Below are positions 1 through 64,000 of a stretch of 64,000 nucleotides of DNA, piece by piece; position 1 is the first letter of the stretch; each line of letters opens with the position of its first letter. The stretch spans positions 12,834,001-12,898,000 of the forward strand of contig OY740799.1 in the NCBI GenBank assembly GCA_963514005.1, given 5' to 3'. This DNA is from Raja brachyura (Eukaryota). The position numbers were made by a program, and so were the translations under genes. The notes under the pieces were generated by a model. That model saw only the letters and a program-made list of their open reading frames with translations. It had not been told where the DNA came from and did not search any database.

Positions 1-300
1 GGGGTCCAAGAGGAGGGCATCCGTTGGAGACGGGAAAAGGGATCATCAATTGGGGGCGAGGACTTCTTCCCATGGAAGAACACTGTGAGGCGGAGGCGAA
101 GGTAGAAGAGCTCCAAATCGTGGTGGGCTCGGAACTCATTGAAGTGGGGATGGAGGGAGACAAAGGTGAGGCCTCTGCTGAGGACAGACCGTTCGGTATC
201 TGAGAGGAGGTCAGGGGGTAAAAACACGGCAGGGATGGGGGTTTAGGCCAGAGGAAGGCAGGTGAGTGGACTGAGGCCGAGGCGATGTGTGGTGGGGGGG
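1..300 (-). mobile_element. Penelope-like retroelement, N-terminal part of the ORF (degenerate; continues beyond window start)
   Basis: The minus strand reads ...DLLSDTERSVLSRGLTFVSLHPHFNEFRAHHDLELFYLRLRL...DDPFSRLQRMPSSWTP. This matches the LS..E.SVL.KGL.F motif that precedes Penelope RT domains. It abuts an oppositely oriented Penelope 3' end. Confidence 0.75.
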
Positions 301-304
301 TGGT

Positions 305-698
305 GGGTGGTCAGCAATAACCAACCTGATCTCCCGGTGGCTCAGCATTTCCATTCCGAATCCGACCTTTCTGTCCTGGGCCTCCTCCAAGCACCACTGG
401 AAATTGGAGGAGCAGCACCTCATATTTCGCTTGGGCACTTTATACCCCAGCGGCATGGACATTGACTTCTCCAAATTCCGGTAGCCCTTATAGTCTCCTC
501 CCCTTATCAGCGCTCCCTCCGCCCTCTGGCTCCTCCTCTTCCTTTCTTCTTCCCGCCCCCCCCCACCCGACATCAGTCTGAAGAAGGGTTTCGGCCCGAA
601 ACTTTGCCTTTGCTCCATAGATGCTGCCACACTCGCTGAGTTGCTCCAGCACTTTTGTCTACCTTCGATTTTCGAACATCTGCAGTTACTTCTTAAAC
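305..698 (+). mobile_element. Penelope-like element 3' end/pseudo-LTR (GIY-YIG C-terminus, 3' UTR, hammerhead core)
   Basis: KLEEQHLIFRLGTLYPSGMDIDFSKFR* is the typical C-terminus of the Penelope GIY-YIG domain. It is followed by a pyrimidine-rich UTR, CTGAAGAAGGGTTTCGGCCCGAAAC at 578-602, and the same tail found in the other short copies in this window. Confidence 0.8.
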
Positions 699-989
699 AT
701 TTTGGCTACATACAAAGTGTTTGCCATGTTACTTGTATTACAACAAAGCCACATGTTCGAATGACCTGAAAGGGCAATAGAAGTTACTAAATAATTTCTG
801 AAAGAATGCAAGGATTCTTTCAACATATTTTACCATCTGACAAATATCTTGTAACTATTTTCCCTGCAAAAAAAAACTCTTTAAGCTGCTATTTCATTTC
901 ATTATTTTATTCTTTTATTAATTGATTGAAATATAGAGAATGAAAAAGGGCCCTTCAACCCACCAAGTCAATGCCACTCATCGATCACC

Positions 990-1240
990 CATTCACACTA
1001 GTTCTACGTTATCGCACTTTTGAATCCATCCCCTAAACACTAGGGGCAAATTACAGTGGGCAGTTAATCTAGAAACCTCCAGGTCTTTGGAATATTGGAG
1101 GAAACCAGAGGGCCCAAGGAAACGCAAGCGATCATAACGAGAATTTGTAAACTCCACACAGACAGCACCCAAGGTCAGGATCGAACCCACGTCTCTGACA
1201 CTGTGAGGTAGCAGCTCTATCAGCTGTGCCACTGTGCAGC
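990..1240 (-). mobile_element. tRNA-derived V-SINE (HE1-like), degenerate
   Basis: The reverse complement matches the SINE head/core seen at 2701, 22760 and 45990 (B-box-like GGGTTCGATCC followed by GGGTGCTGTCTGTGTGGAGTTT). Confidence 0.75.
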
Positions 1241-1648
1241 CTGGAATACGGTTCCATGGGTGTGCTATTATAAAAAACAAATATTGACTTTTAGCTGTGT
1301 CTACCAAGTTTTAACAACTTTTGGAGGAAATGTGTGATAAGTGCATCCTGAGGTCCTCCGCTGCACAAATTTATATTTTGCATGTTACAGATATCTGATA
1401 GTGGTGAAAGCAGGTTTAGTTCATTAATTTAGTAGGGTATTACATGCTTGGGATTATTCTGTTGATGTTTCCAGTTTCTTCAATATAATTGATTTATAAG
1501 CTTTAAATGACTCAACTTCCTATTGTTACCATAGTTAATTTGCTTGCATATATAGTTAATTTAATTGCATATTGTATAAGATCCCCTGTCCTGTTCTATA
1601 GCATGAGATTATGATTTATAAATATGTAAATTAGTTTTTCTTTCACAG

Positions 1649-1770
1649 CTTGGACAAGAAAATGTTGGCTTGATTGAGGATTCCATTGAACCTGAAAATG
1701 TAGGGGTAGCTTCAGAGGAAAATATAGTGGTTGGAATCGTGAAAGATGCTCCTAGTTATAAAGAAAATAA
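1649..1770 (+). CDS. Internal coding exon of the uncharacterised + strand gene
   Basis: tttcacag| acceptor and aa|gtgagt donor; 122 nt open acidic frame (LGQENVG...SYKEN). Confidence 0.7.
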
Positions 1771-4113
1771 GTGAGTTGATCAAATTATTGTGTTCTGGTT
1801 GCCTACATCATGGAAGATGCAATCCATTTAATGCTTCCATTTTTCATTCCTCAGTTTAATCTACCATTTTGATTTTGGACATCAGAACTTCTATGAGACG
1901 AAGAAGGAATATAATGAAGCTTGCATTAGTAACCTCGCAGACTGGTGAGCTAGCTTGTTTTTAATGTAGTAGTACCCTTCAAAAGGACAGTGTGATCTTA
2001 AATTAGGAAGGCTGAAGACATTGTCTTAGCACGTAGCTATTAATTATGTCTACCTTCGCAAAATATGGTTAACTGTTTTTATTTCACCATTCTACTTAAT
2101 GCAGAACTGATCTTCATATCCCACATCCTTCCTCATAGTATTTCTGGCAGATCAGAAAGAATATATAAAATATTGACTATATACCTGTACTAATTCAGCC
2201 TAATTATGAAACTTTAATTCATTTTATACAACCTCCATACCCAATTATTGCAACTGCAATCTCTCCATCCCAATGAAGTTCAGGATATCCATAATTCAGC
2301 AGTCTTTATGCAAATCTGTACAGTGCTGGATATTCATCATAGAGGCACAGAAAACAGCAGATGCTGGAATCTTGCATAAAAAAAACAAATTGATGGATTC
2401 ATTTAGCTTGTGTGATAGCATCTCCACCCGTCTGAAGAAGGGTCCCAACATGAAACCTTGTCTATTAATTTCCCTCCACATACACTGCCTGACCCGCTGA
2501 GTTCCTCTAGCAGTTTGTTGGATATCTATCATCGTGGTTTGCCTGGTTGACTGATGTCACTGTTCAAAATTTTCACTGTCATATTGATATGATGTCAAAA
2601 TGCAAATTATGCATTTTTACATTATTGGAAAGTGTCATTTAAGATGGTAAAGATTTTGGTGAATGTGGTCATTTCTTCCAATTCCTTAATCCCTTAAAGA
2701 AGGGCAGATCAGTGACGCAGCGGTAGAGCTACTACCTTACAGTGCCAGGGACCCGGGTTCGATCCTGACTACGGGTGCTGTCTGTACCGAGTTTGTACGT
2801 TCTCTCTGTGACCTGCGTGGGTTTTCCCCGGGATCTTCTACTCTCTTTAACTCATCACAGGCAAAAAAGTTTTAGTCATAAGACTTAAAATTCTGTATTG
2901 ACTTCTCTAACCTGTTTCTCCTCTACCAACCTTCCTTTATCTTCCCACTTTGGCCAAGCTTTTAGCCATTCTTCCTAATATATCTCCTTTGTGGTTTAGT
3001 TAACCCTGCCAAGATTTGTTTTTAATCGTCATGAAAAATGCACCTGTAAGGACTTCAAAGTTGCATGTTTAGTTTCTATCATTAAATAACACATGCAACT
3101 TAACTCGTTTACCAATACAATAAAATCTAACTTTGAGTTGGAATTGAGGCTGGTTATGTCATCTTAGCCCCATCAAGTTGCAAATTACATGATAGACTTG
3201 GCATTAGCTAATCATTATTACATCAATTTTGATGGCATTTGACAGAGATGTGGTCCATCTTTATTGCACCAAAGTCTTCGGAATTGGGTTTAAGTGTATG
3301 ATTTTCTAATTTGTGTTAGAGACATTAATGAGAAATATGTTTTATATTAACAGCAGTGTTAACTATTTTTTATCTGCAATGTATTATTTTGCTAAAGTAA
3401 ATATTTTTATCCATTATGACCAGTTATTAAGTAAATAAAATCTAAGTTTCTTCTTAGTTTAACGGAGCAAATTGAAGCAATTTTTATTGCAGTTTGAAAC
3501 TTAATGTTTGCTTTGAGCACGTAATGAAGGATGGTAACTGTTTATATTATATACATGGGAGTTCCCTGATGGATAACTGGTGGAACCCTAGGAAATGGGA
3601 AACAAATCTAACATTGCCATTGACACAGTGCAGTCAAAGTGGTAATATGGAGGTTTTTGCCTCCATTCATTTTAATATATGTATATATATTGTAGATGGA
3701 TATAAATATTTAGTTACAGATGGCTGTCTAACTTTTTCAGGTCTAATGATGTCATTCGGCATTGTTGGAGAGAGCTGTTTGCGGTGGTAAGGATCCTGGT
3801 GAATGTGGTCACTTTGTTTTTGATTGAATTGGTGAATTTCTTAAGTCGATCGTTCATCGAAATCCTAGTGGTTGGACTCTTGACAGCAATTGGAGACCAT
3901 GTGCTGAAGCCACTGCTGGCGACTTTGTTCAACAGCCTGCTGCAACCCATCATGATATTCCAATTGAATATTTTCACTGGCATAAGAAACCTCTTGAACC
4001 CTTTAATCGACATCATCAGAAGACTGATTATGCAAATAGCTGCTTTGTTGCATGCCTTCCGGCTAGTGGAAGTGAATTTTAATCGTGCTCCGTTCACCCA
4101 TCAGGAAGTGTAA
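1649..4113 (+). CDS. Uncharacterised gene, last three coding exons (1649-1770, 1855-1944, 3741-4113); 5' exons outside the window or not recognised
   Basis: Canonical AG/GT sites with compatible phases (0/2, 2/2, 2/stop) give LGQENVGLIEDSIEPEN...NLIYHFDFGHQNFYETKKEYNEACISNLADWSNDVIRHCWRELFAVVRILVNVVTLFLIELVNF...GDHVLKPLLATLFNSLLQPIMIF...AFRLVEVNFNRAPFTHQEV*. Confidence 0.8.
1855..1944 (+). CDS. Internal coding exon of the uncharacterised + strand gene
   Basis: ttcctcag| acceptor after an 84-bp intron and tg|gtgagc donor; 90 nt; keeps frame (LIYHFDFGHQNFYETKKEYNEACISNLADW). Confidence 0.75.
2340..2520. mobile_element. Short Penelope-derived fold-back element with degenerate hammerhead core
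   Basis: AACAGCAGATGCTGGAAT arm, TCTGAAGAAGGGTCCCAACATGAAAC at 2431-2456, then a CTGCCTGACCCGCTGAGTTCC arm. Confidence 0.65.
2701..2835 (+). mobile_element. tRNA-derived V-SINE 5' part
   Basis: A-box-like GTGACGCAGCGG, B-box GGTTCGATCC and V-domain-like GAGTTTGTACGTTCTC...TGCGTGGGTTTTCC. Confidence 0.8.
3741..4113 (+). CDS. Terminal coding exon of the uncharacterised + strand gene (long hydrophobic/amphipathic helical domain)
   Basis: ttttcag| acceptor; 373 nt open to TAA; includes track ORF 3784-4113. Confidence 0.85.
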
Positions 4114-7004
4114 CTAATCGAGTTGCTATTCTAGGATGAGTACGTAAATTCTTATAAATGCGGGTGAAATTTGGTTGTAAGCGAGAATTGCTAAGCTGGA
4201 TTTTTCAGTGACAAGCAATTATTTCTACCGAACTGATCAGTTAATTTAAAGACAGTTTTTATTCAAAGCCAGTGATACCTGTAATATATTCTAGTAAATT
4301 GGATCTTCACATTTTAATTGAATACCCCTTCTCCCACATCTATTGTTATCAGGAGCTTGAATAGTGCTTGTGCTCAATTCTCTTGTTTGGACATTGCTTA
4401 TTGCTTGTACCCCGACCTACTTTCCAGGAATTTTTGTCATACACTATCTTCCATGTGGTTTATTATGTTTTTTCGCATATTTTGTCATCCAGAACTTGCT
4501 ATGTCGATGCATTTATGTTGCATCTGTGATCATTTGCTCTTCTAAACAAGGATTGGTCGGTATTCTGCCTTACATGGTTCCCATTTCTCAGGATATGGTA
4601 GCCATTTGTACTAATATGTGAAATCAAGATAGACAGCTTTGTGGTGGATTCTAAGATAAATCCACCATTCCATTTATTGAACCATTAAGAATGAGAAGAT
4701 CAGTGTTGAGTTATCTACTCTCCGCGAGAATGCTGGCAGTTTATCTCATCAAACAGTTTATGGGTTCTCATTTTTGATTGCCATCCAGTAGGAAGTGTGT
4801 GTGTGTGTATGTGTGTCTACACTTTTCCTGAAGTTTCTTTTCTCTATCCATTAACATATTTGAATCTATGCACTCCTCCATTTCTGTACTCTTGAATGAT
4901 TTTAATATTCTACATTTGGTAGCAATGCCTTCATCTTTCTAGGCCCTAGTTCTCTGAAACTTTCCATTTATCTACAGTTGTTTCTCCTTTTTGTTGTTTC
5001 TCATAGGCTACATTTTATGACAATCTATTGGTCATCTGTCCTATAATCTAAGTGGCTCCAGGTCTAATGTTGTTAGATAATGCTGCTACGCAGTGGCTTG
5101 AAAATATTCCAATCTTAACGGTACTATGTAAATTCTAAGTTTTCCTGTTCTTTAATCATCCAAGTATTTTTATGTAAGTAACATTTGGACAGCTCTTGCT
5201 TTCTAACTTTTCTTGTAGCACTACCACCTGATTTTGGGTTCATACTGTGCCTGAGACTGTAATGTTTGCTTAGATACAAGGGTTGGGCTTAGCTGGTTAC
5301 ACCTTAAAAATTTAACATACTTCTGAGGAATGTCATAAATGCTACAGAAATGCAAGTAATTTTTATTTTGCATTAGGAATTTAACAATTGCTGATATGAC
5401 TTGCGCGAGGGCCACAGAAAGATCTTTTCCAACTGTGATCCAATCTGAAATATGTACTGCTACAGAGACTTTATAATGGTAATCTTCCTTCCAATATTCT
5501 AGTATCATAGTTGGATGAAAATTATGACTTTGGATCGGTATTTTTTTTGTGACAGTACAACGTAAAGGTGTTGCTTCTGTCTTAAGAAAAACTGTGGAAT
5601 AGTTATCTTTTAAATGATAATTATATCAGAGCAACATTTAAGTCTTGTTTCCTTGGTCATTAGATTGTAATATGATGTAAGTCTCTAAGTTATTTAAAAT
5701 TTGTAAAATTTTAAAGGATTTATTTAACAATTACTGCAAAGAGAGTTGAACTCCCGTTCAGTTTAATAGCAGGGCAGAGGTTTCCTATTCACGAATAGGG
5801 AGCAGAATAACAAGTTGTGGAGGACTAGATTCCCATTTATTGGAACAATAGAGTCTGAGGCTCCCTTTCAATTAGTTAGCAATCCCAGTTGCAGAGTTGT
5901 TCAAATGATTGGCCTATCCTTTAGGGATCAATAGAACACTGGATGTTCATTTATGGTGTGAGTAGTTCCAGTAGTAGAGCACTTCAGAGGATTGGTGGAA
6001 ACAGCATTATATATCCCAAAAGCGGGATTGGAAGAGCATTAAACTCCCTTTCAAGGATCACCGGGCAACCACTTGGGCAACAAACTATTCTCAATGAATG
6101 GAATTCTCATGTACAGTACTTTACTAAAGCTGCCAGGTGAAATATCTCGAGGAACACTACAAATGGATGTGGGGTGGTAAATGAATATTACTGAGGATCG
6201 TCCCATCAAATTATTCTTCTTGTTGTGGAACGTTCTCTCAACAGAGCAAGAAATAACAGATTAAAGTAATATCCTTTACCAGCTAGAAGAGATTATAAAA
6301 CTAAATTCAGGTTAGAAGGACTGTATTCACATTTACCCTGATCAAACACAAATGTAGTTGAACCCATTGCTTACGCATAGCGTGTTGTGCTTCTGTTAAA
6401 AAGGAAAGATGAATGTCAACAGAATTTCAACCTCTTTTATCAAAGACAAGAATGCATTGAGCAATTTTTTTATAAATATTGCCTAATACAACTCTCAGCC
6501 TTGAATATTTGTGGGAAATTATTCCAAATTGTGTCAAGATATTCTTAATGTGCTCTATAGAAATGGGTTAGTTATACCTATGCGCATCAGCCCAAATGTT
6601 GTAAAATGTCCTTTAGTCATTTATTTCAGAATTGTAAGTATATATTCCTTATGTAATATGCACAATTTTATTCTCGTCTTTTCCCACCAAACCCAACACA
6701 AGCTTGTGAATCAATAATTAGTTTTAATCTGAAGGCTAAATGTATTGATTTAAAAAAAGCAAAATAAATGGAAATCCTAAGTGTTATCAGACATCAAAGT
6801 GTTTGTTTCTTGTTTAATCAGCATGAAGTCATTTCTACAATGCTCTCTATATATAAAGTAGCTGATTCAGCGTCACTCTGAATGTTGTCTAATGAAGAAC
6901 AAGGTTTTAGAGTTCTTGCTTCCTCATTGTAGGCTGGTTAAAATAGAAAAACATATCGGGAGTATTCTCTGCTGGAGTTGCAGAAGTGCTTTCTCTTGCA
7001 GCAT

Positions 7005-8537
7005 CTATTGAGTAATCCATGACTGCTGGACTACTGAACTACGTCTGGCTGCTTTGACTGCTGGCTCTCGAGCTTTTGCATTAATTTCCTCTGCTGATGA
7101 CTGAATGCTGGCTATTACTGACATTTCGGCAGCTATGCTTCCTGCAGGCTCGTCATTGTGAGCCATTACAGAAATGTCCTCTTTTCTTTCTGATGCTGAG
7201 CTGTCTTTGGCTTTCATTTGATCCTCAACAAGTACTCTTTCCTCTGCACCCATCATGGTCAATCCTCCTGTTGCTGTATCCTCTGCAATCACTTGTCTTG
7301 ATGACTGGCCCTCAATAACCTGTCCTTCTGTTAGTTTGTTTTTGGCCACATCGACAGTCAGGCAATCTGTAGCCACCTCTGGTAATGAACATTTTGTGGC
7401 TGTGGCTACTGGATCTTCTGTAGTAACATTTGCAGTTTCATTGGATGTTTTTCTTACTACTGTGCCTTCCATTCCACCCTCTTGGATCTCTATGGTCACT
7501 CCTGTTGTTGGACACTGAAATATTACTCCTTCTATCACCATGGCTGCAGGATTCTCAACTGCTATTTCACCTGCCAGTGGCTTCTCTGTAATTGTTATAC
7601 GTTCCATTGTTTCTGGACAATTTGTTTCCAGCAGATAGTCTGTTGACATTACTTCCTCTGGGTGCTGTATTGCTAATGGATGCTCCGCTGACACTACATA
7701 ATGTTCCACTGAGTTCTCTGATATTGGATGCTGAACCACCAATGGATTCCCCAGTTGTACATCGGCTGCTGGTTGCCTTGCGATTAATGGCTGCACTATG
7801 GCTGGTGGATAATCTGTGCCTATTACATGAACTGTGATTACATTTTGTACCTTTTGATCCACTACCTTTTGATCCATTGAACCTGCTGTTTCTGAGCATA
7901 TTATGTGTGCTTGTCCTTCTGGTGTGGTCACTAGGTTTTCTTGTTCTGGTGGGGACATTAATTTTTTCTGCTTTTCAGTTATTTGGTTCTCTTGTCCTTC
8001 TGCTGTACAGGTTACATGGTCTAATTCTCCAGCTGAATTCTCGTCTTGTATTGAACATTCAATTTCTCCTAGCATAGTCTGCAAATGTCCTGCTGCTTCA
8101 AAAGCAGTTTCCTTTATGAATTCAGAAACATCTGCTTTATTTTCATGTTGTGTCCCCTTCTCCATGTTGTCCTTTCCCGACTCCTTCTCTCCTCTGGTGG
8201 ATGATTGCAGATCAATTCCTAATGAGAAATCCCCAATTACTCTGTGCTGTTCATTCTTAAATTCCGAACATTGATGTTTTATATTGGTATGACTTTCTTT
8301 AGCCAAATTACTTTTGATGCACATAGACATGCAGTCAGCAGTTTGCACTTGTTTTCCATTAGTGAATACAGATTTGATCACACTGTCTGGTTCTTGTGCA
8401 GCATCAAGTAGTGGGTTTGGGACTCTCCACAGATTATTTGTGGCACATTCATTATTTGATTCCTCTTTGCCAATACTGTATATTTCTTCTGTGTAGGCCA
8501 GATTACTGTAAGATGATATGGTCTTGTTGGTGTTATT
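7005..8537 (-). CDS. CDHR5-like: CDHR5-like terminal exon: 510-aa acidic, low-complexity cytoplasmic tail
   Basis: Longest ORF in the window (7005-8624). Polypyrimidine tract plus ttcag| acceptor in phase 0, matching the upstream micro-exon. Ends ...SSVVQQSWITQ*. Confidence 0.8.
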   Translation of the reverse strand, partial: NNTNKTISSYSNLAYTEEIYSIGKEESNNECATNNLWRVPNPLLDAAQEPDSVIKSVFTNGKQVQTADCMSMCIKSNLAKESHTNIKHQCSEFKNEQHRVIGDFSLGIDLQSSTRGEKESGKDNMEKGTQHENKADVSEFIKETAFEAAGHLQTMLGEIECSIQDENSAGELDHVTCTAEGQENQITEKQKKLMSPPEQENLVTTPEGQAHIICSETAGSMDQKVVDQKVQNVITVHVIGTDYPPAIVQPLIARQPAADVQLGNPLVVQHPISENSVEHYVVSAEHPLAIQHPEEVMSTDYLLETNCPETMERITITEKPLAGEIAVENPAAMVIEGVIFQCPTTGVTIEIQEGGMEGTVVRKTSNETANVTTEDPVATATKCSLPEVATDCLTVDVAKNKLTEGQVIEGQSSRQVIAEDTATGGLTMMGAEERVLVEDQMKAKDSSASERKEDISVMAHNDEPAGSIAAEMSVIASIQSSAEEINAKAREPAVKAARRSSVVQQSWITQ

Positions 8538-11500
8538 CTGAATTGCAGAAAGAAAACAAAGGAGAAAATGCTGGTAAAGTAAGTTAAGTGAGAATATTTT
8601 ATTTCTTTTTCCTGCCAATTGCAATTTTTAAAATAGTCTTATCTTGGAAATTGATAGGTATATGAATCACTGTTATGTCCAAGTTAGATTCACAATGTCC
8701 TTGAGCTCCATTATGTAAAAATTACCTTGATCATACACAGCACAGGCTCAACATTCTATGAATGCTTCCTCAACATTCAACCATTATGGAATGAGTTAGT
8801 TGCAGATTAACGCTTTCTGTATAGAGCTCCACGAATATGAAAGCATCAAGTGAAATAAAGTTATGGAATCTCACAAACAGAGAGAATAGATCAAGAAATC
8901 TATTGAAAAATTAATCATCTGGAGATTTGAAACATTGTAGAATCCTTATGGGAAAAGCAATCATCATACATAAATACAAAAGACAGTGTAGAGAGCAGGA
9001 TTACTGTATCAAATAGAGATTTCCCATTTGGTATTTTTTTCACCACAGAAGAGCATTTTGCCGCAGCAGATCAACCCTAATAAAATACACAATGCTCAGA
9101 TATTTTTTCTCTGCAAGAGCCTCTGCAAGAGCCTCACCAATCTCATTGGTGATTCTGTTATCCTCAATTTATTTCCCCTAAAGCATTCATTCTATTGATG
9201 AGGATGAGGCCTTCTCTTATTTTTGATTCACTTTGGTTCACAATTTTGTTGCAGATGATAATTTCAAAACCAATACACCATAAATTAATTTGATTCTGAC
9301 ATGTTCTGTTGCATCCTTTGATTAAATGAGGATTAGAACCTTTGCAGTCCATTCGAGACAGCAACCATGATAATGGACAACCTCCAAGCCCACACAGAGC
9401 CCCACTAGATTTGGTGAATTATACATAGATATCTGATGTACTACAGCCCCTAAATAATCAGTCACTAATAATTGTCACACTCTGGAAGAATAGAGAATAA
9501 ATACACACTCACCATCTGGAACCACTTTAAGCTCTGAGGACACCGAGTTGTGAACAAAAAAGAAAATGAGCCAAAACACAGAGAGAGAGAAAGTAAGTCA
9601 TATTTTCCAATTGGAGGAACTGTTGCACTTTAAGTAATTCTTTGACAAAGGATTGTTTGATCATGCACAAATATTGAATTTGGTTCTCACTAAGCGTTGC
9701 GTCTCCAAATAGCACACTGTTCATTGGCAATTCATAGTTAATGGCAGAGGTAGCATAAATCACAAACAAATTATTTTCCAGTCTGGGATGATTACATAAA
9801 AAACAATTGCATTTTCCTACCATGGTTTGAAGAACCTCAACTATCCTGAATTATTGTTTCACCTGAACCTTAGTTAACTTAATCATTGATACTTAAGAGC
9901 TTCTAGTTATTTTCTGGATTCAATGGTAACCATTTTTCTTAGTTAACAGATTGCAACTATGTAGCTATGAAATTTATGTCTCGTGAAATATGGTAATTGA
10001 TAACTGCTTACTCTTTGATATATGTGGAATGATCCATGGCTGTAGACCATTCTCCCTGGACTCTGGTTACTTTTTTAATACCTAATTTCCTACTAAATTA
10101 TATATCAATATTCATTCTCTGGCAGGTGAGAATTTTAAATAAGTAAAACTACAGTAATGTTCACGGAAATATATATTCATGCTTGGCAATGATACGAACG
10201 CGATGGCATTGTTGACTGAAAAGGTTGCAAAGCTGCTTTAGTGAAATTAATCAGATTATGTGAATGGATAAACTCAAGGTAGAGGAATAGACCGAGTCTA
10301 TCGTGTGTTGTTATTTGTTTTTATTCCTATGGCTGTATGGTGACCACACATTTCACTGTACCAATTGGTACATGTGACAAATAAATGTATCTTGTATCTT
10401 GTATATAATGTGGACAAGATGATGCTAAGTGAAAACTAGATCCAAATGATTTGATGTCCTTGGAGGTAATGAATTGTTGTAAAGAATTGATTTATTAAAT
10501 TAATATGGGCTAGATTGGAGTCAGATTCCACAAATCAAATGGCAATCATTCAGGAAACATATAGTGTACTACATAGAATCAGATCATTTAGCTCTACAGT
10601 TTTGTTTGAGTCTCTATGTTCAACTTAAAATTTCCCAATTCCTCTTTCCTTTCAGCTTATGCATGTTTCCCTTAAATGCATGTATACTACTTGCCTTCAC
10701 TATTTTGTCATATTCTTTTTTTTAGTGAATTTGAAAGAATATATCTTTAGAGGTTGTTTCCCCATTTGGAGAGTATAGAACTGCAGCTTGCACTCCCTGG
10801 AGTCAGCCACTTGGATAAAGATATTTTTCTCATTCACAGGAATTCTAAATGCTGCAGAATTGCAGCCATTAAATAATATTCAAGATGTAGATTGATCGTT
10901 TTTGTGGGGCTTAAGTGAATTAGGACATAATGGGGTATCTAGTCCACAAATATCTTCACCAGAAGGAATGTAACATTTTTTTAGGATCCTCGCTACTACA
11001 GTATCTCAAAGCAAAGCCTTGACAATGATGCTCGTATCCAAAAAAATAATTATTTAAAAAGTTGAGATGACTGTGGAAGTTCAGTTATGACCTTATTAAA
11101 ACTCAGGGTGTTGTATACTATAGTCCTGTTAAAAATAAAATACAAATAATAGTCCTATTTAAAAATAATTACGCTCTGTTAATTTTGATACTGCAATGGC
11201 TAGTTCTCTTTTGAACATTCTCTTATTTCTCCAAAAGGTCCATTACATTCAGCCTCATTGTGTTGAAACCAAGGCTCATTATGTAATCTCCAACTCAAGT
11301 GCAAACTTTGCTTGAACTGAGGAATTATTGATCTCCCTTAATTGTCCCACCATCCTATATTTTCAGACATTCATGTGTCGGCACCATTTAATAGAATATT
11401 TAATCTAGATATCTTACCACATTGGTGTTTTGGTCAATGGCAATTGTGCCCCTATGTCTGCGATGCCTGTGCCATTCTCTTCCATTATGTATGAGTAGAA

Positions 11501-14500
11501 CAAGTGCAGAAATAAGGAAAAGAAGTAAGACTGCCGTGATTCCTCCCACAAGCCCTATTTCCTTCGAACTGTACTTCCTGCTTTCCTTGGCAAGTCCAGA
11601 TGGAACTGCATATCAACGGAAAAACCATGCATTATATAATAAAAAAATAAAAGATGTGCCTAATGTTCTGGGAGAAATGCGAGAGTTTATTTTGTGAAGG
11701 TTGTGTGTTTTCTAATACTTGCAAGCAATAAGTAGCTTTAGAAACAAACTTATTATTGTATTTCTTTGTAAGTGCTGAATATCACCAATATTCACATTTT
11801 CTATTAAGTTTTCTTGGTTAAGATTGTTAGAGACTAGATTTGAAAGTCTTGTAGGTTTTCTTATAACAATCACTTTACATTTCAAAGCTTTGGGTACTGC
11901 AAAAGTAAGATTCCCTTATGCAAGCAAATATATTCCATGTGATGCAGTTGAACATGTTTTGCGTAATGATGACTGTAGACAATCATTCTGCTTTTCATCA
12001 AGTATTATATTGGAATCTTTTATTTTTTATCTTAATTAGCCAAAAAATCTCAAATCAACATTGTTTACATTCGCAATATTGAAGCACCTCCTTCGTCCTG
12101 ATTGTGTCGATCAGCCAAGATCATGAATTTATCCTGACATATTTCAGTGACCACCTATACTATGAAATCTTGGACAGCTTTTTTGAAATACTCTGGGATG
12201 ATCTCTTTCATTATTGACAGTGAGTTGTACAACTGGTCTAAACAATGTATGAGGAGGAGGGAGACATTCCATGCGCCCTTGTCCAAAGTAGGCAGCTACA
12301 GTGTTTATTTAGAACAGTGCATAATTACAATTTAAAATATTTCTACTCTTGATCTCTCTCTGTATTTCTGTATTAACCATCTTGCTTGCCTTCCCTCTGT
12401 TCTACCCTCTCTGGTATCTCTCTCTCGTAGCCATAGTTTTTATGCCATTCTGTTATTCTATCATCAAAAACCTGGTCAGATTAACTATCATTTTCTTAGC
12501 GCAAGGACATGCAACAAGTTCCTTCTGTACGTTTCTCATCTGCAGAGTGGTTCTTATTATCTATGCTCCTTGGTATTGAATAAAATGAATTATTTCCAAC
12601 AAATGTTAATTCAAATCGATTTAAACACCAACACAACTTAAACATTTGCCAGTTTAACAACCCAGTTATGAGGTCCTGGAAACATATGGCCAGTATTATC
12701 CCGTAGATTCACATGGATTTGAGTGCAGCAATTGGCAGGTTAGGCTATCAGATTATAGATTTAACAACTTTAAATAGCTGCAATAGGGACTTTAAATAGC
12801 TGCAAAAACGTCCATGAAGTCTGTGTAAAATTGCTGCTAATGCCCCCAGTGCGGTTTGAGGGCAACACTGAAATTGTTAAACATATTTAATGAATAAAAC
12901 CTGTGTGCTTTCTTTCATTAACAATCTTCCAAAATCCTTCAAAGAACAAATAGGTTATAATTCCAAGAAGTGAAGAATGTAGTACCCACAGCATGTGCTG
13001 TTACTCTAGTACCTCTGTACTACAGAGGCCAAAAATCTAATGTTAAGCACCTGAAATCCATTGTATCCTCGGGCTATTCATCCAGATTTGAAGGCTTGAT
13101 TCTAACTACGTATTGGTTATACATTGCTCGTGTGTGTTTGAGCAGCACGTAGAAGAGAAGGAAATTTGGCACAAACCCAGCATTTGTAATCTACTTATGG
13201 AACTTGCTATTGTGACTGAGCAATGTTCTGTTTCCAAACAGAAAGCACATGGCTAAGTTAGGTTTTAAAGGAATGTCTGCAAAATAGATCTATTAAGCTG
13301 TGTGGCTGTCATTAGCCTGCGATATAATTGGGAATTTCTATTTCTGAAAATGTACAAAGGAGCTTTTATTTTCTGTAACATATGAAGAGTCATCTGCAGT
13401 ACAGTTGTATCCTATTTGAAAATCAGATATCTAGAAGATTAAGGAAGGACTATAAATCATATAGTCCTTAAAAGTAACACCAGCAAATTTAAAAGTAACA
13501 CTAGCAAATTGGCAGATGACCCAAAGCTGGGTGGCAGTGTGAACTGCGAAGAGGATGCTAGGAGGTTGCAGGGTGACTTGGACATGTTGAGTGAGTAGGC
13601 AGATGCATGGCAAATGCAGTATAATGTAGATAGATGAAAGGTTATCCAGTTTGGCGACAAGAACAAGGAGGCAGATTATTACCACAATGGTTAAGAAGGA
13701 ACTGCAGATGCTGGAAAAATCGAAGGTAAAGAACAATGCTGAAGAAACTCAGCGGGTGAGGCAGCATCTATAAAGCGAAGGAATAGGTGACGTTTCGGGT
13801 CGAGACCCTTCTTCAGACTGATGTGGGGGTGGTGGGGGCGGGAAGAAGAAAGGAAGAGGCGGAGACAGTGGGTTGTGGGAGAGGTGGGAAGGGGAGGGGG
13901 GAAGAGGGAGAAAGCAAGGACTACCTGAAATTGGAGAAGTCAATGTTCATACCGCTGGGGTGTAAACTACCTAAGCAAAATATGAGGTGATGCTCCTCTC
14001 AGTGGTGTCAGATTAGGAAAAAGAGAAGTGCAACGAGACCTGGGTGTCCTTGTACACCAGTCACTGAAAGTAAACATGCAGGTACAGCAGGCAGTGAAGA
14101 AACCTAATGGCATGTTGGCCTTCATAACAAGAGAATTTGAGTATAGGAGTAAAGAGGTCCTTCTGCAGTTGTACACGGCCCTGGTGAGACCACATCTAGA
14201 GTATTGTGTGCAGTTTTGATCTCCTAATTTGAAGAACAACATCCTTGCTATTGAGGCAGTGCAGTGTAGGTTCACGAGGTTAATACCCAGGATGGCGGGA
14301 CTGACACATGAGGAAAGATTGGAAAACCTGGGCTTGTATTCACTGGAATTTAGAAGGATGAGAGGGGATCTTATAGAAACATATAAAATTATAAAACGAC
14401 TGGGCAAGGCAGATGCAGGAAAAATGTTCCCAATGTTGGGTGAGTCCAGAACCAGGGGCCACAGTCCAAGAATAAAGGGGAGGCCATTTAAAACTGAGAT

Positions 14501-17500
14501 GAGAAAAAACTTTTTCAACCAGAGAGTTGTGAATTTGTGGAATTCTCTGCCACTGAAGGCAGTAGAGGCCAATTCACTGGATGAATTTAAAAGAGAGTTA
14601 GATAGAGCTCTGGGGGCTAGCAGAATCAAGGGATATGGGGAGAAGGCAGGCACGGGTCACTAATTGTGGATGATCAGCCATGATCACAATGAATGGTGGT
14701 GCAGGTTCGAAGGGCCAAATGGCCTCCTCCTGCACCTATTTTCTATGTTTCTATATGGCCTTTCTCTGAGGTATACAAATTTGTTGGTTGTGTGTAAGCA
14801 GTCGCTGTGAAAAAGATCATACCATTTTCACCAAAGTGTATGAGTGTAGAGCTGGGTTGGGCACCAATACAAGCACAAGAACCAACCGTCATCTGTGTAT
14901 AATTTATTTTATAGTTTTTATCATAGTTGCCATGGTGCGTGATGTGGGATATTTTGACATCCAGCTCCCAATCCTCTGTGTTTCTCCAGTTATTGCAGAT
15001 AATAAGATTGTACAGTTTCGCTTGGAAGTTCTGGGTCACCCATTCTGTTACACCATGATTGATGAGGAAAGAAACTGTGTTGTGCATTGAATCATTTCTG
15101 AGAACTCTCCTCCACATCTTGCTACCACCTATACATTTCTGGCCCGCTTTGCATTTCATCTTCTCTATGGATCATGTGCAAGCAGATGAGATTAGTTTAT
15201 CTTGACATCATGTTCGGCACACTGTGGGCCGAATGGTCTGTTCATGTGCTGTCCTGTTCATTGTTCTTAAAACCTCCGATGGTGAAGGGCTTTGGGAACC
15301 TTAGGTTTAATATCACCTATAATTCCAAAACAGGTCTGCTTTGGAATAATTACATGGTTTAAATTGCTGTTGAATCTATAATTGAGAGAGCAGGTTTGAT
15401 TTATAATTTTATTGACAGGCCTACCTGGCTGACTTGAATGAAGAATCTCAACTTTGACTCTTGTGCTGACCACATCCCCCGATTCTTTGTCAGATCCAAC
15501 AAGCTGTACAAACAAGTTCAACCAAAGTTCAATATTGTCTTTGTAACGCTTTATGAAAAGAGTCACAGAGAGAGCAAATTGCCATTCTCCCCACTGAATT
15601 GCATACAAGTAATAAATGAATGCAAAATGAGGACACTAAAGAATGGCATTAAAAAGGGGTAGAGAAAGATGTTCTATGTCTTAACCTCAGAGCTGAGGCT
15701 GGAGTGTACCCTTACCTGCAACATGTATTTCTCACGCGCATGCAGATGATCTGTTCGAGCTATTAAGAGTCCTTCCTGCGTGACTTGGAACAGCTGTGTG
15801 TGATTGGAGTGATATGCCAGGGTGTAGACAATATTTGGATTTCTCCCCTGGGGTAATACATGGGCACAAATTCAAACAATAAGCATTCACACTGATATAG
15901 AGTGAATAGTTGAATTTCCCTACTGCTGCCATTCCATGATCCACTCACTGAGTCCGGGACAGTAAATTCTGGGCTGTGAACACCTCTGGTCATTACCTCC
16001 ATGGGACAATGTGTTTTGGAGAACTATCTTATAATTGAAATTGGACATGGTGATAAGTCCATGATTATGTATCTCAACACTGCAACAGTTCAGTTGAAGT
16101 GGTGAAAGGTTCATCATCATGTAACTCAGCAATGCAAAGAGTCAAAGAAATGAAGATTATAAATCCTTGATGAAGTATCTCAGTTGGAATGTGTTAAGGT
16201 GATAGGTGGACAATAAACTATTTTGTTACTGCAATAGATGGTAATGAGATTATTGCATTTTTGGAAGTGCCTTGGCAGTGGGTCAGGATAAAAGATTCAT
16301 AGTGAGGTATCTCAATATGAGAATGTGAGAAAGGGTGAAGTTAGTTAACACACAGTCTACAGTGTGTTGAGGTGACAGCATGGTAAATCCATTTATTTTT
16401 GAAACATTTCTCCACTAGAGTCATGGAGTCACACAGCATGGAAATGGGCTCTTCAGCCCAATTAACCCATGGAATCCAAAACTGAGCATAGTACTTGAGA
16501 AAAGTTCTAAAGCTCTGGGAAAGGCAGGTGAATTTGCCTAATGGATTGCTTTTTCAAAGATCTGTTCACATTAGCTACTTTCTGTGAGGTTGAACATGAT
16601 AAAGGTTCTATTCAATTGAATAATTGCTTCCTCCCCTCTAGTATCCAAGTCTCCATCTGGTGAATATTGGATATAAGACTTGGAGAAATTCCTTACAGTC
16701 TTTGAAAACTGCCTTGCGATCTTAAACATGCACCCTGACATCAGGCAAATACCTCAATTTAATGTTTCGTTTAAATACTAACACTTCATCATGAATGAAG
16801 AAGTATACACAACAAAAATATGATTTAACTCACATTTTTAAAATCCTGGTCTATTGCTTCTAGCAGTAAAAGTTTATTGCTGTAAGTAACTACCACAGCA
16901 AATGGGTTTATTTGCTCCTGAACAAATCCCTCATACTTGGTGGTATTAAACCGTGGCCGATAGTGATTCTGGGCTAAAACACGAATTAGCACTGTTGTCA
17001 ATGTGTACTTTGTAGGATCATCTACTTGGGAGGCCTGGAAAGGAAAAAAAAACATGAATGCAAAGTTGTGGAGGTTCTGTCACTCTTGTTACTTATAGCC
17101 TCCACTTACTCTTTACTATATTACCTATGTTTTTTAGTTCACACTCAATCATTTCGGCCAGACTAACAGATGCTGCCTGGCCTGCTGAGTGCATCTAGCA
17201 TTTTTTCTTTTTATCATGGATGTATATAGTGAAAGGATATAGTACATCAAATCCCAAGGGGAATACATAGGATGAATACACAGATTATTTTACCCAGAAC
17301 AGAGGAATCAAGATCCACATGAAAGGTTTAACATGAAAGGGGAAAGATTTAAAAGGAACCCGAGGGGCAGCTTTTTCATGCGGAGGATGTTGGGTATATG
17401 GAATGAGCTGCCAGAGGAGGTAGTTGAGGCAGCTACTATAACAACATTTAAAATACATTTGGATAGCTACGTGGATAGAAATGGTTTACAAAGATATGAG

Positions 17501-20500
17501 CCAAATATGGGCTGGTTGGACTGGTGTGTATTGGGCATCTTGGTTGGCATGTTCAAGTTGGGCCGAAGAGCCTGTTTCCATGCTGTAATACTCAATGGGG
17601 AACTTGCAGCCTTGATCCTTGGGTCTGTTGACCTTTACATAGAATGTGTAGCTCAGAAATAGATCATTTTGCACAAATTATCCAAGCCTCTATTTATGCT
17701 GCATATCCTCCCATCCTAATTCACCTCATCAGCCTATGAATCTAACCCTTTTCTCATCTACATATCAAACTTCCCTTTAAATAAATCTGTTTCGCTCACC
17801 TACAGATGGTAGCAATATCCTCATTCACTAAGTAAAGGAGTTTCTCCTGAATTCCTGACTTGAGTAGCCATCTTATAGTTAGAACACCACAAATAGATTC
17901 ATTCTATTCTGTTAATTTTAATCTCTATATCTGGTACCATCCATATAATTCTAATTTGCACCTTCTGCAGAGATTCTTTATATATTTTTCCAGAAAGATC
18001 AATGGTCAAAGTAATGTCCAATGTGTGGCCTAACAACATTGGATACATTTAACACAACCTCTCTTCAAAGCAAGAAATCTTAGGCAAAGTAAATGGGAAT
18101 CATTGTTCCCGCATCTAATTGCTACTCAGTGATTTCTGACAGTCAGTCTTGATTGAATTGTTCCTGTGGTGAGGTATCAACCACTGATCATTGTTTAAAC
18201 TTGCACCTAAAACGAGGGCTGCTCCTGACAAGGTTTTTCCTGGATGTGAAACCAAACTGTGGGTGTACGAGAAAGGAACAATGGTTAGTAATCAATTCAT
18301 TGATCATACAAAGAGAAAATATGCAAAGAGGATACAATGGACAGTATTTCACAATGCATTTGGAGATGCTTTTGTGTGCAAGCACCATCTTGAGAAGTGT
18401 GGCCATTAGGTGATTAAAGAAGGAACTGCAGATGCTGGAGAATCGAGGGTTACACAAAAAGCTGGAGAAACTCAGCGGGTGCAGCAGCATCTAAGGAGCG
18501 AAGGAGGAAGAAGGATCTCGACCCGAAACGTCGCCTATCTCCTTCGCTCCTTAGATGCTGCTGCACCCGCTGAGTTTCTCCAGCTTTTTGTGTAACCCTG
18601 GCTATTAGGTGACCTGTTCTTGTGCTGAAGATGTCAGGGATTAAGGAAGATCACCATGAAAAAGTAAAAGGACAATTGGTTTCTTTAGACTCCTGAGAAT
18701 CATTGTCCTCTGTTCAGATTTCCTGTCGGTGCAACAGAAGGAATTGTCTTGTGTGTTTCTTTGATGTGGGAATGTTTGGGGAGGCCAGGATTTATTGCCC
18801 GTCTCTAATTGCCCTTGGGCACTGCTGCAGTGCTTGTGGAGTTCCAGGATTTTGGTCCAGTTATGATGAAGGAAGGGCAATATATTTGTACGTCAGGATA
18901 ATGCGTGGCTTGGGGAGAAACCTTCCAGTTGTGGCATTCCTATGCACATACTGCCTTTATTTTAGTTATACAGATCACAAAAGATGCTGTTTAAGAAACT
19001 TTGGCAAGAAATTCCAATGCATTTTATGGATTGCACACATTTCAGCCACATTACGTCAGTGGAGGGAATATATGTTTAAGGTGGTGAATGGGTAACATGA
19101 CTTTGTCCTTGATCATGTCTGGCCATTGAAACCTCAATATTTATGTGTTTGGTTTGATTAAGACTTTGGTCAGTGGTGCCCCACTCAGGATACTGTTGGA
19201 AGGGTCTGATAGTCTAGAATAGTCTGCTATATTATCTGAGGAGTTGCATATAGAAATTAATTTATGCAGAAATCAACAGGCATTCTCACTTCTGATCTTA
19301 TGATGGATGGAAGAGCATTGATAAAGCATCTAAAGATCCATTGTGTCAGGATCCTGCCCTGCCCTGCAGAGATGTCCTGGACCTGAGATGATTGGCTTCC
19401 AGAACCACAACTTTCTTCTTTTGTGCTGGAATAGCCAGTGACAATTTAGTGCCTCAAAATCACACAAAGCGCTGGAATAACTCAGTGAGTCAGACTAAGT
19501 CAAAGTCAAATTTATTCATCATATGCACCAAGGAAGACACAATGAATTTGCCAGGCAGCGAAACACTTAAAAAAAACCACACAATACACAATATAATTCA
19601 ACACAAACATCCATCACAGCATTCCTCACTGTGCTGGAAGGCAACAAAATTCAGTCAGTCCTCCTCCCCCGTTCATCCATGGTTGAGGCCATAAACCCTC
19701 CATAGTTGCCGCTACGGGCGGCCAGATGTATAGGCCCTCTGATAGGGATGATCAAAACTCTGACGTCGGGACGATCGAACACACTCCGCAGCTTGGAACG
19801 CCCGGATCGGCCACTTTCCTACCGGGGACCATGGCTTCAGGATGTTATAGGCCGCAGGCCGGCGGTCGGAGCCGTTCTCCGGCAAGGGATCCCAGACTCC
19901 GGATGGTAAGTCAATGCCACGCCCGTGGCTAGAAGCTCTGCAGACCACAGTCCCACGATGCCAAAGTCACCAGGCCAGCGATTAGAGCACTCCTTTCTGG
20001 CGACCCCCGTCAAGGGCCCGCCCCGTTCCGTGATGGAAAAATCCACGCTGCGCCCGCTGCTGAAGCTCTGGGCCCTACTCCAGGAAAGGCCACTCCAATC
20101 CAAGCAGTTAGGCCCGCAAGGGAGGTGGAGAAGCAACACGAAAAAATGGCATCTCTGTCGAGGAAGTGACTGAAGAACGGTTTCCCCCTTTACCCCCCTC
20201 CACAACCCCCCTCCACAACCCCCCTCACAAGACATACCACTAAAACATTTGAACACACTAAAAAAAACAAAAAAAGTCAAAATTACGAACATGCTGCTGG
20301 CAGGGCAGCCGACTCGCAGCGCCCTCAACCGAACAAAAATTATTATCACCTAAAGAACCGACAAAAATTATCATCACTTAAAGAAACATCACAACCCAAA
20401 AAATCACCTATCCATGTTCTCCAGGGATGCTACCAGACCTGCTGAGTTACTACAGCACTGTGCCAGGGTTCAAGCCAAACAAGTGCAAAAAAGGCTCATT

Positions 20501-23500
20501 GTTCGTTGTCACATTGATTTTGTTTAATGCCAGAAATAATAATGAATTATATTTTCTTTACCATGACTGTCAAAGAGAACAAGGGGGTCTTCATCAAGCT
20601 CCGAACTGGCCACCTCATCATCATTGCTCCAGTAATATTGTTGACTTCAAATCTACCATTATCATCACCTGAAGAATAGAAGCAACAGTGAGAACTAGCC
20701 CAGTCCCTAACTGGTCCTGTTCCACTAGATGTACTGTGTGTGGCCAGTCTTTCCTGCTGAAGTTTCCTATCTCCCTCATTGCTAGTCCCAATTTCAACCA
20801 CCAAGACTGGACCCCATTTCTCCCATTGTTGAAACCCTTCAGACTGGACCTAAACTCTCTTTGCTGAACAGAGGCCAGACTCCAGCTCTTTCTCTTGTTG
20901 CTAGACCCAGCTGACTCATTGAGATCTTACCCAAATTCTCCTAATGCCAGAACTCATTAAACACTCGCTGAGATTAGACCTGAGCACACCCGCTGAGATT
21001 GGACCACTTGTCAGATCCAAGTGTTCGCATTCCCAGATCCAAGCTCTTTCACCAACCCAATGCTATCACAGCTTTACATTCAGCTGTAACCACTTGAGCT
21101 CTCCTCCTGACTTCACCCCTGCACACCTCTGTTGTACCTCGCGCCATCCTCACCCAAACGCGTGCATTTATAGCATTCCCCGTTATACTTCCTGCCTTCC
21201 AAACTATGACATGATTTTCAGATTTATTTCAAGCAAAAGAGTAGTCACTTAGACTGATTTGATTGTCTTTTAGAGTTCAGACCTGTGAGAATTGAATATG
21301 CAACTTGGGTCTGAAGTCCCTTGTCTCCATCTTCTGCTAATAAGGGTCCTGGGGAGAGCTGGAGAGCATGATACTGTAACAGACAAAAAGAGTGAAGTCA
21401 GCAAAGATAGGGAACACTTGTCTTGCTGATAAGACTTTAGTCAAATGCTACCAATCAATGATCGGAATCGGACACTTTCCATTTTATGACCTTTTTGTTC
21501 GGTGAACTCCAGCATGTATGCGAGCGGTAACCTGCCTCTGCTGGCTTCCAACACCTTATCTTAAATCCATCGTTGCAACAGCAGCTTGCATTACATCCGA
21601 GTTGCATTGACCAGTTCACATACCCATCTTTCCCCTGGCTCTGAATGAGATTGTATGTCTTATGCAAAATAAGAATAAACATTCGATTTCATTTACAGAA
21701 CTCTTTTTATATTTTGCAATGTCCCAAAATCTGCTTACTAAATAATATTTGAAGGTCATAATTGCCATTACTCAAAATAGCAGTTTTGAGTAGCAACCTC
21801 CCACATGCTGCATGTCAATATTGAGAGAGATATATGAATCAAAGTAGTGATAAATCCCCTGCTCGTCTTTGAAATAATGCCATAGAACTATTGAGTTCAC
21901 CAAGGGAGTACACAGTACTTTGGTTTAATATTTGTTCTGAAAGATGGCACTGCTAACTGCTGACACCTCTCCCCCCCCCCCTCCCAATCCCCTCCTGCCC
22001 CCATCCATTCATATTTTGGAAAGTCATCATACATTGTGTGTTTAGATCAGAAAAATAAATCATATTATTTGGAAAATGTTAAAAAAAAAAAAGTTAATTT
22101 GTGGAGCAATGGGGATCTGGGAGTATACATTTACAAATCATTTATAGTTGTAATGGATTTTAATGGACCATGGAAATATAGCTGGAAATACTTCAATAAT
22201 ACAATACAACTAACAATACTTCCTTTCTCTTAATTAGACACCTTTTTGAAATGATGCTTTCTTAATGTTTTTTTTTTAAATGAGATTTGTTGTTGATGGG
22301 CTTCTATAGCACCACCTTATATCAGACCACAGCAACCCAACTATCTGCAGCAATAGACTACCTTGGTGATAGAAACTTCATATAGACATTTCTACTTGAG
22401 GTCTTTACTCCAGTAAGACTCTATTCCTGGGGATCTCAGTACAAGACCTGCCATAAACCACTCCACTGCACTGCAGAACTGCAGTTAGTCACTTGAAATG
22501 TGGTCATGAAACATTCCCTCTCCTGCCTTCTCACGGGAGGTGGAAAATAAACAGGCATCCAATTGGATGATTGCCTATTATTAGAAATTGATTTACTCAA
22601 GAAGATGTTAGCTAATAAATAAGCATTCAAAGAAAGTTAAGAAGTTGTGCGTCATTTTTATTCTTATGATTGTTCTGCTGATGGCACTAACTGGGAGATT
22701 ATGAACATGAAATTCTGTAAACCTCATGCGAGTATTGAAGAATATGTTGAGGAGGAATATTGAGGGGCAGCATGGTGACACAGCAGTAGAGTTGCTGCCT
22801 TACTGCACCAGAAATCCAGGTTCGATTCTGATTACAGGTGCTTTATGCATAGAGTTTGTACGTTCCCCCCATGCCCGCGTGGGTTTTCTCCAGATTCCTT
22901 CCACACTCCAAAGACATAGAGGTTTGTAGGTTACTTGGCTTCCGTAAAAATTATAAATTGTCCCTAGTTTGTAGTGTGCTAATATATTGGGGATCGCTAG
23001 TCGGCACGGACTCGGTGGGCTAAGGGTTTATTTCCACGCTGTATCTCTAAACGATAAAGGAAACTGTGCTAAGATGATGGTTGTTTAAACTGGAAGTCTT
23101 GTGGCGAGAATTCAAAATGTCAACATTCATTGTGACCCTTTCCCCATTTGCATGAATTCCCCCTTACTGGTAGCTTTGCTTCTGTGACATTTCCTGTGTA
23201 GGTTGGATTGACGCAGACTCTGGTCTTCCCATGTAACACAAACTTGCATGGAAGAAATCTTGGATACTGGTCATCCCCATCCAACACACTAATGGTCACT
23301 TTTGCTGTTGTGTTGTATTTCTCCTCGGTATTCATTTCCTGTGTGAAAGATATTATTAGGAGGGTAAAGAAACATTTGCAGTGCTAAGACAGTTAGTACA
23401 ACTAAGTCAGGAGGTACATTCTTAGGAATTACAGGAGGTTTTTGGGAAGAAACTCAGAGCTCAATCCATTAGTTGTGTTCACTCTACATTAGCAAACTCC

Positions 23501-26500
23501 GGGCAAAATCGCATTGGAACAAAGATAACATGGGGTAAATGAGTTTTCATACCATAGCATAAACAATTAGATCCAACTCTTTCTTGCTCTCATAATCGAG
23601 GCGTTGGGCCAGAAGGATGTTCCCACTGTTTGGTAGGTCAATCTTGAAGAATTCTGCATCTTTCTACAACACAAAGTTTGACATTGATAAAATGAAAGAC
23701 GTCAGTTGTCCACCTGCATTGCAGGGAGACAGAGAAAACATACCCATTAGATTCCCAACCTGCTGGCCTCTCAACTGGACCTTGTTCTCCTTTTCCATTG
23801 CAACCTTTGGCACTTCTGCTTTGAGATTATTGTGGCCATTTTTTCCCTTCCAGTCTGAAGGGATGGTGATCGTATGCTGGTGAATCTGTAGAATTGAAGA
23901 AAGCATTCCTACTCCTCAACAGCAATTTATTGAAATTATTATCTTATTGGAACGGTCCTTTCAGTAACAACAGGCCATCAAATAGACAGGAGCAAATGTG
24001 GATTCTCCTTCACACTCTGCAATTTAAGTAAAATGTTTGCGGGGATACGTAAAATGGGCTTTTCCAGCAGTAAGTTAGATATCTTTCAGCAGTACTTTCA
24101 GGATTGTGTGCTGGGCCTTGAAATTGGCCCTCTCATCACCTGCATTATGTCTCAAAGTGACAAGATCCAACTTCCGTTATTCTCTGCACTTATTCTAAAA
24201 CAAGCAGCAAGAAGGAACTGCAGATGCTGGAACAATCGAAGGTAGACGAAAATGCTAGAGAAACTCAGCAGGTGAGGCAACATCTATGGAGCGATGGAAT
24301 GAGTGACATTTCGGGTTGGGTCGGGTGAAGAAGGATTTCGACCCAAAACGTCAGCCATTCCTTTGCTCCATCGATGTTGCCTCACCCACTGAGTTTCTAA
24401 AACAAGCTTTGATCTGTTTAAAGTGCAGCTTTCAAACAATAGGGAACCTGCTGACTATTGAACACTTTCTATTCTATTGCATACTCTGCACCTGTGATCT
24501 GAAGCAAAACTATTCATCCTGCCTCACATCCTTGCTTTCAAACCTTCATTAGTAACAGATACAAATTTGAGCCAATTTCCAACACATTCAGAGAGATCAA
24601 GAACAAAGAAAATTGTTAAAATCTGACTATAGTCAAAGCAAGTAGACCAGTAACTTCCAAAATTAAATAAAATTACTAGTTTAAAAGGGAACACAAGAAA
24701 GGTCAGGAGAATGGTACTAATTGGTGACTACTTCAGAGAGCGAGCATATGCGATGGGCCAAATAACATTCTGTGCCTATTAATGCTAAACAACTACTATT
24801 CCCATGTAGGGACCTATTTTGCTACTTTGCTGGGTAGTTGTGTCAGTCTCAACTGGAGTAAACGTTTACCTACCGATGCTCTGTCAACCATGTAGATGAG
24901 GCCATCACCATCCTTATCATGAGCCTGCAACCTGAAGAGAATCTCGCCAATAGGTGTCAGCTGTCAGAGGGGGAAGGAGGAGCAAAAAAAAGTTTAAAGA
25001 TGCTTTCAAAGCTTTGGGAAATTGAAATGACAATTTTTAAGGAGTAGTTTATTCTGAAGTGAAACTTGATGCCAAAGGCTTGAAAGATAAAAACATAAAT
25101 AAAAATAGAAAATACTGGAAATATTCAGCAGACTTGAAGTATTAACTCTATTTCTCTTCCCAAATATTTGGCCAGCAATTTATGGTTTTATTTTAGATTT
25201 CCAGCATTTGTAATTTTCTTTTGATTTCAAAGATAAATATGCATTTATGTACTGTCTTTCACAACCCCAGGGATTTCCAAGTGTATTAGAGCCCAAAACA
25301 AGTTTTGGAAACATATTCATTTGTAATGTTGGAAATATATTGTGCAATGTGATAATAACCAGATTATTTCATGTACTTTCATTGAGAGATCAGTATTGGC
25401 CATGACACCAGGGAAAACTCTCTCACCCCACTTCTAATATTGTTGCAGCATCTTTTACATCCAGCTGAGCAGGTGAACAAATCTTTGATTTAACTTTTAC
25501 CTGAAAGTTGGCACTCCCTCAAAGCTACACTAGAGAGTTAGATCAAACTGTGTTCTCAGTCTCTGAAGAGTGCCCTACAGCCCTCGCAGGTTGACAAATT
25601 AAAATAATGGTTCTTCTTCAAAAAACATATTGGTTGTAGGATTTTGATACACATGAATTGTCTGATGAAATTATGCAGTGCAATGGCTACATTTCAATAC
25701 ATAGAAACATAGAAACTAGGTGCAGGAGTAGGCCATTCGGCCCTTCGAGCCTGCACCGCCATTCAATGTGATCATGGCTGATCATCCAACTCAGTATCCC
25801 GTACCTGCCTTCTCTCCATACCCCCTGATCCCTTTAGCCACAAGTGCCACATCTAATGCCCTCTTAAATATAGCCAATGAACTGGCCTCAACTACCTTCT
25901 GTGGCAGAGAATTCCAGAGACTCACCACTCTCTGTGTAAAGACGTAGCACATTAGCTATTAAGCACTTTGGGATGTTATGAAATTGTAAAGGCATGCTAT
26001 AAATGCAAGTGCTTTCTTTTTTAACGAACAATAAAACAGGTTTTATAATACAGAAGGTCAGTTCCTCACCTCACTAATGTTGAGTGGTTGAACACTTTCT
26101 TTCAGGAAAACCGGTGAGTTATCATTTTCGTTAAGGACTTGCACCATTAACCTGTGATGAATCTTCAAAAATATAGAAACATTTATTGACTCTATAAATA
26201 AAATACCAGCTTCAGAATGAATTTCACTGCTATTCTACCCAACTTCCTCTATTCCTTTGTTCGAGTTGGGAATTGATGGGATTGGAAACATCCTACCTGA
26301 TACTAATTTAATTAATTATAAAAGAAAGGAGGACAGGTGATGAAAGAAGTAGCAGGTTTGTGGACAAAATGCAGACATGTGACACCAAGCATATCGACTG
26401 GCTAAGAACCAATGTAGGCACCATTCCCTACTTCTGATCTGTAAATTTTCACAATTCCAAGTCACAAAGGTCAAGGTTGATTTAAATAAAACAAGATAAG

Positions 26501-29500
26501 ATTAGGTAATGTTGTTTTAATATTTACCTCATGTTTTGAAAGTTTGGGCATTAAAAGTGTGAGGAAGACTGACTAATGGAACAAGGGAGGTTTGTAATGT
26601 AGTAATGGGTAAGAAGTTACAAAAGGAGGAGGAGGAAAGTTGTAGAATGAAATACAGGAACAAGAGGAAGTAAGAAGTGCACTGGCAATGGAAACAACAG
26701 GAAATCATACACCTCAGAAGTTGGCCATTCAGCCCATTGTAGCAGTGCTGGTTCATTGGAAGCTCTAACTAATCAACTGCATTTCACTAGTTTTTTCAGA
26801 AACACTATCAATATTTTATTTTTAAATGCTTATCCAGTTCCTGTGTCCCTTACACTTTCAGTCAATGCATCTAGAATGTATTGACATTATGTATTAAAGA
26901 AACATTTCCTCATTGAATTGAATTTATTTGTCATTCAAAAATAAATGTGAACGAAATGTCGTGTCCATACATTCATAACAATAAAAAGCAACAAAACACA
27001 CAATTACATGAATTTAACAGAGACATCCATCACAGTGACTTTCCTCCAGGAAGGTAAAAAAAGTCTTATCTCTTCCTTGCTTCTTCTCCCATGGTCAGGC
27101 AGTCAAACTGCTGCGTCAAGGCAATCGAAGCTCCCGATATTCAAGCCCTCGCCGGGCGATGGAAGATCCCGCGGCTGAACTGCGCCGGGGGAGGAAAGGC
27201 CCTGCGAACGGGCCGATTCAAGCCTTGCAATTCGGGGCGGACGAAGCTGGTGTTGCTGGAGCTCTCGCAAAGTCGGTCGCCAACCAGGGACCTGCAAGCC
27301 CCTGACCACAGGGCCCGCTGCCAAAGCATCCGAAAGTCGCGTCGCAGCCACAATCGCAATCACAACACCACCACAGCCTCCGAAAGCCAGCCAGCTCCGT
27401 GAGTCCACAGGCTCTGCGACTGGAGCCCTCAAGCTCGATCCGAGCTGGAGGCCACCCAGCTCCTCGATGTTAGGCCGCGGTGCGAACGAAGATATTACAC
27501 GGAAAATAAGTTGCATCTCCGTTGAAGAGATAAAATAAAGTCCCCCCCCCCCCCACCACAGAATACAGAACTAAAAATAGACTATTACATAATCTAATAT
27601 TAACGATAAGGCAAAGAAGGAAGAGAGACAGACAGACTGCAGGTGAGTCGCAGCCACAGACGCACCGTTTATCTAATCGTCCTATCTTTACAATAATATC
27701 TTTGGTTGCTTCAAGTGAACCCACATCTGTATTCTATAAGGCAGTCATGCCATCAATTTGTTCCAATAGATCTACTATCAATTCAGAGTGAAAGGAGTGC
27801 ATTGCTGTCACAAGGGAAAGCAACTTCTGGGAAGTGAGAAAAAAAGACCATATGCTGGGGACACTGAAATGAAAGATCAATCGAAGCGAAAGTCAGGAGA
27901 CAATCCTTTATCCCAAGTGTAGTCAAAAAGCGAAACTCACCACCGTCAGGAGTAGATAAAGTGCTCAACATGGGTGTATTTATGACACGAGAGAAAAGGG
28001 GAAATAACAGATGTTGCTTGAAAGAAATGTACACAGAGCAGAAAAGTTGATGTAGATTACTTGATCCTTATGGCAAGCAGATTCCCAGCACTTGAGTTTC
28101 ATACATCAGGTGTAGCAGAATTCAAATTAATGTGGAACATGTTAAACATTTCCACTGGGTTCCAAGTAGATTAATGTATTTAGAAATTGGTAACCAGTTT
28201 CTAGCACTTCACTATTTTCAACTAATCAATCAAGGAGTGGTATCTGCATAAAATGTCTATTTTGCAGCCAATAGTTACAGGTCTTAACTAGTATTATTGA
28301 TGCAAAACATCATTGGTTTGGAAGAAAGGGACATAAATTGTTCTTGGTGCAAGAATACCTCAAAAAAGTACCGGTGTCGGGTCTTGGTAAAGGGGGAAGA
28401 AAAACTGTTGAGTTGGTAGATTCCTTTTGCGAGATGTTTATAATAAAGTAACTGGCTTTTCTTTTTTCTTTCTCTATTTTTCCCTTTTTTTCCCTTTTTT
28501 TTCCTCTCCAGGGTCTATCTTAATTCCTATTTCTAACTCTTCAAGGGATTCCTTTCCCTCTGTCACGCGTTGGCACTTTTACATCTCTTTTTCACTTTTC
28601 TACTTTCTATGCTGCTATTTTTCTCTCTATTCTCTCTTTTCTAAAGCCTTAAAATAAAAAAAAATAAGGGGTACAATGACTGTAATACAATACATGGGAT
28701 GCACACTGATGTAACTTACAGTACCGCTAATAAATAAAGATATTTTAAAAAATAATAAAATTGTTCTTCTCATCTAGGTCAAATTAGAAAATGACAATCG
28801 TATTTCGTAACTTAATCACACCACGCCAATCACACCAAATCTCATTCCAATTATCAAAGCAACAGGCATAAATACAGAAAAATAGGCACATTTAATATAA
28901 GTTAGCAGACATCCATGTACCTGAGCTGAAGAAATAATATCAGTGCATGTTATCGTGGCAAAGAGAAGAGGTGTTGTCAGTAGCTGTTAAAAGAAACACA
29001 ACATGCTGAATATTAGGGTAAGGGGAGTATTCATATTCAGATACCAACATATTCACTGTTCCAGAGGCTGTGAATACAAATTGCTTGTGTCCCTTTCTCA
29101 AAATCATGTCCAATGGTCCCTATCAGGAGTTATGATGCCACTGGAGGCCAGGCCTTGTGTAATCTCAGTTACATTGCTCACTCAATATCTTTTAAGTTTA
29201 TTCATCAGATGTGGGCACTACCGGCAAGGCCACCATTTACACCCCATTATTAAATATTGTTGAGAAGATGGCTACTTAAACTGTTGCAGTCCATGTGAAC
29301 TACACTCAATACTTTTGCTGTGGTCAAGGAATTCATAGATTTCAATCCAATCACATCGAAGGGGGAAAAAAATAAAACAACAATACCAACAATAACACCT
29401 TTCTTTAACTGATCCATGTATTAGTTGCTATTGTATACTTCCGAGATTTTCTACCTTCACCAATGATTTGCCTGCATAATTTGACTGGATCAGTTACTCT

Positions 29501-31425
29501 CAAAACTTCAAATCTCCCGTGCTGGGATTCCCAGGTCCACCATCCATCCCCCATCTGTACCTCTCGATCCAAAGGTTTGGTTGGCAGAACATTTAATTTG
29601 ATGATTTTCTCTTCCATTTGAAACCACTCCAAATCTGTTCCTGATAAATTCAAGTGTATTTCTCCAGTGGATAGGTTGCCATTCACGGTGAGTCTTGCGA
29701 TGAATGTTCCATCCGGACTATTCTCTTGAATATCAACAGAAAGATCATGCCCACCAGAGCACAGATCACCTGGTGTAAATGACAATACATTCACAATTCA
29801 CTTTCCAGCATTCAGCCATTTGATCCCTACCTGCTGGGAGAGATTAGTGACCAGTGATAGATGATGTGTTGTGGTCGATGGTTTGAGTGGGCTTAATGGA
29901 CAGTGATTGGCATTGAATAGTGGTCAGTAACCGGAGGAGATTACCATTAGTCTTGCAATCCTTGATAAACTATTGTAAAATTTGTGAGAATTACATAATG
30001 CAGAGATGAGTGAAAATGTGTCCCATCTTTACCAGGAAATCAATTATTAGTTTGCTGATTTGGGCAGACACTGGAAATTAATGGCTAATGAGTGAACTCA
30101 TAATTTGATCAATGATCCTGGGAAAATTGCTGGCTGATGCAGATTGGTCAAAAGTAATTTCACTAAAGATCTAAACAGGCAGCATTGGGGGGAGAATTTC
30201 ATATCTACATTGCACAACACCTTAAGAATATATTGATGCAATGTCAAAACTGCAAAGTTTATATTATTTCATAAAGCAGGCTTGGTAACCCCAGAGAGTT
30301 CATTGATGGTCTATTTGAAATTCCAAGATTTTGAAAGAATTTGAAGGGTAGAGAGAAATAAACATTTCTGCTGGTGGATGAGAGTTGGAGAAGGGGACAT
30401 AACCCTTAAATAAGACCCAGGTCATTCAAGAGAGGGGTCAGGAAACATTCCTTAATGTAGAAATTGGTAGAAGAGTGAAACTCAATGGCTGCTAAGCTTC
30501 ATTAACTTTTCCAAATCTGAATGGACAGCTGTTAGCAAAACATATCTATTTAAGGAAATGTAACAAAGGGTTGTGACATTCCCATGATCTCAATGGGTGA
30601 TGGAATGGATTCAACGGGTTAAAGGGGCTTCTCATAGTTCTGGGTTTTAGTTTCATCCCGTTGGTCAGGGTAAGATTTGATGGTAGGTTAGCAAATATAA
30701 AGTCATGCATATAATGAGTTTGCCTCCTTAAAATGTTCATCCTTATTCTCAAACAACTCCATAGGTTCAATCTTTGTTGCATTTGTAACATTAACTATCT
30801 ATCCAGAATTCAAAAAATTCAATATAGATATTAAAAGTTGTCCCTTTTACTCCAGGTGGAAAATATTGTTGCATGTTTGAAAAAAAGGAGGGGATTTTTC
30901 CAACAATCAAACATCTTCACTGAACAGGAGATTTGGTCATGTTTTCATTGTTCATGTACATTATTCTACACAAATTGATTGCTGTATTTTTACCATTACA
31001 ATAGAAAATACAATTCAATGGCTCAGGAGTTACAAAAGCCACATTTGTATAAGCCAAGCCAAGCCCTGTATTAATGCAGATCAAAAGACAAAGTGCTGGA
31101 GGAGCTTACTAAATCAGGCAGCATCAATGGAGGGAATGGACTGATGACATATTGCAAAGGTCCCGACCCAAAACATCACCCGTCCATTCCCTCCACAGAT
31201 GCTTCCTGACCCACTGAGTTCCTCCAGCACTTTGTGTTTTGCTCAGGATTCCAGCATCAACAGTTCCTCATGTCTTCGTATAAACGCAGGTGATTTCTTC
31301 ATTTATGTTCTTTTCTAAAACAGAATTCACTTAGAATGAAGCAGAGAGTCTCTTTTACCTTCCATGAGGATCGATGCAAACCTAGAAAACAATATGCCCA
31401 TAATAAACATCCATAGCTTCAGCAT
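7005..31425 (-). CDS. CDHR5-like: Cadherin-related family member 5-like protein, 15 coding exons, ~1050 aa (signal peptide, 4 EC repeats, TM, long cytoplasmic tail)
   Basis: Exons 31359-31425, 29561-29769, 28921-28983, 26070-26162, 24874-24960, 23553-23663, 23168-23338, 21283-21373, 20562-20668, 16834-17034, 15716-15847, 15425-15503, 11418-11605, 9513-9533 and 7005-8537. All introns are GT-AG and phase-compatible; total 3153 nt. Cadherin motifs QENSP, LDRE, NENDNSPVF, AHDKD, LDYE, DGDDQYPRFLPC...C and GPLLAEDGDKG. The FLPC..C linker and GP..AEDGD.G are characteristic of CDHR5. Confidence 0.88.
9513..9533 (-). CDS. CDHR5-like: CDHR5-like 21-nt micro-exon (SLKWFQM)
   Basis: Long polypyrimidine tract, tcctcag| acceptor and atg|gtgagt donor; phase 0/0. 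Confidence 0.7.
11418..11605 (-). CDS. CDHR5-like: CDHR5-like transmembrane exon
   Basis: VPSGLAKESRKYSSKEIGLVGGITAVLLLFLISALVLLIHNGREWHRHRRHRG...; gcag| acceptor and gtg|gtaaga donor; phase 1/0. Confidence 0.88.
13691..14000 (-). mobile_element. Penelope 3'-end copy with intact hammerhead core, nested in CR1
   Basis: The minus strand encodes EHHLIFCLGSLHPSGMNIDFSNFR*, then the UTR and hammerhead. It is homologous to 305-698. Confidence 0.82.
13789..13816 (-). ncRNA. Minimal type I hammerhead ribozyme motif (Penelope-associated)
   Basis: CUGAAGA-A-GGGUC-UC-GACCC-GAAAC-GUC. All catalytic-core nucleotides are present, with perfect stem II and a palindromic ACGU stem III. Confidence 0.75.
15425..15503 (-). 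CDS. CDHR5-like: CDHR5-like exon (end of EC4)
   Basis: LVGSDKESGDVVSTRVKVEILHSSQP; phase 0/1. Confidence 0.85.
15716..15847 (-). CDS. CDHR5-like: CDHR5-like exon (EC4)
   Basis: GRNPNIVYTLAYHSNHTQLFQVTQEGLLIARTDHLHAREKYMLQ; cag|gtaagg donor. Confidence 0.85.
16834..17034 (-). CDS. CDHR5-like: CDHR5-like exon (EC3/EC4)
   Basis: ASQVDDPTKYTLTTVLIRV...LEAIDQDFKN; ttccag| acceptor and |gtgagt donor. Confidence 0.88.
17270..17590 (+). mobile_element. CR1 LINE 3' fragment (older subfamily)
   Basis: KGERFKRNPRGSFF...WNELPEEVVEA..FK.HLD; tail GGGCCGAAGAGCCTGTTTCC. Confidence 0.8.
18414..18599. mobile_element. Penelope-derived fold-back element: perfect 61-bp inverted arms around a 5'-clipped hammerhead, 14-bp TSD
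   Basis: 18446-18506 is the exact reverse complement of 18539-18599. Flanked by TGGCCATTAGGTGA (18400-18413) and TGGCTATTAGGTGA (18599-18612). Confidence 0.85.
19495..20330 (-). mobile_element. GC-rich non-coding retroposon-like repeat, nested in a Penelope-derived element
   Basis: On the minus strand it ends in AATAAA followed by TTTGAC repeats, and has a CpG-rich body. It shares the ACATCCATCACAG block and overall layout with 26912-27665. The halves of a fold-back element lie at ~19455-19492 and ~20390-20462. Confidence 0.55.
20562..20668 (-). CDS. CDHR5-like: CDHR5-like exon (EC3)
   Basis: GDDNGRFEVNNITGAMMMRWPVRSLMKTPLFSLTVM; phase 1/0. Confidence 0.85.
21283..21373 (-). CDS. CDHR5-like: CDHR5-like exon (EC3)
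   Basis: YHALQLSPGPLLAEDGDKGLQTQVAYSILT(G); phase 0/1. Confidence 0.87.
22760..23052 (+). mobile_element. tRNA-derived V-SINE (near full length)
   Basis: tRNA-like head, V-core, and a CR1-like tail ending GCTGTATCTCTAAAC. Confidence 0.8.
23168..23338 (-). CDS. CDHR5-like: CDHR5-like exon (EC2/EC3 linker with Cys pair)
   Basis: EMNTEEKYNTTAKVTISVLDGDDQYPRFLPCKFVLHGKTRVCVNPTYTGNVTEAKLP. Confidence 0.9.
23553..23663 (-). CDS. CDHR5-like: CDHR5-like exon (EC2)
   Basis: KDAEFFKIDLPNSGNILLAQRLDYESKKELDLIVYAM. Confidence 0.9.
24208..24400. mobile_element. Penelope-derived fold-back element with two head-to-head degenerate hammerhead halves
   Basis: Arm AAGAAGGAACTGCAGATGCTGG...GTGACATTTCGGGT, then GTGAAGAAGGATTTCGACCCAAAACGTCA and the complementary arm. 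Confidence 0.7.
24874..24960 (-). CDS. CDHR5-like: CDHR5-like exon (EC2)
   Basis: LTPIGEILFRLQAHDKDGDGLIYMVDRAS. Confidence 0.88.
25700..25940 (-). mobile_element. CR1 LINE 3' tail fragment
   Basis: CATAGAAA repeats followed by the reverse complement of the CR1 3' UTR seen at 14600-14755. Confidence 0.85.
26070..26162 (-). CDS. CDHR5-like: CDHR5-like exon (EC1/EC2 linker)
   Basis: IHHRLMVQVLNENDNSPVFLKESVQPLNISE; gag|gtgagg donor. Confidence 0.88.
26912..27665 (-). mobile_element. GC-rich non-coding retroposon-like repeat
   Basis: The minus-strand 3' end is AATAAATTCAATTCAAT. CpG-rich body; same architecture as 19495-20330. Confidence 0.55.
28346..28757 (+). mobile_element. 5'-truncated poly(A)-tailed retro-insertion (L1/Tx1-type 3' UTR) with 11-bp TSD
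   Basis: AAATTGTTCTT at both 28335-28345 and 28758-28768; AATAAA and an A-rich tail immediately precede the right copy. Confidence 0.6.
28921..28983 (-). CDS. CDHR5-like: CDHR5-like exon (EC1)
   Basis: LLTTPLLFATITCTDIISSAQ; ttttaacag| acceptor and cag|gtacat donor; phase 0/0. Confidence 0.8.
29561..29769 (-). CDS. CDHR5-like: CDHR5-like exon (EC1)
   Basis: GDLCSGGHDLSVDIQENSPDGTFIARL...KPLDRE; phase 1/0. Confidence 0.9.
31080..31275. mobile_element. Older Penelope-derived fold-back element
   Basis: Imperfect arms ACAAAGTGCTGGAGGA... and ...TCCTCCAGCACTTTGT around a degenerate GGTCCCGACCCAAAACATCA core. Confidence 0.65.
31359..31425 (-). CDS. CDHR5-like: CDHR5-like first coding exon (signal peptide)
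   Basis: MLKLWMFIMGILFSRFASILME-G|gtaaaa; phase 1 matches the next exon. An acceptor at 31529-31530 suggests an upstream UTR exon. Confidence 0.75.
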
Positions 31426-31979
31426 AGTGACCCAATCAAGGGTTAGGGTTGGAAATGTGCAGAGTATAGAGATCCTTTGTTGCTCTCCTCTCAGAGTCAC
31501 TGCCAAACCTGACCACGCACACCTCAATCTGGAAAGAGAGAACAAAAATGACAGTTTATTAAAATATTTCTGTGGGATGAAGAAGGTGAAGCATGTTTGG
31601 GGATGCCCAGAGATGGTAGGTTTATCCCTAATTATCTCAAGGAGACACTTTCAGAACATGTATGTATTTTCTTACAGGACAACAACAATGACTACAATTT
31701 GGAAGGTAGGATGTTTATGTCACATGTGTGATGACATCATTCATTGCATGACTTATTTAGATGCAAATGCATCACAGACGATTTCCTGGTTGCTATGTGG
31801 CCTTCAATGACACTGCGAAATGTGTTAGCATTCTCCAGTTCACCTGTACATGCACCAGCTCACTTTCTCCGTTTATTTTTGTTGTGGAGTCTCTTGGTGA
31901 GCTGTTTTCAGAGGCCCACCCAGTGTTCTAAGCAGAGTATAGTTTTGCAAGGGTATTTTCTTAGACAAAATGGTTTCAC

Positions 31980-32590
31980 ATCTTCTGCAGTTGTATAGGG
32001 CTCTGGTAAGACAACATCTGGAGTATTGTGTACTGTTTTGGTCTCCTAATTTGAGGAAGGACATCCTTGTGATTGAGGCAGTGCAACGTAGGTTCACGAG
32101 ATTGATCCCTGGGATGGCGGGACTGTCATATGAGGAAAGATTGAAAAGACTAGGCTTGTATACACTGGAGTTTAGAAGGATGAGGGAGATCTTATAGAAA
32201 AATATAAAATTATAAAAGGACTGGACAAGCTAGATGCAGGAAACATTTTCCCAATGTTGGGTGAGTCCAGAACCAGGGGCCACAGTCTTAGAATAAAGGG
32301 AAGGTCATTTAAGACGGAGGTGAGAGAAAACTTCTTTACCCAGAGAGTTGTGAATTTATGGAATTCCCTGCCACAGAGGGCAGTGGAGGCCAAATCACTG
32401 GATGGATTTAAGAGAGAGTTGGATAGAGCTCTAGGGGCTATTGGAGTCAAGAGATATGGGGAGAAGGCAGGAATGGGTTATTGATAGGGGATGATCAGCC
32501 ATGATCACAATGAATGGCGGTGCTGGCTCAAAGGGCCGAATGGCCTCCTCCTGCACCTATTTTCTATGTGGCTATGTTTCTATGTTACTA
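31980..32590 (+). mobile_element. CR1 LINE 3' fragment
   Basis: [22 protein letters not shown]...RTRGHSLRIKG...; TTTCTATG tail; near-identical to 14160-14755. Confidence 0.9.
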
Positions 32591-32679
32591 TGAATGACAC
32601 AGACAGAGAGGTCTAGCTTCGGAGGGCATTTGGGCAGACGGTAAAGACTGCCACTCAGAGTGGGCACTGAGGTTGAACA

Positions 32680-32800
32680 GTGATGGATAGTCAGAGTGGA
32701 CAATGATGAATGGTCAGAATGGACAGTAAGGGTGGACAATAATGGATGGTCAGAATGGACAGTAAGGGTAGGCAGTGAGGGACGGGTTGTGAAGGTGACA
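32680..32800. repeat. Degenerate ~36-bp minisatellite
   Basis: ATGGTCAGAATGGACAGTAAGGGT recurs with a 36-bp period; related degenerate units lie at ~33600-33690. Confidence 0.65.
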
Positions 32801-35648
32801 GTGATGGTGTAAATGAGCACTTCTAAGCTTCCCCCAATCTAGTTCAGTCAATAAACCACTGATTCAAGCACTGGAACAACTAATATTTATTGTTGGATAG
32901 CACAAGAAATTACCCTATACGATACCTAAACCACTGCAGGTTTGATCCTTGTATCTGCCTGCCCAAGCCCTTCAGCCTGGTGCAAGCAGAAACACTCCAA
33001 AAGATCACGCAGTCCCAAGCACTCTTCCAGAAGATCGACAAAGGACCTTGTAGGGGCTGTCTTTTATAGGTGTCCGTACCTTGAGGAGCCAATCTACAGA
33101 AAGGTGGTCTATTTACAATCCAATCAAACATAACAAATTACAACAATACATTATTGACAGTTACAAAGACCAATAACATAATTCCCCTTACATTGTTGCA
33201 GTAGAAGCTTCCAGAAGAAGCTAACAGAACTTGAATAATGCAACATTTGCCCTGGGATTCAAACAAACCAGACAGGGCTTAACATTTCAACCAATCAACA
33301 ATTAACAGGGTAACTGTCTCGCAACATTATTTACAATTATGTACAATTAGTTTGCATTTATCCAATTAACTTCATGCTTTTTACATTTCCTTGGATGTCC
33401 TCTGCAGAAATCCCATCTATCTGTCAATTGAATATGCAACACTGATCTGGGCCCTAGACTTACTGGCACCATTCAGAAGCTTGTCTTATTTCTGCAGAGC
33501 ACACCAGACTTGACCAAAATGGCCTAGGAATACATGAGTCCTTACTAAATTTTGGCACCGTGGCTGTTCGGTTTCAGCCAGGATTAACTATGGATGATCG
33601 GAATGGAAAGTAAGCGTGAACAGTGATGGATGGGCAGTGTGAGTGGACAGTGATGTATGGTCAAAGTGGGAAGTGAGGGTGGACATTAAGGCAATACAAA
33701 TTGAGTTGAGTCATTGTGCTGTAAACTTTATGCATTTCTCTGTGGAACATTGGAGAATTAAAATGTTGCACAAATCGAAAGGATGGGACTTAAAAGGAAT
33801 AATTTGTGCATTTATATGGAAGAACTGAGGGATGGGACAAATAAGTGTTGTTCAAAGGGCTGCTCCAGATATAATGGGCTGAATGGGCTCTTTGCATTAC
33901 TCCAGGTGGAAGATGGCTGATGTTTGTTGATAATGCATCAGAAAAAGGCATTTACAAATTGTGAGGAGAGTAACTGCGGAGGGTAAATGCTGTCATGTTC
34001 AACTTGTGCTATGAGGGCTCTTTCGGAGCAACCTCTGTGTTTTTCTCCATGTGCTCCATCGTAAAATTCCTGTTCAGAATGTACACGTCACTGTACAACT
34101 CCTCCCCCTTCTGTCGTAACTGTACAACTCCTCCTCCTTCTGTCATGGGGTAGACTCCCCTTTCTCCCCCCCCAATCTTTGCACATGGTCAATCCTTCCC
34201 ACTCGTCACTTTAATTTCATGTTACATGTATATTGTGATTTTTATGACTGTTGGCAGATCAATTTCCCTCCTGGGATAAATAAAGTTCTATCGCACCACT
34301 GAAGCTTCTCTTCATTCCTCACATTCATCTACTTTCACAAAGTGACCCCCAGCTTTATCAGTATTCATGGTGTTTCTTGTTGGTATATTATATTTACAGC
34401 TGCTCTAGCCGGTTATCAGTATTCACTGGTTGCACAGGTATTAATACTCACTGGAGGAGGGGTCACCCTGTAAATACCAATATTCTTCCAGCACTCTTGC
34501 TGAACACAGATAAGCAGCCAAGGCACTGTGAATCTGGGTGCAGACCTGGGACCCAGCGCGAATACTGATGGAAACTTTGGGATCTCTATGAATATTGACA
34601 CCGTGTCAATGCTGGTAACCTCCTGTACTGATCTACTGTGATACAGATACACTCCTAAGACACCCTGTCAAAGACTCATGTACATCTGAGAATACTGAGA
34701 TCACCTGGGGCCTGAGAAAACGGATTAATTCCCAGGATCCTCTGTAAAAATGATAAAAACCTCTATGACTATGTTTATACCCCTGGGGCACTTTCTGAAT
34801 GGTGACATACATCCACGATGGTCTATGTACTGAAATTTTCCTCTACTCCTGTGAATAGGAATTACTTCCCAGCAACCCAGGATCTCCTGCTAACATCCTC
34901 CCAGGACCCACTATGAATACTGAAACCCTCCTCAATCTCCTGTGAATACTAACACCCTCCCAGAACTCCCTTTGAATACTAACACCCTCCCAGGAACCTG
35001 TGTGAATACTGACGCCCTCCTGGGAATAGTCTCATGCCTCCTGTGGTACCTCTGCACGTATGGGCACTCTGAACATTGACACATGGTCAAGATGCCTGAG
35101 AAACTGATAGGTTACAGGCTCTGTGAGTACAGAACACCCCTGCTTTACGGAGGGCTTGCTTTCCAATCCAGCCGTCCGAATTGCAAATTTCTGCAAAACG
35201 GACTTTTGCCAAAAATTGACATTTGTTGTTTCTCTTAATTGTTTTTTTTTCCCCCATATGAGAAAGAGCGAATTTTTAATCTGTATCTGAAGTTTTGGTG
35301 GTGATTTGTGATTTTCCATTAATAACACAGACATAGATACACTCCAGAACTTCTGTGAATACAGATACGCTGTTGAGACCCTTTAAGAATGTTGATACAA
35401 GAAGGACCCGTTGTGAAAACAAACTTACCCAGGGCCATGTGTGAATACTGATACTGATACAGGTCACACTTCTGTGAAAACTGATGCATACCAAAATCCC
35501 CTGTGAATATTGATTATTCTCCCAGGACACATGGTGGATGCTGATTCATTCCAGGACCCCCTTTGAATATCAAAGTGCTTCTAGTATCCTCTGTGAATGC
35601 CGATAGATCCCAGTAATGCTCTGTGAAAGCTGATATCTTTCTGGGATT

Positions 35649-35741
35649 ACACAAAAAGCTGGAGAAACTCAGCGGGTGCAGCAGCATCTAAGGAGTGAAG
35701 GAGATAGGCGACGTTTCGGGTCGAGACCCTTCTTCAGACTC
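35649..35741 (-). mobile_element. ~95-bp Penelope-derived element with intact hammerhead and 9-bp TSD
   Basis: TCTGGGATT at 35640-35648 and 35742-35750; arm nearly identical to 18451-18506. Confidence 0.82.
35710..35737 (-). ncRNA. Minimal type I hammerhead ribozyme motif
   Basis: CUGAAGAAGGGUCUCGACCCGAAACGUC, identical to the 13789-13816 core. Confidence 0.75.
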
Positions 35742-38689
35742 TCTGGGATTGTTCTCAAACCTGCTGTGGAGACTGATACTGCCCTGAATCCCTGTGAATG
35801 CCAGTAACCTCCTGGACTGGTGTGAGTACTACCGGAACCCTCTGCATACCAACATATTCACAGGGCCCCCTCTGAACATGGATACACACATGAGAATACC
35901 GATTCACATCTGGAGCCCGCAACTAATACTGGGAGCCTCTGAGAACTGATTCACTTGGGACACCGTGACAATATTGAGGCAATCCACCCCCATTCTTCTT
36001 AGACTCACTGTAATTAGAGGTATCCTGAAAGGACCTAATTGACATATACTCCGGGGACCTTCTGTGAATACTGTTGTGCACCTGAGACTCCCTGAGAATA
36101 TGGGAATGTTTCCATGACCTTCTGTGAGCAGTAATATACTCATACAAGGCCAGAATCCATTATGAATTTGGATACCTCTCGGACCTTCCGTAGATGTTGA
36201 AAGACTCTTGGGGAAATCTGTGAATGCTGATACATGCTCAGGGTTCTCTGAAAAATTCGCAAAATCGCCTGTGAAAACTGACTTTGGAAACTGTGTGATT
36301 ACTGATTTGCACCTGAAACACACTGTAAATACTGATTCTCTCCCAGGATGTTTTGTGAATAGTGATATATTTTTTTGAAAATCCATGAATACTAATATAT
36401 TTCCAGGATCCTCGGTGAATACTGACACACATGTGGAATCTTCTTATTAAGATATTTGAATACACACTTGGGGCCCTCTGGGAATACAAATATACTTCTG
36501 AGGCCCCCTGTGAATGTTGATACACACGAGGAAACAAACTGATACAACCCAGGATCCTGTGTGAATATTAATTCCATTCTGGGACCCCCTGCAAGCATTG
36601 ATACATTTGTGTGAACCCCTGTACTAATGATAGTGTAATGGGCCTTTTCATAAATAGTCAGATTCTGGGACCCTCCTCTAATGTGACACACTCCTGTGAA
36701 CCTGTTTAAATACCAAATCATTTCTGGATCTTTTTGCGATCACAGAAATAAAGCCAGGAACATTGTTATTACCAGCATATTCCAGGGACCTTCCTTGCAC
36801 AACACCTCCTCCCCACCCTCCTGTTGAATGCCGAAGCGCAAGTCTCTAATGTTCATAACTGTTTTGCGGGACAAATGTGACTGAGAAGAATCTGGTACAG
36901 AATTTCCATTTTTAGTTGCTGAGAATTCCGTGAATACCTTTTTACATGTTTATAATACATTCTCATCAAAATTAATTCACAATGACAGCTAAATGAATAA
37001 TGTATGTAACTCTCACATTAACAACAATCAGAAATAATTAATTAGTTAAATCAGTTTGAGTTTTAAAATTCAATCTGCTGCAATCAGACAAAAGTTCACT
37101 TACCCCTCACTATCACTCCTGGAGAAACACTGTTGATTTGCTTTTCAGCAGAAATTCATATGGATATCCCTGGCTCTTAACAATTAGCAAATATTTTGAA
37201 TGTTTAAATGGAAGACATTTTTCTTTCACAGATTCCATTTGCTGAGCATTTAAAGATTAAGTTGCTTTTTTGGGCCAACTGCAGTAAGATTGTCACGTGT
37301 CTAGTGTTTGGAAAAGAAATCTCTACCCTAGAAAGGGCTTAGAGGGCATTTAATGAGATAAGATTTCAGGAATAGTGTCTAATTAAGCCAGCAGAAAAGG
37401 ATTTACTTTTGCATACTTATTGAGGGGAGAATGGATTTCGAGGCCAATTACTTATTTTGCTTAAGCAAACGGAGCATGAACTTCTTATAAATTGCAGTGC
37501 GATGAATCATAATGTTTTATTTGTTAACATTTGAGGAGAAAATGTTGGCCATTTCAAACTTATTGTCAGAGCAATAATGCGATTAGGTTATGTTGCTAAC
37601 ATAAAGCATATATTTTTATCTGCTCAAAGAACAAATCACATATTAGCTGTCCAGGTGAAAACACCTGTAGCAGATTTAACCTAGGATTTTATCATTGGTC
37701 TTGCATTTTCCAGCAATTTATCTTAGAATTTATATTTGGCCTTTCATTTTGCAGCAAGATTTCATTTTAAACCAATTGGAGTAGAAATTTAACTGTACAC
37801 ATAAACTAGCTCTAAATTTCACGAACCTGTTCGCACAAGATTTATATGTGCACCTTGCGTAAAGATGCAGGTATTGGGTAAGCATGTAACACAGAGGTAT
37901 CTGCATTTGCACACACTAAGCTTGTGTAATATCCGCTGTAGCTGCAACTAATCACCGCCACTTAAAGATGAACAGAACATTGGTGAAGGTCATTGTGCAG
38001 TTAATGTTTGGGCACAGCTCGAGTGGTTGCTCCATTTCACTGACACTGAGCTAAACATCCTGGTTAAAGAGGTGGAACTCAAAGGAAGGGTTCTAACAAG
38101 GGCTGGTTCTAACAAAGGTTTGTTGCCCCAGTATAACTCTGTGCTGCTTGTGTGGAGTCTGCACGTTCTCCCTGAATTATCTTGATCTCCCTTGGATGCA
38201 CTGATTTCTTCCCACACCCCAAAGACGTGCTGGTTAGCTGATTATTTGTCTACTGTAAATTGCCCTGGTGTGGAGCCAGTGGTAGAATCTGGGAAATTGG
38301 ATTACTCTGGCATAGATAAATGGCCTCCTCGTATTTATGGGAATGTGGAAAAATGAAAAATGAATGAGGTAGGGTTGGCGAGAAAGGTTTGTGAACCCTC
38401 CAATAATCTCGTGATGTTACGGATGCACATGTATATGATTGTCTGTTCGCATTATGAATGTATGTACATAGACCTACAAAAGCCTGAAGTTTGAAGAACC
38501 ACACAAGTTGCTAGCAAGAGGAGGTGGGAAGGGAAAGAAATGCCCATAGGAATTTAGTCCTGGTGCATCAAGAATGTTAATGACTCTACTTGCACAAATA
38601 AGGTCAATGAATGAAAATACCAAAGTCCATCTACAAGAGATTCAGCACTGCACAAGAGATTCAGATTCAGCAGTTACCAACTGTCGAGG

Positions 38690-39065
38690 ATGACAACGTT
38701 TTTCATTCTTGTTCTTTGGGTTCTGAGTTGGTTGACGAAACCCACAGGCTCTGCCACGTGGGACAAGGCGTGATTGATGGGGTGGCCAGGTGGGTGGTTT
38801 GGGAGGTGGTGCGATCTTTCTGCCATTTAGACTGGACTTCTTAACTAATGAACTCAAGTTTCACAGTGCCACTCCTAATGTTCCATTTTGAGAGATCATG
38901 GGCCCAGGATTTCACCGAGTTGTTGTGGAATCTGTCATGCAAGCTTTGGAAACATCTTTGAATCGTGTTCACTGCCAACTCGGTAATTTCTTTCGTAGAT
39001 GGAACTCGAAATAGAACATTTCAGAATTCAAATGACGTAGCTTGCCCATAGGAGCTGATTGAGAA
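38690..39065 (-). mobile_element. RTE-clade LINE 3' fragment, degenerate
   Basis: The minus strand gives a decayed QLLWASYV...FYFEF...RFKDVSKA, matching the RTE C-terminal QLRWAGHV..LFYGEL..KRFKD.LKA pattern. Confidence 0.55.
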
Positions 39066-39521
39066 TAGTGAAAGTGATCAGGGGAACCTGGAGCTGATTA
39101 CCGCAACTTAAGGTGAAACATGCAGCTGCAGAGACTCCGGAAAACGTTTGATCTAAAGAGCAGGTGACGGGCCCATTGTGACGCTAGAACAAAACTAGTT
39201 ATCAAGGACAGGGGACTAGATAGTGTCCAAAGAACATGTGGAAGATTTCCTCAATGGTGATTCAGCTCTTTATGTGAGCACCCTTGCCTCCATTCCACAG
39301 CAAACTTCATGGTTCAACTTCACTGTCACAATTAAGAAGTCAAAAAAGCCAGGTGACAATTGAAAAATAAACAGGCATTTGGGCCAAACAGCATCCCCGC
39401 TGAAGTTCCAAACCTCCGTTACAAATTCACAATCTCATCTCCTTCCCATGGGAAGAGGAGGACATGTCAAGGGACATGAAAAACCTGATCAAGTGCCACA
39501 GTATACCTAACCCCATGATTC

Positions 39522-39715
39522 ACCTACACACATGTGCACGCACACATGCATACACACAACGTACAAGCACATTCACGCATGCACATGCATGCACACATAC
39601 ACGCACACTTACGTATGCACACATGTACATACACGCACATGTACATGCACACTCACACATGCACACTTGAGCGTGCGCAAGTTGCGTACAGAGCGTGTAC
39701 ACACACACACACACT
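39522..39715. repeat. Imperfect (CA)n/(CACATG)n microsatellite
   Basis: Alternating purine-pyrimidine tract of about 190 bp. Confidence 0.9.
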
Positions 39716-40918
39716 CTGGTACCTATGGAGATGGTCAGCAGGATGACCATTGGCAAGGTGCTGGTGACGACATGTTCAGTTTATGATGACTAGTCACATC
39801 ACAGTGTCCTTATGTTTAACCCTCCTCCCACTTACCCCATTTCCCCACATTCCACACTATCCTCTGTTATAAAGGTAAGGTGATTGCAACAGATCACAAT
39901 TTACAATTGATTTTGGACTAAAATAAAGTCCTTAGTACTGCAAAAAATATGTATAATGAATCTTAATTTGTGAGCCAGTTATGTTATGGGATCACACAGA
40001 TGATTTGACAACATTACTTGATTTAACCTCAGCTGATGTGCTATAAGCGGATTTGATGTGGTGGAGGATGTTAATCTTTGACGTCATTCCAGATGGTTTC
40101 AAAACCAGCAACATCGTTTCCAGCTCACATTGGCCTTTTTGATAAATTGTAATCAGGTTTGAGCAAGGGAAAACTTGCTGCAAGTTTAAATTGAACGAGA
40201 GGCATCAAAACCAAATAAACAATGATTATTCAGAAAGGATACCGACCTGAAACATCATCTGTCATTACCTTCCACAGATGCTGCCTGACCCGGTGAGTTG
40301 CTCCAGTGGTTTGTATTTTGCTGTCGATTCCATCATCTGTAATCTCTTGTGTCTTCAAAACCAAATACTCTATTGGCAACTGTTCCCAGACCACAACATG
40401 AAGCATTTATAATATTAATTCAAACTTGTCTTTCCATTTGCACTGCCTGATGTGCTGGGCATTTCCTACAGCTTTGATCTGAATTTAACAGACCTTAAAC
40501 GTTCTTTTATTTGTGTCTTTTCTCATAATTTCCCTCATTAATCTATCAACCAGTTGGCAACATCAATCACTTTTTGCCACTGCAATCTTGGCTTTACCTT
40601 ATCATAAATATTCTCTTCATGCATTCATCCACTAAAAACCAACTTGTTTTCTCAAATTCCCAGTTTTGACCCGAAACATTAAGTCTGCTTTCCTTTCCAC
40701 AGATCTGCCTAACCTGCATTATTTGCAACCATCTGTCTCATCTCTTCTTCTATATTTGGGTTGCAACTATGCTGTCTGTATTCCAGTTCCCTTAAGAACA
40801 AGGGTTAGAAGTGTTTATTTTGGAGCAAGTCCATTCCTTGCTTCAAATTTCCTACCCTTGACTGAGAAACAAGTGAGGTTTGAAGTGAGCTGAGGAAGAT
40901 CTTTAATTAGCATGGGAG

Positions 40919-42467
40919 CAGGCACGTGCCGTGAGTAATTACTCAGGGTAGGCAGTCAGCCGGCTTTCAAAAAAATCTTAAAACCGTGCATGCGCAGATT
41001 GTTCTCTTCGTAAAAAATAAAAAATAAGTACCAATTCGATTTCCCAAGGGTTCTAAATCTCCTTCATTTTTTAATTACTGAATGGGTGGGGGACAGAGGA
41101 TGAAGGCAAGTGGAGGGATGGTGGGAAAAATGGGAGCACTCCGGGACGTTGAATCAGTTGTCATCTTATTGAATGACAATACTAATTCAAGGGTCCAATT
41201 GGAGGGAGAGTTCCTTTCACAGCGTATGGAGAGCCTGCGGCAGGGGTTAAATATGCGAGAAGGCAGAAGTTTTGAGAAGGAGGGGGTCAGAGATCATATC
41301 AAACTCCCTCACCGCTGCCGCAGCACTCCGGGCATGGACAGCAGAACTGGCCGCCACTTCCGGGGATAGAAGCAGCTCGGGTGCGAGCGGCCGCCGGGAC
41401 CCAACACCAGAACCGGCTGCTCTTCAGCGCCTTCTGATCACCTCTGGCAGTGCTCTTCGTCTGAACATCTCTCACCTGCCGTTCGCCGGCTTCGCTCATG
41501 TCAACCGCGTCCCGCAAATCCTTAAATTCCCACAGCCAAGTAACCTCAACTGGTCCCGTGAACGCGCTGTCGGAATTTAAAGATTTGCGGGAAGCCAGCT
41601 GGCGAGCGGCAGATGAGAGATATTCGGACGGAGAGCACTGCCAGAGGTGAGTGGGGACCAGCAGAAGGGGCTGAAGTGGCTGAAGTGGCTTAAGTGGCAG
41701 GGTCCCGGCGGCCACTCGCAGTCACCCGAGCTGCTTCCTTCCTCGGAAGTGGCGGCCAGTTCTGCTGTCCGTGCCTGGAGTGCTGCGGCAGCCACCCGAG
41801 CTAATTCACTCCCCGGCCACAATAAAACCATATAGCAATTACAGCACGGAAACAGGCCATCTCGGCCCTTTTAGTCCGTGCCGAACACTTACTCTCACCT
41901 AGTCCCATCTACCTCCACTCAGACCGGAGTGTGGCAAGTGGGTTACTGACCCTAATCCCCTCCTTCACAACACCAGACTCCCCAAACACTGTGAACGGAG
42001 CTCTCCCCCCACCCCGGGAACTACAGTATTTAAAAACATAAAGCACAAAGAAATGCACTTACCACATTATTGGTACATTAAGTCCATTCTTCACTCTTTG
42101 TTTGCTAAGATACTATTAAAATAATGACAACCCATATTTGAAAATCCCGCCAAGAAACACGCGCTGCACATGCGCAGAAGGATGATGCGCATGCGCAGTG
42201 CTGCAAAGGCAGAATTTCTGCTGCCTTCAGCTCCACTTGAAACTGGCGGCTTCAGGCAGCGCTGACGGCACGTGGGCTGCACAGAGCTTCCCGTGTCACA
42301 AGCGCTGCGGATGAAAGGCACGGAGAATTATGCCTACCTAAGAGATCGGTCTCTTACATAGACATAATTCTCCCATGCCTTTACTATTTATATTTAATAA
42401 TTGCCATTTCATAATTTTAGTTAGGGTAGGCAGTGCTTACCTTGCCTACCCTGACGGCACGTGCCTG
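40919..42467. mobile_element. Non-autonomous hAT-type DNA transposon (1549 bp)
   Basis: 14-bp perfect TIRs CAGGCACGTGCCGT / ACGGCACGTGCCTG and a perfect 8-bp TSD CATGGGAG (40911-40918, 42468-42475). Subterminal AGGGTAGGCA repeats; no transposase ORF. Confidence 0.88.
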
Positions 42468-45400
42468 CATGGGAGGTGCTTTTAGGATGTGAGGGGAGGT
42501 GGGATTGGTATGCATGGTGAAGTGGAGGATTGAGGGATTATGTTGGAGATGTGGGAACATTAACTGGGAGTGGACGAAGGAATGCATAGGGGAGATGAAA
42601 TCAAAGGGTTTGGTGGGGTTGGGATCAAGCAATTTGATAAAGAGGTGAGATATGGGAGAAAGGGGGGTCTGGATCTAGTAAGTGTGTTCTTTTGCTTCCT
42701 TACATACAATGGAGTCCAAATACAGAGTGTGCAAGCAAATGTTCATGAGACATGCGGAAATTGAAACAAGGTGTTCTTTCTACTTTCGAGGGCTCCTCAC
42801 AGACTGCCGCTCTGAAACATTCTCTACACATTGCTGAAACCCACATAGCAAGTAGTCATATGACACAATCATGGTAAAGAAGCACCAGATATAAAGCAAC
42901 AACCCATGTTGCACATACCTCAGTGCAGAGGTGGAGACCAGGTGAGGATAATTTGGCCAATAAATATATTTGTAAAGTGATTTGAGGGCTGCAGGGGAGG
43001 TGGTACTAGCAACAGCTAATCGACTCCTTGGCCTTTATAAATGATTAATTTATAAAAACTTACAAACGATATGAAAACATGTTTGTATCTCTATAACGTG
43101 TATTTGGGCAACCTGGTGGAGGATTGAGAACACACTGCTTTACCTGAACCATTGCATAAATGTTTGATTCTTGATCAACACCCAAAGACAAAGAGCTGAT
43201 GTCCAAGGAATAGGTTCAGGCGCACATATTATTGTTGAGAACAGCAGGTCTTGGACAAAATAAAGGATGGTGTGAGGTTCCATAGGGCAGGAGAAGGATC
43301 CATTGTATGGAGTCAAAATCCACAACACTTGCTAAGGTTCACAGGAGAACGGAAAGGTCCGCAGGCTGCCAGCATACACCACAGGTTAGAGTCAAGCCTC
43401 ACGGGTTAAAGGACCACAGGATCAAGTAAAGGCTCACTAAATGGAATCTGGATACACAGTTTAAGGTCACGATCCACTTAGCCTTGAGTACAGTGTTCTC
43501 AATCCCTTGAGTACATTGGGTAGGATCTGGATCCACACAATAAGGCCACAATCTAAATTAAATCGTCTACTCCTTAAATGGAAGAGCCCCTACAGTAAAG
43601 TGTAAAGTTTCTCAAAACACTGTCAACTTCCACTGGACTGAATATAGATTCACTGAAAGGATATTATTGAAGGACCAGGAATCATTGTATTTTTATGGGT
43701 TCATGGAGTTTTTACAATAGCTATGATAGAAACCTGGAGAATTTCAGCTGAGATTGAACTCTTGCATCTGTGTGGTGGGGAGGTGAGTTTGCTGACTTAC
43801 TTTACATCTGTATATATCAGTACTTGTGAAGACAGGATTTTTTATTTGCTAATAGGATGTGAACAAAGCTGGCAAGCCCAAACTCTCTTGGTTTGGGGAT
43901 GTGCCTCTATTTCAAATCTGCTTCAGAAGCGTCCACAATTGCAACAATGCGGCGACAATGAAGGAATGTCAGTATATGCCAAAATCAGAACGGTACGTGA
44001 ATTCAAGCAAACATGGAACTGATGCCAGTTCCATGCTTGTCACAGGTGCAAGTGACTGGACGGGAGCTGCAATGACCTTGCAGAGATCCTGCACTGTATT
44101 CTGCAGTTTGTACATGCAGCAGCCACAGAGAATAGCGGATGGGAGTGTGTACAGTGATTTCAAGTGAACTGTTCTGGCTCGGATGCTGTTGAACTTCTTG
44201 TGTGTTTATGCTGCACAACAGGTAAATGTTTATATGAGTCAAGGCTTCCAACTTCGAGTTCTAATTTAGAAACAAAAATGAAGTCAGAGTCACTAATGAA
44301 TTAAAAGTTAATGTTTTCCTTTTCCTTTCAAATCTATTAACATTGGAGTGGCAAGGGCAGTGGAGTATTGCAATATTTGTTGCTGTTGCTGCACAGCTTG
44401 GTTAAACCATGACTTCCAGTGCGTTCTGTATGGAGTTGAATATTCTTGCTGTAACCGTATGAATATTCCCCAGGGTTCTCGAACTTCCTCCCACTATCCA
44501 AAGACATGCAGTAGGTAATTGTCTACTGTAAATTACCCTATAGTGGCCAAAAGAATGAAAAAAGTTTGAGCATGCGAAAGAAAGTAAGTTGAGGAGTACA
44601 GGAAAGTAAGGAGACTGGAGAAATGGACATGCTTTGCTGAGAGCTGGTATAAGCTGGTGGGGCTGAACTGTAAAAACTGTACCATGTTAAATTAGATATC
44701 AAGAGACAAGAGTGTTTAATCATTACGTGAACCAGGACTGGGACAATGACATTTGTACTTGCTGCAGCTTTACAGGCACATAAAATGCAATAGTTCAACA
44801 ACGCTGTCAGTTAAAGACATGCAAACAGGCATATACAAACACATATATGCACACATACATAGAGCACTCACAAATGCACCTATATTTACACATAGACACA
44901 CTTACATGCATAGATACTTAAATGAAACCAAGCCAGATTTAAACAGTTGCCATATATATTTGCCACCACTTGGGGTCAGCAGAGTGCCAAGGACGTGTTA
45001 CACCTGAAGTGTTTTAAGCAGGTGAATGAAGGGGGAATTTCAAGGAACACAAATAAGAGGCTAATAATTACTTTGCAAATGAGTGTTGGTGCAATCTGTC
45101 GTGTGAGGCCATCTGCCCTGACAGATTATGAGCCTTGTTCTAAGAGGATAATATTAACCAGTGTTCCATTAATAACTGGGACAATCACTGTGAAATGATT
45201 AGAATTATAATCACAGAGGAACTCAGCAGAGCTGAGCATGCACATGCAATGTGTTATGTATCACAGCCTGAAGCTTCAAGCTACTGACACATCTGTGAAA
45301 CAAACCCTTTGAGGATTATGAGTGACATTTTCCAAATACACTGTGACTTTGTGAGGTGCCAAATGAATTGCTCGCAGACACTATACGTTCTTGGCATAGA

Positions 45401-45469
45401 AATGTGAGGAGGCCTTTCAGCCCATCGAGCCATTCTATTAAATTTATAATTTACAGAATTGATGTTGAA

Positions 45470-45905
45470 GCTCTGGAAAGAGTGCAGAATGCTGCCTAGT
45501 TTAGGGGGCATTAACTACAAGGAGAAGGTGGACTAGTTTCTCTTGAATGCTGGAGGTAGAGGGAGACCTGACAGAAGTATCTTAAATTATGAGAGACATA
45601 GATAGGGGAGACAATCAAATCATTTTTCTCAGGGTGGAAATGAGAAAGAGTAGAGGGCATAGCTTTAAGGAAAGAAGGGCAAAGTTTAATCGAGATGCAC
45701 GGGGCAAGTTTTTTACACTGGGTGGTATTGGTGGCAGATGTGATAGTGGCATTTAAGAGGCTTTTAGATGGGCACTTGGATATACAAAGAATGGAGGAAT
45801 ATCCATCATGTGCAGTGATGAGATTAGTTTATCCTGGCATAATGTTCGGCATAGACATGTGGGCCAAAGGGCTTGCTCCTGTGCTGTATTTTTCTACGTT
45901 CTAAT
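45470..45905 (+). mobile_element. CR1 LINE 3' fragment (old)
   Basis: Degenerate LERVQ...RGDLTEV.....RGHSFK...FKRLLD pattern followed by the CR1 tail. Confidence 0.7.
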
Positions 45906-45989
45906 TACATCAATCAGACCTTCCCTCATCTCCTAACTAACAAGAATAGCTTTTGATGAAGCTTTGTCAAAGATGTTTGATCGAGATTT

Positions 45990-46222
45990 AGGGCGGTCAT
46001 GGTGGCACAGCGACAGAGCTGCTGCCTTACAGCGAATGCAGCGGCGGAGACCCGGGTTCGATCCCGACTATGGGCGCTGTCTGTACGGAGTTTGTATGTT
46101 CTCCCCGTGACCTGCGTGGGTTTTCTCCGAGATCTTCGGTTTCCTCCCACATTCCAAAATACGTACAGGTTTGTAGGTTACGCTGGCCTGTTTCCGTACT
46201 GCACCCCAACTAAACTAAAAAA
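45990..46222 (+). mobile_element. tRNA-derived V-SINE with internal deletion
   Basis: GGTGGCACAGCG A-box, GGTTCGATCCC B-box, V-core and a short AACTA-repeat tail. Confidence 0.82.
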
Positions 46223-47754
46223 AAGATATGCCTGAAAGGTCACTTTCAAAATCTGGTGAGTTTGATTTTGTTCTATTTACAAACCAATGGAACAAGAATA
46301 AATAGTGAGAAATGGACTCATGGTAGAATTGGCTGGTTCAAAGGAGACGGTTATTGTCATTCACTTTTGGGAGAAAGGGCCCTCAAAACCAGCCTAGTTG
46401 GATGGGCTATATTGGTGTATATTTGTATTGGTGCATATTTGTGTATGTGTATATGTATATATTTGATTTATGGGACAAAAGGTACCTTTATATATTGACA
46501 GAGAATAGGCAAAGTGAAATTGAACCTTACTTCCTGTATCTGTGGAGCTAATTTGAATAATTTTGTACTCAGGCGTGCACTTCAGACGTTGAATAAAAAG
46601 CCTATTTTGGGAAATGTAAATAGGTCTTTGTTAATATTTTAACCGCGCTATTTCTGACCTGAGCATTCTCAAGGTTAATATTGGTCTTAAGAAGAGTCTC
46701 ATTTTGCTCAGTACAAAAACTCAATTATAAAAATAAAATCCAAAAAGACTTGAAACATTCAGCGGGTCAGGTAGGTCTTTGCACTGATGCAGTCTGGATT
46801 GCTGCATGTTTCCAGCATTCTCTGTTTATATTTTGGATTACCATTTGTATTTTTTAACGCAAGCTGACATGCTCAGTCTTAATCTCTTTTTATATTATTA
46901 AATATAACACTTTTTGACCTTCTTTCACATTCTTATGCTTTTATCACGAAGAAAGTAAAGCTAGATTGCATAATGTACAATCGCACTGTAAACAGTTTAT
47001 AAAAGGAAACATTTCACTGTAATATTTTATTATGGATAATCAAATTAACAAACAAATTCAAATAAAAATATAAACATTTTGTGTTTCATAATGATGGTGT
47101 AGAAATAAGTTTCTAGACAATATATTTCAAAACCATGTTCTTAAATACATTTATCAATAGTTTATGTTTTAATTTCCTTATTTTTCTAAGTTCTTCACTC
47201 ATGAAGTTTCAAAATTTTAATCTCTAACAGTTGCACATAATTTCCAGAATTTACTCATGTAAATCTGCCCAAGTCAATGAAAACAAGAGATCTCCAAAAT
47301 CCGAAAAGTTAATGGATTTTTTTGTCCCCCTAAGGACAACACGTTTCGTTTCATGCAGTTGTTGACATCCACATTTATTTGCCCCCAAAGCTGTATTTGT
47401 ATTATAAATTAATCGGTAATTAGAATGACTGATTTGAGTTAGAAAGGAAAGCAGCAATAGGTGGTTGATGGTGAGTGCAGAATCACTGAGCCGAAGGGCC
47501 TCTTTTTGTGTACTAAGTCTCTATGACTCTACTGAAATTGTTTATCCAGACTACAGTTTTTTCATTGGGATGAACAATGAGGGTGAAGCTTACAGTTTAT
47601 GAAAATGTATTATTTGCAACTTTCACCACATGCACATTCCTGTCATGTGGTGTGACTTAATCACTGGAATCAAATCTAGCAGATGGCATGCTTTGGTTCA
47701 TTTCTGATATTGGAAGTTCTAGACTAACAGGATGGAACTAATAAGTAATGTATA

Positions 47755-49347
47755 CAGTGGCTTGCAAAAGTATTCATACCCCTTGAACTTTTCCACGTTT
47801 TGTCACGTTACAACTACAAACGTAAATGTATTTTATTGGGATTTTATTTGATAGACCAACACAAAGTGGTGCATAATTGTGAAGTGGAAGGAAAATGATA
47901 CATGGTTTCCAAATTTTATTTCAAATGAAAAACTGAAAAGTGTGGCGTGCAAAAGTATTCAGCCCCCCTGAGTCAATACTTTGTAGAACCACCTTTCGCT
48001 GCAATTACAGCTGCAAGTCTTTTGGGGTATGTCTTTACCAGCTTTGCACATCTAGAGACTGAAATTTTTGCCCATTCTTCTTTGCAAAATAGCTCAAGCT
48101 CAGTCATATTGGATGGAGAGCATCTGTGAACAGCAATTTTCAAGTCTTGGCAGAGATTCTCAATTGGATTTAGGTCTGGACTTTGACTGGGCCATTCTAA
48201 CACATGAATATGCTTTGATCTAAACCATTCCATTGTAGCTCTGGCTGTATGTTTAGGGTCGTTGTCCTGCTGGAAGGTGAACCTCCGCCCCAGTCTCAAG
48301 TCTTTTGCAGGTTTTCTTCCAAGATTGCCCTGTATTTGGCTCCATCCATCTTCCCATCTGACCAACTTCCCTGTCCCTGCTGAAGAAAAGCATTCCCACA
48401 GCATGAAGCTGCCACCACCATGTTGCACAGTGGGGATGGTGTGTTCAGGGTGATGTGCAGTGTTAGTTTTCCGCCACACATAGAGTTTTGTATTTAGGCC
48501 AAAAACTTAATTTTGGTCTCATCAGACCAGAGCACCTTCCTCCACATGTTTGCTGTGTCCCCCACATGGCTTGTGGCAAACTGCAAACGGGGCTTCTTAT
48601 GGCTTTGTTTCAACAATGGCTTTCTTCTTGCCACTCTTCCATAAAGGCTCGATTTATGGAGTGCACGACTAATAGTTGTCCTGTGGACAAATTCTCCCAC
48701 CTGAGCTGTGGATCTCTGCAGCTCCTCCAGAGTTACCATGGGCCTCTTGGCTGTTTCTTTGATCAATGCTTTCCTTGCCCAGCCTGTCAGTTTAGGTGGA
48801 CGGCCATATCTTGGTAGGCTTGCAGTTGTGCCATACTCTTTCCATTTTCGGATGATGCATTGAACAGTGCTCAGTGAGATGTTCAAAGCTTGGGATATTT
48901 TTTATAACCTAACCCTGCTTTAAACTTCTCCACAACTTTATCCCTAACCTGTCTGTTGTGTTCCTTGGGCTTCATGATGCTGTTTGTTCACTAATGTTCT
49001 CTTACAAACCTCTGAGGCCTTCACAGAACAGCTGTATTTATACTGAGATTAGATTACACACGTAGACTCTATTTACTAATTAGGTGACTTCTGAAGGCAA
49101 TTGGTTGCACTGAATTTTATTTAGGGGTATCAGAGTAAAGGGGGCTGAATACGTTTGCATGCCACACTTTTCAGTTTTTTATTTGTAAAAACATTTGAAA
49201 ACCATGTATCATTTTCCTTCCAGTTCACAATTATGCGCCACTTTGTGTTGGTCTATCACATAAAATCCCAATACATTTACATTTGTGGTTGTGACGTGAC
49301 AAAATGTGGAAAAGCTCAAGGGGTATAAAAACTCGTGCAAGCCACTG
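47755..49347 (-). mobile_element. Full-length Tc1-family transposon (IR/DR type, DD34E), 1593 bp
   Basis: TA|CAGTGGCTTGCA...TGCAAGCCACTG|TA termini and ~210-bp TIRs with inner direct repeats (TGCAAAAGTATTCA at both ends of the left TIR). Confidence 0.95.
47973..48975 (-). pseudogene. Tc1 transposase, frameshifted
   Basis: MKPKEH...GLGYKK / NISLSTVQ...GRPPKL...VLWSDETK / ...QQDNDPKHT...WPSQSPDLNPIE. There are 34 residues between the second D and E. At least three frameshifts (~48900, ~48490, ~48360). Confidence 0.93.
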
Positions 49348-49899
49348 TAGGTTAAATAGGTGCTATGCAGGTGAAATCTTATTTGCAGATGATCTGTGTA
49401 TTTGATAGGCCTCAATTCTATTTCCCTACCTTCTCCCGTCTACTTGGGATTTGGTCCATTCAACATAGGGAAAAAAATGTTAAAATCAATTTTGTCACTT
49501 CCTTTTATAAAAATCTTCATTGGGTTAACTTGCTGCTTTGCATTATTCAATGAAAGCAAATGCCCAATTATTTTTCCCTAACTCTGCTAATCTGTTTTCC
49601 CAAAACACAAGTCCCTGATTCCTAAAAATACCTTTGTCATCTCTGTCTATTCCCTTTGCCAGAAGTGTCCTTTCTCTGACTTGCTGACCTGCAATTTCTT
49701 AATGTTCCATCCTAATCAGGAGAGATGAGAGTCGGATCCTGTAAAAAAAAGAACAGATCAAAACAGCAGCAGTCCCTCAGGGTAAACAAATGATTTTACT
49801 GGAGGGAGGTGTGTGTCCAGACTTGCCTTGCCATCTTGTTTGCATGATCACATGCCACGACTCACTTAATTTCCTGTTTATCAATCGTGTTCGTCTTCC

Positions 49900-50305
49900 A
49901 GTCTCATGTATCTGCCATGCTGTGTACCTATCTCATCACCATGCACCCTCCCAAATCCTGTGATTTCCCCTCCCCCACCCCTCCCAGTGTACACATCTAA
50001 GTCCAGTGTATCCTTCAGCAAGGTTCCTCACCATGCTGGTGTACCCCTCCAACCCCACGTATTCCTCCGAGTTAGGTATTCCCATCCAATATGTAGCCCT
50101 CCTACTCCTGTTTACCCCTCCCAGTCTAATGTACCCCTCCCAGCTGTGTTCTCATTACTGTGTCATGTAACATCCCCAGCCACGTTTTTACCCTTCCAGC
50201 CGGTAAGTCCTCCTAAGCCCAGTGTTACACTCCTAGCCTCATGTACAGTACCATTCCCAGCACAGCATACCTCTCCCAGCCTTAGGTACCCTACTAGAAT
50301 TCCCT
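49900..50305. repeat. Degenerate C-rich tandem repeat (about GTACCCCTCCCAG units)
   Basis: Repeated CCCTCCCAG/TGTACCC motifs. Confidence 0.55.
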
Positions 50306-50914
50306 AAGGGTAAACATGATTTGGCTGGAGGGAAGGTATGTGTTCTGATTTGTCTTGCATTAGCACCTGTAGAAACAAGGAACTGCACATACTGGCTTTA
50401 AAAAAACCCACAAAGTGCTCCATAGTCTGAAGAAGGAATTCAACATGAAATATTGCCTATCCATGTTCTCAAGGGATGCTGCCTGACTTGCCTGATTACT
50501 CCAGCACTTATGTCTTTTTTATGCACTTTTGCCTGCCTAGCATGTATTCTCAGCTCCCTGTATCTTGCACATTCAGTGTGCTCCATTTCAAACTGAAAAA
50601 TACATTTACCTGGTGCTTTTTTGTAGAGAAAAATGTGTCGGTATACATATCAATTAAAAATTAAGCTATATTCAGCAATTTTTTTTCTGTCGTATACCCA
50701 ACATTTAGGACACTTTAACTTGTAACGAAATAACTGATCTCTAAATTGAAAAAAAAAATTGAATTCATTCATCTGCGTTATGCATTAATTAAGCATGATT
50801 ATAAACATGCATTTCACATTATAAACATGCATTAGATACCAGGAAATATAATCACAAAAAAGACCACAGAGTATACTCACCGGTTCCCCTTTATCCACAG
50901 AATATTTTTTTCTT

Positions 50915-51095
50915 CAAATAACTCTCTTGGAGTTAGATTTAGCTCTTGGAGCTAAGGGAACCAAGGGATATGGGGAAAAAGACGGAACGGTGTACTGATT
51001 TTGGATGATCAGCCATGATCATATTGAATGGTGGTGCTGCTCAAAGGGCCGAATGGCCTACTCCTGCACCTATTTTCTATGTGTCTATGTTTCTA
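50915..51095 (+). mobile_element. CR1 3' tail fragment
   Basis: GGATATGGGG...GATCAGCCATGATC...CTCCTGCACCTATTTTCTATG. Confidence 0.82.
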
Positions 51096-51559
51096 ATAAT
51101 TTGGTTGAAGATGATTTTCCTTTCACAAAATAATGTTGACCGTGTTTAATTATCTGGCCCTGCTTGTAAGTTTTCCTGTGAAAGATGTTAAGCTAATTGG
51201 CATGTGGTTTACTGGTTTTGGTCTCTAGCACTTTGCAGCATCCAACACTTTGTGCCTCAGTGTTTTGTAATTATTATCCATGACTTGCATGATGGTACTG
51301 AAAGTTTGCTGCTAAATTTCTTGATGACACAGTTTTAGGTAGGAGTAGTGGGTATACCAGCTGCCAGCGGAGGTAGTTGAGGCAGGTACTGTAACAATAT
51401 CTAAAAGACATTTGGACAGGTACATGGGACGGAAAGGTTTAGAAGGATATGGGGCAAACACAGGCAGGTGGAACTAGTGTAGGAACATCTTGGTCGGCAT
51501 GAGCGAATTGAGCCAAGCGGCTTGTTTTTGCGTTGACTCTATGATTCTATGACTGTTTT

Positions 51560-53160
51560 TACAGACTATGACTGACTCTCATCCTTGCTGTTGTACTCAA
51601 AACCTCTTGCAACGAGGGATTCACCTGCATGTATGCTCGCAGAGACTGGTATGCAGGACACCCAGATCCCTTTTTACTTCAGTTCCAAATCTACTACCTG
51701 TTAAATAATGCTCGGTTTTTCTGTGTATTATTTGCAAAGTGAACAACTTCACATTTATCTGTATTATACTGCATTTGCCCACTGATTCAATTTACCTAAT
51801 GTTTAAGAAAGAACTGCAGATTCTGGAAAAAATCGAAGGTAGACAAAAATGCCGGAGAAACTCAGTGGGTGAGGCAGCATCTATGGAGCGAAGGAATAGG
51901 TGACGTTTTGGGACAAGATCCTTCTTCAATTTACCTAAATCATCTTGAAGCCACTTTGCCCCTTCCTTACAACTCACAATCCGACACAATTTTGTGTCGT
52001 CAGCAAATTTAGAAATATTACAATTGGTTCCCTCATCTAAATCATTGCTAAATATTGTGAATAGGTGAAGCCTCAAACACTGATACTGTGGCACTCCAGA
52101 ATCACTGCCCACTACCCCAAAAAAGACCTATTGTATTTATTCCTTCTCACAGTTAACTCTGTATCAACCCATCTTCAATCTAGATTACCTCCATTCCTAC
52201 CAACTTTAACTTTGCGTAGCAGCCATAATCATAGTCATACAGTGTGGAAACAGGTCCTTCAGCCCAACTTGCCCAAACCAGCCAACATGTCCCCTCTACA
52301 CTAGTTTCACCTGCCTGCGTTTGGCACATATCTCTCTAAACCTGTCATATCCATGTACCTGTCTAAATATTCCTTAAACGTTGTGATAGTAGCTGCCTCG
52401 ACTGACTCCTCTGGAGTTAGTTGAGGCATACACCATACACCTACCATCCTTTGTGTGAAAAAGTTACCCCTCCTATTAAATCTTCTCCCCCCCTCACCTT
52501 AAACCTATGTCCCCTGGTTCTCGATTCCCCCACTCAGGGCAAGATACTCTGTGCATTTACCCGATCTATTCCTCTCATGATTTTATAGCCTTCTATGTAC
52601 CACATTACTGAATGCCATCTGAAAATCCAATGTGCCATTTTCACCGATTTATCCTTTTCTATTCTACCAGTTACACCCCAAAGCAAACCAATTGGTTTGC
52701 AAATCCAATTTGCCTGAATCCACAATGACAGTCTAATCCTGTTGATAGTTTCCAAGTATCCAGTTATCATTTTATTTGTAATATGCTGGCAATTTTCATA
52801 CAGTCGATATCAAGCTAAACAACCCTTCGTAACACATTGACATTCTATTTGCCAACCTCCAATCTGCAGAAAGCATTCCATAATCTACAAAATTTTAGAA
52901 GGTGATCATCAGTGCACCCACTATATCCATAGCTGACTCTTTTATTTCTCAAAGGTGCTGACTATCAGACCCAGGGGATTCTATGGTATTCTATCCCATT
53001 AACCAGTTCAGCACTATGTTTTAACAACTACTAAATTCCTTTCACTCTTCCATTTGAATATACTCTTTGTTGCCTCCCATTTCTAGGAGGTTATTTATGT
53101 CTTCTTCCAAGCAGATGGATTGAAAGTATTTGTTTAATTGCTCCGCCACATATGATTGTA
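51560..53160 (-). mobile_element. Cluster of old CR1 RT fragments, with a younger CR1 tail and a Penelope-derived insert (51800-51928, TSD ATTTACCTAA)
   Basis: GVPQ...LFTIFSNDLDEGTNCNISKFADDTKL (track ORF 51792-52112). TTCAATTTACCTAA at 51786-51799 and 51925-51938. Confidence 0.75.
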
Positions 53161-53394
53161 GGGAACCTATATTTGTCTTGCCAAGATCCTGAAACATGAA
53201 TAAAAAAACACCAAACTGAACATGTACACACTGATCTGATCATGAATAAACACATGAAACTCTGACACATCTGAAGATATACATTTTCTTATATCCAAAA
53301 GTAAGTTGGTATTTTACAGACCACCGGTACACTTAAATTCATATATTGATTGATATAACATTATAGGATCACATCCATACCACACAAACATTTA

Positions 53395-53440
53395 CTCACA
53401 CACACATGCACAGAGAGTAAGAGAGAGAGAGAGAGAGAGA
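53395..53440. repeat. (CA)n/(GA)n microsatellite
   Basis: Directly visible. Confidence 0.85.
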
Positions 53441-54179
53441 TTGGAGAGAGTCCATCGTTGTCACTTAACTGGCATTGCAATGTTTAAGAAGTTTGCTATT
53501 GTTAATCCCCTACCACTCCCAGCAGCAGTCAGTCAGCTGCAGATGAAACTATCAAGGAGATGTTTAACAAGCTAGCAGCAGGTCATGCTAGAGTGTTCCC
53601 CTAACAACAAGCTAGGGAGTTGAGAGAGACGGAATAACACCAGGTGAGAGGTGGGGGAGTGCAGCAGCTGTTTATATGTCCGTGGAACAGCACTCACACA
53701 AAATGAGACACTCTATAATAAGATTTGAAAATTTTAATCATTTATTTATACTTAATTCAGAAAATTCTATCAATTAGGAAATGTTCCCAGGCTCATCTGT
53801 CTCTCTCTTTCTGATTTTATTAAGTATCTAGAAAATTTTCAGACTTCAAAATTGTCTGATCAGATCGTGTTCAGAATAAAGAGCGACACAAGAGACTGCA
53901 AATGTTGGAATATTGAGCAAAAAATAAACTGCTGGAGGAACTGAGCGGTCAAGCAGCATCTGTGGAGGGAAATAGACAGGGGAGGTCATTAGTGCGCTTT
54001 GCTTTGAAGAGGCAGTTAAAGGTCAAATATGTTGTGGATCTGGCATTGCACTGAGTATCGACTAACGATGGCAGATTTACTTTCCTAAAGAACAATAGTG
54101 AACTGGAAACAGTTTTACCACAATCCAGTGGTTTGATGTTCACCACTGATACTGGCTTTTTGTTTGAGATTTATTTAAA

Positions 54180-54572
54180 GACAATAGACAATAGGTGCAG
54201 GAGTAGGCCATTTGGCCCTTCGAGCCAGCACCATTGAATGTGATCATGGCTGATCATCCACAATCAGTACCCCATTCCTGCATTCTCCCCATATCCCCTG
54301 ACAGTCCAAGCCAACCAGCGATCCCCGCACATTAAAACTATCCTACACACACCAGGGACAATTTACATTTATACCAAGCCAATTAACCTACAAACCTGTA
54401 CATCTTTGGAGTGTGCGAGGGAACCGAAGATCTTGGCAGAAAACTCACGCGGTCATGGGGAGAATGTACAAATTCTGTGCAGACAACACCCATAGTCGGG
54501 ATTGAACCCAGGTCTCCAGTGCTGCAGGGGTTGTAGGGCAGCAACTTTACCACTGCGCCACCGTGCCACCCT
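54180..54572 (-). mobile_element. CR1 tail fragment joined to a V-SINE
   Basis: CAATAGA repeats plus CR1 3' UTR (54180-54300); reverse-complement SINE head at 54480-54572. Confidence 0.78.
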
Positions 54573-57367
54573 GCAAAAATGCAAAAATTCTCCACACATT
54601 GCATGGTGACATTTCTCCTCATTCTTCTAACTGATCTACCACATACTGAGATTGCGATCCTTGGATCTAAACTCCTCAGCCTCCTCAATCATTAAGAGGC
54701 CTTTCTATATCCATCCTGTCAAGGCCTCTTAATGATTTAGATGAAATCTCCTTTCATTCTTCTAAATATCTGAAAATAAAACCCTCTTCATATAACAAGC
54801 TTGACATCCCAAGAATCAGTCTGGTGAATCTTCACAGAACTCTGTGAAAATCCAAATACACCACATCCCCTACTTCATGGTTATTTACAGTATTTCCCCA
54901 TCCTTATTCTCAAAGAACTATAGTAGATTGGTTAAATGTTATTTTCATTTAATAATTAATTGAATTTATGAATTTTTGGTTTGATATTTATCGTGTCAAG
55001 ACTGACAAGATTGACCTTTGGGAGTTTGATACATTACACATTTTAGCCCAGCATTTTTGCGGGGCTGATACATTGGCAGCTGACATGCTGGGGTCCGATG
55101 TAGTATGTTGACAGAATGAACATTTGTGGAAGAATCCAAAACAAGAAATATGAAATTTGGCTCTATGATGCTATTGCCTTTTTGCTTTAAAGAGAAAGCA
55201 TTTGAATAGTTTATATATATTGACTGAAGACAAATAATTTCACTTACAAAATTAATACAACATATTAATATTATCATGGCATCTATGACTAAACAATGCA
55301 AAGGGCTTTCAGGTTCTAACCCCTCAAGCAGCAATGGAAAGATGACCTTACTCCATGGCCTTTCTCTATAGAACATGTGGGTAGCAGTTCCGTGTAGTCC
55401 TGGACCTTGGAATATGCACGTCTGCAACATTTGCTTGTGGACAGCTTTGGAAGTTCAGCAAGTTTCAGGGGGACCAAATTATATTCTTACAGCAACAACT
55501 GATGTTTGTGTCAGTGTGTGTTGCTGGGAACAGCTCATTGAGCGCAGAGTCTCAACTGAACAAGATGGACCATGACAGAGACCATTGTTTTAGTTTCCAC
55601 ATTTTCTTGGGAAATGCAGATTGCCAAAGGAGAAGGACGCTAACCTCACCCCCACTTCAACTGGCTCGCAGGAAGCAAACAATAGTGCTGAGATTTTAAC
55701 AATACATGAAGGATCTCTACATTGGGACTTTTTAGATTATGATCTTTAGATTAAGTGGAAAACAGCTCAATACAGCACCAGTGTAAGTGCACCATGTTCA
55801 GTAATACTGAGAGCATTTCATACCGAGGATATTTATATTGTTGAGTGGTAGTACTGCTCCCATGACCCATTTTCCACTTCAACTTGGCTGTGCTTCACCT
55901 GGTTACGGATGGCTGCCCTTCCCCCTCCAAGCTATCCGCCCAGCTCTTTCAGGTAATTGGACCTGATGATGAAGAGAGAAAATAATCAAACTGGTTGCAA
56001 GTGCTCATCAATCTGCGTTTCGACAGAGAACTGAAAACAGCAACATTATCCATGTTCATGGAGGCTTTGAACCGGGCCCCTCTGCTACCTGGGAATGTCT
56101 CCCATTTTATACCCAGATCATCGGTGAAGGCAAAAGGCTTGATACATCATGGAACAAGACAGAGAGCAGCCATGCAATAGATTTGATCAGGAAAATTTCA
56201 ATTAATTAGCACTGCCTCATTGAAGAGCAGTAATAAAATTGCAGTTTCTCTCCCACTTTGGAGAGCAAATTAATCATGTGTGTGCGCATGTGCATGTGTG
56301 ATGATATTCTGCCAAAGACTGTCTACTCATCAAGTTGATTAGAGAAGCACCATACATCTGCCTATGTGAAACTGATTGTATCCTTGAATAGCACAAAGCT
56401 GTCAAACGTCTCCTGGCCAAGTACCCTACACGTTGATCCAGGTGAATCAGCAGTTCCACTTGGCCCTGACCTTACATAAAATTTTGTCAACCATATTATG
56501 CAGTAGATTGCCAGTTTCTGAATTATTCGGTCTTTGTCTTCTCCGTGAATTCTGTCATGCTGCCAACTAGAAACACAACACTATAGACAATCAGCAGGTT
56601 TGAGTGGAATTACTCTCACAGAGCCAAGTTCACTAAGCCAAGGAGCCACTGCGTGCAGTGATTTTACTTTTCTTGAGGAAACGGATCTTGTCAGCTCATC
56701 GCTTATCAACAACAAGAAGGAAGAAGTTGTGAGAAGAAGGAAAACAAAGAGGAACAAAACAAGGAGGAAGAGGTAGGGAGATTGCAAAGTCAGGAGCCCT
56801 TTCAGGTTGGGGATTTGGGAGAGATTGATGACATTGAGATTTAAATAAAATGAATCTAATTTCAATTTCCTCAGGGAATAAGCAGCATGCCTGCAAAGAG
56901 AGAGATTTGTACAATATTTCAGCCTGAGCTGATCATGCCAATTAGCATGTAACAGCAAAGACATCAGTGGTGAAATCTTAAATGCCATTATCCTGAGAGA
57001 CGACAATAAGTACATGCTCCACTCTTTTGCTAGTAAGTCCTGTCAACTTGTGATGCCCTACAGTAGATCCTGGTTCGAGGCTGAAATCTACAACATGAAA
57101 AGTGTTTACGTCAGTGTTACGAGTGACAGGGTGCCTTCTTAATCATTCGGTTGCTGCCTAGCCAGCTGGAAGTTCCCAATGTTCTGAAGAAGAAATAGAG
57201 AAAAGCAGAGATGAGGTACAGTGAAGTCCAAACCTCCATCACCTGCAGTTTCTAAATTAGAACTGTTGTTGGGTGTAGGAAGTGAGGGGGAGGGTAAGAT
57301 GTAAACACACTGTCACTTTCAATGGCCCCTGACAGGTGCTGGACACCAACTCTATGAGGCTACTGCA

Positions 57368-57650
57368 ATAATAGACAATAGGTGCAGGAGTAGGCCATTC
57401 AGCCCTTCGAGCCAGCACCGCCATTCAATGTGACCATGGCTCATCATCCACAATCATTACCCCGTTCTTGCCTTCTCCCCATATCTCCTGACTCTGCTAT
57501 CTTTAAGAGCTCTATCTAACACTCTCTTGAAAGCATCCAGAGAACCGGCCTCCACCGCCTTCTGAGGCAGAGAATTCCACAGACTCACGACTCTCTCTGT
57601 GAAAATGTTTTTCTTCATCTTTGTTCTAAATGGCTTACCCCTTATTCTGG
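57368..57650 (-). mobile_element. CR1 3' fragment
   Basis: Reverse complement of the CR1 3' end seen at 14450-14755. Confidence 0.85.
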
Positions 57651-57803
57651 GTCTACCCCTTATTAATGGCTAGCATTCTGTCTGCTGGTGGTACAGGTAT
57701 GGTGTAGGAAGGAACTGCAGATGCTGGTTTAAACCGAAGATTGACACGAAAAGCTGGAGTAACTCAGTGGGACAGGTAGCATCTCTGCAGAGAAGGAATG
57801 GGT

Positions 57804-57831
57804 GACGTTTCGGATTGAGACCCTTCTTCAG
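57804..57831 (-). ncRNA. Minimal hammerhead motif variant inside a short Penelope-derived element (~57703-57835)
   Basis: CUGAAGA-A-GGGU-CUCA-AUCC-GAAAC-GUC; stem II is kept through a G-U wobble. Confidence 0.6.
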
Positions 57832-59628
57832 ACTGGCATGGATTGATTAGATAAAGATAGAATGGATTTGCTAAAGGCAAATCATGATTAACTAACTTGG
57901 GAAGAATTTTTGATTACAGAGGGGATCAAGGAGGGAAATAAAGTAGTGCACGGGTTTTCATGCACCACGAAAAAGCCATATAACAGACCCAGATTAAAAG
58001 GCACGGAATAAAATGGCCTAAAGCAACATGGATTGATATTTGACTAAGTAAACGGAAACAGACAGTGCAATGGATGGTTGTTTATCACACTGGGGGCATT
58101 TGCAAAGTGGTATTCCCCAGGGCCAATAACATATCTTGATATGTATAAGTGACTTTGACTTGGGAGTACAAGACTCAATTTCCACAGGATATAAAACCCA
58201 GAGGTGAAATGAACAGGGAGGATACTGTTGGATTTCAAGGAGACATGATGGAATGTGTGCGGTCTAATTCTGGTCTTTGTCAAATTTTACATTTTCATAG
58301 ACTGAGAGGATGCAGTGTAAGCCTAAGGTCGTGTTTTTAATGGGATTTGGGAACAGTCAGACATGGGAGAGTGACAGGGGACTAAGTGGTTATAAAAGGA
58401 TATTTCATGCTTGATTTTATAAACAGAAGAATACAAAACATGAGGAAGGGATTCATGGCCAATCTTTGAAAAATATGGGTTGGCTGCAAATAAAACATAC
58501 TCCAAGCACAGGAACAGGTATTTCGCACTAAAGGGCTTTAGTTATGTGGATGGAGAAGCTGGGATTGTTTTCCCTGCAACAGAAAATGTTGAGAGAAAAT
58601 CTGATTTAAAATCATGAAGAATTTTGAAATGGGAGAGAGAGAAACACTTCTGCGTATCAGCCGGACAGGTCAAGAAATGGGGAAGGCGATCAGTAAAGTA
58701 AATAACATGGGAAAATATTTACACGTGATTTGGATCTGGAATTTACTGTCTGGTGCAGTCCTGGAGGCAGATTCAACTCGCACCTATAGACCGATGTAAG
58801 TATCTTAAAATAAAGAGTTTGCAGGATTATGGGGAGAGAGCAGGGAGGTAGAACATGATGGCCCAAAAGGCTTCCTTCTGAACTATAAATGCCTGGAAGT
58901 TCAGTAAACATTGATCGTTTATGGCCTAATAATGCCTTTAAGAGTCATGCTGTTTACATATCTCACTGAGCTTTGACTTGCGGACCACTAATCTGCAACT
59001 AATCAGCAGATTTGGTCTGACACTGTATCATCTTCTACTTCTGAGAAGAAGCAGACTGATGCACCACTGTGCCTCAGCTACGCTTAAAAGTATGTTCTCA
59101 GGAACAAGGACTTGCTATAATCTAAATATCCCACGTACCCCCACAAACATGTTTAACCTTCAATTTGTGTTATAGCAGTGAAAAGTGAAATTTATAGAAG
59201 ATATTAGTGTTGCTGAAGTATTGCAATATTGAGTGACGCAAAGCATTTGGAATACAAGCAGGAGGAAGTTGTTCAACTCTGCCATTTGAAATGAGATCAT
59301 GGCTGATCTTTCATCTCAGTGCCATATTCCCATGCTAACCTCATATTCCATGATTCCCTCACAGTTTTTAAATCTATTGATTGTCCACAGCCCCCTTTTT
59401 TAATAAAGGGAAACAAACCATTTACCTTCCTAATAGTTTGTTGTACCTGTATAATAACTTTAAATAATTAATGTATGGGAATGCCGAGGTCCCTCCGACA
59501 ATAACATCTTTCAAACTCACCATTTAAAAAATGCTTTAGGGCCATTCTTTGGAAAGTGAACCAAAATGTTACACACGTGATCAGATGTCATCATATAAAC
59601 TAGACCAAAATGCTGGAGAAACTCCAGA

Positions 59629-59656
59629 CTGAAGAAGGGTCTCGACCCGAAACGTT
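59629..59656 (+). ncRNA. Minimal type I hammerhead ribozyme motif inside a Penelope-derived element (~59600-59755)
   Basis: CUGAAGAAGGGUCUCGACCCGAAACGUU; 24-bp near-perfect inverted arms (59601-59624 and 59697-59720). Confidence 0.75.
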
Positions 59657-60109
59657 GCCTATTTCCTTCGCTCCATAGATGCTGCCTCACCCACTGAGTT
59701 TCTCCAGCATTTTTGTCTACCTTCGATTTTCCAGCATTTGCAGTTCCTTCTTAAGCATCACAGAAAGTAATACGTTAAAGAATTCTTGTAAGAGATTAAT
59801 CTTATTCATTGCTATTTCCCTACCTAAAGAACTTTGATTTAAAAAAAAAATTCACATAGTTTGTAAGGCTGAGTTATGAAAGAAATGCTTGCGTGTGAGG
59901 TCACACACATGACCAGTCATATTTGACCTCTGCCTCTAAACAAACATTGTGAGCATAACATTAAAAGTTCACTTGATAAACGGAAAAAAATATGAATCAT
60001 ATATACAGTACAAAACAATGTACCTGTAATGCTTTCCGAATTAGAAATGTATTCCACAATTTTTCATATTTTTGGTCACACAAGTGAATAAGAATCTTCC
60101 TTTTTTTTC

Positions 60110-60700
60110 TACTAAAGTGGATGATCACAGATTTTTTCCACCTCTTATTCCTTCTGGTAGGCCCTCACCCATTCACTTAGCCTGCCTGTGTCCAAAGCCT
60201 CTCCTCATCCTCTTTACAACTCGCCATACCACCCAGAATTGATCATCAGCAAACTTTGATATATTACACCTGAGGCCCTCTTCTAAATCATTGATGAAGA
60301 TTGTGAACAGTTGTAGCCCCAGCACCGATTCTTAAGGCAACCTACTGGATGCATCCTCCCAATCCGAAAATGAATTTTGAATTCCACCTCCCTGTTTTTT
60401 GCCACTTAACCAATTTTTAATCCATGCCAATATACAACCAGCATATGTTTTCTGTATCATTTTCTGTAATAATCTATTGTGTGATACCTTATTGAAAGCC
60501 TTATGTGTCCAAATTACTACATCCACTGGTTCACCTACATTGCTATTTAATATTTCAAAAGGTTGCGAAACATGATTATGTCAAACATAATTTCCCTTTC
60601 AGATATCTATGTTGACTTTACCCCATCCTATAATTTTTTCTAAGTGTCTAGATATCATGTCCTTAATAATAGATTCCAACAACTACAGTTTCCCTTCTAC
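60110..60700 (-). mobile_element. Old CR1 RT fragment
   Basis: VDVV...KAFNKVSH.RLLQK...ILAWIKNWLSG.KQ...SFSDW (track ORF 60332-60526) and downstream FIND...KFADD-like remnants. Confidence 0.7.
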
Positions 60701-61654
60701 TGGAGAAAGAGCAACACAGAAAAACCCTCATTATAATGGACCATGGGAGGTTGGGGGGAGGGATGGGGAGTGCAAATGATATCCGCTATTGCTGAATGTC
60801 CGTTATAACCTTATAACCGTGTATCATTGCACGTAGTAAAAACAAAGAACTGCAAATGCTGGTTAATACACAAAAGGACACAAGTGCTGGAATAATTCTG
60901 TGGGTCAGGCAGCATCTCTGGAGAACATGGATAGGTGACGTTTTGGGTCAAGACCCTTCTTCAGACTCTCGGTCTGGAACTGGGCCTGGAATCTGGGCGA
61001 GTTGATGCCCCCGACCTGCTAGCGGCCAGGGGAGAGGCGAGAATCGACGGAATCATTCATCACGGCCTGCGGGCGACCGTTGTGCAGGCAAGGGTCGGCA
61101 GTGGCAGCGGCTGGCATTACCTGGAAGCGGCCAAGGAACCTGTGTGAGTCTGCAGTGTCAGCAGCAGGTCTGGCCTGGAAGCAGCCGGGAAAGTGGTGGG
61201 GTCCGGCATTAGCAGCCCAAGGTCACCGAAGGTCGGTAGGTCCGGCCTGGAATCAGCTGCGATGGCGATGGTGTCGGCAGCCCGGCCTGGCAGGGAAGGT
61301 CGGTAGGTCAGTCTGCCATAACTCAAATCCATTATGAAGAGGTTCATAATAACAAGGGTTACTGTAATGTGTATTGTAGGAGTAACATGAAATGAGTGAA
61401 ATAACATAGACTAGTCCAATTGATTAAATGTATTAGCTGAATGTTTGGAATTCTAGATATAGGACTGGGCCATAGGTAGTAAGTGGGAAGAGAAGATGTG
61501 GGGATAACATTAAGCAACTCTGTAACAATTCAATGAATGTTTCCCCGTTCAGTTGTTATGCTGGTGTTTATTGAATGCTCACGCTTGTTGCTATATTGCA
61601 CCTAGGGGAAATAGCTAGGGCACCGAGGGGAACAGTTGACATAAGTGTGTGTTT

Positions 61655-61745
61655 GGCAAGGGGCGGGAACCATCAGTATCGCTCGAGTCTCCAATCCTCT
61701 TTTACAAAGTGACGTCTGGCATTGTCAGAATAAGGCTAATCTGGA
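61655..61745 (+). promoter_or_regulatory. Candidate promoter of the IMPDH1 upstream (retinal-type) first exon
   Basis: Clustered GC box GGGGCGGG (61660), CCAAT (61691), CRE-like TGACGTC (61710) and K50-homeodomain/CRX-like CTAATCT (61736), about 470-550 bp upstream of the ATG. Confidence 0.5.
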
Positions 61746-62210
61746 GCTGCACGGCTGGGCTATGGAACAAAAATATTCTCCAATGTACATCAACTGAGTG
61801 TCAGTGATATAGTGAGAGAGGGAGGGAGAAACGAGCGGAAGCATACATGGACTTAGATTTACAATTGAACATAACCTATTTTAAAATATTTTGCATCTAT
61901 GTTACATTTGGAAAACAAATTTTACTAAGAATTTATTTTTAAATCCCTTATATATGTTTAAAGATTGATGCTGTCCTCTGCAGACTTCAGGGCAGCGTGA
62001 AGAAGGTTTTATTCCCTGAACAGTTTGACTAGTAACTCTTGGTGCTTTTTTTTGATGCATGTTCACCCTGCCAGGATGTGTATTCACCCTGGCAGCCAGT
62101 ACACGGTCTGAGAAAGAATCCTCCCATCTCCACCCACGCATTCCTGGTGACCTGTGCTTGAGAAGAGACACTTGGACAATTTAGGAAGACGCTTTTTGGA
62201 GAGAAAGGGA

Positions 62211-62431
62211 ATGGATGGGCAGAATTACAGTGGATTTAACAATTCGGAGCAAGACCTTTACCAGATCGACTATCGGACAATTGTGGGAGAAATGGAGCTG
62301 ACTCGGCCCACTAGAGATCCGTTGCCTCCTGGAGTGGGATCTCTGAGTGGGTATCATCATGGGCATGGACATGAGACTGCAGCACAACGCTACACTGCCA
62401 CCAGAATTCAGGCTGGCTTTGAACCTGAGAG
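62211..62431 (+). CDS. IMPDH1: IMPDH1 first coding exon (N-terminal extension of the long/retinal isoform); rest of the gene lies beyond the window
   Basis: MDGQNYSG...[27 protein letters not shown]|gtaagg matches the human IMPDH1 long-isoform motif [24 protein letters not shown]. The phase-2 donor would complete the Ser codon before MADYL. Confidence 0.85.
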
Positions 62432-63083
62432 GTAAGGAAGATTGGATATTGCATATTTAGTGGAAGTAATCACTCCACAGAAAATAGACCACATATGAGC
62501 AGATGACAAGTTAACTGAAAATGCAGAATTTGATTAACAGTTTGGAGAACGAGGTGCTGAGCCATAGATAACTAGCTTTGACGGACATTCAGGAGGAGGT
62601 TTGCAAGTGTAGGTGCCCTGGCAATTCTTCCCTTTCTAGCCACAGGCTTTTGATGCCGGTCAGAGCACTCCTGTGCGCTGGTCAAGATCAAATAATTCAG
62701 TCAAACCTGGGACATTTCTGGTCTTGTACTAAGTTTCTTATTGTTCAATCACTTGATCAATGAGGTGAGCAAAGTCCAAAGATTCCAGGGGTCGTTGATT
62801 AACATCCAGTGGTCTGTTATTATTAAAACCATAGCTACTTGGATACTAACTGAGAAGTTTCAAGACACAGTTATCACCTTTATCATTAAATTCTACTCGT
62901 ATCATTATAGTTTTGAGACAATCATTTCCATTAATAATAAATATTGTTGTATTAAGCAGTACCGTTTGCATAGTCACTAGATAGTAATGTACCTTTTATG
63001 AGAATGTGCATTGCAGGTGCCCAATATATATCAGAAAATAAGATATTGTGATTTTAGAATCAGTAATTCTACACTTTGACAAT

Positions 63084-63700
63084 CATAGAAACACAGAAAA
63101 TAGATGCAGGAGAAGGCCATTCAGCCCTTTGAGCCAGCACCATCATTCATTGTGATCATCCACAATCAGTAACCTGTGCCTGCCTTCTCCCATATCCCTT
63201 GATTCCGCTAGCCTCAAGAACTCGATCTAACTCTCTTTTAAATGCATGTAGTTAATTGCTCTCCACTGCCTTCTGTGGCAGATTTCCACAAATTCACAAC
63301 TCTCTGGGTGAAAACGTTTTTTCTCATCTCAGTTTTAAATGGCCTCCCCTTTATTCTTAGACTGTGGCCCCTGGTTCTGCTCCCCCAACATTGGGAACAT
63401 TTTTCCTACATCTAGCTTGTCCAGTCCTTCTATAATTTTACATGTTTCTATAAGATTTCCTCTCATCCTTCTAAGTTCCAGTGAATACAAGCCCAGTCTT
63501 TCCAATCTTTCCTCATATGACAGTCCCGCCATCCCGGGGATTAAACTCGTGAACCTATGCTGCACTGCCTCAATAGCAAGGATGTCCTTCTTCAAATTAG
63601 GAGACCAAAACTGCACACAATACTCCAGATATGGTCTCACCAGGGCCCTGTACAACTGCAGAATGACCTCTTTACTCCTATACTCAAATTCTCTCGTTAT
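63084..63700 (-). mobile_element. CR1 LINE 3' fragment (in IMPDH1 intron)
   Basis: [34 protein letters not shown]...; CATAGAAA tail. Confidence 0.9.
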
Positions 63701-64000
63701 CACTCATTGTAACTGGAGACGTTGTACATTTAAGTAAAGCAGTACACATGCCACAGAGCACTGTTTTGGACATTTTGCTTCAACTTGTTTTTGTGGCTTT
63801 GATTCCCTTCTGGGGTGGTCAAAACTATCCAATTGCTGTTTAAGCAGTAACAGTAACTGGCCACCAGGAGTCTTCCAGTTTTCCGTCTTAAATGTTGCAG
63901 TGTCACTGTGATAATGGAATAATTTATGATTCTATGTTTCAAGTACTTCTTGAAGAGAATTTATGGACAATGGAACAATGGAAGAGGAGATGCTGAGGGT

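Follow-up and report, generated by a model that had tools for sequence, protein, structure and literature searches.

Metazoan Penelope-like elements (PLEs) are known to carry minimal hammerhead ribozymes in their pseudo-LTRs (pLTRs), with examples in fugu Xena, Xenopus and Latimeria (Cervera & De la Pena 2014, PMC4209133). That work also reports thousands of dispersed single copies that are "probably related to truncated PLEs", as well as opposite-strand hammerhead pairs lying 100-700 bp apart. The copies that we describe here from the skate Raja brachyura share with those ribozymes the pLTR location, the CUGANGA segment followed by an extra base, the G10.1-C11.1 pair, the GAAAC-GU-H segment and the palindromic ACGU, and the core of fugu Xena is identical to ours. 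Their 4-bp helix II and 2-bp helix I fall at the short end of the published range, and the text consulted does not describe the shared 5' edge of the short copies; a search of the supplement file gave no chondrichthyan entry. A second point of comparison is provided by the EN+ PLEs Penelope, Poseidon and Neptune (PMC3846280, PMC8557442), in which head-to-head inversions, a 30-40 bp tail at one end, target-site duplications (TSDs) of ~9-14 bp and an ORF start within the pLTR all resemble what we see. In contrast to those elements, the skate insertions are often just 90-200 bp long, without the ORF body, and their hammerhead arm begins at a fixed point. In PAc, the Poseidon element of Anolis carolinensis (PMC11167929), the main RT start site follows the hammerhead at a distance of 85-92 nt, and the insertion of uncleaved RNA and the AT-rich targets are points of likeness. 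PAc differs in clade (Neptune being the assignment inferred here) and in the position of the start codon, the candidate ATG of the skate copies lying 3' of the ribozyme and not at stem II, and its mechanism was demonstrated in vitro. Finally, non-LTR retrozymes (PMC7229834; bioRxiv 10.64898/2026.07.22.740005) are likewise short, non-coding, pLTR-related and equipped with type I hammerheads, but they are tandem, mostly have canonical hammerheads and form circular RNAs, whereas our copies are solo or inverted and have TSDs and a tail.

The window, by which we mean the whole 64,000-nt stretch analysed, contains 19 loci with 25 arms of the 3' module of a PLE pLTR, amounting to 4.8% of its length. 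An exact 27-nt core is found three times, at 13790-13816(-), 35711-35737(-) and 59629-59655(+), in agreement with the intact cores that a preliminary description had placed at 13789(-), 35710(-) and 59629(+). The looser pattern CTGA.GA...GAAAC has further matches in the window at 578, 2432 and 57807-57831(-); another, at 25662, is unrelated to the hammerhead family. An nhmmer profile built from nine window copies, which these nine seeds match by construction, gave 26 matches at E<=1, of which 25 outscore everything in 10 Markov-shuffled windows (3.5-9.1 bits). One match, at 25171 (5.7 bits), lies inside the shuffled-window range and was discarded, and the arm at 50372-50419 is marginal (9.2 bits against a shuffle maximum of 9.1). 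All 13 coordinates listed earlier bear the motif or a decayed form of it, so the earlier count of ~13 copies was made up of real ones but was low, with six extra loci found. The description had also missed the six head-to-head inversions, the tail and an inverted ORF piece at 1-304. Its view that the core always joins one and the same arm did not hold: the copies are 49-100% identical in pairwise comparison and represent several subfamilies.

Two long copies connect these modules to a coding sequence. The inverted ORF piece at 1-304(-), which lies N-terminal to the RT and runs past the left window edge, is head-to-head with 305-698(+), a 5'-truncated long copy consisting of a frameshifted GIY-YIG C-terminus, a pyrimidine tract ending in CAG, the hammerhead at 578, the arm and the tail. 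The other, 13689-14000(-), has the EN C-terminal peptide, the pyrimidine tract, an intact hammerhead at 13789-13816, the arm and the tail. The previously proposed GIY-YIG link is thus sustained, since both long copies encode the C-terminal peptide. A Penelope origin is also supported, both ORF pieces of locus 1-698 matching a single RT+GIY-YIG protein, P0029: the piece at 1-304(-) is 48% identical to its residues 198-274 (pairwise E 3e-15), and the EN match spans only 17 aa (pairwise E 3e-5). P0029 contains RVT_1 (E 1e-9) and GIY-YIG (E 5e-4; 20.8 bits, below the Pfam cut-off of 22.6) domains. The window fragments correspond to the N-terminal region and the C-terminus of P0029, and the RT itself falls outside the window. 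A full HMMER protein search, which returned 76 relatives, was the sole search type to find any; word-indexed protein searches with the EN C-terminal and N-terminal pieces gave no match, the ESM Atlas no usable match, and Pfam no match to the window PLE fragments. The Neptune clade is recognised by RT phylogeny and by a Zn-finger-like motif between RT and EN; in P0029 a Cys cluster can be made out by eye, in a region not present in the window. The parent elements are probably autonomous EN+ PLEs, perhaps of the Neptune type. The ORF-linked copies in the window belong to one subfamily only, and the other subfamilies could therefore lack autonomous parents. The arm contains a conserved ATG, 3' of the hammerhead, that is likely to be the ORF start, with ~13 codons inside the pLTR and ~26 when the tail is included; Adineta PLEs have 12 and 22, respectively. 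Changes after the ATG are spread over the codon positions (20/167, 33/165 and 25/164) without a codon-position signal, and the post-ATG peptide matched no database protein in a word-indexed search.

As had been proposed, the ribozyme belongs with the minimal type I hammerheads of PLEs, and it fits the published consensus in Fig. S3 of PMC4209133. A descriptor built from CUGANGA plus one unpaired base, a G-C-closed helix II, GAAA, palindromic 15.2/16.2 positions and U-H matches four copies (13816, 35737, 57831 and 59629), with 0 matches per window in 100 shuffles. All minimal PLE hammerhead features are kept in 4/16 rows, and the hammerhead is intact in only four copies. Both 57804(-) and 578 had been called near-intact; the former fits the descriptor, but the latter has a broken helix-III palindrome and a 7-nt deletion. 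Stem II is present as described, although 4 bp enclosing a 4-nt loop is the better reading. The very short stem I (~2 bp) reported before is also seen here, helix I being 2 bp in three of the four descriptor matches and 0 bp in 59629; a helix I of at least 2-3 bp is expected of minimal PLE hammerheads, and that of D. virilis has 2 bp. Monomer activity is doubtful, as had been suggested. Covariation in stem II, whose absence had been named in advance as evidence against the proposal, was looked for and yielded no double-sided compensatory change over four pairs in 14-15 decayed copies, a small sample in which helix II varies only by G-U shifts and mismatches. The catalytic G12 lies in a CpG and is lost in 5/16 rows. 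A13, A14, A15.1 and U16.1 show 0/62 changes versus 82/439 at other A/T positions (P 1e-5), indicating constraint on the core in the lineages that the copies came from. Predicted folding disfavors the active form, with -12.7 kcal/mol for the core-only dimer against minimum free energies of -19.7 to -44.7 kcal/mol (helix I excluded), and in all five folds a pyrimidine run just 3' of the cleavage site is paired to the core's purine run. A specially stable anti-ribozyme hairpin found no support, since the folds do not exceed shuffled sequences in stability (z -0.59 to 0.44). If the ribozyme functions at all, we infer that it does so in the parent RNA, as a dimer or with protein assistance.

We regard it as very likely that the copies are PLE pLTR insertions. 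Significant TSDs of 9-14 bp occur at 6/18 loci tested (578 left out), judged against 300 random flank pairs of which at most 4% were as good, bearing out the TSDs earlier claimed for several copies; the six are 68% AT compared with 59% for the window. Among the solo copies, 35648-35740(-) starts at -3 relative to the first base of the ribozyme, has an intact hammerhead, one additional G at its 5' junction and a perfect 9-bp TSD, and is without a tail. The old copy at 40232-40356(+) is tailed with a perfect 13-bp TSD, and that at 51800-51928(-), tailed and starting at +1, sits with a 14-bp TSD inside a LINE RT fragment whose continuous frame is restored by the empty site. Two further tailed copies begin at -3: 57702-57834(-), with a descriptor-matching hammerhead and a non-significant TSD-like 7-bp repeat, and 60836-60967(-), in which G12 is gone through CpG decay. 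The remaining single-arm loci are a short decayed copy without a tail (20384-20462(+)), an old tailed copy starting at about +23 to +28, near the cleavage site (53885-53986(-)), and old fragments recovered by nhmmer at 17166-17211(+) (arm without hammerhead), 19455-19493(-) (arm), 40663-40717(+) (weak, 14.6 bits) and 46738-46785(-) (weak arm, 13.2 bits).

Six of the 19 loci are head-to-head inversions. At 2343-2519 a tailed arm (2343-2423(-)) faces one with a decayed hammerhead and no tail (2430-2519(+)), flanked by a 14-bp TSD with two mismatches. The young pair at 18414-18599 has arms identical at 61/61 positions, its tail on the inverted arm, a direct arm from +2 and a 14-bp TSD with one mismatch; its two arms (18414/18507) join at complementary purine and pyrimidine runs. 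The tail is again on the inverted arm at 24209-24398 (direct arm from +1; perfect 13-bp TSD) and, at a marginal score, in the old pair at 50372-50517 (direct arm from -3). It is on the direct arm at 31080-31277, where that arm begins at +6 and a TSD-like 12-bp repeat with two mismatches is non-significant, and at 59599-59756, where a short arm (59599-59624(-)) is paired with 59626-59756(+), which has an intact core, a lost helix I and the tail. The ~35-nt tail is therefore on exactly one arm in 6/6 inversions (P 0.016 if independent with p=0.5), and copies fall into two 3' end classes, containing the last ~90 nt of the pLTR or, with the tail, ~125 nt; from the cleavage site it is ~60 nt to one 3' end and ~98 nt to the other, to be set beside the 85-92 nt of PAc. 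Adineta PLEs likewise show inversion, a one-arm tail and TSDs of 8-10 bp. Inverted copies form long perfect hairpins that resemble miRNA precursors in Rfam scans: the miRNA-like matches at 18466-18579 and 24262-24395 are inverted arms of such pairs. None of the 11 Rfam matches with E<=1 reached the gathering score, and no hammerhead was among them.

The most distinctive property of the copies is their 5' edge. For 12/19 loci the 5' end falls at -3 to +6 of the first ribozyme base (an 11-nt window; P<=5e-5), and among young copies 6/8 ends fall within 6 nt (P<=1e-4); the null was simple exponential truncation, and ends were placed partly by eye and are uncertain in old copies. Rather than the random 5' ends lacking TSDs that were named in advance as evidence against a defined element, we thus find sharp clustering together with TSDs. 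PLEs are heavily 5'-truncated and 5/19 loci do begin downstream of +6, and the clustering could in principle be an artefact of an unalignable, hypervariable pyrimidine tract upstream. We consider such plain random truncation of an abundant PLE very improbable: the upstream flanks of solo copies are 33-67% pyrimidine compared with 87-89% in the long copies and score at background, TSDs or inverted arms directly adjoin the 5' end, and the clustering persists when young copies are taken alone. The upstream flanks of six solo copies match neither one another nor the long copies. An origin of the 5' ends at the cleavage site found no support, at most one of the 19 direct arms fitting it (53986, near +28).

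What, then, sets the edge? In both long copies the pyrimidine tract runs into a CAG 1 nt 5' of C3. The TCAGT at the 5' edge is presumably an initiator-like motif, and the CAG before the hammerhead is equally a candidate 3' splice site. A reading that we judge slightly better than an even bet is that the edge reflects run-off of the cDNA at the RNA 5' end, before an uncleaved hammerhead. Alternatively, RT coming from a downstream junction might stall or switch templates at a folded or protein-bound hammerhead or at a splice junction, and the edge would therefore be a structural stop rather than an RNA end. The purine-pyrimidine pairing seen in all five folds, the 18414/18507 junction at those same runs, the pyrimidine tract and CAG of both long copies, and a D. 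virilis intron that terminates at helix I all point this way. Against it, fold stability equals that of shuffles, the stops come once the structure has already been copied, and no short copy contains an upstream exon beyond the AG; we give this alternative a minor but real chance.

Taking the run-off reading further, the best overall explanation, and probably the correct one, is that the copies are internally primed insertion products of autonomous PLEs from successive subfamilies. In such a scheme, the element endonuclease would nick both strands ~9-14 nt apart, and RT would prime internally at either of two sites flanking the tail. Priming at the first pLTR-ORF junction would let the cDNA run off the 5' terminus of the RNA, which would lie 3 nt ahead of the still uncleaved hammerhead, with the RNA start at the initiator-like TCAGT, as one motif suggests. 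If both nicks were primed, microhomology joining would create inverted pairs, and long copies would arise by priming at the downstream junction of a tandem RNA. The dispersed copies would be dead on arrival; their decay is seen to be neutral. This mechanism is carried over from Poseidon, a different clade: in vitro, the anole element initiates RT internally at two tail boundaries with extension on both strands, the template 5' end sets product length, and uncleaved RNA is the main substrate (PMC11167929). A bolder joint reading, combining a PLE RNA start at -3, self-propagating SINE-like run-offs of ~100 nt generated repeatedly by several subfamilies, a dimeric RT that primes from both nicks at the two tail boundaries and an anti-ribozyme hairpin that silences the hammerhead until protein binding, seems doubtful; if true, the genome would hold at least ~10^5 fossil intermediates that record PLE insertion base by base.

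The preliminary description had regarded the short copies as a distinct non-autonomous family, a view that our findings do not support: they have no sequence of their own, are colinear with the 3' terminus of ORF-linked copies with nothing beyond, are intermixed with those copies, fall into several subfamilies, are never tandem and have the inversions and tails already known from ordinary PLE insertions. They do have a defined 5' end and their own TSDs, as is taken to mark SINE-like elements, and a true SINE-like family, transcribed from the ribozyme 5' edge and mobilised in trans by PLE RT/EN, would also account for the 17:2 excess of short over long copies among the 19 loci and for the four or so subfamilies without a long partner in the window. 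Putatively non-autonomous PLEs have been described from Chlamydomonas, and in Adineta the mobilisation of pLTRs alone, in trans, is on record. Such a family is nonetheless rather unlikely, because the tree contains no separate short-copy lineage: short and long copies are intermixed (the long copy 13816 shares 91% identity with the short copy 59629 and 88% with 51928), one nine-row group combines both (support 80/90), and resolution is low since 10/16 inner branches are open. The short copies also have no candidate upstream promoter elements, and PAc RNA requires ORF sequence to +172, past the tail, which lone copies do not have (PMC11167929). The copies might instead be monomers of a non-LTR retrozyme, produced from a tandem repeat through self-cleaved circular RNA and rolling-circle reverse transcription; the preprint cited above describes pLTR-related retrozymes in vertebrates, one chondrichthyan among these, with many monomers (bioRxiv 10.64898/2026.07.22.740005). 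That origin is highly unlikely here, with 0/19 loci in the window head-to-tail, a minimal rather than canonical hammerhead and at most one of the 19 direct arms (53986, +28) beginning near the cleavage site. Never tandem, colinear with ORF-linked copies and divided into several subfamilies, the copies are therefore not retrozymes.

Elsewhere in the window, 13 further ORFs (of 25 initially chosen) had no Pfam family and ARAGORN detected no tRNA; when bacterial and archaeal genomes were scanned, the core had 0 matches. The literature listings that were searched contain neither a shark or skate account of this family nor a pLTR insert with a fixed start. Since PLE pLTR hammerheads and their scattered truncated copies were already published in 2014, the finding is for the most part established biology, seen in a further genome; the GIY-YIG link, inversions, tails and TSDs are known PLE anatomy. 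Its interest is mechanistic and touches on the origin of PLE pLTRs, the inversions, the tails and the role of the ribozyme. Together, the fixed 5' edge and the single tail per inversion would provide in vivo backing for the two-site, two-strand internal priming described for one element in vitro, and the fixed edge hints, as a modest mechanistic clue, at how PLEs are copied.

Copies of the 3' end of a Penelope-like element (PLE), a module that carries a minimal hammerhead (min-HHR), lie at 19 loci in the window, six of them two-armed, or one locus per 3.4 kb. They derive from 25 accepted profile-search matches; 26 were returned, of which 25 score above the best of 10 shuffled windows, nine are seeds found by construction, one was discarded and one is marginal. 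The core recurrence listed at 13 coordinates in the preliminary description was borne out, with the motif recognisable at 13/13 and exact, by pattern search, in three occurrences. Together with an ORF piece at 1-304, the copies cover 3,046 bp (4.8% of the window), and if this density is typical, there would be hundreds of thousands genome-wide. Pairwise identity ranges from 49 to 100%, in about five groups.

Both long copies, 305-698(+) and 13689-14000(-), encode the terminal peptide of PLE endonucleases (EN), and the earlier link to a Penelope GIY-YIG C-terminus thus stands. Window positions 1-212(-) hold an open translation with 76 relatives in a protein search, one of which (P0029, 924 aa) matches RVT_1 at E 1.2e-9 and, short of the curated cut-off, GIY-YIG at E 4.8e-4. 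Because the inverted piece at the left end matches P0029 residues 198-274 (E 3e-15) and the window's EN end matches residues 900-916 (pairwise E 3e-5 to 8e-4), we read locus 1-698 as a PLE insertion of two head-to-head arms, the larger of which runs past the window's left edge. That inverted ORF arm, 1-304(-), starts in the N-terminal region, and a near-full-length PLE may lie just left of the window. Between its RT and EN, a region outside the window sequence, P0029 shows by eye a cluster of Cys residues that, on the criterion of PMC8557442, suggests a Neptune-type assignment for this protein and a possible one for the window's elements.

The short copies comprise the last ~90 or ~125 nt of the pseudo-LTR (pLTR). 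Counting from hammerhead C3 as 0, they stop at about +85-93 or +120-127, the gap between the two classes being the 30-40 bp tail that PLEs carry (PMC3846280, PMC8557442). Head-to-head pairs make up six of the loci, with 61/61 identity between the arms of the youngest, and exactly one arm bears the tail in 6/6 (P 0.016 under independence), two of the six being old and weakly scored. Short copies do have target-site duplications (TSDs) of their own, as first described: 9-14 bp repeats are significant at 6/18 loci tested, with weaker abutting repeats at three more and none at the remainder. Removing the insertion at 51800-51928 restores a continuous LINE RT frame at the empty site. The short copies had been taken to form a separate non-autonomous family; in our tree, where most forks are unresolved and 5 arms <70 nt were excluded, both long copies group with short ones (9 rows, support 80/90), and we consider such a family unlikely. 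An ATG at +49 is conserved (2/47 bases changed across copies) and opens about 13 codons, or 26 with the tail, paralleling the 12 and 22 of Adineta Pen2a (PMC3846280); the frame after it shows no codon-position signal, and a protein search with its peptide found no match.

The 5' edge is fixed. Hammerhead-side ends fall between -3 and +6 in 12/19 cases, the rest being the two long copies and five that start further in. This clustering speaks against simple random truncation (P<=5e-5 under exponential truncation at six mean lengths) and recurs among young copies alone (6/8 ends within 6 nt; P<=1e-4). Ends were placed partly by eye from profile search and alignment, and six solo copies share no upstream flanking sequence, either with one another or with the long copies; that the clustering is an alignment artefact is highly improbable. 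Inverted arms start at scattered points, +13 to +77. Vertebrate retrozymes are tied to pLTRs, one chondrichthyan being included (bioRxiv 10.64898/2026.07.22.740005, a 2026 preprint), and the copies could be retrozyme monomers; at most one direct arm starts near the cleavage site (+28), window self-comparison found no head-to-tail tandem among the 19 loci, and we give this reading hardly any weight.

Base -3 in the long copies is the A of TCAGT, downstream of a pyrimidine tract, which we take to resemble an initiator consensus. The same bases form a candidate 3' splice site, and ~95-105 nt upstream the ORF stop has a donor-like GT; the two would delimit a putative pLTR intron of that length (481-576(+), about 13818-13924(-)) with a GC-box-like run in its pyrimidine tract and CAG 1 nt before the hammerhead. 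The D. virilis intron likewise ends at helix I (PMC4209133). By eye, YAG lies just upstream of several other PLE hammerheads in Fig. S3 of that paper. An RT product ending at a structural or splice-linked stop is possible, if somewhat doubtful. In one TSD-bounded copy, 35737, the junction has an extra G, as an RNA cap would leave; it is a single case.

From 5' to 3' the hammerhead consists of CUGAAGA, an additional A, helix II (4 bp, closed by a 4-nt loop) and GAAAC-GU-H. It is of the minimal PLE kind with an extra nucleotide, as proposed, and matches the consensus given for metazoan min-HHRs (PMC4209133, Fig. S3), which shows an identical core for fugu Xena. A min-HHR descriptor based on this consensus finds 4 copies, versus 0 per window in 100 shuffles; an Rfam scan of the window gave no hammerhead match. 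Helix I is as short as supposed, 2 bp in three of the 4 and absent in 59629. Because A13, A14, A15.1 and U16.1 never vary across subfamilies (0/62 changes versus 82/439 at other A/T columns; P 1e-5), the sequences point to constraint on the core in source elements. Once inserted, the copies decay: G12 is A in 5/16 rows and G16.2 is changed in 7/16, both CpG sites. A non-CpG G-to-A at +10, disrupting a helix II pair, recurs across subfamilies in 6/15 rows (18507, 24326, 40232, 50424, 51928 and 20381, one of them very young). The stem II covariation looked for on the preliminary description's suggestion did not appear, with no compensatory change across the 14-15 copies compared.

Predicted folds sequester the core in 5/5 copies and are no more stable than those of shuffled sequences, and the active dimer form lies well above the minimum free energy. 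Dimeric PLE hammerheads were reportedly described by Lunse et al. in 2017. Published relatives cleave weakly as dimers (PMC4209133) or, in one case, only with the element's own protein (PMC11167929). Given the folding and these dependences, monomer activity was rightly doubted: ribozyme activity is plausible in parent RNA and unlikely in lone copies.

We transfer a mechanism to these copies from the anole element of PMC11167929, in which both strands are nicked and extended, RT starts internally at both tail boundaries, the template 5' end sets product length, ORF RNA beyond the tail is required, and uncleaved RNA is the main substrate. Begun at the first pLTR-ORF junction, reverse transcription would yield run-off cDNAs of 90-125 nt starting at the ribozyme; begun at a junction further along tandem RNA, it would yield the long copies. 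The inversions would arise when both nicks prime synthesis and the products join through microhomology. The 18414/18507 inversion is joined at complementary runs.

Other elements surround the copies. LINE 3'-end fragments are plentiful (14124-14754, 31982-32582, 63080-63700, 25695-25945, 57370-57654 and others; 77-91% mutual identity by self-comparison) and presumably CR1/L2-like; copies 13689-14000 and 51800-51928 adjoin or sit within them. Repeats at 1065-1234, 2699-2838, 54179-54572 and elsewhere are, we presume, akin to tRNA-derived SINEs; ARAGORN found no tRNA gene in the window. Judged by such LINE and SINE sequences, the host resembles a cartilaginous fish. A Tc1/mariner transposase in two frames occupies 47973-48901(-) (Pfam HTH_Tnp_Tc3_2, E 1e-21; DDE_3, E 3e-8), and a GC-rich, internally repeated stretch at 41251-41870 (self-match 41314-41792) is possibly another mobile element. 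The region that holds solo copy 35648-35740 (35904-36739(-) and 34823-35021) is minisatellite-like (~30 bp) and degenerate, and contains long open frames. A probable exon at 29405-29797(-) contains a cadherin-like domain (PF00028 at E 0.004, short of the cut-off), which suggests that some copies lie in introns of a cadherin-related host gene. An acidic, low-complexity 540-codon frame at 7005-8627(-), without a Pfam family, probably represents a long exon of the host.

Single min-HHRs, in the thousands per vertebrate genome, have been ascribed to truncated PLEs, and opposite-strand hammerhead pairs already reported (PMC4209133). Neither the fixed 5' edge nor the one-tail rule was described in the literature searched, outside Repbase, Dfam and most subscription papers; genomic ends in Fig. 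S2 of PMC11167929 may already show the 5' peak, and supplements of the 2026 preprint may list this family. The hammerhead-bearing copies are real, PLE-derived and mostly known biology. Since lone copies have neither the upstream tract nor downstream ORF RNA, they should not propagate.
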